A DNA stretch of 64,000 nucleotides, from positions 62,001 to 126,000 of the forward strand of contig JAWMAR010002012.1 in NCBI GenBank assembly GCA_036785375.1. The letters are read 5' to 3'. Position 1 is the first letter of the stretch, and each line of letters opens with the position of its first letter. The stretch is from Leucoraja ocellata (taxonomy: Eukaryota). The position numbers were made by a program, and so were the translations under genes. Shown piece by piece: positions 1-64,000 of the stretch. Below the pieces are notes generated by a model. That model did no database searches. It was given only the letters and a program-made list of their open reading frames with translations, and was not told the origin of the DNA.

Positions 1-148
1 ACTCCATGTATAGGGGATAGATAGCAGATTACGAGCGTAGTCCGGCGCAAACGCTAAAACTGTTTGCAGCACCATAATAGTACACCTTTTCCTCTCACGA
101 TCAATCACCATCTTCCACTTTCCTACATTTTAATAACATGCTCCTCAC

Positions 149-184
149 CTGTCGCTTGTAGTGCTATTTTCAGTTCTTTAATTT
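149..184 (-). CDS. 36-nt microexon [12 protein letters not shown]
   Basis: tgttcttccag|AAATTAAAG...GCGACAG|gtgagg. Confidence 0.85.
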
Positions 185-3100
185 CTGGAAGAACACATTT
201 GTAGCGTCAGGCGTCGTTCCCAAGCAATTCATTATCTGCATTAATATTACTGAAAAGAACAAGGTCAGGTCAGGTCGTGGAGAGTTCCCATCGCCATGGG
301 TACCATGTAATCCCGTGCTACCATGGTCGGATAATTGGCAATTAAGCCGTCTTCCCCACCTGGTTTGCCAGGTGAGAAGGGGGCTTTGGACGAGATGAGC
401 TCCTAACGAGCCAACGGTCAGCCAAACTTCAGTTGAAATTGCTTCCATTGTTGTACATAGCATTTAAGGCACCGTGCCAGTTGATGTTCTCAACGATGAT
501 GATGATGAGAACGACAGCATTTTGAAAGAGAAATTACGGTTATAAACCTAAAGATACCATAAACCAAATACAGTAGTATTGTATATTGCAGTTAATTTAA
601 GAATGGTGGAGTATGAAGTAGGATAATACTACGGTTGTTATGGGGGATTTGAACGTGCAGGTAGACTGGGGAAATCAGGTTGGTACTGGACCCCAAGAAA
701 GGGTGTTTATGGAGAGCGTCCGTGGTGGATTCATATGCCCCTGTCCCACTTAGGAAACCTGAACGGAAACCTCTAGAGACTTTGAGCCCCATCTAAGGTT
801 TCCGTGCGGTTCCCAGAGGTTCCTGGGGGGTTTTGCCAGTCTCCCTAATGGTCGAAAATGGTTTCCGCTTCTTCTATATTCCGGCGATTATTTAAAAAAT
901 TTAAAAACCGGCCACGACTAAAAATAGGTTGCAGTTTTAAAAATCGGTAATTTTTAAGTCGAAGCCGGTTGCGATGCTAGTTGAAGGTGGTTGCCGGAGG
1001 TTGTAGGTAGTGGAAGGTAAGACTTTAACAAGTCTTGGACAACATGGACAGCATCAAAATACTTGCTGTGTAGAGAGGCAGGAACTACAGCTTTGTGGCC
1101 CTGTACGATCATGCCATCTTGTATTACTAGTTCATCACGGATGGCAAAGAAGGGCCGAATTTGGAAGTGGTAGATTGTGTTGCTTGTCAGGCCATCTGCG
1201 CTTAATGACAGAGGAGAGCTATCGTAAGGTATCGTCAGCGGCAGTGTGAGCTACTAGGTCCTCCAAGCAGGACGAGAGAATAAATGAAATCGTTATCTGA
1301 TGTGGAGGAACCATCGCAGGTCGTTTGAGGAGCACGCGATAGGGTGTCAGCCAGGTGCATGTCGTTGCCACCTTTGTAGGCTAGAACAATGTCATACTTC
1401 TGAAGCTGCAGCAACATCCGTTGAAGGCGTCCTGGAAAGGCGTGTATTGGTTTGTTCAAGATGCTGATCAGGGGTTGATCGGTAGTTTCAATCATGAACA
1501 TTTCCCCTATGATCAAGCCATTAAACTTGTTACATACAAAACGACCGCTACCAGCTCCTTTTCAATTTGCCGTAGCGTTGTTCCGTGTCTGTCATGGTGC
1601 GCGAGGCATAGGCAACAGGCCCGTTGCCGTCACCTTAATCTTGGAGGCAAGCTGCTCCTAAACTGTACTGTGAGGCGTCACAAATCAGTGTGACCGGTAA
1701 TTTAGCATTAAAGTAGGCGAGAGTGGGCGCACAATTTTAAGAGAGCAAAAAATACCGATAATGCAAAAATCACGAGGGGTGAAAAGTTATATTGGCAAAG
1801 TGAATTCTTGTTTTACCACGACGAATGCTAAATCATAGTGGCGTAAATAACCGTGGACCATTTTAGGCAAAGCGGTATATGTTATTTTATTGCATAGATT
1901 TGCAGAAATAGGAAATCAAAACAGCGCTCGACCAAACTAGGCGATAATCTCACTGGATCTTTCGAAAATACTTTCAAATCGGACGAAATAACCATCAACC
2001 CAAAATGTTTTACACTTACCTTTATATTTATTGGAAAGGTCTTTGCCTGTACGAAATAATAAGTAGCGAGCTAAGTAAATAATTGATTAAGAAGAACACA
2101 ATGAAGAACACCACGCATATTTCGATCGCAAATTATAATCACTTTCCACAAATAAGTGTCCAGCAAATGGTCATATATTTATGGATCTACCTTACCATGA
2201 GTACAAACAAAAAACATACACCCAAAATTCGCACAAAACATACACCCAAAACCCGCATAAAACATACACCCATACACCCATCGTCGCGAGCCCTCACCGA
2301 TGCCTCCTGGATCGCCGCGTAAAACTCCGGCCGGGGCCTCACAGGTAGAAGCCCAGGTCGGACGAAGCGATCGACGGCACCCGCGACTGAGCTGCACGGA
2401 GGCCGTGAAGTGGGCTCGGCACCACGTTGGCGCCCGCAGACGCAGCTCCAGCCGAGTGCGCACTCCGCTCGTTCAGCTTTATATTCTCGCCGGGCGAGGT
2501 GGGCGCCGCCCGTGAGTGACCGCAGACCAGGCCAATCAGTGCGGTGATGGTGCAGGGAGGGTCTTCGCCGCCCCGGCGACTGACAGGAGAAGAGACAAAT
2601 CTACGTGACGGCGACAGACAGGAGACCAATCTGCGCATGCGCAATTTAAATAGTTTTAAACACGAATAACTTTTAAAATATACCATCGATCGGAACAAAA
2701 CGTATTGCCCTTGTAGCACAGGAGAATGGCGAGTAAGTCTGCAAAACATCGTAGCCCTCTATCCCTTACCGATCTTGCGCAAATAGAAAAAAACCGCAAA
2801 ACCGGAAGAGCACAAATCAGTTTTAGTATAAAAGANNNNNNNNNNNNNNNNNNNNNNNNNNNNNNNNNNNNNNNNNNNNNNNNNNNNNNNNNNNNNNNNN
2901 NNNNNNNNNNNNNNNNNNNNNNNNNNNNNNNNNNNNNNNNNNNNNNNNNNNNNNNNNNNNNNNNNNNNNNNNNNNNNNNNNNNNNNNNNNNNNNNNNNNN
3001 NNNNNNNNNNNNNNNNNNNNNNNNNNNNNNNNNNNNNNNNNNNNNNNNNNNNNNNNNNNNNNNNNNNNNNNNNNNNNNNNNNNNNNNNNNNNNNNNNNNN

Positions 3101-6100
3101 NNNNNNNNNNNNNNNNNNNNNNNNNNNNNNNNNNNNNNNNNNNNNNNNNNNNNNNNNNNNNNNNNNNNNNNNNNNNNNNNNNNNNNNNNNNNNNNNNNNN
3201 NNNNNNNNNNNNNNNNNNNNNNNNNNNNNNNNNNNNNNNNNNNNNNNNNNNNNNNNNNNNNNNNNNNNNNNNNNNNNNNNNNNNNNNNNNNNNNNNNNNG
3301 ATGGAGCCCGGTTGAACCTTTCTGGAAAAGGCAACCGTTCCGGCCTTCTTGATTACCATGATATCACCGTGGCTATTCTTGATAAATATATTACATGATA
3401 TTTAGCAGGCTTAGTGGCAAAGGTTCACTTTGTACACTGTTACTCCCAAATGAACACGGTGCCCCGTGTGGGTTGTTCAGAACACTCTTTCTGACTTCAC
3501 CTAAATTAAGTTAAGTAAAAATACAGTTTTATATGCTTTTCTGGGTAGCCCATTGTTTTAAGATAAAGATAACGATGCGCACACCTATTGGCGGATGCGC
3601 CAGGCAGCTGATATACGCTGTGCTGTTTTCATCTCATACTCTTGAATGAATGAACGAATGAATGAATACGTTTATTGGCCAAGTATGTATATATACAAGG
3701 AAATTGCCTTGGTGCTCCGCTCGCAAGTAACAAGTCTTCGTCCTACTGTTCAAAGCATTATTCAGCATTGCGGAGCAGTCTTGTACTAGATCGCCTCTTG
3801 CAATTGCATTACATTTCATGAAACATCAGCCGACGCGAAAACGTGATAACACGTCCAAAACCACTATGCTCTTCCCTCCCCGCCAATTGTCAGTCATATA
3901 TATTTGTTGCCTGTTTCGTGAAATACATCGCTGAATTATTTTACCTCCTCCATTCTGAACCATTTTTTCCTCTGTTAACACACAAGATAAATTATAAAGT
4001 GAAATACGATAAATTCCCCAGCAGAATATTGAGTACATTTGGGAGAATTTGAATCAATCATTTCCAATCAAAGTTTAAATGGCTGTAAAAGTTGTAGAAG
4101 ACTTTACAATTAATTTGGACACCGTTAGAATTTCTAGATTCGTTGTTACGAGTGCCCTGTACCTGCTCACTCCCGTGGGAACCCTGACTTGTCAGACATA
4201 TCCTGGTCTGTATTTTGCAAAGCCAAGATTAAAAAATATATATTTTTCTCTTTTCTCATGATCTAATTTTGACCATCTATGTTTACAGTTTACCCATATA
4301 ATCGTCCCATTTTAAACTCCCAGAGCCATCTGCTCTCGTCAAACTTCCCCGCAGCTAATTTTGTTCGGAAATTCAAAAGTCATTGGAGCTGACGTAGACC
4401 ACTCTGTCCATCAAATCTTCTCCGCCAGGGTCAAGTTTCTCCGTCAATTCAATAAGGATAGGAATTGCGCTGGAAGTAGTGCGGAAGTGGATCGGCACAG
4501 AAATACGCAACTTGTCTCCAGAGAAGACCTTTCCAGCCATCATGATGCACTCCATAATAATTCACTTGAAAGACCGAATGGAGTTATCACTTTTGCAGAA
4601 CGAAATGTAATACTTGTTTTTACACATCCGACAATCACGAATTGAACCTCTGTTGTATATATGATTGAAAGTACCGTGATGATTGAAAGTATTAGCATTT
4701 TTTTCTCCTGACCTGTTTCTTGCTGGGTTCTTGTCAACGCTACGATGTCTAAGTCTGAAAGAAGGTAGATTACGAATGAATTGAGAACATATGATGACAA
4801 TTTACGCCTAAGATTGCTTTCCTGTCTAATTAAAAAATGAAATGTACTTCAATTTCAATTACCCTATATATTCCAAATTCAACAAATGCTCCCAGATATA
4901 TTCTGGTGATGTCCAATAAATCTCGTCATCCAGAAGTATTACAGACGCACTGCTTCCGTATTTTGGCAGTCTCCACGTGTTTCTCCTGCGGGCGTATGTG
5001 GAACTCTTCCCTGCATTTCCTGGTACCCCATAACTCTTTCCAAGTGAATACCACCGTGAGTAAAATCCATCTCATCGTTATCTTGACTGTGCTTCCTTCC
5101 AGACTGCTTCACGTAAAGACATTAGTCAGTGCACAACGTTGCTCCAGCTCCACCATATATGACGTCTGAGATACGTTTTCCCCTAATTGTGGATCGCACA
5201 CCAGCGAAGTTGTTCGACTTTGAATACTGTGTTCTCTGCTCCAATCTACTATGGTCTCATCGAAAGGGAGGATATGGGGTTCTTGCCTTTACTAACCGAA
5301 TCAGCAGGGTTCATGCTCATCGAATTGTATCCACCAATTGCAATTTATGCTACTATCTGCAGCGGCATGCATGTGTCTGCTGCATCAAACGAGTGGTAGA
5401 CACAAAATGCTGGCGTATTTCAGCGGGACAGGCAGCATCTCTGGAGAGAAGGAATGGGTGACGTTTCGGGTCGAGACCTTTCTTCAGACTTTCATCAGAG
5501 GCCTCACCTTTGTTCCCCTCTGCCCACTTCAAAAAGTCCTCAGCAGAGGCCTCACCTTTGTTCTCCTCGTCCCCCACCAAAATGCGCCCCCATCAATCGA
5601 GTGAACGCATAAGCAAACATTTGCAACGAAGAATATTCGAAACGTTTCCCCATCAAAGTATCTTCATTATCGTGATGTTAGAACATTAGAATTCCTATAT
5701 AGGACGGTACGCGCTCGTTAGCAGGAAACAGCATGCATTTGATTAAAATCAAAATGGAAAGATGGACTGAGTCATGGGTGATGATTGCTGACATACAATT
5801 AGAAGGCATGGGGGACTAAAGGAAAAGGACAGTGAGGTTTTACTTTGAAGTTAAAGAATGAACGACATTAAATTCGGAGTGATTTTCCGGTTAGCCCACT
5901 CACAACCACAGTACAGGGATGTGTGATATTTAGTGTCTAATACGTATGGAAAAGTCATGACTAGCCCCAAAGAGAGTGACATACATATCTGATTGGACAC
6001 ATTTACGATTAGAGCAGTGTACGGCATTAACTGTAGATCTTAGATTAATATTAAACAGTCTGTAATATTATAGTCAATCTCATACAACATTTCATGTCAC

Positions 6101-9100
6101 ATTGTTTGCAGTATTTGTTTCATTCTCTTAATTGATGGTAATTTGTTGGATTCAAGAAGCTAGATAAAATAGTCCTGGCTGTTCTGCTCTGCGAATCTTG
6201 CCTGGCATTCACCCTACGTGGACGAGTTCAGGCCGAAACCGCAGGATATGTTTGTAAGAAAGATGACTATAAATGAAGTAAAGTGTTTATTTAGCCTTTA
6301 CGTTTTTTTTGGTTAAACATTTGAGTTATGAGACAGCACTGGAGAATGTTAGGGATCCTTGGTGGTTTATATGACATGGGGCGTAGGGCTGTCGTTTCGG
6401 CTCAATGGTACGTCATGGTGGGAATGGGTGAATCACCTGATTAATGACACCAGTTTCTCCATACAGGAAAGCTTCCTGTCGGTCTAACCGTTTAAACCCC
6501 CTTTTAATTTTAGTTTTCCCCTTGGGATTTTATGCATGTAATGTTTTGCCCAGCTTCTGAGTTTTCGTCAATAATGATATTTGACATTTGACGTTATTTC
6601 CGATTCTCCAGGTATGGTGCCCGTAGTACTGAAATAGCCCAGCGCATCGTTTTTATTTTACACACTCCGAGAATCCTATTTTCTTCATTTCACTATTGCA
6701 GAGTTTTCTCAATATTCTTTATTCTCAATAACCGCCCTTCATTTACATCTTCTCCAGATAGATTACGTGCTATTACAAATACATTATGACGCCTTTCCAG
6801 CAATTACCTAATCCTGTCATCCGCGTGCTCTTGTTAGCCATCCTATCTTTAAAATCACCTTTATCATCTTCACCCCTCTCAGTTCTCCGAATCTCAAAGG
6901 TACCTGTTTTCTGAACATTCCCAATTGTTCCCACCCTGTCTTTGAATTTACGTTGGCTCTTTCCACACCTCTCACTTCAACGAAACTCCTGAACCTTCTT
7001 GAGTATCATGGAAAGTCATCGACCTGAAATATTACATCGTTGCCTTTCTCCAAAGACACCGTCCGACCTGCTATGTGTTTACTGAATTTTATTTAATCTA
7101 TTCTTTTTATGTACGTGTTTCCAATAATTGCAAATAATTGTGTATGTAGAATATATTCACCCACGATAAATTTGAAGGGCGACGAAAGACGGAATCCATA
7201 ATCTAATTTTAAAAGGCTAAAACCATCGATTATAGTAAAACGATTCGCTATAGTTTTGGTATACCAATGGAGAATGATTCATTATACATTTTGTTTTAAA
7301 AATCTGCACATCACTCTCTTCGTGAAGGTCACAAAATGGTGAACAGTGTAATTTTTGTAATTATTATTTGCATAGATTTCCAGAATAATATTGTTCCCCC
7401 CGCTCCGCCAACTATTAAAGACATAGTTGTGGCGCGTGTTGTGAAATATCGCTGAAGTAATTTACCTTCTTCGTTCTGGTGCGCTCTGTCGTCTGTTATT
7501 ACACAGTATAAAAAGGTGTCAGGTGAAATACAATAGATTTCCCTGCAGAATATTGAGAACATTTGGGAGAGTTGTTACTGAATAATTTTCAATGTAAAGT
7601 TTAGAAGGATGTAAAAGTTGCTTGGCGACTCTTGGCGACTCTTGCTACGTGTTTGCACATAGTGTGAGCAGTCGGTTAAGACGTATGTTGCAACCCAATG
7701 AGTAATATGTGTTTATACACCGCAGCACGAGTACTTGCGCCATGATCATTTGAGAAAATAACTTTACTCTGTGTTCCGTTTTATTGTAGCCCTTCTGCTA
7801 TACAAATAAAGGTAACTTAATTACAGTTGTCTAATTTTATGTTTAAGTATTGTATCATTACATGGTCGTGAAGTACATGGCGAGACCCATTGATATAATA
7901 ACATGATGTCGCATAAGCAACAAATTCTGCAGCACCTGAGGATTAAGCACCCTCCACAATTGTTACTCCTGCATCAAAGACGACAATTGTTGAATCCCTC
8001 GCAGTTACGTTTGTAAATCAGAACACCTGACTTCTTCTTGAATATAGGCTGCGGCAGATCCAGGGACGAGGACAGCACAGAGCCGGTCCTGTGCGGCAGG
8101 GGAATTACTCCCGGATTGTTTGGAGTCGGTAGAGTGGCAATGTGCAAGGTCTGGGCAAAGGACATGAATGAATGCGCTATGCTTGTTACCGTCTTGCGGA
8201 AGTTGGAAATACGGTGTTTGTCTCCAGGGGATATATCCCCATCCATGTTCGGATGTATTCCATATAATTCACGAATGACCGAATGGAGCTGAAGCGATCA
8301 TTTTTTACGGAAAGTAAAGTAACATTTGTTTTTACTAATCCAACAACCACGAGAAGTGAACATTTCATTCTCCTGACCTGTGTCTTGCTGCTTTCTTTCC
8401 ATCGTTGTGATATCTAAAATAGAAAGGCGCGTGGATTAGGAATGCATTGGGAACATATGACGACCATTTATGACGTAGATTGTTTTTTCCCCAAAATTAA
8501 CCAATGCAATGTAGTTCAATTTCAAATACCCGTATATATTCCACACCAAACAAAATGTTGCTTGTTTTATTCTGGGGATATCTAATAAAACACATCATCA
8601 TGAAATTTTACATATGCACTGCTTCTGTATGTTGGCTGTGTCCACATATTGTTCATGGGGGCGTGTCTGGGTGACTTCTCGGTATTTTCTGCCCCCTCCT
8701 AATTCTGTCTAAATGAACACAGTTGTGTGCAAAAACAATCTCATCGATATCTTGTTTACGCTCCCTTCACCTCTGATTCGCGTATTGACACGCGCCATTG
8801 GTCATAGTTGCTCCACTCCATCTTATATAACATCAAATGAACCTTTTGCCCATAACCGTGGATCCTACTCCAGCACAATTCTTTGATTTTGAATCACGTT
8901 TCATTTACTATACGCACCTCTGATTTCCTCTACTGTGCTCTCATCTAGAGGAATTGTTTGGGTTTTCTTGTCCTCACTATCTGTAACTGAAGCTTCCATT
9001 GTCTCCGAATTATATGTAGCAACTAAATGCCACTATCTGGATGGCGTGCGTGAGTCTGAATCCATCACACCAGTGAACGTGAAAGGAAATGTTTACAATG

Positions 9101-12100
9101 CATGATATCAGAAATGATTACCCATCAAAGTTTCTATATTGTGGTGATGTTAAAACATCACATTTCATTCATAGGGCGGTCAGTGCTCGTTACCAGGAAC
9201 GGTACTAAAGCATTTAAAATTCAAATGGGAAGGTTGGATTGATCAAATCATGGGTATGATTGCTGATTTAAACAATTGAAATGCATGGGAAAAGGCCAGG
9301 TAGGTCTTCCTTTGTAGTTGAAGAGCGAACTGCATGACATTTTGAGTGACACACTGAATTCAGGGATGTGTAATATTTAGTGTCTAATACGCATGGGAAA
9401 GTCATGTCTATTCACAAACGTATCTGATTAGATACGATTACGATAGGAGCAGTGTACGACATTAAATGTAGATCTTAGATTAATATAAAACAGTCTGTAA
9501 TATTGTAGTCAATCTCATACAACATTTCATGTCACATTGTTTGTAGTATTTGTTTGTTTCCCTTAATTGATGGTTATTTGCTAGATTCAATAAGCCTGAT
9601 AAAATAGTCCTGGCTCCGCGAGGCCGAAACCGCAGGATATGTTTGTAAGAAAAGTGACTATAAATGAAATAAATAGTTTATTTAGCCATTACGTTTTTGT
9701 TGGTTATTATCCATTTTGCTTTAAAATACTACAAATCACTCTCTTCACGAGGGTCACAAAATGATGAGCAGAATCATTTCTGTGATTATTATTGAGTATA
9801 ATTTATATAGATTTCCAGAATGATGTTGCTGTTCTTCCTCCACCAACTGTCAGATAAATAGTTGTTGCGCGTGTTGTAAAATACATCGCTGAAGTGATCT
9901 ACCTGCGTCATGCTGAAGTATTGGTTCGTCTGTTAATACACAAGGTAACAATGTTCCACGTGAAATACAATAGATCCTCATACAGAATATTGCGTACATT
10001 TGGGAAAATGTTTACTCCATCATTTTCTATGTAATGTTTAAAAGGATGTAAATGTTACTTGGCAACTCTTGTCAGCGTGTGGCATGCTACGTATTAGAAC
10101 ATGTCTTGCGTAGTCGGTCACGACATATATTGCAAACCCCCCTCCCACACAGTCCCCTCCCTTACACACACTTCTCTCCCCCACGCACCCATCCCACACC
10201 CTCACACCCACATCCCCTCCCGCATACGCTCTCCCGCACAAACCCCTCCACCACCATCCCTTCTCCACACCTCCCTTCACCCAACCCATTCCACCAACCC
10301 TTTTCCTCACATCCCCATCCCCCACCCCCCCTCCCCACCCCCCTCCCCACACCCCATCCATCACACACCCCTCCCTCACTGATCCCCCTTCCCCACACAC
10401 CCCATCCCCACACCATCTCTCCCACACCCCCCTCCCCACACACACCCCTACCCCCCTCCGCCAACATCTCTCCCCCACCCCCACACCACGCCATCCCCCA
10501 CACCACGCCTTATTCACTTGAATGACCGAATGGAGCCGAAGCGATGACATTAGCAGTTCTTTATCCTGACCTGTTTCTTGCAGCTTTCTTTTCAACATTG
10601 TGATTTCTAAAATGGAAAGACGTGTGGATTAGGAATGAATTTGGAACATATGATGACAACTCGTGCCTTAGATTGATTTCCTACCGAATTAAACAACGAA
10701 GTGCAGTTCAATTTCAATTAGCGGTATATATACCACACCCAAAAAATGCTCCCAGATTTATTCTGGGGATATCTATTTAAGCTGATAAAGACGTATTGCA
10801 GATTCACTGCTTCTGTATGTTGGCAGTTTCCATGTGTTTCTCACGGGGGCGTATCTGGAACTTGTCAGCATTTCCTGGCACCTCCAAACTCTATCTAAGT
10901 GAACACAATGTTAAGCAAAATCCACGTCATCGTTATCTTGTTTATACCCCCTTCTACTCTGCTTCACATAATTACACGAGCTAATGCACATAGGTACTCC
11001 AACTACACCATAGATAACAGCTGAGTTGTTTTTTTCTCCGAACTCTGGATCTTACTCCAACAAAGTTCTTCGATTGTGAACAACGTGTACTTTATCATCT
11101 ACACCTCTGCTTTCCTCCAGTGTGCTCTAATTTAGAAGATTTGTATGTGGTTCTCATTCTAGCTATCCGCTTCAACAGCTTCCTTAGTCACCGAATTATT
11201 TCCAGCCATTGCAACTGGATGCTTCCATCTGGCCGGTGTGTGTGAGTGAATCCATCAAACGGGCGAACGTGTAAGTGAACGTTTGCTATGCTGAATATTG
11301 GAAATGATTTCCCATCAAAGCATCTTTATTGTGGTGATATTAGAACATTAGAATTCCTATATTGGAAGGTTCGTGCTCTTCACCAGGAACATAATTAATG
11401 TGGTTAAAATTCAAAAGGGATGGTTGGATTGACTGGATCGTCATGGGTATGATTGCTGACTGATACAATTCCAAGACCAGAGACATTCCTTTGACGTTGT
11501 AGACAGGATGCATTCCATTCTGAGTGAGTTCCCGGTTGGTTCACCCACAACCACACGGAGTTCAGCGATGTGTAACATTTAGTGTCTCATTCGCTTGGGA
11601 AAGATGTGACTATCTACATAAAAACTGACATACGTATCTGAGTAGAAACAATTACAATTAGTGCAGTGTACGGCACTAAATTTAGAGCTTACATGAATAT
11701 AAAACACTGCAGTACTTTAGTCAATCTCATACAACATATCATGTCACATGTTTTGTAGGATATGGTTGACAGAAAGGTGAATACAAACGAAGTAAATCAG
11801 CTATTCAGGCTTTATGTCTTTTTGGATAAACTTTCGAATTCTGATTCGCAGGCGAGAGAAAGTTAGGGATCCTTGGTGGCATCTATGACAAGGAGCGTAG
11901 AACTCGATTCGGTTGGATAGTATTTCATGATGTGAAAATGTGAATAACACGACCAATTTAATCAGCCTATCCTTACAGGAAAGCGCGCTGTCAATCTAAT
12001 CATTTAAACCTCTCTTTATTTCAGTTTTTCCCGTCGCATGTTCTGCATCCTTCTGAATTTTCTGCAATATTTGACATAAGGTCATCGACATGTGACATTA

Positions 12101-15100
12101 CTTCAGTTTCTCCAGTCATGGTGCCCGGCGTACTGAAATAGCCCTGCATTTCACTAATGCACAAGTTTGTTTGTTCCTTGTGCTGAGTAACCACCCTTCA
12201 TTTACTCCTATTCCATTTAGATGACGTGCCACTACCAATACACTATGACGCTCCTTTAGCAATCACCTATTCTTGTCGTCTGTGTGCTCTTGTTAGCCAT
12301 CATGTCTTTGAAATTACCTTTGTCATCCTCACCCTTTCACTTCTATTGATCTCAAAGATGCCCGTTTCGTGAACATTCCCAGTTCCCGTAGCAAGTCGTC
12401 GACCTGAAATATTACTTATTTGTCTTTCTCCAGAGACGCTATCTGACCTGCACAAATTTACCAGAATGTTCTTTAATCTGTTCTTTTTACTGAAGTGTGC
12501 CCATTAATTGCAAATATATGGCTACGTAGAATATATTCACCGCGATACGTGTGAAGGGTGACGAAAGACGGAATCCATAATCTTACTTTAAAAGGCGAAA
12601 AACACAGATTATAGTAAAATTATCCATCATGTATTTGGTATACAAATGGAGAATGAATCTTTAAACACTTTGCTTCAAAATCCTACAGAATAGAATAATT
12701 TCTGTGATTATTATTTGTATACATTTTCAGAATAATTTTGGTCTTCATCCTCCACCGACTGTCAGAGAAATAGTTGTTTCACGTGTGGTGAAGTATTTAG
12801 CTGAAACAATTTACCTGCTTCTTTCTGACGTGTGGTTTCGTCTGTTAATGCACAAGATAGCATAGTGTCAGCTGAAATGCAATAGATTATCCCGTAGAAT
12901 ATTGAGTACATTGGGCGAATGTTTACTCAAGCATTTTCAATGTAAAGTACAAGATGTAAATGTAAAATATGTAAAGTATGTAAAAGATGTAAATGTTGCT
13001 TAGCAACTATTGTCAGCGTGTGCCATGCAACGTGTTGGCACACAGCGCGATCACGACAAATGTAGCAAACAGATGTGTAACATGTGGTAATACACTGGCG
13101 CCAAAATACTTGCGCCACGATCACGTGAGAACATGATTTTACTCTGCAACCAGTTTTAATGTCTTCTACAATTTAATATTGGACCTGTCATTGGTGATTT
13201 AATCAAATGTATTAAATGTTATCAGTATTGTACCATTATACATTGATACACGGATTTTATCATCACATCGTTGTGAGGTAGACGGGGACACCCATTAATG
13301 TAACAACAGGACATGGCATATGTAACAAATTCTGTAGCAACTGTGGAATTGGGGATGTGGATTAATGGGCAAATAACTAATTGGGTATTAGAATGGGGAT
13401 GTCCAAGGACTTGACAGATGACCCGAATGAATACGTCAAGGTTATTACCGACTGGGTAAGGAATTACGCTGGATAAATTGCGGAAGTTGCAAGACGCAAA
13501 AATATGGAGTTTGACTCCAGAGAATATCTCCCAACCCATAACTCCGGTATATTCCATACTACTTCACTTGAATAACCGAATGGAGCTGAAGCGATCACTT
13601 ATGCAGAACGAAAAGCAATACTTGTTTTAACATATCCAACAACCACGTAGACGTGAACTTCTGTTGTACATATACGTTGATGACTGAAAGTATTAGTTAT
13701 TCCTTCTCCTGACCTGTTTCTTGCAGCTTTCTTTTCAACGTCCTGATTTCTAAAATGGAAAGACGCGTGGATTATGAATGGATTTGAAACATATAATGAC
13801 CACTCAGGTCTTAGGTTGTTTTCCTGTCTAATGAAACAATGAAATGAAGTTCAATTTCAATTACCCGTGCATATTTCACACCAACAAAATGCTCCCTGTT
13901 TTATTCTGCGGATATCTAATAAAACTCATCATCAAGGGGTGTTGAAGATGCACTGCATCTATATTCTGAAAGTTTCCAAGTGATGACAACGTTCAGCAAA
14001 ATGCATGTCATCGTTATTTTGTTTATGCTGTCTTTTACTCTGTATCACGTAATTACACGAGCAAATGCACACACTGTAGTTGCTCCAGCTCCATCATAGA
14101 TAACATCTGAGATCATTTTTCCCCTAACCGTGGATCATACTCCAGCAAAGTTCTTCACTTTTGAATAACGTGTCCTTTATCATACGCACCTCTGCTTTCG
14201 TCTACTGTGCTCTCATCCAGAGGATTTATATGGGGTTTCTTGTCCTCGCTATCCGTATCAACAGCTTCCATTGTCACCGAATTATATCCAGCGATTGCAA
14301 CTGGATGCCCCTATCTGGCCGGCGTGCGTGAGTCTGAATCAATCAAACGAGTGAATGCATAAGGAAACTTTTACTATGCTAAATATTTTGGCAGTTCAGG
14401 CATGTTCAGACTCGGTTTAGCATTGTGTTGACGTTAGAACACCAGAATTCCTATAAGTCCGTGCTCGTTACCAGGAAACAGTATGAACGTGGTTAAATTT
14501 CAAAAGGGAAGATTGGATCGACCATGTAAATGATTACTGAATTATACAATTAGACGGGAGTGGAGACCAATGGAAAAGACCAGGGAACTGGTTCTTTTGA
14601 AGTTGCGACAGAACTGCATTTGTATGTAATATGTAGTGTCTAACTCCCACGAGAACGACGTGACGATCTGCATATAGACAGACATACGTATCTGGGTAGA
14701 TATCATTAATGAGTTAGAACAGGGTACAGCACTCAATTTGGAGTTTACGTTAATATAAAATCGTCTGTCGTTTTGCAGTCAATCTCATACAACATATCGT
14801 GTCACATAGTTTGTATTATTTGGTTTAATCATTTAATTGATGGTCCTTGGGCAGTTTTAATAAGCGAGATTAAAATAAAAACCTTATTGTTTAGCCCCGA
14901 AAATATTGCCTCGCAGTTACCCTACGTGGACGGGTTCATGCGGAAACGTGAGGGTATACAGTATATGAAAGAAAGGTGACTGCAAATCAAGTACAACTGA
15001 TATTCAGTCTTTTCATTTTTTTGGTCAAAACTTTCAAGTTATGATACAGGAGTAGTCAATGATAGGGATCATTGCTGGCATTGGTGGCTAGCGTTTCGGC

Positions 15101-18100
15101 CTAATGGTATTTCAATACAATACAAAACAGTACAATTTATTTGTCACCTGAACCTCATAGAGGCTCAAATGAAATGTTGTTTCTGCAGTCATACACACAA
15201 GAAAAAAAGACCCAAGACACAACACAATTTTCACAGACATCCAGCACAGCGCATCTCCTCCTTGCTGTGATGGAAGGCAAAAACGTATCTCTCCCCTGCA
15301 CTCCCCATTCCCCTCTCGATGTCAGAGTCAAAGCCCTCGGCGGGCGATGGCAATTGTCCCGCGGCTATTAACGCCGCGCCGGGCGATGCAAGGCCACGCT
15401 CGGGTCTTGTTGTTGGAGCCCCCGGCGGGCGCTAGCAAAGCCCCGCAGCCGTTCAAGCCGCGCCGGGCGATGTAAGGCCCTGCTCCAGGTACTCCTCGAC
15501 CCCGCAACTCGGGCGGGAGAAGTCGCCGTTGCGGAAGCCCCGAAAAGCGGTCTCCCAGCAGGGACCCCTGGGACCTATTCATCATATGAATAGGTGAACG
15601 ACGTATCATTTAGATCCGTTTACCCTTGCAGGAACACTTTCTGGCATTCCCACAGTTTAATCCCCTGTTTAACTTAATTTTCCCCGTAGGATTTCCAGCA
15701 CCTTATGTGTTTTTATTATTTTCAATTAGCGGCAATTTTTGAGATAAGGTAATAGCATTTGTCGATATTTGAGTTTGTCCTATTCATGATGCCGGTGCAC
15801 TGAAATAGAACAGCACATCACTTTATTTCTGATTTTCAGAGAATGTTGTGTTTCCCATGTTTGCTCTTTTGTCCCTGTCCTTTCTTATCAGTAACTTCCC
15901 TTCATTTACACCTCCTCTAGATATATCACCTGTCATTCATAATACATCATGACGCTCTTTAAGCAATCACCTATTCTTGTGATCCATGTGGGTCTTGTTG
16001 CCCACCCTGTCTTTGAAATGACCTTTCTTATATCCACCCATCTCACTTCTACGAAACGCAAAGATGCCTGATTCCTGAACATTCTCGGGTTTCACTGAAT
16101 GTCGGCGACCTGAGGTATTACATCTTTGCCTTTCTCCAACGACGTTATCTGACCTGCTATATATTTCCAGAATTTTATTTAATCAATTCTTTTTACGTAA
16201 TTATGTCCAATAATTGCAAACATATGGGTATGTAGAATATATTCACCCACGATAACTGTGAAGGGAGGCGAAAGACGGAATCCATACTTATTTTATTTAT
16301 CCATTTTAAAAGGCCAAACTCCGAAATGATACTAAAACGATTCATTATATTTTAGGTATAGCAATGGAGAGTGATTTTTCAGAAATGTTACTTAAACATT
16401 CTACACATCGCTCTCTTCGTGAAGGTCATAAAATGGTGAGCAGAATCATTTCTGTGATTATTATTTGTATACATTTCCAGAATAAAGTTGGTCTTCCCCC
16501 TCCACCAACTGCCAGATAAATAGTTGCATAGCTGAAGTAATTTACCTGCTTCGTACTGACGCATTTTCCCGTCTGTTAATACACAAGGTAATCAGGTGAA
16601 ATACAACAAATTCCCCAGCATTATATTGAGTACAAATTTGGGAATTATTCCTCAACCATTGACAATGTAATGTTTTAAATGATGTAAAAGTAGCTTGGCA
16701 CCTCCTGTCATCGTGTGGCATACTGCGTGTTTGCACATAGCGGGAACAGTCGGTCACGACGTATGTTGTAACTTCTGTGTAATACGTGCGTATACACTGC
16801 GGCCAGAATACTTACGCCATGGCCTTGTGAGAAAATTATTTTGCACTGTGACCCGCTTTAATTTTGACTTCTGCTAAACTAATATTGGCGTTGTCCACGG
16901 TAATTAAATTATATTTGTTTATTTTTTTATATTTAAGTATCGTGTCATTACATCGTCGTGAAGTACTCAGGAAGACCCATTAATGTAATAACAGGACATC
17001 GTACATGTAACAAATTCTGCATCACCTGAGGATTAAGCATCCCCCACCCCTGTTATTCCAGCATCAAAGATGCCCAACGATAACGTGTTCCGAACGAATT
17101 TAACATGTTGGAACTCTGGGTGTGTTTGCCCCTGTGAATGATCCATCTGCCTAGGTCTCGACCATGGTTGCGGCAACTAAGAAAACAAAGATTAAATACG
17201 AATTTGCGTCAATCCCAAGGAATTAAACACTGTCATTAAACGCCCACAACACCCGATGCGAACGGTGGGAGAAGTCGCGGCCAACTTGGGAAAAGCAACA
17301 GTATTCTCAGTCCTGGACGCAAATAACTAATTCTGGCGGATTGCACTAGACCATGAATCCTCCATGTTGACCACGTTCGGCACACCTTTCGGACGCTACA
17401 GATTTTTACGTGTGCCATTTGGAATAAACTCGGCTAGTGAGTTCTTCCAACGCACCACGGAGCAGTTATTTGCCGGATACCCATGTGCTATTAATGTAGG
17501 TGACATCCCAGTCGCCCGGGAGCACGAAGACCCTGCCAGAGCAATCAACCTCAAGTTTGACCCCCGAAAATGCAGGTTCCGGGCCAACGAAGTGAACTAT
17601 ATGGGTCATGTATTCACCAGCGCCGGTCTCAAACCAGACCCCATCGCTATCAACGAGCTGCCAATGGCCACGGATGTGACTGCATTACAATGGTTTTTAC
17701 ATATTCAACAACTACGGAGAAGTGAACGTCTATTGCATATAAACCTTGATGATTGAAAGTATTAGCATTTCCTACTCCTGACCTGCTTCTTGCAGCTTTC
17801 TTTTTAACGTTATGACGTCTAGAAAAGAGAGACGCGTGGATTATGCATGAGTTGGGAATATATGTTGACCACTTAGGCCGTAGATTGCTTTCCAGTCTAA
17901 TTAAACGATGACATTACAATTTCAATCACCCGTATGTATTTCACACCCTGCAAAATGTTCCCAGATTTATTCTGGGGATTTCTAATAAAACTCGTCATTC
18001 AGATGTATTACAGATGCACAGTTTCTGTATTTTGTCAGTTTCCACGAGTTTCTCACGGTTGCGTATCTGGAACTCTTGTCAGCATTTCCTAGCACCTCCT

Positions 18101-18919
18101 AACGATATCTAGGTGAACACAATCGTGATAAAAATGTCTTTCATCGTCATATAGTTTATTCTCCCTTCTACTCTACTTACGTGAAGCAGAGTAGAAGAGA
18201 CAGCTCACAATTCGAGCCAATTCACATAGTTGCTCGAGCTCCATCATAGATAACATCTGAGATGATATCCTCTAATCGTGGAACCTACCCCAGCAAAAGT
18301 CCTTTATCATACTCACCTCTGCTTCAATCTACTGTGCTCTCACGTAGAGGATTTATATGGGGGTTTTGTCATTATGCTCTCATCTGTCGCCGAATTATAT
18401 CCAACAATTGCAATTGGATGCCAGCGTACTTGAGTCTGAATCCATTAAACAAGTGAACGTGTAACCAAACTTTTACAATGCTGAGTATTATAAATGATTA
18501 CCCATCAAATCTTCTTCATTATGGTGATGTTAGAACATCATAATTCCTATATATGACGGACTATGCTCGTTACCTGAAAACAGTGTGAATGTGGTAAAAA
18601 TTCCAAAGGGAAAGTTGGATTAACAAAATTGGCATGGATGTGATTACTGAATTGTACCATGAGAAGGAAGTGGCGAGCAAATGAAAAGACCGGGGAACGT
18701 CTCCCTTTGCAGACAGAACTGCAGACAGAACATGCAGACAGAACTGCATTATATTCTGAGTGGGTTCCCGGTTGGTCCATCCACAACCACATAGAATTCA
18801 GGGATGTATAATATTTAGTGTCTAACTCGCACTGGAAAGACGTGGCCATCTGCATTAGTCATGTACAGCACTTTGTGGCAACAGTAGTTGTTTTAAAGTG
18901 CTCTATAAATAAAGTTATG

Positions 18920-18991
<72 letters not shown>

Positions 18992-21900
18992 GACAGACAT
19001 ATGTTTTTGGGTAGACACCATTAATGACAGTTAGAGCAGTGTAGGGCACTAAATCTGGACTTTACATTAATATTAAATCGTCTGTCGCATTGCAGTCAAT
19101 CTCAGTCAACATTTCATGTCACATTATTTGTAGCACTGGCTTTATTCACTTAATTAATGTTTTCTTGGCCAGTTTCCATAAACGAGATTAAAATGTTCTG
19201 GCTGTTTTGCTCTGACAATTTGTTTCGCAATTTTCCTCCGTGGACGGGTTCATGCGGAAACCGCTGGATGTTTTTGAATGTTGACTGCAAATTAAGTAAT
19301 TCGCAGCCATTTAATATTTTGGTCAAAGCTTTCAAGTCTATGACAAGGGCGGTAGGGCTGGCATTTCGGCCTAATAGTATTTCATAATATGAACTGGTGA
19401 ATGACTTTATCATTGAAATCCGTTTATCCTTCCAAGAAAGCTTTCCGACCGTTTAAACCCCTATTTAATTCAATTTCTCGTCGGATTTCCAGCATTTTAA
19501 GTCTTTTTTCTGTTTTTCAATTAACGGCAATTTTTGACATAAAGTGTATGAATTTGGCGTTATTTGAGTTTTTCCAGTTATGGTGCCAGGCGTACTGAAT
19601 TTGTCCACTACATCACGTTATTTCAAGTTTCCCGAGAATGCTCTCTTCTCCATGTTACAATCTGTTAGTTTCATTTAAGTGTGTCCGATAATAGCAAATA
19701 TGTGGGTATGTATAATATATTCACGCACGATAAATGTGAAGGACGACGAAAGACGGAATCCATAACCTTATTTTAAAAGGCTAAAATCATAGATGATAGT
19801 TAAACGATTCATTATAGTTTTGGTATACCAATGGAAAACGATTCTTTATATATGTATTGTTTTAAAAATCTGCACATCGCTCTCTTCGTGAAGGTCACAA
19901 AATGGCGAACAAATGGAATTTCTGTGATTATTAATTGCATAGATTTCCAGAACAATATTGTTCTTCCCCCTCCACTAACTATTAGATACATTGTTGTTGC
20001 GCCTGTCGTGAAATACATCGTTGAAGTAATTCACCTGTGTCGTTCTGATGCATTGGTTCGTCTGTTAATACACAGGATAAAAGATGTCAAGTGAAATACA
20101 ATAGATTTTCCTGCAGAATATTGAGAACATTTGGGAGATTTTTTACTGAATCATTTTCAATGTCAAGTTTAAAAGGATGTAAAAGTTGTTTGGCAACTCT
20201 TGTCAGCGTGTGGCATGCTACGTGTGAGCATTCGGTCACGACGTATGTTGCAACCCAATGAGTAATATGTGGTTATACACCGCGGCACGAGTTCTTGCGT
20301 CATGATCATGTGAAAACATATTTTTACTCTGTGTCTCGTTACAATGTCGCCCTTCTGCTACACAAATATTGGAGTTGCCAACGTTTACCTTATTAAATTT
20401 GTATATTTGTATATTGAATCATTATATGACCGTGAAGTACATGGTGAGACTCATTGACAAAAATAACGACGAAGCATATGCAGCAAATGCTGCAGCACCT
20501 GAGGATTAAGCTTTTACAATGGTTAATATTAAAAATGGTCCCCCATCAAAGCTTCTTATTGTGGTGATGCTAGAACAGCCTTTTTCTTCCCGTGTACCCG
20601 TGGCAACTTAATGTGACAGTGAAATTGCAATTCACATAACAATGTAATTTCGCTTATTTAAGAATAACTAATCATGAACAGATACCGATATACCAGAACC
20701 AAACACATCAGTCAACGAGAACACATATGTACAAACTCAGAATCAACAAATTTAGCCCATGGGTCGGTGAAATTTACCTGGGGGTAAATTTACCCCTGGT
20801 TGGGAACCCTTGTGTTAGAACTTCAGAATTCCTTTCTAGGACGGTCCGTGCTCGTTACCAGGAAACAGCTTGAATCTGGTTAAAACTCAAAAGGGAAGGT
20901 TGGATTGGCAAAATTGGCATGGGTATGATTACTGAATTTTCCAAGTACATGGAAGTGAAGACCAAAGAAAAAGACCAGGGAACGTCTTCCTTTGAAGTTT
21001 CAGACAGAAGTGCATTATATTCAGAGTGGTTTACCGGTTGGGCATTCCACAACCGCATGGAATTCGAGGATGTGTGACATTTAGTGTCTAACTCGCACGG
21101 GGACGACGTGACTATCTGCGTATAGACGAACATACATATGTGGGCAGATACAATTAATTACCGTTAAAACAGTGTATGGCATTGAGTTTGGAGTTTACAT
21201 TAATATAAAACAGTGTGTATCATTGCAGTCAATCTCATATAACATTTCATGACCCATTGGCGAGATTTAATAAACGAGATAAAAAAGATTTTGGTTGTAT
21301 GCTCTGACAATCTAGTGTTTCTGCTCTAACAATGTTGCCAAGTATTTACCCTACGTTGACAGGTTCAGGCGGAAACCGCTGGATATTTTTAAAAGAAGGG
21401 TGACTGCAAATGAAGCAAATTTCAGCCTTTTTATTTGGTCAATACTTTCAAGCTATGACACAGGAGTAGAGGATTATAGGGCTCTTTGCTGGCATCTAAG
21501 GACTGGCGTTTCGGCATAATGAAATGTCATGATGTGAACGGTTGATTTACATAATCATTTACATCCATTTGTCTTTACAATAAAAGCTTTCTTGCTTTCA
21601 GGCCGTTCAATCTATGGTATAATTTAATTCCCTCCGTCGGATTTCCAGCAATTTAGGCATTTTTCTGCTTCTCAATTAACAGCAATTTTTGACATGGGGC
21701 AATTGCATTTGGCGATATTTGACTGATTACGGTCATAGTGCCCGCCGGACTGAATTAGACAAGCACATAACTATTTCCGATTTCTAGAGAATGCTGTCTG
21801 ATCCATGTCACAATTGCAGAGTTTGCTTGCTTTTTTGACCCTGTCCTTTTAAGAAAAATCAATATACTCCCTCAATTTACACCTGCTCCAAATATTTTAC

Positions 21901-24900
21901 CTGCCATTCACAATACATCATGACGCATTTTCAGCAAACACATATTCTTGTGATCCATGTGATCTTGTTGGCCATCCTGTCTTTGAAATGTCCTTTGTTA
22001 TATCCACCCACCTCACTTCTACGAAACTCCTGCACATTCTTGGGTTTCATGGAAAGTCATTGAGCTGACATATTACATCTTTGCCTTTCTCCAAATTCGC
22101 TGTCTGGCCTGCTATGTTTTTCCAGAATTGTATTCAATCTATTCGGAAGTGTGTCCAATAACTGCAAACATATGGAAACGTACAATATATTCACCCACGA
22201 TAACTGCGAAGTGCAACGAAAGTTGGAATCCATAATCTTATTTTAAAAAGGCTAAATTCATAGATGATCGTAAAACGATTTATTATATTTTTGGTGTACC
22301 AATGAAAACTTATTCTTTATACATGCTGCTTTAAAATTCCACGCATCACTCTCGTCGTGGAGGTCACAAAATGGTGAACAGTGTAATTTCCGGGATTATT
22401 ATTTGTCTAAAATTCCCGAATATTTTGGTGTTACCACTCCAGTTGTTAGATAAATAGTTGAGGCCTATCGTGAAATACGTCACTGAAGTAATTTACCTGT
22501 TTCGTTTTGATGTATGTTTCCCCCTGTCAATACACAGGTAACAGGATATAAGGTGCAAGGCAATAGATTCTCCTGCAGAATATGGAGTACAGTTGGGAGA
22601 ACTTTTACTCAATCATTTTCAATGCAAAGTTCAAAAGGATGTAAAAGTTGCTTGCCAACTCTTGTCAGCACATGGCATGCTACGTGATTGCACATAGCGT
22701 GAGCAGTCGGTCACGGCGTATGTTGCAAGCTAATGTGTAATATGTGCTTTACAATGCGGCAAGAATACTTGCGCCATGAGTACGTCAGAACATAATTTTA
22801 CTCTCTGTCTCCTTTCAATTTTGCCATTCTGTTACACTAATATTGGAGTTGTCAACGGTAACAGTTACATTTGTTTATTTTTTATGTTTAAGTGTATCCT
22901 TACATGGTCGTGAAGCACACGGGGAAACCCAATAATATAATATAATGACAAGGCAAATGTAACAAATTCTGCAGCATCTGAGGATTAAGCACCCTCACCA
23001 CTGTTATTCCAGCTTCAAAGATGCCTTTAGTTACATCCCTCGCAGTTACCTTTTGAAACCAGAACAGCTGGCATCTTTTTCAACATAGACTGCGGCACCT
23101 CCAGCGACGAGGACTGCACAGAACCGATTCTGTGACACAGGGGACTTACTCCGGGATTGTTTGCAGTCGGTAGAATGACGATATGCAAGGAGTCGATATA
23201 GAACATGAATGAATACGCCATGGTTGTTACCGACTCCGCAACGAACTGCGCTGGATGAAGTGTGGAAGTTGGAAGACGCAGAACTACGCAGTTTGGCTCC
23301 AGAGGATATATCTCCACCTGTGACTCGGATGTATTCCATACTATGTCAATTAAATGACCGAATGGAACTGAAGCGATTATATTTGCAGAACGAAAAGTAA
23401 TACTTGTTTTTACATATCCAACAACCACGGAGAAGCGAACCTGTTTCTTGCAGCTTTCTTTTCAACGTTGTGATTTCTAAAATGGAAGAACGTGTGGATT
23501 ATGAATGAATTAGGAATATATGGTGACCGCTAAGGGCGTAGATTGCTTGCCAACCTAATTAAACGATGCTATTTCAATTTCAATTACCCGTATATATTTC
23601 ACACCCAACACAATTTTCCCAGTTTTATTCTGGGGATATCTAATAAATCTTGTTATCCAGATGTATTACAGATGCACAGTTACTGCATTTTGACAGTTTT
23701 CATGTGTTTCTCACGGGGGCGTATCTGGAACTCTGGTCAGCATTTCTTGGCAGCTCCTAACTCTATCTACGCGAACACAACCGTAAGCAACCGTAGCTAT
23801 GGGCACCCTACAAATCCAAAGCGTAGCAAAGGGCACCCTCCAAATCCAAGGCATAGCCACCATATTGCCACCCTACCTACGTCCAAGACACCTCACTCGC
23901 AGTTCGTCTCCTCCATGACTTCCGTTTTCCTGTTCGCCACTCCCTCATCATTACCATGGATGGCCAGTCACTCTACTCCTCGATCCCCCATCAGGAGGGT
24001 CTTAACGCCCTCCCTTTCTTCTTCGACCGCAGAACCAACCAATCCCCGTCTACAAATACACTCTTCCACCTAGCGGAGCTGGTCTTTACAACTGTTCCTT
24101 TGACTCCTCCCATTTCCCAACTGTTCCTTTGTCTCTCCCATATCTTCCAAACCCAAGGCGTACCAATGGGCGCGCGCATGGGCGCCATCTATGCCTGCGT
24201 CTTTGTAGGATACGTCGAACAATCCTTGTTCGAGGATTACCGTGGCCTTATCCCCGAACTCGACCGCTACATTGACGACTGCATTGGTGCAACCTCCTGC
24301 ACCCATACAGATCTCACTGACTTCATCCATTTCACCATTAACTTCCATCCGACACTCAAATTCACCTAGACCATTTACGACATATCCCTACCGTTTGTAG
24401 ACCTCACTATCCCCATTGCATGTAACAGACTACTGACCGACATCTACTACAAACCCACTGATTCCCATGTCTATCAGGACTACACTTCCTCCCACCCTGC
24501 TTCCTGTGAGGACTCTTATCTTATCCCCTACTCCCAGCTCCTCCGTCTACGCCGCATCTCCACCCAGGATGAAGTCTTCCAAACCAGGGCATCGGATATA
24601 TGCTCATTCTTTAGAGAACGGGGGATCCACTCTTCGACTATAGATGAGGATCTCAACGGGGTCTCCTCTATGTCCCGTAGCTCAGCTCTCACCCCCCCCC
24701 CCCCCACCCCCCACTTCGGATTTCTAGCATTTTAAGTGTTTATCTGCTTTTCAATTAACTGCAATTTTTGACATGAAGTATATGAATTTGGCGTTATTTG
24801 AGTTTTCCCACTCATGATGCCAGTAATACTGACTTTGCCCACTACATCACTTTATTTCAGGTTTCCAGAGAATGCTCTCTTCTCCATGTTACAATTGTAG

Positions 24901-27900
24901 AGTTTTGTTTGCTCTTTTGTCCGTGTGTTTTTTTCTCAGCAACCTCCGTTCATTTATATATCCTCCAAATACATCATCTGTCATCCACAATACATCATGG
25001 CCATTCAGTGATCAACTATTCTTAGAAACTATTCTTAAATTCTTAAAAAATCCTCAAAAATGGAAAGATACGTGGATTATCAATGAATTGGGAACATATG
25101 ACGTAGATTGCCTTTCTTCCAAATTAAACAATGAACTAGAGCTAAATTTCAATTACCCGTATATATTCCACACCGAACGAAATGTCCCTAGTTTTATTCT
25201 GGGGATATCTAATAAAACACACATTTGACTAATTCCGCTCATTGTGCCCGCCGGACTGAATTAGCCCAGCACATCACTTTATTTCCGATTTCCAGAGAAT
25301 GCTGTCTGATCCATGTCACAATTGTAGAGTTTGCTTGCTCTTTTGTCCCTGTCCTTTTTTCCTCGGTAATCTCCCTTCATTTACACCTGCTCCAAATACT
25401 TTACCTGCCATTCACAATACACCATGACGCACTTTCAGCAATCACCTATTCTTGGGATCCATGTGTTCTTGTTGGCCATCCTGTCTTTGAAATTGGCTTT
25501 GTTATATCGACCCCTCTCACTTCTACGAAACGCCTGCACATTCTCGGGTTTCATTGAAAGTCATCGACCTGAAATATTACATCTTTGCCTTTCTCCAAAG
25601 ACGCTGTCTGACCTGCTATGTTTTTCCGGAATTTTATTCAATCTATTCTTTTTTTTGAAGTGTGTCCAATAATTACAAATGGAAATGGAGAATATATTCA
25701 CCCACGAAAACTGTGAAGGGCAACGAAAGATGGAATCCATAATCTTAAGGCTAAAATCATAGATGATCGTAAAACGATTCAATATACATTTTGTATACAA
25801 ATAAAGAATGATTCTTCATAACATGCTGCTTTAAAATTCTACTCAACACTCTTGTCGTCACAAAATGGTGAACAGTGCAATTTCTGAGATTATTATTTGT
25901 CTAGATTTCCCGAATAATGTTGTCAGAGTAATAGTTGTTGCGCCTGTCGTGAAATTCATCGCTGAAGTACTTTACCTGCTTCACGTTGACGCATTATTTC
26001 GTCTGTTAATACACAGGTAACAGGATATAAGGTACAATACAATAGATTCCCTTGCAGAATATGGAGTGCATTTGGGAGAAATTTTACTCAATAATTTTCA
26101 ATGTAAAGTTCAAAAAGATATAAAAGATGCTTGGCAACTCTTGTCAGCACGTGGCATGCTACGTGATTGCACATAGCGTGAGCAGCTGGTCACGACGTAT
26201 GTTGCAAGCTAATGTGTAATATGTGCTTATACGATGCGGCAAGAATACTTGCGCCATGATCACGTGAGAAAATAATTTTACTCTGTATCTCGTATCAATG
26301 TTGGCATTCTCTACACTAATATTGGAGTTGTCAACGATAACTTCGTTACCTTTATCTATTTTGTATGTATAAGTATATCATTACATGGCCGTGAAGTACA
26401 CGGGGTGACACATTAATATAATAATATGAAGAGGCATATGTAACAAATTCTGCGGCATCTGAGGATTAAGTGCCCTCCACCACGGTTATTCCAGCTTCAA
26501 AGATGCCTCTAGTTGCATCCCTCTCATTTTCCTTTTGAAACCTTAACAGCTGGCATATTTTTGAATACAGACTGCGGCACCTCCAGCGATGAGGACTGCA
26601 CAGAACTGGTACTGTGAGAGAGGGGAATTACTCTGGGATTGTTTGCATTCGGTGGAATGACGATATGCAAGGACTCGATAAAGAACCTGAGTGAATACGT
26701 CACGCTCGTTACCGACCCCGGAAGGAACTGCGCGGGACGAAATGCGGAAGTTTGAAGAGGCAGAAATACAGATTGTCTTCGGAGGATATTACCCCATCCA
26801 CGACTCGGATATATTTCATAAAAATTCACTTGAATGACCGAAGGGAGCTGAAGCGTTCACTTTTGCAGAACGAAAAGCAATACTTGTTTGTTCACATCCA
26901 ACAACGACGCAGAAGTGAACTTCTGTTGTAGATCTACCTTGATGATTGAAAGTATCAGTATTTTATTCTCCTGACCTGTTTCTTCAAGCCTTTCTTTCAG
27001 CTTTGCGATATCTAAAATGGAAAGTGGATTGGGAATGAATTGGATACTTATGAATACCACATGCCGTGGCTTGTTTTCTGCCTAATTAACCAATGCAGTG
27101 TGGTTCCATTTCAATTACCCGTATATATTCCATTCTGGGGATATCTAACAAAACTCGTAATTCAGAAGTATTATGGAGCACAGCCTCTGTATTTTAGTAG
27201 TTTCCATGTGATTCTCAGGAGGGCGCGTCGCGAACACTTCTCGGCATTTCCCGCCACCTCCCACTCTATCTGAGTGAACACACTCAAGCAAAAACAATGT
27301 TATTGTTGTCTTGTTTATGGTCCCTTGTTCTCTGATTCACGCAATGACACGAGTCAATGCTCACAGTTGCTCCATCCCCAATCGAAAATAACATCTGAGA
27401 TACTTTTGGGATTGACAAAATTGGCATGGATGTGTTTATTGAATTATTCAATTGGAAGGAAGTGGATAGATTTCCAGGATAATGTTGCTCTTCCCCCTCC
27501 ACCAACTGTCAGATAAATAGTTGAAGCAATTTACCTGCTTCTTTCTGATGCATGCTTCCGTCTGTTATTACACAAGGTAACAGGGTATCAAGTGAATACA
27601 ATAAATTCCACAGCAAAATATTGGGTACATTCTGGAATTTTTTTACTGAATCAATTTCAACGTAAAGTTTAAAAGGATGTAAAATTTGCTTGCCAGCCTG
27701 TTTTGTCAGCCTGCTGCATGCGAGAGAGAAGGTGAACAGCGTGCAGTAGTTGTGCACGTAGGCACAAACGACATCGTGAAGAAGATAAAGGAGGTTCTCT
27801 AACGTGACTTCAGAGAGTTGGGAAGAAGACTGAAATGCCTGATTTCTCGGGTGGTTATCTCTGGATTGCTTCCAGTACCTCGTGCTAGTGAGGACAGGGC

Positions 27901-30900
27901 CAGGGCGATAGGGGATCTGTATGTGTTGCTGAGGGGCTGCAGCAGGGAGCAATTATTTAGATTTATAGACCACTGGGATCTCTTCTGGGTTGGAGCGTAT
28001 TCCCCATTATGTGTCCTTCTGAAGTTGATAATCAGCTCCTTGGTCTTAGAGGTGTTTAAGGAGAGGTTGTTATTTGAGCACCAGTCCGCCAGGTTCTGCA
28101 CCTCCGCTCTGTAGTTTGTTTCATCACTGTTGGTGATCAGCCCGATCACCGTTGTGTCGTCTACAAACTTGACAATGGTGTTGGTGTCGAATGCAGGAAC
28201 ACAGTCGTGTGCGAAGAGGGAGTAGAGCAATGGGCTCAATACACAGCCCTGTGGTGTGCCGGTGCTCAGGGTGGTAGTGGAGGACAGGCGCGGGGCCAGT
28301 CTCACTGCCTGCGGTCGCTCCGTCAGGAAATTCAGGAGCCAGTCGCATATCGACGAGCTGAGGCACGGACGCCACTCGGAGAATAGTCGCATCCTCGCCA
28401 CAGAATCTCCTGTCCGCTCCTCGGACAATGGAGTCACCCACTCACTAGGGCTCTGTCCGACGTCGGTCTCGCCTGTCGCGTCCCATCTCTAGGACTGGAG
28501 CCACCGACATGCCCGCCACTCGGACTGAAAACATCGTCTCCCCGGACAGTTCCCAAGAGGGCGTACCTGTTTTCATTAGCCACAGCCACAGCCACCTGGG
28601 CCTTCTGCACTCCACGATTTCCACCCGTGTCTACCTCACTGTAGGCACCTGAGGATTAAGCACCCTCTGACATTTTAATTCCATCATCAAATATGACTAC
28701 GGTTCCATCCCTCGCACTCACTTTGGGTAATCGGAATACATGGCTGGGATAGTTCTTCTTGAAAATAGGCTGCAACTGAAGAGCGCAGCTCCAGCGGCGA
28801 GGACTACACAGCGCTGGTACTGGATGACCGCGGGTTTACTCCGGGATTGTGTGTAGTCGGTAGACTGGCGGTGTGGAAGGATTCGGCACCAAACCTGACC
28901 GAATACCTCGGTGGTTACCGACTTCATAATAAAATATATTGGCAAGTGCGCTCCCACCAATCCATTCAAGTGTTCTTCAAACGTCTTGGATGAACCAGGT
29001 CCGCAATCCACTGAGAACCAAACCTCAGTAGTTCATGTCTGGCGATGGAGATTCATATCAGAGGTTCAGGAAACACTTCGATAAGGCCATCTGAAACGAC
29101 GAGACGCTTTCATTGTAAATTGGAGGATGCGACGGACGATTGGCATCTACGAGAGTACTTGGACACTATCACAACCTACAAGGCGAAACCAAGTGCCAAC
29201 TTATGTGACAGTGTGGCCACATTCCCAGATGAGCTCAAGGGTATTATGTACACTTGGAAAACTAGAATGCGGATTTTTAGGATTTCTTGAATTCTAGGGC
29301 CAGTGTAGCCCCGGGTGGCATTGAAATCTCAGTCACCGAGGCCGATGTCAGAAGATCCTTCATGATGTTGCACCCTAGGGAAGCGCCTGGGCCTGATTGT
29401 GTGATTGGTCGCCTTCTCAAAACCCGTGTGGATGTTTTAATGGTAAATTTAAAGGGCCACAGTCATTTTCTTGTAAAATTGAGTATCGTATAGATAATAT
29501 GTCCGTTCAGCACGAGGCAAAATAAAATCGTGCTCAGCAAAGAAGACGGCGTGGAGCAAAAGAGCACATGTTAATGTAACTGACATCCAGCGTGTGCACG
29601 ATTCTCGATACACATGCGAAGTGCGAACCTTATAGTTCTCTGCCATTTCAGCAGCTCGTTCTCAACACGTTGCACGGTCACGTTTCTCCATCAATTCAGT
29701 AAGGTTAGGAACTGCGCTGGACAAAGTGCAGAAGGGGGAAGATACTGAAATACGCAAATTGTCTCTGGAGAATATCGCTCCACCCATTCCATAATAATTA
29801 ACTTGAATGACCGAATGGAGCTGAAACGATCAATTTTGCAGAACGAAAAGGAGAATAAGGAGTAAGCCTTAAGAATAAGGAGTAAGCCATTTAGAACGGA
29901 GCCGAGGAAACATGTTTTCTCACAGAGAGTGGTGAGTGTGGAATTCTCTGCCTCAGAGGGCGGTGGGGGTGTGTTCTGTGGATGCTTTCAAGAGAGAGCT
30001 AGACATTGCTCTTAAAATAGCGGTCAGGGGATATGGGGAGAAGGCAGGAACGAGGTACTGATTGGGAATGATCTGCCATGATCACATTGAATGGCGGTGC
30101 TGGCTCGAAGGGCCGAATGGCATACTCCTGCACCTATTGTCTATTGTCTATTGAAGAGTAATACTTGTTTTTACATATCCGACAACCACGGATAAGTGAA
30201 CTTCAGTTTTATATTTACCTCATTGATTGAAAGTTTTAACATTTCTTTCAACTGACCTGTTTCTTGCTGCTTTCTTTTTAACGTTGAGATTTCTAAATTG
30301 TAAAGAAGCGTGGATGAGGATAAGATGACGACTTGGGCCTTAGATTAATTTATTGTCTAATTAAAAATAAAATGTAGTTCAATTTCAATTACCCGTATAT
30401 ATTCTAATGCTCAATTTATTATTCATTCTTATGAACGCCAGCGAGTACAGGCCAAGCGCATATAAACGCTCATCACAGGTTAACCTACTCATTCATGGGA
30501 TCATTCTTGTAAACATCCTCTGGACCCTCTCCAGAGCCAGCACATCCTTCCTCAAATATGGTGCCCAAATTTTGTGCAAACGTGCTTCAAAAGAGACAGA
30601 TGTGAGCGTAAAAGTTGAAGGTATGTTGCATCATTGGATGTGACACCAGTTGTCAGGCGGGACATTACGAACTGTTCGGCTCGTGACACTATGCGATGGA
30701 TCTGAGGAACAAGAAAGGGAAGATCACCTTTTTCGGGGTGTACTTCAGGGCATCAAATAGTCATTGGAAGTTAAAAGAGCAGATGTCTAATAAGGTTGTC
30801 ATAACAGGGGATTTTTAGTTTAGCAATATTGACTGGGAATGTCATAGCGCGAAGAATGAAAATCTATACCTATGTCGAATATTGCTACATAACTGCAAAG

Positions 30901-33900
30901 GGTGACAAAGGACGGAAACATAATCTTATTTTAACAAGCCAAATTCATAGATGAAAGTAAAACGCCTTATTGTACTTTTGGTATACATATGGAGAAGAAT
31001 TCATTGTACATTTTGCTTTATAATTCTGCACATGTCACACGTTGTGAAGGTCACAAAAAGGTGAGCGTAGTAAGTTCTGTGTTTACTGTTACTATAGATT
31101 TCCGGAATAATGTTCTTCTTCCTCCTCCTCGAACTGTCAGAGAAATACCTGTTGCCCGTGTCGTGAAATACATCGCTGAAGTAATTTACCTCCTTTGCCC
31201 AGACGCATTTTTTCCTCTGTCAATACACAAAGTCATTAGGTATCAGGTGAAATACAACAGATTCCCCTGCAGAATATTAAGTACATTTGGGAGAATTTTA
31301 CTCAATAGTTTTCAATGTATTGTTTAAAAGAATATAAAAGTTGCTTGGCAATTCGTGTCAGAGCGTGTCATGCTGCGTGTTCGCACTGAGCGTGGGCAGT
31401 CAGTCACGCCGCATGTTGAAAATTAGTGAGCAATATGTGCTTATACACTTGTGTCAATTATTTTACCCTGTGACCTGCTTCAATGCTGCACTTCCTCTAC
31501 ACTAATGGAGTGTCAACGGTAATTTAATTATATTTGTTTATTTATTTATGTTTAAATATTGTTCCATTACATTGTCGTGAGATTTGCAAGAGATCCATTA
31601 ATTTAATAACAGAACATCGCTTCACCTGCCTTCAAATCACACTTCCAAACCAGGTCTATTTTGCAACTCCAGGTGTTTCAAAATAATATTATTTTTTCTA
31701 TATTCCCAGGATCTAACTTTGAACAGATATCCGCGTTTATAGTTTACCCATATGGTCACCCAACGTTTAATCTCCCACGGCCATCATAACTCAACAAACC
31801 TCCCTGCAGCTTATTTTATTCATGTCGGAAGTCCTATGAGCAGAATCTGGCCATTCATCCCATCGAGTCTACTCGGCCATTAAATCATGGCTGATCTATC
31901 TTTTCCTCTCAACCCCATTCTCCTGTCTCCACAGACATGGTGAAACTTCAGTGTGCTCTCTCGACAGCAAGCCAATCAAGTTGCCGGCAAAATGTCCAAA
32001 ATCGCAAAACGGAAATCTTCACTTATGGTCTCGGCTAAGCCCAAGGTAATATTATATTGTTACATATGTTCATATGCAACAAGTTCCCCAGTACCTAGAA
32101 ATGAAGCGCCCTGCATCATAGTTATTCCACCATTAAAGATACCTAACGTTCCATCTCTCGCACTCACTTTGGGAAGTCTGAACACCTGTCTCTGCTGCTT
32201 CCTGGTGAATACAGGGGCAGCGATTGAAGAGGCGCAGCTTCAGCTGCGAGGACTGCCCAGAGCCGGTCGTAGACGGAAGAATTGCTTCGGGTTTATTTCG
32301 ATTCGGTAGACTGGCGAAATGCAAAGACTCCGGAACGGACCTGACCGAATGCGTCACGGTTGTTACCGACTTCATAAGGAAGTGCGTGGAGAAGATTGCA
32401 CGAGGAAGTGTGTGGGGGGGGTGGTCTCCTAACCCACCCGAGTGTTACCCAACCGCAAACCTTGAATGGACCAGTTCCGCAATCGTCTAAGGACTAGATC
32501 TTTGGAATTCAATTCTGGCGATGCAGATTCACGTAGGACTTCCAGTTACCACCTTGACAAGGCCATTAAAAAGATTCATAGATATTTTCACTCTACATTG
32601 AAGGATGGGACGAACGTTTGGCAATCACGGGACATGCACATCATCAGCTCTTACAAAGCGAAACTAAATGCTATCTTACATGACACTGGAGCATCATTCT
32701 CAGATGAGCTCAATGAACGCACATTGAAAAGAAGCACACTGATGTCCTGCTCTGGTCCCCATAGTTCTCGATCACATTGTAATCTCAGTCACCGAGGCCG
32801 ATGTCAGAAGATGTTTCATGAAATTGCACCGCGGGACCTGACGGTGTGCCTGGTCGCCTTCGCAAAACCTGTGCGGGCTAACTGACTGGAGTATTTTGCG
32901 CACGCTTTCAGAATCTCCCACAATAATTCACTTGAATGACGGAGTTGAAACGCTTACTTTTGCAGAGCTTACGTAATGTTTGTTTTTACTTATCTAACAA
33001 ACCATGGAGGTGAACTTCTGTTGTGTTTATATTGACGAGTTTGTATATTGTGTATATATACATTGATGATTGAAAATATTAGCATTTCTTTCTCCTGACC
33101 TGTTTCTTGCAGCTTTCTTTTCAACGCTGTGATTTCTAAATTGGAAAGAATCGTGGATTAAGAATGAATTGGGAACATAAGATGACCACTCAGGCCTTAG
33201 TTTGATGTCTTGTCTAATTCAACAGTGACATGTGGTTTTATTTCAATTACCGGTATATATTCCAAACACAACAAATGCGCCTCGTTTCATTTTGGGGATA
33301 TCCAATAAAACTCGTCATCCAGAAGTATGTAAGCTGCATTTTTTCTGTAGTTTGGTAGTATCTATGTGTTCCTCACGCTGTCGCATCTAGACCTCTTCCC
33401 GGCATTTTGTGGCCTTTCCTAACTCTATCTAAGTTAACGCAACCGTGAGCTAAATCCATTTAATCGGTATCTTAACATTGAAATATTGTCACTGACAACT
33501 CCGTTTTCACTTAATTATATCCCCTGCAAGACCTCCTCCAATTAATCCAACTCCATTCGCAGGACGGAGCCAGCCTTCCTGATGAGCCTGTTGATTATGT
33601 TACCGTCCGCGGCCTTCGCCCTGTCACACTAGCACATGACAACTTAGAAGATTGCACTGGCCACCACCGATTGATAGAACATCTGCAGCATCTCACTGCT
33701 GACTTTAAAAGAACGGGGCCTCCTTAGAAGGTACAGACGGTTCTGTCCCTTCTTCTGCACTGCCGCAGTGCCTAAGCATTACTGGACCAGTCTAGTTTAC
33801 TGTCCAGCTAAATTTCAAGGTACTGCACTGCATGGTAAACTGTACATCCACACCCTTGATGGAAACAGAGGCAGGGGTGTTCCTCTACTCCTAAAGTCCA

Positions 33901-36900
33901 GCACTAACTCCTTAGTATTGTCGATGTTGCAATGGACATGATTTAGCCCACACCATTCACCAAAGTAGTTGACTACACCTCTGTATTCAGCTTCCCTCTC
34001 CTCACTGATTCAGCCCACAATTGCACAGTCATTCGAAAACGTCTGCAGTTGGCAGGAGTCCGAGTTGTATTTGAAGTCCGAGGTGTAGATGGTGAACAGA
34101 AAGGGAGAGAAGACCGTCCCCATTGGGGTCCCTGTGTTGCTCGCTACCATGACACAATTCTGCAGTCTGTCATACTTTGAGGTCGGCCAGTCAGATAGCT
34201 GGTGATCCAGGATACCAATGGAACACCCACCCGCATCTTCGCCACTTCTCAACATCAGTCTCTACCAGAGACTGCAAGCTCCTCGATGTTGAAATCCACA
34301 GGCCGCGTTTGGAGTGTCAATCCCAGGCAAGGCATCACAGGCTCCGATGGTAAGTGCATGGGCCCGCGGTGGAGCTCAAAGTCAGTCTCGAGCTAGGCCG
34401 CCTGCTCCATTATGTTAGGCCGCAGAGCGATCTAACATCGATACGGAAAACAATCGCATCTCTGGCAAGGTAAGAGATTGAAAAAGGTTTTCCCCGACCC
34501 CCACCCCCCTCATAAAAGAAACTAGTGAACATTATCACATATTGTTAAAACAGACTAAAACTAACAAAAACTACGAAAATACCGACAGACTGCCATCGCC
34601 GACGGCGCCACCACGAGAATACCATACCTGCATCCTTTTCACGTAATTCTTCATCTGCAAAGTGAATTCAAGCGATAACTTAAGAAATACGATTTCGAAT
34701 ATTACTCTGGATTAATACGAGGAATACTTGTCTACAACAGGAAAGGCCTCGAAACCCCTAAATTAAACTGAAACTACCAGATGTCGGTATGGTTTATGAT
34801 TCTCAGTGCTATTCTAAAATAAATTACACATTGTGGAAACATTTGCCTTTCGCATGATCCCACTGCAGGCGAAAGCACGCGAGGAATGGTAGAAATAGGC
34901 CTGCAAACCTTCTATTAAGTGTCATCTGCTATTAATATTTTGGCATCATCATTTCCCAACACTTTCACATAACACATGCTGTTCAAAAAATATAGATCAA
35001 TGTTTTGTTCAGATGCACGAATTGAAATTCCCTAACACTCAAGAAGAAAGAATTTCGCAGACTGAGTGAATACATGTCATCTTATTTCAGACCTAAACAG
35101 AGATTCCACTATTCTTAAAATGTGGTCCATGGGGTTTAGACACATAAATCAGAGAAAGAAGTGTATCTGGATTAAGCATGCCAAGCCCTGAAATAACTTT
35201 GGTCTTGAAATGTTGTCTAGCTCTCCTAAATCCAGGAAATAATGTTTGTGTCAAGTTAATATCTCCTCATTCGGCAAACCCATTATCCCTGAAACCAAAT
35301 GAGTGAATGGTTTTTGAACTCCCGCCACGGCTATATGTCTCATTATGTAAAGTTCCATAACGATCCAGTTATGGTCTCATCAAAATCACATACACCACAG
35401 TGTCACTTCCTTGGTCTTGTATTCAAATCCTCTCAAAATACATGCTAAAATGCCCTTGATTTTTACCTGGCATTTGCACGTATGTGATGGTCTTCGCTGA
35501 CAAGAGTACGCGTACGCATAGAAGCGCACCTTTGAACGTTACCTGACGCCTCTGCTTTTAACATTTGCTTCATTTTGTGACAATCAAAAGTGAACATTTA
35601 CAATTGGAGCAGACGTATCTTCAATGGGACGAGAGACAAGCTGGAGGGATCTTGCCCGACTAATCTGTTGGATATTTTCGAGGAAGTAAATAGCAGCATA
35701 CACAAAGGGTTATCAGCGGATGTTATTTATTTTGATTTTCAGTCCTTTTATAAACGACCGCACGTGAGGCCATAGAGCAGGATGAGAACCTATGGTATTT
35801 TGGAGTAATAGCATGGAGATAAGATTGACAACATGGCAGACGGCAAAGAGTGTGAATAAAGGGAGCTTATTCGATTGGGTGCCTATGACTACTGGTGTTC
35901 TGTAAGGGTTGATGTTCGGTCCGCTACATTTCACGATGTTTATCAATGATTTAGGTGATGGAGTTGATGGCACGAGGATGGGTTGAGGGGCAGGTAATGC
36001 AGATGAAGCAGTGAGTCTGCAGAATGACTTGGGCATTTTGCGAGAGTGGGCAATGCAATGCAATGCAATTAAATACAGCGTGGAAAAGTGTGCAGTTATG
36101 GACAGGTAGTAGGAATGGCGTAGTCTATATTCTAAATGTGAAAAGGATTCGGAAATCGGAGCTGCAAAGACACTTGGAAGTGCTGGTGCAGGAGTCGCAA
36201 AATATTAATTTGCAGGTTAAATCGGTAGTAAGGAAGGCAAACGCGAAGGTGGCATTCAATTCGAGAGGCTAAAATATAAAATCAGGGATGCTGGCACTGG
36301 CTAGACGGCATTTGAAGCATTGTGAGCAGTTTTGGGGCCCAAATCTGGGCAGGACACGCTGGTGTTGGAGAGGGTCCCGAAGACGTTTACGAGAAAGATT
36401 CCGTATGATTGTGTTAACGCATGGTGAGCGTTTGACGGCTCTGGGCCTGTACTCTCTGCTGTTTAGAAAGATGAGGGTGTCCCAGAGAAATGTTTGGTAT
36501 TATGAAAGGCGTGGACAGATTGGATATGGAGAAGATGTTTCCATTAGAAACAATTGATAGAGGAACGGTAAGAATAACTTCAAAAGGACAGTTGGCTTTA
36601 GGTCTCCGGATAAAGGTTCACTCATTTTGGCTTTAATCGAAGATAAGTTTTCATCTGCAAAACGTTCGCTCATTTTGAACATTAGTGAAGAGTTGGTTCT
36701 TCCTACAATCTTTGATTGAGAAGGCGGAGATGCACTGTACCATTCTGATTCCCTGATTCTTCGAGTGAACAACGGACCATTGGCAATGGCAGGACAGACA
36801 TATCTACCGCCGCGCTGAATGGCAACAATGTCGAGTGCCCATCCGGGTTCCCTCAACCTCCATTTTATTCGCTATTATTTTATAGACCGTGTTGTATAGA

Positions 36901-39900
36901 CCATTTCTACCAACACTAGTGGTGGTATATTAGCTGAAATGCTTTAATATCAATAAAATCATATCACGTTTCAATCAAGATTTCCGAATTTTTGCTTGTG
37001 AATTATGCGTATACTTTCTGTGATCGCGTGGGTTACCTCTAATATTCTTGATTCCGCCCATATCCCAAAGACATACAGGTTGCTATGCAAGTGGGCTACT
37101 GCAAATTTGCACAATGGGATAGATGGTTATTTAAGGTGGCGGGGGTGTACTTGATGGCACGCGTGAGAGGATATGTTGCAGTGGAATAATATGTGGAAAG
37201 GGCACTTAAGGGGTATTTTTCTGAGAGGCTGCAAAGATTAATTTCGTCGATGGGCCTCCATTTGTGGAGAAAATATATTCTCTTGGAAGAAATCTGCTAA
37301 CTCATGCGATAGCATTTGGATTTGACCATGAAGAACATGGAAACAACAATTGATCACTCTTTTGTTTCGATCATCCTGAAAGGGATTGTTTGATAAGAGG
37401 CCGCATGACTGCAGCATGTTCACGGTAGTCAGGTATGTACGTCCCGCATGCGCGTTTCATTAAAAAAGCACCTAGAAGCGTCTACGGGTTGGAAACACGC
37501 AGTCTGTTGCCTTATCAAACTTAAAGGAACTAGGGGTTCGTTACTTTTCCACAAATATGTACTTACCGTCCACATAGCTCCTCTTATTAATATCTAAGGG
37601 AACAGAACATTTAAATGAACAAAAAAAAATACCAAAAGGGAAACAGATCCGTCAAGTCGTTGCTGTATTATATCCGCCTACTCTGTTTCCCCCATCCTAA
37701 AGGCCAAGAGATTTATTCGGCAGTTTGCGTTGTTCCTCATTTCAACCAAAAGCAGAAAGTTCAATTAAGATTCGGCGGTGTGCAAGGGAATCAACTATGG
37801 GAATAGAGCTGATACAATGCTGAACTAATCTAGATATCACAGACAGAATGCTCTTATTTTCTGTTATAAATGATATGAGATACGTGTTTTTCTTTCTTCT
37901 GTTATCCTGATAGTTAATTTAGTTGTTTTTACTCTCTCCATTTTCCTGTAGTTATGAAAGCAGTATTTGTAATTCCTGACAATTCACAATACTGCATTTC
38001 AGAAAAACCGACTGCATTGGTTTCGTTCTTATACAAGAAACGATGGATTTGCACCCCAAAATCGAATAAAAATATATCCATTCCCATTTTTTGGGGTAAA
38101 ATCCCATGTTAATTTTTTTAAACAAATTTAGCAGGGAACACACCGGTTAAAATTAACGCAGATGAGTAATAAATGGTTCATTCTTTGCGGAGTCGGAAGA
38201 TATGGGAAGGCAGGATCGGGGTACTGATTGGGGATGATCAGCCATGATCACATTGAATGGCTGTGCTGGCTCGAAGGGCCGAATGGCCCACTCCTGCACC
38301 TATTGTCTGTATGGGAAAGGAATTCCCCATGTATCATTGCCCAGCCTAACAGCAGTTTAAGTGTGCTATGGTGAGGGGGGAGTTGCAATTTTCATGGAGC
38401 ACGGTTACATCAGACAGTAATCTGGTGCATGTGTAACTAGAGGGGGGGAAGTAGAACTCAACGCAGCCAGTAGAAGGAGCACAAGCAGCACTGAGGCGAA
38501 GTCATTGTTGATAGGATAAAGCAAGGGAAAGGAGACTTCAGGCTCAGCACAGGGAAACCAGTGCGAAGTACAGCAGGTCCAACAGAAAGGAGGACGTTGG
38601 TTATAGAGCGGGTACGTCGTCAGGAGGAAGCAATGGCATGTTTAAAGGAAGTAGCTCATGTTAAGCAGGGACAGTGGATGAATTGGGCAAGTGTAAACAA
38701 GAGGAGTTTTAACAGGATGGACCTGCGGTCCATGGATGCGGGTCATGCAAGTTTCCTTATGAGGGCTATTTATGATGTGCTGGCATCACCGTAGAACCTC
38801 AAACAATGGTTAGATGCGTCCCTTGTGTTCAGAAGTGTCAACGTTGAAGCATATTTTGTCAGGATGTATAACTAGTCTTTCTCAGTGAAGAGAGGTACCC
38901 ACTTGATAACCCCAATGATATACTTGCATCAACAGGATTAGTTTTGTTTAAGAGCTAGTTGATGTGTAGGTAGCTGTTTTTGCATACTGTGTTATTTATT
39001 GTAAGTTGATATATTTAGTTGAATAGTTAGATAATACTTTGGCCTTGATTTTTCTTAGTTGAGCATTTATCTTGGAATTATAGCACAAGTACTTTGTGTT
39101 TTAATTGTAATTTAGACTTTGCAGCTAAATATCATCTTCAGATGTATATTTTGCGAGTTCTAAAAATAGATTTTCCATCAGTTACAACTACATCATAATC
39201 ACCACATACGTTTCACTAATACGACGAAAGAACCATAGCATCGAGGACGTTTCTTCTTCAAATAGTACAAGTTCATCTCTCATGAATATCTGATATGGTT
39301 GATTTAGTTGACAGTAGGCATGTCTCTGCTTTCCTACTATTCCAAACAAATTCCCTGGGGAAGCATTGGCCTATGTTTATACTCATTTCTTGGAATGATA
39401 TGCGTCAAATCCATATTAACTTTAATCTTTAATTAATAATGGACGTATCAGCTAATTGGTATTATATCAAATGGCAAGCAATGTTAGAATCTTAGAAAAT
39501 GGAATCAAGGGATTTTTTTGTCTATTTTCATGATTCGTGTTATTCAAAAAGTAAGAACATACCACCCGTTCGTGCCTTACCTGAAAGCAGCAACGCTTTC
39601 TTCAGTTTGACTAGTTCTAAACAAACATAAAACCCGTATTTTTTTAATGTCATTAGAAGTTCAATAATTTTCTCTTAAATTGTCATCAGATGCTTTTCAT
39701 TTCATCATATGTTTCATCTTATGGACATTAAGTATAACATATATTTACGCTTAAACATTGGTAGTAACGGCATGGAGCATTATTTCACCAAACATTCATA
39801 CATTGTGCACCCACCTGTTCATGTAAGTAAGTTGCCATTTCCATGAAGCATCTTCCCCAACCCCCGCCAAGTTTGGGCGCTTTATAGAAGCATTGTGCTC

Positions 39901-42900
39901 TTACTTATTTCTCTGTTTTCCGATGCTTCGGATTATTTTGTACTTTACAGAAGGACATGTACGATGGGAGTCCAGCGGACCTTTAGCATTCTTATTCGCC
40001 CTGCTGAAAGCAATGATGTCACCTTATTTAAAGCTAGAACACAAGTCATGCCGCGGGAATTAACCTCAGCTATCCAGACAGCAGTCTACATTCCTACCCA
40101 TCCTGACGTTAACCTAATCCCGAGAATTAACTATATACTCCGTTACCAATAGCCTTGAGACAAAACACCCCGAAGCCCAGGACATTGTAGACGGCAACCT
40201 CATTCAAGCCAACCTCAAGAACTTATTACCAAAATACTATCAACATGTCTCTTGACCCCCCAGGGACCAGAACATCCTCGACCACTGCTACACTTTCATA
40301 AAAAAACAATGGTTAGATGCGTCCCTTGTCCTACCTCTCCTACCTCTCCTCGTCCCGGCCACTTTTCGGCAAATCTGATCTGCTCGTTGTATTTTTGCTC
40401 CCTGCCAGCAAAAAAAGAACTAACGCGGGAAGATCCGGAGCAGAAGTCCGGACAATGCTGGTCTGCAAAACAAACATCGTCCTCGAATGATGTAAGTCAG
40501 TTGAGCGTTCAATGCTCAGAGAATCGGTGGCCAAACTGAATAGGTATTCCGTGATAACTTCGTCTGTACTTGCGGGGACGGTGTGTGTAGGAAAGAACTG
40601 CAGATGCTGGTTTGAAACGATGATAGACACAAAATGCTGGAATAACTCAACGGGCCAGGGAACATTTCTGGAGAGAATGAACGGGTGCACAACATGCTGG
40701 TGACAGGCAGCATACGTTATCCGTTCCTGCTCTCCAGAGACAATACCGGGACAAACCTGAGCCTCAGTATGGTGCCAAGCGGTGCCAAGGCCTGAATACT
40801 ATAACTGTCTGAAAAACGAGGTCAGGCAGCATCGATGGTGATAGTGCAACCCTCCCTTATGAATATAATGCATTATATTCGCACTTTGAGCAGAGGGCCA
40901 AAGACAGTTCTCCCATCAGACTCCAATATGTATTTTCCCAGGGGCACTATTGCAGAAGTTCGATCGGCCTCCTGGGAGTGAACCCACAGAAAGCCACTGG
41001 CCGGATGCAGTTCCTCGGGAAATGCGCGGAGCAACTAGCAGTGTTTAATCCTTCACTACTCCATTCGGAAGTACCCAACTGCATCAAGACAGTTAATCTA
41101 GTGCCAAACAAAAGCACGATTTCATGGCTTAATGCAAACCGCACAGTGGCCTTGATATGCACCATCATCAAGTGCTTCGAAAGGTTGCTTTTGGAACACA
41201 TTGAATCCTAGGTGTTACCCAACCGGAAGCCATGGTTAAACTGTGATGCTCACTCCCATCTGAAGGCCTTGATTGACTGAAATGTGCCTATGCCACAGCA
41301 GGTTCACGGCTAATGCCATCTTCCTGGCCCTACACTCATCCTTTGGAACACGTGCATAACAAGGACACTTATGTAAAAATTCTATTCATAGTATAGAGCT
41401 CTGCGTTCAATACCATTATCCCAACCAAGCTTATCTCACCTGTCTCCCCCGATCACTCCCTATTCTCCCATATCCTTTCAGGCTTCAGCTGAAGAAGTTT
41501 TAAAACGAACAACTCCAGGTTTAGAGACATTCCCTTCCCAGCTGTTATCAGGCAACTCACCTGTCCTCTCGCCAGCTAGTGAGAGATACTGGCCTCCCAT
41601 CTACATCTTTGGGGACATTGAAACTATTTTTAATCTGACTTTACCTCGAACTAAACGTTGTGCCCATTATCATTTTATCTGCACAATGTGGACGGCTTGA
41701 TTTTAATTATGTATAGTCTTTCTCCTGAGTGGATGGTACACAACAGAGTTTTTCACTGTACCTCGCTGAACTTAACCTCGCTAAATAAGCGAAACAAATC
41801 CTTTTCAGAAAACCGCTTACAAAATGCCGTTGGCCATGGAGTATCGGAGGTTCAAAGGATTACAAAGGATTGCTGACATAGTTGTTGGTCGGAATGTGAC
41901 ACGGAATATACATATGTGACACGGAATATACATTCATATGTGACACGGAATATACATATGTGACACGGAATATACATATGTGACACGGAATATACATTCA
42001 TATGTGACACGGAATATACATATGTGACACGGAATATACATTTCGCCTTACGTTTTGTCAGAATTTGGGGGGGGTTTCGGCAATCTACAGGTGTGGCAAG
42101 TAAATTATAATATATTTTCTGAATGATACACGTTGCACTTAGGTAGTGCAATGCGAGGTAAAATTAATGGTTATGGCTATCAACGTAGTGCTGGAGTTTT
42201 ACTTTAAATTGTCAATCTTCTCTGGCATTGCCTTGCTGGAATCATTCAATAAGTCCGTTAAATTGCATTCGGGAATCGTTCCTAGTAGCTATTGGCGCGG
42301 CGAAAGAGAGACAGGAGACCGTGCACAATATCTTACTAGATACAGTCGTCCCCACATTTATGTGCCTGGTACAATGTCTGGAAGTGCCATATCTAATCAG
42401 TACAATTGTATTTTGCTGCGAGAATAGCGAAAGATATTAACTCTGTTACCTGCATCTTTACTCTCCAAATCATATTCTGCAAATAGAAGCAAGCGAGGTG
42501 AAGATTTTTTAAATTTCTCCAAATAGACAGTGTTAAATAAATAGGGAGCACCGAAAACACGTAATGCGAAATTGAGATTGAAGAGTCATGTGACTGCTGA
42601 ACCCCCCCCCCCTTGCTCCTCCCCCAGTCGTTTTTAATGAAACTAATCTTCCTTTGTTTTAACATTGTTCTTCGTTTCAGCGTCAACGGCTCATCTTCGG
42701 CGGAACCTACACGTAACAAGACCCAACGTCCCTGTGTTATAATAGCTGATGCAATTCAGCCTCATTGAGTCAAGCGCTTTAAATGAATCGATGGGATTGG
42801 GACATTGAATGGTTATGAACGCTTTCGACTTTCGAATAGAAAGTCGAATGTTCTGATTACATTACCGTCAACATGCAGTTTTGCAGCAAGTTCATTTTCT

Positions 42901-45900
42901 CTCCAGTAATACTGTAGCTCCCGCGCGTGTCTTAACATTTCAGAACAAATAATGTTTATGCACAGGCAGGATCGAACTGAGGACGGATGGCTTATGCAAT
43001 TGTTTTGATTTGTTTAACTTCTTCATTTCGAACATTTATTTTGAAGTGTTGTGATTACGCCCGGGCAGACATTTCCCTTTAACGGAATGTTATTGTGGAG
43101 AAGAGCAATGAATGAAATAGTGCGGTTACGTTTAAAGTCGTGAAGCTGTAGTGCCTTTCTCAGGAATATGCGAAACAACGCGTTTACCTCCGTTCTCCGC
43201 CCCTCCATTTCCTTATTCTCCAACCGCTCAGCGTTTTCATTGCAGACACTATTGACTGTTTATATGTAAAACGATGAGACGGTGGGAAGCGCGCTGCATA
43301 GCAAAACAGAACACGTCTGCATCAGCGTCAACGTTTAAGCATGCTGGTGATAATACTTATCAGATTATGCAGAAATTGATACTGGGCAATTCGCTGCATT
43401 GTATTCAGATCATAAGGTCACAAGTGATAGGAGTAGAATTAGACCATTCGGCCCATCAGTTCTACACCGCCACTCAAACATGGCTGATCTATATTTTCGT
43501 ACTAACCCCATTCTCCTGCATTCTCCACATACCTCTGACACCTGTACTAATCAAAAATCTATCTATCTCAGCCTTAAAAATATCCACTGACTTGACCTCC
43601 ACCGCCTTCCGCGGCACAGCATTCCATAGATTCACCACCACCAAGGAAATGTCTTATCTTCTCCTTCCTAAAATAAATACTTTTAATATTGACGCTATGA
43701 CCTCGAGTCCTAGACTACCCCCCTAGTGGAAATATCCTCTCCACATCCATTCTATCGAAGCATTTCACTATAATGTATGTTTCAAAGAGGTCCCCACTCA
43801 TTCTTTTGAACACCAGCGAGTACAGGCCCAGTGCCGACAAACGCTCACTATAGTTTAACCTACTCATTCCTGGTATTATTCGTGTAAACCTCCTCTCCGG
43901 AGCCAGCACATCCTTCCTGAGATATGGTGCCCAAGATTACGCACAATAATATTAATTGGGAACTTCGTCATTATTTTGTCATCCAGGCCGGCAAGTCTGG
44001 TTGGAAATGCTGCTTCATATGCAGATGCCAGGTCGGACTCCCTTTTATGATCGTTGGACATTTTTGTGACAGAATATCTGTTCCACTTTGAAGAGAGGCG
44101 AACTAAACTCACACTAGTGAGACTTATATATCAATAACGTGAAAAGATTGAATCTGTGAAAGGGTATGGCTTTGCTATTTTCACGACTCAAAAAGGAAAA
44201 AAAGGGCAACACCTTCGTTTCTTTGCTAATATTTAGATGTCGTATTGCAAAGTGAACCGAGGTACAGAGTAAAAGCGTTGTTTTGTATGCTATACATTCA
44301 ATTTAGATAAGAGGATACTTGCATAAAATCAAGCCAAATTCAAGTACAATAGGTAGAGTACATGAAAATGTACACAGTGCATAATATAGCTCCCAGTATT
44401 AGTGCGCAACAGTTCCAGAGACAATGTCTTATGTAGAAGAGGAGTCTGGTCGAGGTAGAGGGAACTCCATGCCCTAGCCTATGCAATGACGGTGCTGGAG
44501 CCAGTTAACAGAGGGGAATAATGTAACATTGAGTCTGGTTGTGCGCGATCAATCCTCTGTACCGTTTTCTGCATGGGAACGGTGAGAAGAAGGAATGCCT
44601 AGGTGGGAAAGACTGTTGATCTTGGTGACTACTCTCCCAAGACAGTGTGAAGTGTGTGAAGTCGATGATGGGGATTCTGGTTTGTCTGATGGACTTGCGA
44701 CATCCACAACTATCTACGTTTTCTCATGGTTATGGGCAGAGCTGTTCCCAAACCAATCTGTGATGCAATCTGACACTATACTTCCTGGTACACATTTAGA
44801 CGCAAATTGCCTTTCCTGGCTGTCCCTTCAATGTGCCTTTCGCAATGTGCATCAGTGGCAAAGCACACTTGGGTATTTTTTGCGAGTTTGTGCTCTCCAA
44901 TTCCAGTCCCATATGACCCTAGCCTCGAAAATGTAATAGCATCTGCCGTTATCTGGACACTCGACCTCATTCCTAACCTGATGTTTTCAGTGAAAGCCCA
45001 CCAGTTCCATTGTTGAAGAGAAAATAATGCACACCTTTTTTCTCGATACCGTGATTCTTTTCGGATTTTCTAATTTCCTAAGAATACATTTAGTCTAAAC
45101 GCTCACAATATATCACCCTATATTGACACCCACAGCCACAATACTGATAAATGTTCACGTAACCTTTTATTGTCCAGATGGAAAACAAACATGTAAATGG
45201 ATGGTCTTACTCCAAATTAAATTGCGATTTTGCTTTTCTTCTTGCTATTGTCAAATCTGAATTTGCCATGGAAATCAAAGGATGGAAGGAGGCTATTCGT
45301 ACCAACAATATGTCAGAGCAAATCTGATAGCCCACTCTTCGTCCGTCATCCAGAGCCCTGCAAATTATTTAATCTCAGGTATATTTTAAATACTACAATT
45401 AAAAATAATTCCACTTCCGCCACAATACCTAAACAACGCACTGTATAAAATAAAACAAGCATCAAGTCCTCCTGACACTTTTGATCCGTTCGTTTGAAGA
45501 ACAACCATGTTCATGTGAAGAACCCCACAGTAATGAAATAGGTTACTGCCATTAAGTCCCCGATCATTTCAATGGGAATTCTCTTGTAAGACAAATCATT
45601 TCCAGTCAAATGTTCTACTTTATTTTTACGTATTTAAATACCCCGATTGTAATACTGGGATATTCTGTTGATTTGACTTCGGGTAGTGTAAAAAAACAAA
45701 AAACTTCCTGCTTTAATTGCTTTTTTCCCCACTGACCTGTTTCTTGATGTCTTTTTTTCAAAGATGCTATTTCTGCAAGTAAATGAAAACCTATTTGTCA
45801 TTTGTAGTCGTTACATGTCCACATGGAAATAACTGGCTTCCGCAGCTCTTTTTATGCAAAACAGGGCGTTACATTGTCAATCCATAGGTGCGATGTTCGT

Positions 45901-48900
45901 TTTAATTTGAGGAAGAATGAATCCACCGGTTCCCCATATTTAACGAAATCTGATATTCTCGCCTTTTTGTTAAAATTTAAAGTCGAAGTTGTTTCCGTTA
46001 TAATTTGCAGCAGTCACAGTGAAATTTATACTTGTCGTAGCGGAGACACATGCTCTTTGATTATTTTTACCAATTATCAATCATCTGTTTATCATAAGCA
46101 CTTGTAAATATTATCATTGCATGTCATTTCTCGTGATTGGCGATTGTTAACCATTAAAGCATATTGCAAACAATGACGGTTCACACACTTTTAATATCTG
46201 GGTAGCTTTGCAGAAATAAGTACTCGTTCTTCTCTGACTTTGTTAGAATCTTTAATATTGAATCTCCTTCATATCGGTGGATATTCAAAAATCGGGAAGA
46301 ATATAAAAAAGTCAATTGTTTTTGCACCACAGCTAATGCGATTTTTGAGCATTTACTTGTGTGTATGCATTTCCTTTCCAGGCTTTTTTAAATTAAAATT
46401 GTTATCCATCCGCCCCACTGATTTCTCTTCACCATTTCCGAAGTCCTGCTACATCATCCCAAAGACTGTGGGGCTTTTATACTTTAAACAGGCGGGCGCC
46501 ACAATAGGGTAGATGTTGTCAGCTTCATCTTGCCCCAGGAGTCGTCGGGCAAATTGTTCCTTGTGAGAGGGTACTGTCTACCGGAAGACTTATGGTTCAT
46601 ACATTTCACTGGAACTCGGCACAATCTCCGACCTTAGGGTAGGCTATCAATGGAAATATGATGCATTTAAATTATATTTGCGAGTAGAGGCTTATTTACT
46701 GAAAGTATTACTGAAACTATTTGCCTTACGGCTTCAATTTTTGAAATTATATATCAGCCATTCATGGAAGATTACCAGGGTGAGAGGTTTTACGGGAGTA
46801 AAATATGGCCAAAAACTACGCTTTGTTCTGCCCCTCCTCTCTTCTAGATGTTCTTCTCCCCACAAAGCTTTGCCTGCCGCTTCGCTTTTCCAGATTTGTC
46901 TACATCGCCCCACGACGCTTTTTGCTCAGCCTCTTTTATAACCCTTTCCTCTCCCCCACAACGCCTGGTTTTGCCCCTTTCCTCTTCCAACTTTCCACCC
47001 TCGCACACAATGAGTTTTAAAAGGACGTCGGCACGAAACGTCACACATCCATGCTCTCCAGTGATGCTGCGTGACCAACTAGTTTACTCTACACTTTCTG
47101 TCCTTGTTTTCTAGTATCAGCTGTTCCTTGATTGTAAAGGTAATCTCTTGCTTCCGCGTTGGTGCGTGATAGACATTTGATGCAATGTGGTCCAGTCATT
47201 ACCACCACAAACATAAATTTCTGCCCAGTATCCAGATCTGGAAGACAATGCTAACACCGTTCGTTAATTATTGTGCAAATTTCGTACCCCCAGATGATGG
47301 AAAATGTGATTGCGTATAAATAAACAAATAGCATCACCAGAATATAAAGCTTAACAACACCGGAAAATTTAAATGAAATTCTACATTTCAATGTTTTGCA
47401 GTGTGGTTTCACAAATCATAGTTATTGGTTTGATAGTGAAGATCCAACATCACATTAAAGAAAGGAGCCATTAGCTGTACTGGGGAACGTGGAATTAACA
47501 TCACAAAGGTATGAATTTCGTCGAGCGCGGAAGTCACTATAGCAAGAGCGATTAAAAATAAATAAATCAAATTTCAAGTTTTAGAATTGTAAATTTAACG
47601 ACACCTCCATCTTTCTCGCGTAGTTCTTCGTCTGTAACAAAGCAAACACATTGGAATAATCACACATAGCCGGCGAAGAACGAATTTTGCTATTAAAAAT
47701 GCTATCGAACTTGTTAGTCCTGGAATGCAAATATCAGTTCTGGCTTTAAACACGAGATTCGAATAACGCCGGCATTGGAGGTGCGTTGTAGTGCCAAAGT
47801 TGCATGACAGCACGCTGAACTTTCAAAAAGTGGAACGGACGTTGGAAAAATCAGTAACCATGACGCACGCTGCCTTCTTGCCCACCCCGTCCCATGCTCA
47901 GGCTTTATTTATCGTCGAATGAATATGCTCATCGACTGGTGCAGTCCACAACGTTGTATTGTGCATTGTATTAAGTCATAGAGTTATCCAGCATAGGGAC
48001 AGATCAATTGAACCAGGACGTCCTTGATAATCGATCGAAACTAATCACAGTTGCCCGCGTTTAGCCAATCTCTAGTACTATAAAACTCTGATCTTGGTTG
48101 TTTACTTGTGTGTTTGCTTACTTGACGTTTTTCTTTGATTCACATTCGTCGGAAACCCGACGCGGTAAGGGCGACATTTTTACATATTCCGGTAGAGGTT
48201 TACCTAATGATTTCAAAAAAATCCCCTCATCTGAAAATTTCATTTATTATTTCCCGAGTTTATTACAAAACATTTTCACCAGCCTAACATCTTATTAAAA
48301 TCTAAAGTGCTAAAACGAGCTGGATGACGTCACAAAACCTCTGCACCTCGCGGCAAGCTGTGCAGAATTTTCAACGCGCAGCCCCACCGTTTGATGATGT
48401 CTTGCAGCGCCAGAGACCAGGGTTCAATCCTGACAAAGTTGTGAATTATTGTGCTGATTCTGTATTATAATGCATTTTACAAATGATTGGTTATTTTGGA
48501 TGATCAGCCATGATTTTATTGAATGGCGATGCTGGCTTGAAGGGTCGAATGGCCTACTCCTGCATCTGTTTTCTATGTGTCTGTGTTTCTATGAAGGAAT
48601 ACAGTTGCATGTGCATGCGATCACATTCTCGGTTATCAATATATATCTCAGAGACGCAAAATTCAAGGAATGCACCCAATGAGTTAGATTAGAGTTAGCT
48701 CGGAAATTAAGATTTTCTACTTACCATCAATTCTGCACTGGGAAAATTCTGAACCCGAGAAAAAAAGACAAATAATGGCGCTGAAGCAAAACCGTAGCAA
48801 ATCATTGATAAATAATAAACATACTTTTATAAGGCATCAAGATAGTAGAATAGTTAAGAAGCTCAACAAATATTAATTATAATACAAGCAATATTATGTT

Positions 48901-51900
48901 AAAACAATTGTTAAAAGCAGATGCTAATCATCATTTTAATTATTTTGAAGGCTTTTTTTTATCAGATGTTTTCATATATTGGTCAAATTCAATGTCCATT
49001 TTAATCAATGATCAGAACCATAATAGTCAGTATCCAACCCATACGTAATGACATAATTAAATGTTTATTTGAGTGATTAAATGATGAGGGCTTCGCAGGT
49101 TGAGCCATAATTTAAATGCCGTTCCCTAATTGATCATCAAATGGTGGCGGTGAGCTGCCATCTTGAATCGCTGCAGTTCATGAATTGTCGGAAAATCGTA
49201 AATGCTGTTAAAATGAAAAGCGGGTGTCGCTACTTTGGATCGCTTGTATTGCACCGCGGAGTAGCTCTACGAAACGCATGACCTTTCTGTTCTAAAGTTT
49301 CCTTTGGTCATCTATGCCCACGATATCATTGGCCGCTGCTTTGTATGAAGCAAGACTGACTAAGAATATTCAGAACCATTTCGTACGACTATTTTTGATT
49401 AGAAATTAGCTTGGGCCAAGTCATCAAATCATGGAATAGTCACCAGGGAAAAGATCGGTTCGCCTGTGGCATTCGCCAACGCGGACTGTTAGAAGAACTC
49501 TCTAATTGTGCACCACCGTTTCTTTTCCATAGCCATATGTAAAAACAATTGTTTCAACGTATGGAAATTCAGATCTCATTTAGGTCAGTATGGTATAGAT
49601 GGGACCTACCTACACCGCATTTGAAGGGATTACATAACAGATTTGAAATAGACTCTGCATTAAATAATGTTTCTCGTGTTAATCATACGGGCTTCCAGTT
49701 TTATTTTATTACAATGAATACCCCCCAGGCACCTCTTCCACATTAACTATTTATATGTTCCGTAAAGTTCACACCCAATCTTCTCTTCTCCAAAGAAAAT
49801 AACCATATCTTCTCCAATCGCTACACGTGATAACAATTCCTTACTATCGCATGCACTTGACAATCCCATTTAGATTTTTACTAACCCATTCACTTGACAA
49901 TGTTGACACCCGCTAAAACGTGAAATTGTGCGTGCCATCCCCGTCCAATCCCAGATCTCAGAAAGAAATGAATACGGAATATCCTCTCTTGAAGTAATCC
50001 CCCCATCGCCATCTTCAGGTCGGTTCCTTGCGCGTTTATGACTTCGTACCCATGAACGTATGTACTATTTGCATCCCCTTCTCTAATAAACCTATTATAC
50101 AGCATCATATCGTATGCCTTCTGTTCAAGTACCCCCAGTGGTCCAGCGATCGTTATCCTCACAGCTCTATCATTTCCAAAATTGCATCGTTGGTTAATCA
50201 AAATCTACCCTCTGCAGCTTCACCCATTTCACCACTTTCCCCCAGGTGACTAATGATCACGCCGAGAAATGATGTTTCTAATAAATTTCCCACAAATGAG
50301 GTTAATCTGGCTCGTTGTAGATGTTCGCTAACCATAGATACACTCAAAAAGCTGGAGTAAAAGCGGGCCAGACAGCATCGTTGAAGAAATGGAATAGGTG
50401 ACATTACGGGTTAAGATTCTTCTTCTTCCCACTCTGAAGAAGGGTCTCGACCCGAAGCGTGACATTCATTTTTTTCCGAATAGGCATTCTGATTTGTTGA
50501 GTTTCCAGTTTTTGTGTTTATCTTCGTGTTTGAACCAGCATCTGCCGTTCCCTCCTACGCATTTCGGCTAACGATACATAGCTTTTGAAAAATGTAGTCA
50601 CAGTACTAGTCAACACATCGTTTCAGATTAGTTTCTTTTTGATGTCAGCAATTATTATGCGTTTTGTGCTATTTCTTGTGATATCCGTTTATTCTGAACA
50701 GATCAACTCTTTCACACAATGATCAGGCGAAACAATTATTTTGTCTGAAACTGACATTTAGATAGAATTTCGGAAGTTACCTGTCTCTTTCAAACTTAGT
50801 GTTTCTTCTTTTGGAAGCACATAAAATAATCAGGCAAAAGGCAAATTAATAGAAAAAATCGACTTTTCTGCACTCTGCTAACTGAGAATTAAAACCAAAG
50901 AAATCTGCATAAATTGGTGCTTATTTTGTGGTTACTAACGTGTATATGCAACGGAAATGATAAGGAAGGATATGGCTTTGCACTGGGGCAGTAATGTCTT
51001 CTTTCCTTGTTTACGCAGGACTGCAGTCATGTAAAGAGTAACCAGAGAAGGAGAAAGAGAGGAATAAAGAAATATGAGAGATAAAGAGAGAAAAAAATAA
51101 AGAATGAAAGAGAGAGAGAGAGGGATAGAGAAAGAAAGCGAGAAAGAGGAAGAAAGTGAGAAAGTGAAAAAAGNNNNNNNNNNNNNNNNNNNNNNNNNNN
51201 NNNNNNNNNNNNNNNNNNNNNNNNNNNNNNNNNNNNNNNNNNNNNNNNNNNNNNNNNNNNNNNNNNNNNNNNNNNNNNNNNNNNNNNNNNNNNNNNNNNN
51301 NNNNNNNNNNNNNNNNNNNNNNNNNNNNNNNNNNNNNNNNNNNNNNNNNNNNNNNNNNNNNNNNNNNNNNNNNNNNNNNNNNNNNNNNNNNNNNNNNNNN
51401 NNNNNNNNNNNNNNNNNNNNNNNNNNNNNNNNNNNAATTATGAACATTTTTGTGAATCAGTCAAACAATCAAAGACATTATGAATTATGTTCTCACCTAT
51501 TTGTTTTAGATTTTTTGAAAGTGATTCCTTTTCTGAAATTTAAAAGGTGTTATTGTCATTGGAGAATTTTTGTTGTGATGAGCTGTCACCATTTTCATCA
51601 TATGGCGGCATTGTCAGCATTGGAGGTCGTACACAGAGAGGCATAGAGTCCTGGATTTATACAGAGTGGAAATAAGCTCTTCGGCCCAACTTACCCACGC
51701 AGAGTCAAGTGCTCCATCCATTCTAGTCCCACCTGCCGCGTTTGTCCTTATACTACCTCTAAACATATCCTTTTCTTGTACCTGTCCAAATGTTCTTTTT
51801 TAATGTTGTTATGGCCTCTGCCTCAACTACCTGTTCCGGTAGCTCGTTCCACACATCTACCAGCACTTTCTGTAAAAGGATTACAACTAAGATTTCTCCT

Positions 51901-54900
51901 AAATTGTCCAACATCATCTTAAACCTATATGCTTCCGTTCCAGATTCCCCTCCTCTGGGCAAAAGCCTGTGTGCCTTTACCGGAACTATTCCTCTCTTGA
52001 TTTTGTACACGTCCGCCTCCGCAAGATCACCACTTCTTCAAGGAATGCATTCTTATCGTACTCAAACTATCTCCGTGCAGCTCAGGTCCTCGAGACCTGG
52101 CAAAATTATCGAAATGTACTATGCATCCTTTACAGCTTGACAACATATTTCCTATAACACGGTGATCTACATTGAAGACAATACTCTAAATGTGTCTTCA
52201 CCGATGTCTTATCCAACTGTAACAAGACGTCCCAAATTCTACACTCAATACTCTGACTGGTAAAGGCCAATGTGCCGGAAGACCTTTAGACCACCCATGC
52301 TATCTGCGAAACCACTTTTAAGATATTATGGACCTGCACTCCTAGATGCATCTGCTCTACAACACTCCCCAGAAAGCTACCATTCACGGTGTGGGTTCTG
52401 CCCTTGTTATAGTTCCCAAAATGCAATACATCACTTTTCTCTGAAGTAAATTCCACCAACCATTCCTCAGCCCATTTGCCGTTTTTATTCCTATCATCGA
52501 TGTAGATGACAAACAGCAATAGGTCCAGCTCCGTACCCTGAGCCGCACTAGTAGTCACAGTCCTCCACGAAGCAACCCCTGCCTCCTTCCATGAAGCCAA
52601 TTTTCTCTCCATTCAGCTGCATCTCATTGGTTGCCATGCGATTTAACCTTCGAGTGCGGCCTACCATGTGTAACCTTGTCAAATTCTTTGCTGAAATCCA
52701 TAAATACAATTTCTGAAGTTCTACCCTCATCAACAACAATCAGAGTCGTGAGACATGGTCTCCCGCGAATAAATCAGTGCTGTCTATACCCCACCAGCCC
52801 TTGTCCATTCTGATAAACCTGCTCTGGACCCTCTCCAAAGCCAGCACATCCTTCCTCAGGTGCCTAAAATTGCTCACAATATTCCAAATGTGACCTTATC
52901 AGCGCCTTATTGAGCCTTAACATTACATCCCTGTTTTTGTTTTCAAGCCCTCTTGAAATAAATTGAGTTTGGCTTCTTTACTACTGATTCACCTTGCAGA
53001 TTAACTTTTTGGAAATGCTGCACCAGCACTCCCAGGACCCCTTGCACCTCCGATTTCAAGATTCTCACCCCATTTAGAAAATAGTCTACGCCTTGATTCC
53101 TACCACCAAACTGCACGAATCCACACTTTACTGCACTTTGTTCACCTGTCACTTCTCTGCCAATCCTCTCAACCTGTCCAATTCCTTCTGCAACCCCTCC
53201 TTTCTCTACATTGCCTGCCCCGCCACTTATTTTCGTATAATCTGCAAACATTGCCACATAGCCTTCAATCCCCTCTTCCGAATAATTAATACATTGTAGT
53301 GGCCTGGATCAGGTCAGGAAAAGGCCAGATGCCAAGCAGGTTCAGAAGTCGTTTAATGAATCATGACAAACACACAGAACGCCCGCGAGCCGGCACCCGG
53401 GAAACCCCGTGGGCGGACAATCGTCCTTATCCCTCAAGACCCGAGGGGGATGACCCAAGGAGTGGCGTAACCCCCAGGGGCCGCCAGAAAATGATAAATA
53501 AACCTAATAGAAAGAAATAGCGTCTTCCAAAAGTGACCAGGAGCTGATACTTGACGGTATTTGCATGCGACAATGAAAATTACGAGTTCAGTGTCAGCAT
53601 TTCTGAATATAAATCGCAGTTCCTCGCATTGATGTATGTGTCTGAATAGAATTACCTTTTTGGGTCGAGAGCATTTTTTCCTCTATAGAAAACATAGGAT
53701 ATAGGAAGTGATTATGCCGCATTTGGAAATATCCTGTTCCAATATCGCAATCATAACCAGACGCGAGGTGAAAAGGGCAATTGAGCATTTACCCGCATTT
53801 TTAAGTTTTTCTTCTAATTCTGCAATATAATTAAGATTTAAAAAAAAATCAATGTTAGGTCTAATTACGGCGGTATATAAAAACGAAATGCACAAAACGC
53901 ATGGAACGTTATTGCCCGGAGCTCTGTCAATGCGGAGCATTTACCATCTAAGGATAATTGTAACAGAAATAACAAAACCAATGACGGGAATAATGCAAGA
54001 TATACAGTATGTAAGAACGTGCAAATAACATTACCAGTAATAGGACTAATACTAAAATTATAATTTAGCAGTATAATAGAAATACATGTAAACAATAATA
54101 TCAATAGGGACAAAAAAGTTCAAAATAGCCCTGCTATTAATAATAACAACATTCATGGCGTGCATTTAGTGGACGTAAAAGCAATTCTGCATGCCAATGA
54201 CATGCACGAGTGCCGCCAATAAATTATGCGACCTGACTGCACTGCACATTTGACATCAAATTAGTAGCAGAACAATGGTATTCCTCTACGATCCAACGAA
54301 AATAAAAATAAATGGAATTTTGGAACACAATTCAAAGTGCTTGGAACATCATCTATTTATTTACGGAAGGTTTGTGAGTCCCACGATTATTGAATCTACA
54401 GATACTGAAAAGTTAAAATAAAAACAAAACGTTTGAAGTACTTAGAAAGTCAGGCCGCCTCAGTGGGAAGAAAATAGAGTTAATATTTCATCCCGACTGG
54501 CGAAAGTCTTCAACATGAAACTGTATCCTGAAAATCTCTTTCCATAACCGCGATCTCAGTTGCTAGTTCCAGGATCTTCCTTTGTTATCCATAATTGTAT
54601 TGTCCACTTTATTTTAAATATGACAGAACATAGGCGGCTTCTAACGGGACAGATTTCCGCTCAGCGACTCGTTGTATGTTGTTCACTCGGAGTGACGGAA
54701 GTGGCGGCGCTGTTAACAGCTGCGGCTCGCCTGCAGTCCGTCTGTCTTTACTTTGTTTTGTTGGTTTTTTTTGGCTACGTTTTAGTTTGTTGGGTTGTGT
54801 TATGGGGGGGGGGGGGGGGGGGGGTGAAACATTTTTTTTGTCTCTTCCTTCGGGGGAATGCGACTTTTTCTTGTCGTATCCCCCTTCTCTGCCTCCGTCT

Positions 54901-57900
54901 GCGCTGAGGGCTAATGGCGGAGCTGGCGGCCTCCAACCTGCGACCGACCTCGAGGCTCCGGAGGCAGAGCCGGCCAGGACTTACCAACGCGAGGCTGGCC
55001 GTCTTCGGGGCCGAGGCAGCGGTGGCCCGACTCGCTGATGCGGCGTTCCAGCTTTCATATAACATATAACATATAACATATACAATTACAGCACGGAAAC
55101 AGGCCATCTCGGCCCTACAAGTCCGTGCCGAACAAATTTTTTTCCCCTTAGTCCCACCTGCCTACACTCATACCATAACCCTCCATTCCCTTCTCATCCA
55201 TATGCCTATCCAATTTATTTTTAAATGATACCAATGAACCTGCCTCCACCACTTCCACTGGAAGCTCATTCCACACCGCTACCACTCTCTGAGTAAAGAA
55301 GTTCCCCCTCATATTACCCCTAAACTTCTGTCCCTTAATTCTGAAGTCATGTCCTCTTGTTTGAATCTTTCCTATTCTCAAAGGGAAAAGCTTGTCCACA
55401 TCAACTCTGTCTATCCCTCTCATCATTTTAAAGACCTCTATCAGGTCACCCCTTAACCTTCTGCGGTCCAGAGAATAAAGACCTAACTTATTCAACCTAT
55501 CTCTGTAACTTAGTTGTTGAAACCAGGCAACATTCTAGCAAATCTCCTCTGTACTCTCTCTATTTTGTTGACATCCTTCCTATAATTGGGGACCAAAATT
55601 GTACACCATACCCCAGATTTGGTCTCACCAATGCCTTGTACAATTTTAACATTACATCTCAGCTTCTATACTCAATGCTCTGATTTATAAAGGCTAGCAT
55701 ACCAAAAACTTTCTTTACCACCCTATCTATATGAGATTCCACCTTCAAGGAACTTTGCACGGTTATACCCAGATCCCTCTGTTCAACTGTATTCTTCAAT
55801 TCCCTACCATTTACCATGTACGTCCTATTTTGATTTGGCCTGCCAAGGTGTAGCACCTCACATTTATCAGCATTAAACTCCATCTGCCAACTTTCAGCCC
55901 ATTTTTCCAAATGGCATAAATCACTCTGTAGACTTTGGAAATCCTCTTCATTATCCACAACACCCCCGCTATCTTGGTATCATCTGCATACTTACTAATC
56001 CAATTTACCACACCTTCATCCAGATCATTGATGTACATGACAAACAACAAAGGACCCAACACAGATCCCTGGCATCCCACTAGTCACCTGCCTCCAACCC
56101 GATAAACAGCCATCCACCATTACCCTCTGGCTTCTCCCATTCAGCCACAGTTGAACCTTCTTAACCAACCATCCATGAGGAACCTTGTCAAAGGCCTTAC
56201 TAAAGTCCATATAGACAACATCCACTGCTTTACCCTCGTCAATTTCCCTAGTAACCTCTTCAAAAAATTTAAGAAGATTAGTCAAACATGACCTTCCAGG
56301 CACAAATCCATGTTGACTGTTCCTAATCAGACCCTGTTTATCTAGATGCTTATATATATTATCTCTAAGTATCTTTTCCATTAATTTTCCCACCACTGAA
56401 GTCAAACTAACAGGTCTATAATTGCTAGGTTTGAGAATTGCTAGGTTTACTCTTCGGCAGCGGCCCGGACCTGAGGCTGCGGGACTCGGACCTGAGGCTG
56501 CGGAACTCGGACCTGAGGCTGCGGGACTCAGAGCTGTTGCAGCGGGACTCGGAGCTGATGCAGCGGGACTCGGAGCTGAGGCTGTGGCGGGCCGACGCGG
56601 AGCGGAGTGGAGACGGCGTTCCGGCTTTCGGCAGCGGCGACATCACCACGGAGGTCCGCTGGACTGGAGAGCGGCATCTTCGGCCTGGATCGATCGCCTC
56701 AGCGCAGAGGGAGAACAAGGAGGGAAGAGACAGAGACTAAGATTTTTGCCTCCATCACAGTGAGGAGGTGCCTGGTGAACTCACTGTGGTGGATGTTAAT
56801 TTGTGTTTATTGTATGTTTTGTTATTTATTGTTACTGTGTATTGACTGCAGGCAACATAATTTCGTTCAGACCGAAAGGTCTGAATGACAATAAAGGAAT
56901 CAACTTCAAATTCAAATCAAATACAAAAACGTTTAAACACAGAACCATATTTCCAACCCAGCAATTTGTGAAGTAGTGTTTCGGTAAGTCTGTCATCCTA
57001 TTCCTCTTTTTGGTAGTGTGCCGGAACAAAGAGCATGTCCGGTGCATCTGGGAGATATCAGACACATATCTCTACAGTCTCTTTGGTGAAGGAAATGTAT
57101 CTTCGAGGGAACGTAAACGTGCAGGCTACTTCGTCTTGGACATGTCAAACTTGTCGGGGCTGCACTCTTTGAAGCAAGTGCAGTGTATTGCTGTAATGTT
57201 CTGCTTTTGTCTTGCAGCTTTGTTCCTAAATCTTTGGTAATTACGTCGAATACCCATTGCAGCCACGTCATTGAAGTGGGTAACCCAGTTGCGTGTGTGC
57301 TAATTGTTGATTGCAAAGGACCCGTTTCACACCAAGATGTTCTCTACATGCGGATGGATGCTAGCTAGTATTAATACATTTTCTGCGGACCAGCGAACAG
57401 GAATACATGTTCCTGAATTCTCACCTACCAATCCTGCACCTGAAATTCGGATGGAAGGAAACCTGCTGTTTAAAAAATAGCTGCAAAAGTTAGGCCTCAG
57501 GCATTGAACTTGGAATTATAATACACTTCATCTTGTATAGAAAAAATAATCTGGGACAATTTGAAATAGTGATGATTGAATACAGGTCCCTAGTGTCAGT
57601 TTCCATCGCCGGCAGATGGGAATGATTCATATTTTCGTAGTACCGCCTATGAAATATTTACTTTCACTGGAAAACTAGCGGGATGAAAAAATGGGGAAAT
57701 GAATTAGTTGTCACCGGTCTAAACTGTACGGGAGGGACACGAAGTAGGTGCCTCCTAAACAAAATGCAATGGAAATAAAGTGCCATTAGTGAAGATACTT
57801 TTGCAATGTGGTCGATAATTTTTTATTTTAATTTCTGAAATATTACCTTTAATTTTCTGAATGGATAGTGCATCTGCCCAGGCAAAATTTGTTGAAATAA

Positions 57901-60900
57901 CATACATTCGTGAGATTTACAATGATGTTGATACATTTCCATATTTTGTCGTTCATTCATTCCCCGTTGAACTAATATTTTTTAATTTCCATTTTTCAGC
58001 AAACCATAATCAGTTTTAGGCTGGATTGCACTTAATGTAATCGGCCACTTAGACATTGCGATGGTGGTATTCTTGCAGGGGCATCTTTTCTGTCGTATCT
58101 ACACGTTGACAGGTCGGCTGCAGTGCAAATCCGTTCAGCTGGGCAAGTAAGCTGAAGAATAGCCCGTGGAATTTATTGAGAGCTAGTTAACTGGGGTCAG
58201 AAATAGCTTCATGGAAGGGAGCAGAGTGTCGTGATAGAAGTTTGTTTTCGAAGCTGAAGACCTGTGGCTAGAGGTGTGCTTCAGGAATCGATGCCAGGCC
58301 AATTCCTGTCTGTGATTTATATCAACGATTTTGCTAAGAATATACAAGGCACGATTAGCATGTTTGGCGTTGACATTAAATAAGTGGTGATATCGTAGAC
58401 AGTGAGGATAGTATTTAAAAAATAAACCAGGACTTCGTTCAGCTGGGCATGTGAGCTGAAAAATAGCCAGTGGAGTTTAATGCAGAAAACTGCCAGCTGT
58501 TGCATTTTTTGGAAGTCAATCCAGTGCAGAAAAGACACAATAAATATCCGAGGTTTGGAGAGTGCTTTAGAGCAGAATGATATAGATGCGCATGCACATC
58601 GCTTCATGAAAGAGTTCGGTACGCTATGTTACAGCAGTGTATGACGTTTGCGAGTCCATCGTTGGAGTATAGTGTTCAGCGTTTGTCACCCTGCTGTAGG
58701 AAGGATATGATTAAGCTGTAAATATCTCAGGGATGAATTTCGAGTAGCTACCGGGACTCGAAGGCCTGAGATATCGGGTGAGATCCGGCAAGCTAAAAAA
58801 GCATTCCATGGAATGCAGGCGTCCAACGGGTGATATAAACTTATCAGGGGGATTGATAAGATGAATGCACAGGTTATTTTACAAGGGCAAGAGGAAACAA
58901 TAAAGAGATGCCATAGGTTTAAGGAGGGGAACGATGTAACCGGAGCCTGAACGACAATGTTTCACTAATGGTTGGTAGTACATGGAAAGAGCTTTCAGCG
59001 TAGTTAGATAAGACAGGTAATATATACATTTAAACGGCACTGGCGCAGGTACATATGTAGGGAAGGTTTAGAGGACATTAACGCGGGAAAATGGTCGCCA
59101 TGGACGAGTTAGGAGTAAGGCCTGTCGCCATGCTGTAGTTTATTATTCTTTGACAGTAAAATAATAAGCAACACAATCAAAGCCCTTACCACTCATCAAA
59201 TTTACAATCGTGGTCAGCAAATGCATGAATATGAATTATGCTGCGCTATATATGCCAATAATGTCCTGCCATTAGGAAACCGTGTTCCTTGTGTATGGAC
59301 AACAGAGAACCAGCAGAATCACAGATGAACCCGTGTTTGACCTCAATATGGTCTGTTATGCATGCTGTACGAGTCAATAAGCTAGTCAAAGACGATGCAC
59401 TAGAAAAAAAGTTGTGAAAAAGTCGAGTCATTTCCTGCACAGCTCACCAAATGACCCATCTACTCTTTGATAGACAATTCTCCAAAATATTCTGTCCCAT
59501 CCCCATCGCTCAACAATGCTAATGGATAGGATTTATGCACACCTAGGAAAGAGTAGATTTATTAGGGATGGTCATCATTTGTGCAGATTAAGTCATTACT
59601 TTAAAAAGGCGCAGCACAATGACGCAGCTACTGGAACTTCTGCTTGACGCGCCAGAGACCCCGGTTAGATCTAGACGTCGCGAGCTCTTTGTGTGGCCTA
59701 CGCACGTTCTTCCTCTGACGTCGTCTGTGTCACCTGGGTGGCCCAGTTTCCTTCAATATCTCAAAAAATTGAGGACATCGGTTAATTTACTACTGTGCAG
59801 GGTGCAGGGAGTGGCTACCGAGCGTATCCCACGCAGTAGACTCAGTGGGCCGAATGGCCTGTTCCATGCAGAATCTTTGAATCAATTCAACCAACCAAAC
59901 AATCTCACCTCTTTCGTCCAATGTAGCCTTCAATATGCTAAATTCTGAGGCGAAATCGACAGTAAACAGAAGCATGATTTTCAAAGTTAATTGGGCGGAA
60001 TTAGGTACATACATTGTAATTCTTCAGAACTATTTAACGACATACTTGGCAGTTGCTGTTATTTAAAGTAGGTGTAAAAGGATACTGCGGAGGAAATGCT
60101 GACCTGATCTTTCCAGCGATTCGAATGACTCTCACTATATGTACGGCCATAGTTCAAAGCATTTCGTTGTGGTTCAAATGCATCGGAACACCATCTCATT
60201 GGATTGGTGAAAGGTAGACGCTGATTACCTCACGTATTTTTGAGGATTTAGCTTTTGGATAAGACGGGAGACGGACGGCGACTGTGGTGAATTTGGACTT
60301 TCAGAAATTTTGTGATCATTTCCTGAATATGAATTTAGTCACATACGACTCGGGGTATTAAAATAATCTTATTCAGTCCAACCTCCCCTGTTGATGAAAC
60401 CCTCTAATGCAGGAAGCATTCTGATAAACTCCATGTGCACCTTGTCCTAAGCCTCTATATCTTCCCTTTAATTTCATTTACAAAGGGATGCACAGAGACC
60501 CAGTTATCTGAGATTTTGATTGGATGATGGTGTTAAAGTGCAAGTGAAATGAATTTGCCAGCAGTGGTACAATGAAAAAAGAACACCCAAAAACACAATA
60601 TAAATTTAACACAAACATCCACCACAGCATTCATCGCTGTGGTGGAAGACACAAAAAATGGCCAGTCCTCCTCCATTTTCCCCCGTGGTCGGGACCTCAA
60701 CCCTCCACAGTCGCCGCTGCAGACGTCCAGGTGAGTAGACAATGTAAAGTCCCGGTGAGTCCAGAATCGGTGCATCCCCACCGTAGACCGCGGCTTCAGG
60801 TTGGTGTATGCGGCAGGCCGGCGGTCGAAGATCTAAAGATCCTGCCGCGCTGCAGCCGGAAACACCGCAGACCCCAGAGCCGGCGGTCGGAGCTCCCCTC

Positions 60901-62188
60901 CAGGGATGCCCTGGCGAGGGACCCCGCTCCAGATGGTAAGTCCCCGCCGCGTCCGCGGTAGAAGTAGGCCGCGGGCCCGCGGTCGGAGCTTCTTCTTCTC
61001 CCGGGTACCCAACGGGATCCCAGGTTGCGGACGCCGCCAGCTGCAGCTCCGCAGACCGCGGCTTCAGACTGCCGCGGGCCAGCGAACGGAGCGCTCCCCT
61101 CCGGCGCCCCCGGCGAGTGCTCGCCTGCTCCACGCCGAGAGTCCACGTTGCGCCCGCCGGTGAAGCCCGGGCGCGTGTCCGGGAAAGGCCGCACTGATCC
61201 TCGATGTTAGGCCACGAAGGAGGCGACACGGAAAAAGTCGTGGAGGAGGCGACCGAAACGGTTTCCCCCTCACCCCCCCCCCCCCCCCCATACCAACCCC
61301 CACACAAGACACACAGAAATACACCAAAAACACACATTAGGACACACAAATTTTTTTTTAAAGTAGAAAAAACTAACACGCTGCTGGCAATTTGTTTTGT
61401 GTGGGCTTGCATGCGTCCCCCCACCGACCTGTATAGGAGTATAGGAGGAAATAGGTTGTTCTGCAGTTGTACAGGGCCTTAGTGAGACCACACCTAGAGT
61501 ATTGTGTGCAGTTTTGGTCTCCAAATTTGAGGAAGCGCATGCTTGCTATTTAGGGAGTATGCGTATGTTTACAGGATTAATTCGCGGGATGGCGGGACTG
61601 TCATATCCTGAGAGAATGGAGCGGCTGGGTTTGTATACTCTGGAATTTAAAAGAATGAGAGGGGATCTTATTGAAACATATAAGATTATTAAGGGTTTGG
61701 ACAGTGGGGAAGTGATACAATCTTAATCTGAGAAATATGGGTAAGACGGCTGCAAGTCGAAATAATAAATAAAGAGCAACCACTATCAATCAAGGGGTAA
61801 GATGATCTAATATTGAGGAACATTGGCACAAAATTCCCTCCTTCAACAGATAATATTTTCAATTAAATAATGTTCTTCAATGTGCATTCCCTTATAAATA
61901 AATCGTGTGGAATTAAATGTTAATGGAATGGGAATGGGACATGTTCAGTAACAATGTCGCTTTTCAAATCGCAATTTTGATTGTTAAGCATAGTAAGGTT
62001 ATTTCTCTCGACAAAATAAAAATCGCTATATACAATTTACCCGTGTCTTTCGTTCGCAGGCTCTCGTCTATAAGTATAATGATACGTTATCCGATAGTGC
62101 ATGGTCAATGCCTGCACCAAAACATTGGATTTGCATTTACCTTTTAGCTGACTCGAGGTGCATGAAATCCTTTCAAATATCGACTGCC
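149..62188 (-). CDS. Internal part of a multi-microexon gene encoding a long heptad-repeat (coiled-coil) region; >=35 exons, ~363 aa; both ends lie outside the window
   Basis: Manually spliced peptide: [16 protein letters not shown]|DESLRTKDT|[12 protein letters not shown]|DALSIQKIK|ELEEKLKNA|EEKMLSTQK|[12 protein letters not shown]|EETLSLKET|EFSQCRID|DEELREKDG|[12 protein letters not shown]|EYDLESKDA|[12 protein letters not shown]|DINKRSYVD|DEELREKDA|[12 protein letters not shown]|EEKMRLGKG|[12 protein letters not shown]|DGSMHQKEA|[12 protein letters not shown]|DEIMRQREA|[12 protein letters not shown]|GGNIHQNET|DEPMHQNDT|[12 protein letters not shown]|DGKMRQYEA|[12 protein letters not shown]|DETTRQKEA|[12 protein letters not shown]|DEPILQHDA|[12 protein letters not shown]|DDRAHQNEE|[12 protein letters not shown]|EEKMVQNGG|[12 protein letters not shown]. 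All exons AG/GT, phase 1-1, no stops. Confidence 0.88.
737..1030. mobile_element. Putative non-autonomous DNA transposon fragment (PIF/Harbinger-like end)
   Basis: Begins gcccctgtcccactta, resembling termini of fish Harbinger-type MITEs; partner TIR not seen. Confidence 0.3.
1050..1735 (-). mobile_element. Degraded Gypsy/Ty3 LTR-retrotransposon pol fragment (RNase H region)
   Basis: ORF 1235-1516 '[12 protein letters not shown]...[13 protein letters not shown]...[12 protein letters not shown]'; upstream frame has CDAS and [16 protein letters not shown] motifs. Confidence 0.85.
1740..2835 (-). mobile_element. Putative non-autonomous Helitron-like element, cut by the assembly gap
   Basis: Minus strand starts tcttttatactaaaactgatttg (Helitron-type 5' TC + TA-rich start), similar to the element at 48071; GC-rich middle; 3' CTAG end not confirmed. 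Confidence 0.35.
2836..3299. other. Assembly gap (N run); could hide exons
   Basis: Run of N. Confidence 0.99.
3644..3735 (-). mobile_element. LINE (L2/Rex1-type) 3' tail
   Basis: Minus strand ends aataaac followed by (ATTC)n. Confidence 0.5.
3945..3971 (-). CDS. 27-nt microexon EEKMVQNGG
   Basis: tgttaacag|AGGAAAAAATG...GGAGGAG|gtaaaa. Confidence 0.8.
4713..4748 (-). CDS. 36-nt microexon [12 protein letters not shown]
   Basis: cagacttag|ACATCGTAG...GAAACAG|gtcagg. Confidence 0.8.
5395..5500 (-). mobile_element. Penelope-like element pseudo-LTR fragment with minimal hammerhead ribozyme motif
   Basis: Minus strand CTGAAGA-aaGGTC-tc-GACC-c-GAAA-CGTC followed by acccattccttctctccagagatgctgcc. 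Confidence 0.65.
7466..7492 (-). CDS. 27-nt microexon DDRAHQNEE
   Basis: aataacag|ACGACAGA...GAAGAAG|gtaaat. Confidence 0.8.
8378..8413 (-). CDS. 36-nt microexon [12 protein letters not shown]
   Basis: ctattttag|ATATCACAACG...GACACAG|gtcagg. Confidence 0.82.
9903..9929 (-). CDS. 27-nt microexon DEPILQHDA
   Basis: tattaacag|ACGAACCA...GACGCAG|gtagat. Confidence 0.78.
10135..10510. repeat. C/A-rich low-complexity tract (G-rich on the sense strand)
   Basis: Runs of ccccacac/ccctccc replacing part of the repeat unit. Confidence 0.9.
10571..10606 (-). CDS. 36-nt microexon [12 protein letters not shown]
   Basis: ccattttag|AAATCACAATG...GAAACAG|gtcagg. Confidence 0.85.
12815..12841 (-). CDS. 27-nt microexon DETTRQKEA
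   Basis: cattaacag|ACGAAACC...GAAGCAG|gtaaat. Confidence 0.82.
13714..13749 (-). CDS. 36-nt microexon [12 protein letters not shown]
   Basis: ccattttag|AAATCAGGACG...GAAACAG|gtcagg. Confidence 0.85.
15112..15575 (-). mobile_element. GC-rich non-autonomous retroposon with LINE-type 3' tail, inserted in one array copy
   Basis: Minus strand ends ...gacaaataaattgtactgttttgtattgtattg; tail resembles that at 56830-56925; absent from other copies. Confidence 0.6.
16546..16572 (-). CDS. 27-nt microexon DGKMRQYEA
   Basis: attaacag|ACGGGAAAATG...GAAGCAG|gtaaat. Confidence 0.82.
17080..17715 (+). mobile_element. Degraded Gypsy/Ty3 reverse transcriptase fragment inserted in one array copy
   Basis: [29 protein letters not shown]...[25 protein letters not shown]. 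Confidence 0.88.
17783..17818 (-). CDS. 36-nt microexon [12 protein letters not shown]
   Basis: tcttttctag|ACGTCATAACG...GAAGCAG|gtcagg. Confidence 0.85.
18856..18990 (+). mobile_element. LINE 3' end with long (ATT)n microsatellite tail (~18920-18990)
   Basis: gtacagcactttg...gtgctctataaataaagtt then (ATT)n; copy-specific insertion. Confidence 0.7.
20035..20061 (-). CDS. 27-nt microexon DEPMHQNDT
   Basis: tattaacag|ACGAACCAATG...GACACAG|gtgaat. Confidence 0.78.
20576..20812. mobile_element. hAT-like MITE with 8-bp target-site duplication
   Basis: Flanked by tgctagaa (20568-75) and tgttagaa (20813-20); right end ggttgggaacccttg is hAT-type; left TIR eroded. Confidence 0.6.
22497..22523 (-). 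CDS. 27-nt microexon GGNIHQNET (possibly skipped)
   Basis: tattgacag|GGGGAAAC...GAAACAG|gtaaat. Confidence 0.68.
23441..23476 (-). CDS. 36-nt microexon [12 protein letters not shown] with deletion-derived weak donor
   Basis: ccattttag|AAATCACAACG...GAAACAG|gttcgc. Confidence 0.7.
23790..24715 (+). mobile_element. Penelope-like element reverse transcriptase fragment
   Basis: [16 protein letters not shown]...[12 protein letters not shown]...[11 protein letters not shown]...RYIDDCIG; downstream IYYKPTDSH motif. Confidence 0.88.
25976..26002 (-). CDS. 27-nt microexon DEIMRQREA
   Basis: attaacag|ACGAAATAATG...GAAGCAG|gtaaag. Confidence 0.83.
26976..27011 (-). CDS. 36-nt microexon [12 protein letters not shown]
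   Basis: ccattttag|ATATCGCAAAG...GAAACAG|gtcagg. Confidence 0.85.
27535..27561 (-). CDS. 27-nt microexon DGSMHQKEA
   Basis: taataacag|ACGGAAGC...GAAGCAG|gtaaat. Confidence 0.8.
27715..28640. mobile_element. Composite insertion: CR1 ORF1 SGNH-esterase halves in opposite orientations flanking a Rex1/Babar-type RT fragment
   Basis: + 27818-27990 [14 protein letters not shown]...[11 protein letters not shown]; - 27990-28360 [11 protein letters not shown]...[15 protein letters not shown]...[12 protein letters not shown]; - 28370-28441 [15 protein letters not shown]. Confidence 0.8.
28690..29430 (+). mobile_element. Old Rex1/Babar-like LINE fragment belonging to the cassette
   Basis: LLRDCV.SVDW...TEYL.VVTDFI...[12 protein letters not shown]...APGPD; homologous to 32120-32925. 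Confidence 0.65.
29852..30155 (+). mobile_element. CR1 LINE 3' end
   Basis: ttctcacagagagtggtgagtgtggaattctctgcctcagaggg...ggctcgaagggccgaatggc, with a ctattgt repeat tail. Confidence 0.85.
30257..30292 (-). CDS. 36-nt microexon [12 protein letters not shown]
   Basis: acaatttag|AAATCTCAACG...GAAACAG|gtcagt. Confidence 0.85.
30410..30855. mobile_element. CR1 fragments (RT C-terminal part on minus, endonuclease part on plus)
   Basis: cagcgagtacaggcc...ctggaccctctccagagccagcacatcc; plus-strand GVY.R..NS and GDFSF.NIDW motifs. Confidence 0.7.
31190..31216 (-). CDS. 27-nt microexon EEKMRLGKG
   Basis: tattgacag|AGGAAAAAATG...AAAGGAG|gtaaat. Confidence 0.8.
32120..32925 (+). mobile_element. Old Rex1/Babar-like LINE fragment (longest version of the cassette-resident fossil)
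   Basis: [23 protein letters not shown]...FNSGDAD...ISSYKAK...FSDELN. Confidence 0.7.
33100..33135 (-). CDS. 36-nt microexon [12 protein letters not shown]
   Basis: ccaatttag|AAATCACAGCG...GAAACAG|gtcagg. Confidence 0.85.
33490..34250 (-). mobile_element. Rex1/Babar-type LINE RT fragment
   Basis: [42 protein letters not shown]. Confidence 0.8.
34250..34612 (-). mobile_element. GC-rich retroposon / LINE 5' region fragment
   Basis: Minus strand begins gtggtggcgccgtcggcgatggcagtctgtcgg plus a T-rich tract, like the element at 54695. Confidence 0.45.
34628..34654 (-). CDS. 27-nt microexon DEELREKDA
   Basis: actttgcag|ATGAAGAATTA...GATGCAG|gtatgg. Confidence 0.88.
35150..36545. mobile_element. 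Degraded CR1 fragments (minus ~35150-35480; plus RT ~35660-36545)
   Basis: [10 protein letters not shown]...DVIYFDFQ; HCEQFWGP; LTALGLYSL. Confidence 0.8.
36622..36654 (-). CDS. Candidate 33-nt microexon [11 protein letters not shown]
   Basis: gttttgcag|ATGAAAAC...AAAATGA|gtgaac; in frame, but ends in A and the donor is weaker. Confidence 0.35.
   Translation of the reverse strand: MKTYLRLKPK
36990..37200 (+). mobile_element. Degraded tRNA-derived SINE (HE1-like) body
   Basis: tgatcgcgtgggtt...cccatatcccaaagacatacaggtt. Confidence 0.5.
37567..37593 (-). CDS. 27-nt microexon DINKRSYVD
   Basis: ttcccttag|ATATTAATAAG...GTGGACG|gtaagt. Confidence 0.85.
38200..38312 (+). mobile_element. CR1 3' end
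   Basis: gatgatcagccatgatcacattgaatggc...cgaagggccgaatggc. Confidence 0.8.
38330..38890 (+). mobile_element. Fragment of a HERO/R2-group non-LTR retrotransposon (RLE class), region before the Zn-knuckle
   Basis: [10 protein letters not shown]...[20 protein letters not shown]...[17 protein letters not shown]. Confidence 0.75.
39581..39616 (-). CDS. 36-nt microexon [12 protein letters not shown]
   Basis: tgtttgtttag|AACTAGTC...CTTTCAG|gtaagg. Confidence 0.88.
39980..41770 (+). mobile_element. Degraded Rex1/Babar-type LINE (EN, RT, 3' UTR) interrupted by a Penelope pLTR at ~40580-40740
   Basis: TAVYIP; [20 protein letters not shown]...[18 protein letters not shown]. Confidence 0.8.
41894..42041. 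repeat. Minisatellite: 7 copies of ATGTGACACGGAATATACAT (two copies have an extra TCAT)
   Basis: Directly visible, 5x20 + 2x24 nt, no spacers. Confidence 0.95.
42450..42476 (-). CDS. 27-nt microexon EYDLESKDA
   Basis: ctatttgcag|AATATGAT...GATGCAG|gtaaca. Confidence 0.87.
43410..43950 (-). mobile_element. CR1 3' fragment
   Basis: [36 protein letters not shown]. Confidence 0.88.
44230..44800 (-). mobile_element. Degraded Rex1/L2-type LINE 3' fragment
   Basis: gagctgttcccaaacca...gtgatgca and aggtacagagtaaaagc blocks typical of this tail. Confidence 0.45.
45737..45772 (-). CDS. 36-nt microexon [12 protein letters not shown]
   Basis: ttacttgcag|AAATAGCATCT...GAAACAG|gtcagt. Confidence 0.88.
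46860..47130 (+). mobile_element. Degraded Penelope-like pLTR
   Basis: Pyrimidine-rich stretch then cgaaacgtcacacatccatgctctccagtgatgctgc. Confidence 0.5.
47605..47631 (-). CDS. 27-nt microexon DEELREKDG
   Basis: tttgttacag|ACGAAGAACTA...GATGGAG|gtgtcg; near-identical to the exon at 34628. Confidence 0.82.
48071..48400 (+). mobile_element. Putative non-autonomous Helitron-like 5' fragment
   Basis: Starts tctagtactataaaactctgatcttg. Confidence 0.35.
48725..48748 (-). CDS. 24-nt microexon EFSQCRID
   Basis: ttttttctcgggttcag|AATTTTCCC...ATTGATG|gtaagt. Confidence 0.82.
50335..50562. mobile_element. Inverted pair of Penelope-like pLTR fragments with degenerate hammerhead motif
   Basis: Plus-strand ctgaagaagggtctcgacccgaagcgtg at ~50434-50461 facing a reverse copy at 50335-50425. 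Confidence 0.6.
50781..50807 (-). CDS. 27-nt microexon EETLSLKET
   Basis: cttccaaaag|AAGAAACA...GAGACAG|gtaact; NAGNAG allows a 24-nt variant. Confidence 0.7.
51043..51435. other. GA-rich low-complexity tract (51043-51173) running into an assembly gap (51174-51435)
   Basis: Visible. Confidence 0.95.
51497..51532 (-). CDS. 36-nt microexon [12 protein letters not shown]
   Basis: ttaaatttcag|AAAAGGAATCA...CAAATAG|gtgaga. Confidence 0.85.
51640..53290 (-). mobile_element. Two degraded CR1 fragments
   Basis: [16 protein letters not shown]; [10 protein letters not shown]; YKIKRGI. Confidence 0.85.
53295..53520. mobile_element. Possible partial LTR
   Basis: Starts tgtagtgg (TG terminus), GC-richer than flanks; no partner LTR. 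Confidence 0.25.
53656..53682 (-). CDS. 27-nt microexon EEKMLSTQK
   Basis: ttttctatag|AGGAAAAAATG...CAAAAAG|gtaatt. Confidence 0.85.
53793..53819 (-). CDS. 27-nt microexon ELEEKLKNA
   Basis: tatattgcag|AATTAGAAG...AATGCGG|gtaaat. Confidence 0.85.
54695..56925 (+). mobile_element. GC-rich retroposon (54695-55045 and 56450-56925, internal 21-bp tandem repeats) split by a nested CR1
   Basis: 5' ggaagtggcggcgctgttaacagc; ggacctgaggctgcgggactc repeats; 3' tail gacaataaagg(aatc/ttcaaa)n. Confidence 0.6.
55056..56430 (-). mobile_element. Relatively young 5'-truncated CR1 LINE (RT + 3' UTR)
   Basis: [12 protein letters not shown]...[14 protein letters not shown]...[17 protein letters not shown]...YADDTK...[16 protein letters not shown]; (ataac)n tail. 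Confidence 0.95.
57847..57873 (-). CDS. 27-nt microexon DALSIQKIK
   Basis: ttgcctgggcag|ATGCACTA...ATTAAAG|gtaata. Confidence 0.7.
58180..59140 (+). mobile_element. Highly degraded CR1 RT/3' fragment
   Basis: GVLQESMPG...IYINDF; ggagtttaatgcagaaaa; ttggagtatagtgttcag. Confidence 0.75.
59607..59890 (+). mobile_element. tRNA-derived SINE (HE1-like), degraded
   Basis: ggcgcagcacaatgacgcagc...gcgccagagaccccggttagatc...gtgggccgaatggcctgtt. Confidence 0.65.
59909..59944 (-). CDS. 36-nt microexon [12 protein letters not shown]
   Basis: tttcgcctcag|AATTTAGC...GAAAGAG|gtgaga. Confidence 0.87.
60530..61430 (-). mobile_element. GC-rich retroposon of the same type as 54695-56925
   Basis: Shared layout (T-rich tract, G run, GC-rich body, ...gtggtggatgtt...ctgctggcaaattcatttcactt tail). 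Confidence 0.6.
61430..61705 (+). mobile_element. CR1 RT C-terminal fragment
   Basis: [19 protein letters not shown]...[26 protein letters not shown]. Confidence 0.9.
62041..62067 (-). CDS. 27-nt microexon DESLRTKDT
   Basis: tacttatag|ACGAGAGC...GACACGG|gtaaat. Confidence 0.85.
62141..62188 (-). CDS. 48-nt exon [16 protein letters not shown]
   Basis: tctataacag|GGCAGTCG...CTAAAAG|gtaaat; 73-nt intron to the next exon. Confidence 0.65.
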
Positions 62189-62549
62189 CTGTTATAGAAT
62201 TTTTCTGTTAATGATATTTCTAAATCTTTGACCGTATTATTGTATTGGCTAAGCGGCACACCAGCAGAAAGTTCCACTAATTTTCACGTCACATTCCAGT
62301 TTCCTTAACTACTTAACTGAGCTGACAAGTTAACCGTCATCGTCAAAATGCACCCCCACCCCCCCCCCCCCCCCCTTCAAACTGAACCTGCTATGTAATT
62401 AACTAAATTTGTGGCTGACTTGATTTTAACTGAATTCCACTCAACATTCCGATCAATGAGCGGCAAATTGCACCTGTCATTCAGAAAATATGGTTTCATC
62501 ATTTTCGGCTATAAACCTAGATGCAAAATGCGCCGAGGAAATTGAATTC

Positions 62550-63820
62550 ATAAGATCGTGATAGTAGCAGAACTAGGCTATACTGCCCATCATCTACTCG
62601 CCATTCATTCATGGCTGATCTATCTCTGCATCCGAACCCCATTCTCCTGCCTTCTCCTCATAACATCTGACACCCGTACTAATGTTAAATCTATCTATTT
62701 CTGCCTTAAACATATCCACAGCCTTCTGTTGCAAAGAATTCTACAGATTCACCACCCTCTCACTAAATAAATTCCTCCACAATACCTTTCTAAAATAATG
62801 TCATTTAATTCAGAATATATGACCTCTCGTCCTAGACTCTCCCACTAGTGGAAACATCCTCTCAACATCCATTCTATCCAAGCCTTTCAATATTCTGTAA
62901 GATTAACCGAGGTCTCCGTCATTCTTGTAATCTCCTGCGAGTGCAGGCCCAGTGCCGTCAAACGCTCTTCATACTCACTCATTCTTATAAACCTCCTATA
63001 GACCATGTCCAGCGTCAGCACATCCTTCCCCAGATACAATGCCAATGATTACTCACAATATTCCCCATGCAGCCTGACTAGCGCCTCGTGGAGCCTCAGC
63101 TTTGCATTCCTATTTTTGTATACCAGTCCACTAAAAATATATGCTAGCATTTCGTTTCTTTTCTTTATTACCGTTTCGACTTGTAGATTAACTTTTTGGA
63201 AATCCTGCACCAGCACTCGCAAGTCCATTTGCACCTATGATTTCTGGATTCTCTCCCCATTTAGAAAATGATCTACGCCTTTATTCCAACTACCAAAATA
63301 TTTGACTTCACTATTTGCTACACTATATTCCATCTGCCACTTCTCTGCCCACTCTCTCATTCAATTCAAGTCTTTCTGCATAATCCCTGCTGTCTCTGCA
63401 CTATCTTCCCCTCCACCTATTTTTGTATCATCCGCAAACTTTCCCACAAAGCCTTCACTACCATCAACCAAACCAACAATATACAACGCGAAGAGCAGCG
63501 CCCCCAACCGCGAGCCCTGGGAGACTCCGCTAGTCTCTGGCAGCCAACCAGAAAGAGCCCCCTTTATTACCACTCTTTGCCTTGTATCACCCAACCAATC
63601 TGATATCCGTATTGATTCACCGTTACTTAACCATGAGTTACTTGTCGACAATAGAAACATAGAAGCATAGAAAAATACGTGCAGGAATAGGCCATTCGGC
63701 CCTTCGAGCCATTCAATATGATTATGGCTGATCATCTAAAATCTATACCCCGTTCCTGCTTTTTCCCCATATCCCTTAATTCCTGTGGGTCCAAGAGCGA
63801 AATCGAACTATCTCTTGAAA
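62550..63820 (-). mobile_element. CR1 fragments (RT 62550-63640; separate 3' end 63655-63820)
   Basis: ISDWLGDTRQRVVI.G..SGW...SGVSQGS.LG.LLF.LYI...KFADDTKIGG. Confidence 0.9.
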
Positions 63821-64000
63821 TTAATCTCTGAATATTAACATATTTCCACGTATCATGCTGTATAATCTTTAACAATTCGATTGTCGCATGTTTTCTCGTG
63901 TCGGGCAATCAGTAAACTGGCGGTTCCTTGCTTTTTATTCTCCATCCAATTCACTTAGATTAAATACGCTACATTTTGTATTTTTCAGTGGAATGGAATG

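Follow-up and report, generated by a model that had tools for sequence, protein, structure and literature searches.

Tandemly duplicated 27- and 36-nt exons of Leucoraja ocellata lie within a 510-kb micro-exon run that ends in a B30.2/SPRY exon

The window studied here, a stretch of 64,000 nucleotides from Leucoraja ocellata, contains on its minus strand a tandem array of ~10 old units (3830..33480) with 19 intact micro-exons (3945-33135), nine of 36 nt and ten of 27 nt. All 19 are exact in length, flanked by AG and GT, and open in phase 1, in agreement with the sequence-only reading of this DNA, whose estimate of ~10 units of ~3.5 kb also stood: the 36-nt exons are spaced 2.2-5.7 kb apart (mean ~3.5 kb). 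Alignment confirmed the tandem units, with 71-88% identity among exon flanks and self-BLAST blocks of ~66-89%, the copies being ~65-88% alike overall. The introns are rich in indels (0.0154 events per base) and carry high-copy repeats, seen as depth spikes, which matches the indel-rich, TE-bearing introns described earlier. Most relationships in trees built from the unit flanks did not resolve, and therefore no duplication order is claimed for the array.

From its upstream end, the array starts with a 36-nt phase-1 exon (33100..33135) and a 27-nt phase-1 exon (31190..31216), followed by 36- and 27-nt exons at 30257..30292 and 27535..27561 and at 26976..27011 and 25976..26002. A tenth copy, near 25060, survives as a partial unit (25054..25221) that retains the upstream flank of the 36-nt exon but lacks the exon itself. 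The 36-nt exon at 23441..23476 has a weak donor in the window copy (GTTCGC) because of a ~50-nt deletion that is not present in the other copy of the locus. It is followed by two consecutive 27-nt exons (22497..22523 and 20035..20061) and then by alternating 36- and 27-nt exons at 17783..17818 and 16546..16572, 13714..13749 and 12815..12841, 10571..10606 and 9903..9929, and 8378..8413 and 7466..7492. The last pair consists of a 36-nt exon at 4713..4748, which would measure 42 nt if a second acceptor 6 nt upstream were used, and the final 27-nt exon at 3945..3971. The 36-nt exons at 30257..30292 and 13714..13749 each differ from the other copy by one silent change.

The array covers exons 121-139 of a run of ~175 that passes both window ends. 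Twelve more of its micro-exons lie upstream on the same strand (34628..62067, starting at 62067, 59944, 53819, 53682, 51532, 50807, 47631, 45772, 42476, 39616, 37593 and 34654), and no intron homology was found between them and the array. A weak micro-exon candidate was also noted among them, at 57873. Downstream, a 27-nt exon (2020..2046) and a 36-nt exon (149..184), both on the minus strand, precede a further ~120 kb of the run up to its B30.2 exon. The exon scan of the window gave 41 rows on the minus strand and 0 on the plus strand, a contrast that is partly circular because 48 exons from the window's contig served to train the scoring model; of the 175 exons of the whole run, found later, 98 lie outside the training region.

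The complete run consists of ~175 tiny in-frame exons over 510 kb (G000:C201:1606321-2116728, plus strand), with 175 sense matches against 1 antisense in C201:1605000-2116200. By length, 91 exons have 27 nt, 75 have 36 nt and nine differ, and the two main sizes alternate at 121 of 174 junctions. The exons share one strand and one phase, the largest spacing being 21 kb. Because each is in phase 1 and has a length divisible by three, the frame would survive the duplication, loss or skipping of any one of them. The terminal exon, also phase 1, encodes a B30.2/SPRY domain (L037:6208-6728) that scored with Pfam SPRY (E 5e-15) but not with the PRY model; its best match among solved structures is the B30.2 of BTN3A1 (E 1e-26, residues 3-172), and its atlas look-alikes were generic SPRY clusters only. 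With all exons included, the predicted product has about 1,990 residues, and exons of at most 51 nt account for ~1,810 of the 1,985 predicted residues. The feature described in the sequence-only reading amounts to 11% of the exon run, and the B30.2 end was missed there. A C-type-lectin end behind a CD23-like stalk, an early candidate, was dropped after the B30.2 exon was found, and a literature search on it gave nothing relevant.

We searched the surroundings for other domains. A tblastn search of 1.1 Mb with all collected TRIM- and butyrophilin-type proteins returned only two weak short matches besides the B30.2 exon, after matches of two queries (P0036 and P0013) had been removed as repeat matches. 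No Ig exon was matched in the 1.1 Mb by a query set that included Ig-bearing proteins, and no RING or B-box exon was found near the gene, with a RING-like motif present in 45 of 160 queries. The 20 kb before the first micro-exon yielded no signal exon and no convincing membrane exon, though a short diverged one could escape. The 5′ end is boxed in by a run on the opposite strand that starts 20 kb upstream. A CpG-rich stretch at C201:1605000 is not claimed as a promoter, as it could be a repeat.

Each pair of 27- and 36-nt exons encodes three heptads. The three ‘a’ positions and L14, which the sequence-only reading had described as hydrophobic, are mostly so in the array (8/10, 9/9, 6/9 and 9/9), but the two remaining ‘d’ positions are mostly not (1/10 and 0/9). 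Over the whole run, four fixed positions are hydrophobic in 73/91, 70/75, 71/75 and 61/75 exons, and one third of core heptad positions hold polar residues. The claim that every duplication preserves the register was not supported in its strict form: the 27-nt exons at 22523 and 20061 adjoin without a 36-nt exon between them, so that the heptad anchor shifts by 2 there, and the register changes at 43 of 165 junctions in the run, some perhaps from missed exons.

The array is a tandem-duplicated block in a run ending in B30.2/SPRY, and we favor the reading that it probably encodes part of a long helical rod, predicted to form a coiled coil and to carry the B30.2 domain at its end. A single full-length transcript is a prediction from the genomic exons.

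To place the gene, we gathered its relatives. Those from sharks, skates, rays and chimaeras form one clade (22 of 152 sequences, support 1.0) that has no well-supported sister group, and their names are automatic only: TRIM-like (TRIM39-like, TRIM69-like, TRIM58), A33-like or butyrophilin-like. The domain scan gave SPRY only in 13 of 13 relatives (PRY in 2), with no RING, B-box or Ig family among the 13, and hydropathy indicated no membrane helix in the clade's relatives; the Leucoraja model XP_055510696 has a hydrophobic start that could be a signal peptide. The counterpart in Narcine (RefSeq model XP_069797409/411, 77% in the B30.2) joins, in order, counterparts of exons 143, 144, 146, 147 or 149, 154 and 175, with weaker matches to exons 171 and 172. 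Its AlphaFold2 single-chain model shows one helix (residues 4-75) followed by a beta-sandwich. A complex prediction for two copies of the Leucoraja relative P0151 (score 0.01) has no bearing on whether the rod pairs. Longer homologues were absent from the 129 candidates of a single-domain search and, in the clade, from the five matches of a profile search for 791-2255 residues (three of them in the tree and one excluded by length); both are weak evidence of absence. No paper on the family was found in a search that lacks most subscription journals and supplements.

These short models bear on whether the full rod is made at all. The micro-exons could instead serve as a library of cassettes in which the full rod is rare and transcripts use subsets, by skipping or internal starts, to give many short rod-B30.2 isoforms, in the manner of schistosome micro-exon genes. 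We regard this as possible, though less probable than the long rod. All RefSeq relatives found have 172-460 residues, predicted isoforms differ by 9 residues (in Scyliorhinus, twice in Narcine and in Callorhinchus) or by 6, the two Narcine isoforms differing in the last 9-residue block, the Narcine model matches ~8 of the last 33 exons and lacks counterparts for most of them, and every exon is frame-neutral. However, models would also come out short wherever short reads cannot be placed on 27-nt exons, and several exons counted as ‘skipped’ are duplicates in this genome, with homologous introns, and may simply not exist in Narcine. Moreover, in the small paralogue C253a most exons have an ordered counterpart, by eye, in the Narcine model P0154.

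Comparison with intron rates upheld the earlier claim of purifying selection on the frame. In the 19 array exons, 10.3 indels were expected and none was seen (P 3e-5), 3.9 stops were expected and none was seen (P 0.017), and no splice dinucleotide was lost against ~9 expected losses (probability that all 19 keep AG and GT, 8e-6). A second, allele-like copy of the locus allowed amino acid changes to be compared as well. Between the two copies, the array shows 2 silent changes and no replacement, against 7.6 replacements expected; 76 exons together differ by 6 silent and 3 replacement changes against 32.3 expected replacements (P 6e-11), and six 5′ exons by 1 silent and 0 replacement changes against 4.0 expected replacements. 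The silent rate (0.013) is near that of the flanks (0.018). In C201, one further exon lacks 1 nt of an A-run, through either an error or a broken allele. These comparisons cover 76 + 6 of the 175 exons; one other was not aligned, and 92 have no partner, as probes at C201:1.70 and 1.79 Mb retrieved no second copy. The array exons are therefore under purifying selection for frame, splice sites and, between the two copies, amino acids. Single-letter exon differences from read pile-ups were excluded because sister units at 85% likeness pile onto each other. No RNA data set was listed as containing the B30.2 exon, and in a small RNA-like run (X5) coverage fell on repeats only; neither outcome has a bearing on expression.

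Growth by duplication was visible beyond the array. Siblings with homologous introns exist for 53 of the 175 exons, and at the related C253 locus a young array (C253:1597-1624 kb) consists of 5.3-kb units that are ~96% identical, with four exon pairs, indicating recent growth there. These data support the view that the predicted rod grew through tandem duplication of the 27+36-nt cassette. The sequence-only reading had gone further and proposed a molecular ruler, with rod length tunable by unequal crossover; on such an account, rod length and register alone would matter. The three-heptad cassette, the recurrence of duplication, the young array and the widely differing exon numbers of the paralogues are all in its favor, but we consider it weak for the window array and, as a general account, unlikely. 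The array copies are old, both copies of the locus contain the identical set of 19 exons, read depth outside repeats showed no multi-fold pile-up in three runs, and stretches of organism B match at ~96-97%; the proposed present-day tuning by unequal crossover was not supported for this array. The register break inside the array speaks against it too. Nor was the idea that length alone matters supported, since replacement changes are purged in each array copy, whose own protein sequence is now held fixed.

It is about equally improbable that the 510 kb hold several separate genes or transcription units, with the array encoding a rod-only product not joined to the B30.2 domain. Two neighboring runs on C201, of 95 exons (plus strand) and 40 exons (minus strand), show no B30.2 exon in the available sequence, and the Narcine model begins right after the array. 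But the neighbors meet at an N stretch that may hold their missing ends, the short contig C3233 combines 19 such exons with a B30.2 exon, searches inside the 510-kb run turned up no second B30.2 exon, and the exons of that run share strand and phase with no spacing above 21 kb. That the exons are dead relics in duplicated intron DNA is very improbable: taken alone, the divergence between array copies resembles neutral change (dN/dS 1.44 and 1.11, intervals spanning 1) and the 36-nt exons are conserved no better than introns (34 deviations against 42.8 expected, P 0.10), but all 19 exons escaped stops, indels and splice-site loss, and no replacement separates the two copies.

Under the preferred reading of a long rod with a B30.2 end, each 27+36 pair would add three heptads, and repeated bursts of cassette duplication would lengthen the rod. 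New exon copies would initially diverge as fast as neutral sequence or faster before being held fixed, a pattern which suggests that each repeat matters by its own sequence, possibly through in-register pairing or partner binding, and not by length alone. A recognition or immune-type protein would be expected to show such fast divergence of copies followed by strong constraint. The product is likely to reside in the cytosol, given that the searches turned up no exon for a signal peptide, membrane span, Ig, RING or B-box. The rod is predicted to dimerize as a coiled coil and could act as a dimeric spacer presenting two B30.2 domains, similar to the inner half of a butyrophilin/BG protein or to a RING-less TRIM, and exon skipping would yield shorter forms. 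By analogy, the most likely role would be that of an innate-immune or cytoskeleton-linked adaptor.

More tentatively, the locus may represent an undescribed family of sharks, rays and chimaeras that combines B30.2 with rods of alternating 27- and 36-nt exons. Several members in this ray would then have grown to 40-175 micro-exons each, in head-to-head clusters; the window gene would encode a rod of ~1,800 residues together with a combinatorial set of skipped forms and, to our knowledge, rank among the vertebrate genes with the most micro-exons; and standard annotation would catch its last few exons only. A blind spot of annotation is likely: ~450 such micro-exons were counted at related loci of this genome, in less than 1.9 Mb of sequence, yet the database models found end at 460 residues. 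If real, ~175 constrained micro-exons would offer a test bed for the way in which the spliceosome joins very long series of 27-36-nt exons in non-neuronal cells and for coiled-coil lengthening through exon duplication.

In design, the ray run comes closest to chicken BG and butyrophilin genes with their heptad exons. Chicken BG genes are described as encoding a presumed long coiled coil from 13-36 exons, each of 21 nt and with a split first codon, with exon numbers that vary from gene to gene, alternative splicing and reported selection on the tail; the same accounts give BG proteins an Ig-V domain, a membrane span and long tails instead of the B30.2 end of mammalian butyrophilins (PMC4046983, PMC5938342). 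The ray run shares the tail of many tiny heptad exons, but its exons have 27/36 nt, end in B30.2 and, at ~175, number about five times the largest BG count. Searches of the ray locus revealed neither an Ig nor a membrane exon. The heptad-exon design known from chicken and mammals would thus extend to a cartilaginous-fish B30.2 family. In butyrophilins, heptad repeats are likewise followed by a C-terminal B30.2 (PMC4046983, PMC12841164), as in BTN3A1. Butyrophilins have few heptads, however, and possess IgV/IgC domains as well as a membrane span; the ray sequences group in a clade of their own. TRIM proteins with B30.2 (TRIM21, TRIM58, pyrin) share the coiled coil, predicted in the ray, and the C-terminal B30.2, whereas RING and B-box were found neither at the ray locus nor in 13/13 relatives. 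The TRIM coil is built from few larger exons and pairs in antiparallel fashion. Schistosome MEG genes, as described, have a coding region of mostly very small symmetrical exons, which permit skipping, and high dN/dS (PMC4350168). Mostly tiny, frame-neutral exons are common to both systems, but MEGs are secreted flatworm proteins for which no homology is expected, and the ray exons would encode a rod of heptads that terminates in a folded domain. Finally, teleost proteins of Channa, Anabas and Esox (P0162-P0164) resemble the ray product in having ~1,400-1,500 residues of predicted rod before B30.2, but they fall outside the ray-family clade and have, by eye, signal-peptide-like starts.

Self-BLAST recovered ~10 related units at 3.8–33.5 kb of the window, in agreement with the ~10 tandem units proposed by the sequence-only reading, and a splice-plus-peptide scan found the 19 intact exons it had counted. 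They lie on the minus strand, nine being 36 nt and ten 27 nt long, and each is AG/GT-bounded with a phase-1 open frame. The introns near these exons carry 0.135 deviations from the column majority per copy and 0.0154 indel events per base. At the rates of these introns, splice dinucleotide losses would be expected in 8.8 exons, together with 10.3 indels and 3.9 stops, while none was seen in the 19 exons (P 8e-6, 3e-5 and 0.017, respectively). Two whole exons have been lost, one from a flank copy near 25060 and one of 36 nt between 22523 and 20061; entering both as indels still gave a P of 8e-4. Where the latter is missing, the heptad anchor moves two residues, at odds with the strict register claimed earlier. 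The exon at 23441–23476 has a ~50-nt deletion right after its GT, giving a donor GTTCGC in the window vs GTCAGG on contig C201, which may cause allele-specific skipping. Ordinary intronic short tandem repeats lie at 41894–42041, 56466–56584 and 18915–18990 (units of 20–64 nt, 21 nt and TTA).

Contig C201 of the same genome (G000) carries a collinear copy of the window, 1.56% different, which was treated as the other haplotype; it may instead be a recent duplicate, and the selection test is valid under both readings. A comparison of 76 exons (2,361 nt) between C201 and C2012, the contig of the window (C2012:62001-126000), showed 9 differences; 3 are replacements, where the flank rate predicts 32.3 (P 6e-11), and the other 6 are silent. 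Because the silent rate between the locus copies is near the flank rate (0.013 vs 0.018), constraint acts on the protein (Fisher P 0.003). The array alone showed 2 silent and 0 replacement changes (7.6 replacements expected, P 5e-4), the 33 exons upstream of it 3 and 2 (14.7 expected), the 24 exons downstream 1 and 1 (9.9 expected), and six 5′ exons with a copy on contig C3990 1 and 0 (4.0 expected). Two observations count against constraint: the weakened donor of exon 23476 in the window, and a 77th exon (36 nt, G000:C201:2018046) with a 1-nt A-run deletion on C201, either a sequencing error or a broken allele; on C2012 this exon is intact and lies 22183 bases to the left of where the window begins. 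The purifying selection first proposed is nevertheless borne out, both by the absence of exon decay and by the replacement deficit between locus copies.

The array forms exons 121–139 of a micro-exon run at C201:1606321-2115215, in which the exon scan gave 175 sense matches vs 1 antisense at score 14 (147–195 vs 0–2 over scores 20 to 12). The scan model was trained on 48 C2012 exons, and 98 of the 175 run exons lie outside the training region; the same scan found only 1 and 2 matches in a 163-kb control downstream of the run. All micro-exons of the run are frame-neutral (91 of 27 nt, 75 of 36 nt and 9 of other lengths, 21 to 51 nt), with 27/36 alternation at 121 of 174 junctions. An in-frame ATG is present in the first exon found, and the last, in phase 1, has 173 codons and a stop and matches Pfam SPRY and solved B30.2 domains, BTN3A1 best. 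With all exons included, the predicted product would combine a rod of ~1,810 residues, in which E, K and L are abundant, with a B30.2 domain. We conclude that the feature is real and constrained, its heptad-exon design being extended to a much larger scale. A tblastn search of 1.1 Mb used all fetched B30.2 proteins as queries; 45 of the first 160 have a RING-like motif, and several contain Ig and membrane segments. Once the matches of P0036 and P0013 had been discarded as due to repeats, nothing was found except the B30.2 exon and two short, weak matches. To judge from their translations, the downstream neighbours (G000:C201:2157972 and 2183049-2191448; L041, L044, L045) may be genes for a Shaker-type potassium channel and a Shisa-type protein.

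Protein relatives were found in Narcine (77%), Hypanus (68%) and Scyliorhinus (64% and lower), and further ones in Leucoraja, Cetorhinus, Hemiscyllium and Callorhinchus. They are 172–460 aa long, with automatic names such as TRIM-like, A33-like or butyrophilin-like, and the 13 scanned for domains contained SPRY only, plus PRY in two. The family forms one clade (22 of 152 sequences, support 1.0) in a B30.2 domain tree that omits proteins >1,000 aa save three teleost ones and does not include the three closest counterparts. The Narcine RefSeq model (XP_069797409/411) starts just after the array and joins, in order, counterparts of exons 143, 144, 146, 147 or 149, 154 and 175, and it matches exons 171 and 172 more weakly; in its predicted fold, a helix of 72 residues is followed by a loose linker and then a beta-sandwich. 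Blocks of 9 residues distinguish predicted RefSeq isoforms in three species. Teleost proteins P0162–P0164 (1,600–1,700 aa), which open with a signal-like stretch and carry a long predicted coil as well as B30.2, fall outside the ray clade, and their design is possibly a parallel invention.

The exon design resembles that of chicken BG genes, which have 13–36 exons of 21 nt (PMC4046983), and those of butyrophilins (PMC12841164) and schistosome MEGs (PMC4350168). However, no Ig was found in the ray run, which separates it from BG and butyrophilins, and no RING or B-box, which separates it from TRIM. The literature searched, whose coverage excludes most subscription journals and supplements, held no description of a micro-exon B30.2 family. 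The product would be a coiled-coil dimer in the cytosol that presents B30.2 domains, its rod perhaps acting, much as the inner half of butyrophilins and BG proteins does, as an adaptor or spacer. With hydrophobic residues at only 4/6 core positions of each cassette and frequent register breaks along its length, the rod probably has separate segments or is flexible. By analogy, an immune or cytoskeletal role may be envisaged; two BG papers report actin-myosin regulation by BG tails and an effect on viral disease (PMC4046983, PMC5938342).

Growth by cassette duplication, another earlier proposal, is borne out by the 53 of 175 exons that have siblings with homologous introns (69–98%), though a few of these links are probably due to shared repeats, and by a young array on C253. 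The accompanying idea of a ruler, with rod length tuned by unequal crossover of a three-heptad cassette (a 27+36-nt exon pair), fits this young tandem array at G000:C253:1597353-1624287 (L173–L175; ~5.3-kb units, ~96% identical, four 27+36-nt exon pairs) better than the window array. Present-day tuning of the latter is opposed by the presence of the same units in both locus copies, by a read depth free of multi-fold pile-up outside repeats, and by matching stretches (~96–97%) in organism B. The young array is the best place to seek copy-number variation.

Sister copies within the window array gave dN/dS of 1.44 and 1.11 (pN/pS bootstrap intervals 0.5–5.9 and 0.55–2.3). The 27-nt exons still deviate above introns after CpG correction (57 vs 36.9, P 0.001); exons of 36 nt are not different from introns (34 deviations vs 42.8). 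Replacement:silent counts were 3:6 between locus copies vs 71:12 between sister exons (Fisher P 0.0015), and the array-only version, 0:2 between locus copies, gave P 0.025. This contrast, a comparison of two haplotypes and paralogues rather than a formal test, hints at relaxed or positive selection after duplication.

Close B30.2 exon paralogues in G000 have 46% and 37% identity, and micro-exons of the same type precede the B30.2 exon at all three paralogues examined. At score 14, C201 carries runs of 95, 40 and 175 exons, C3233 has 19, and C253 has runs of 32 (plus) and at least 75 (minus); the small locus C253a has ~14 by a different scan, with ~450 across all counted loci of the genome. The exon scan placed the 95-exon run at G000:C201:1145357-1431866 (+) and the 40-exon run at G000:C201:1438578-1586038 (−), covered by loci L159–L162, L131–L150, L121–L130 and L074–L084. 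They meet at an N stretch (1433054), neither having a B30.2 exon in the fetched sequence, and their peptide series are similar by eye, which suggests that scaffolding broke here or that one run is an inverted duplicate of the other. The 40-exon run starts 20 kb upstream of the 175-exon run on the opposite strand; such head-to-head starts, ~20 kb apart at G000:C201:1586038/1606321 and G000:C253:1820415/1841541 (~21 kb), may reflect a shared promoter region in both clusters, and the layout is also found on C3990. B30.2 exon matches in G000 number at least 150 on many contigs, well beyond what the micro-exon clade accounts for, and represent a large expansion of TRIM or butyrophilin type. One intron of the 40-exon run contains a 1,517-codon open frame (G000:C201 ~1547000-1551905, minus strand; L080-L081) that by eye looks like an LTR-retrotransposon polyprotein.
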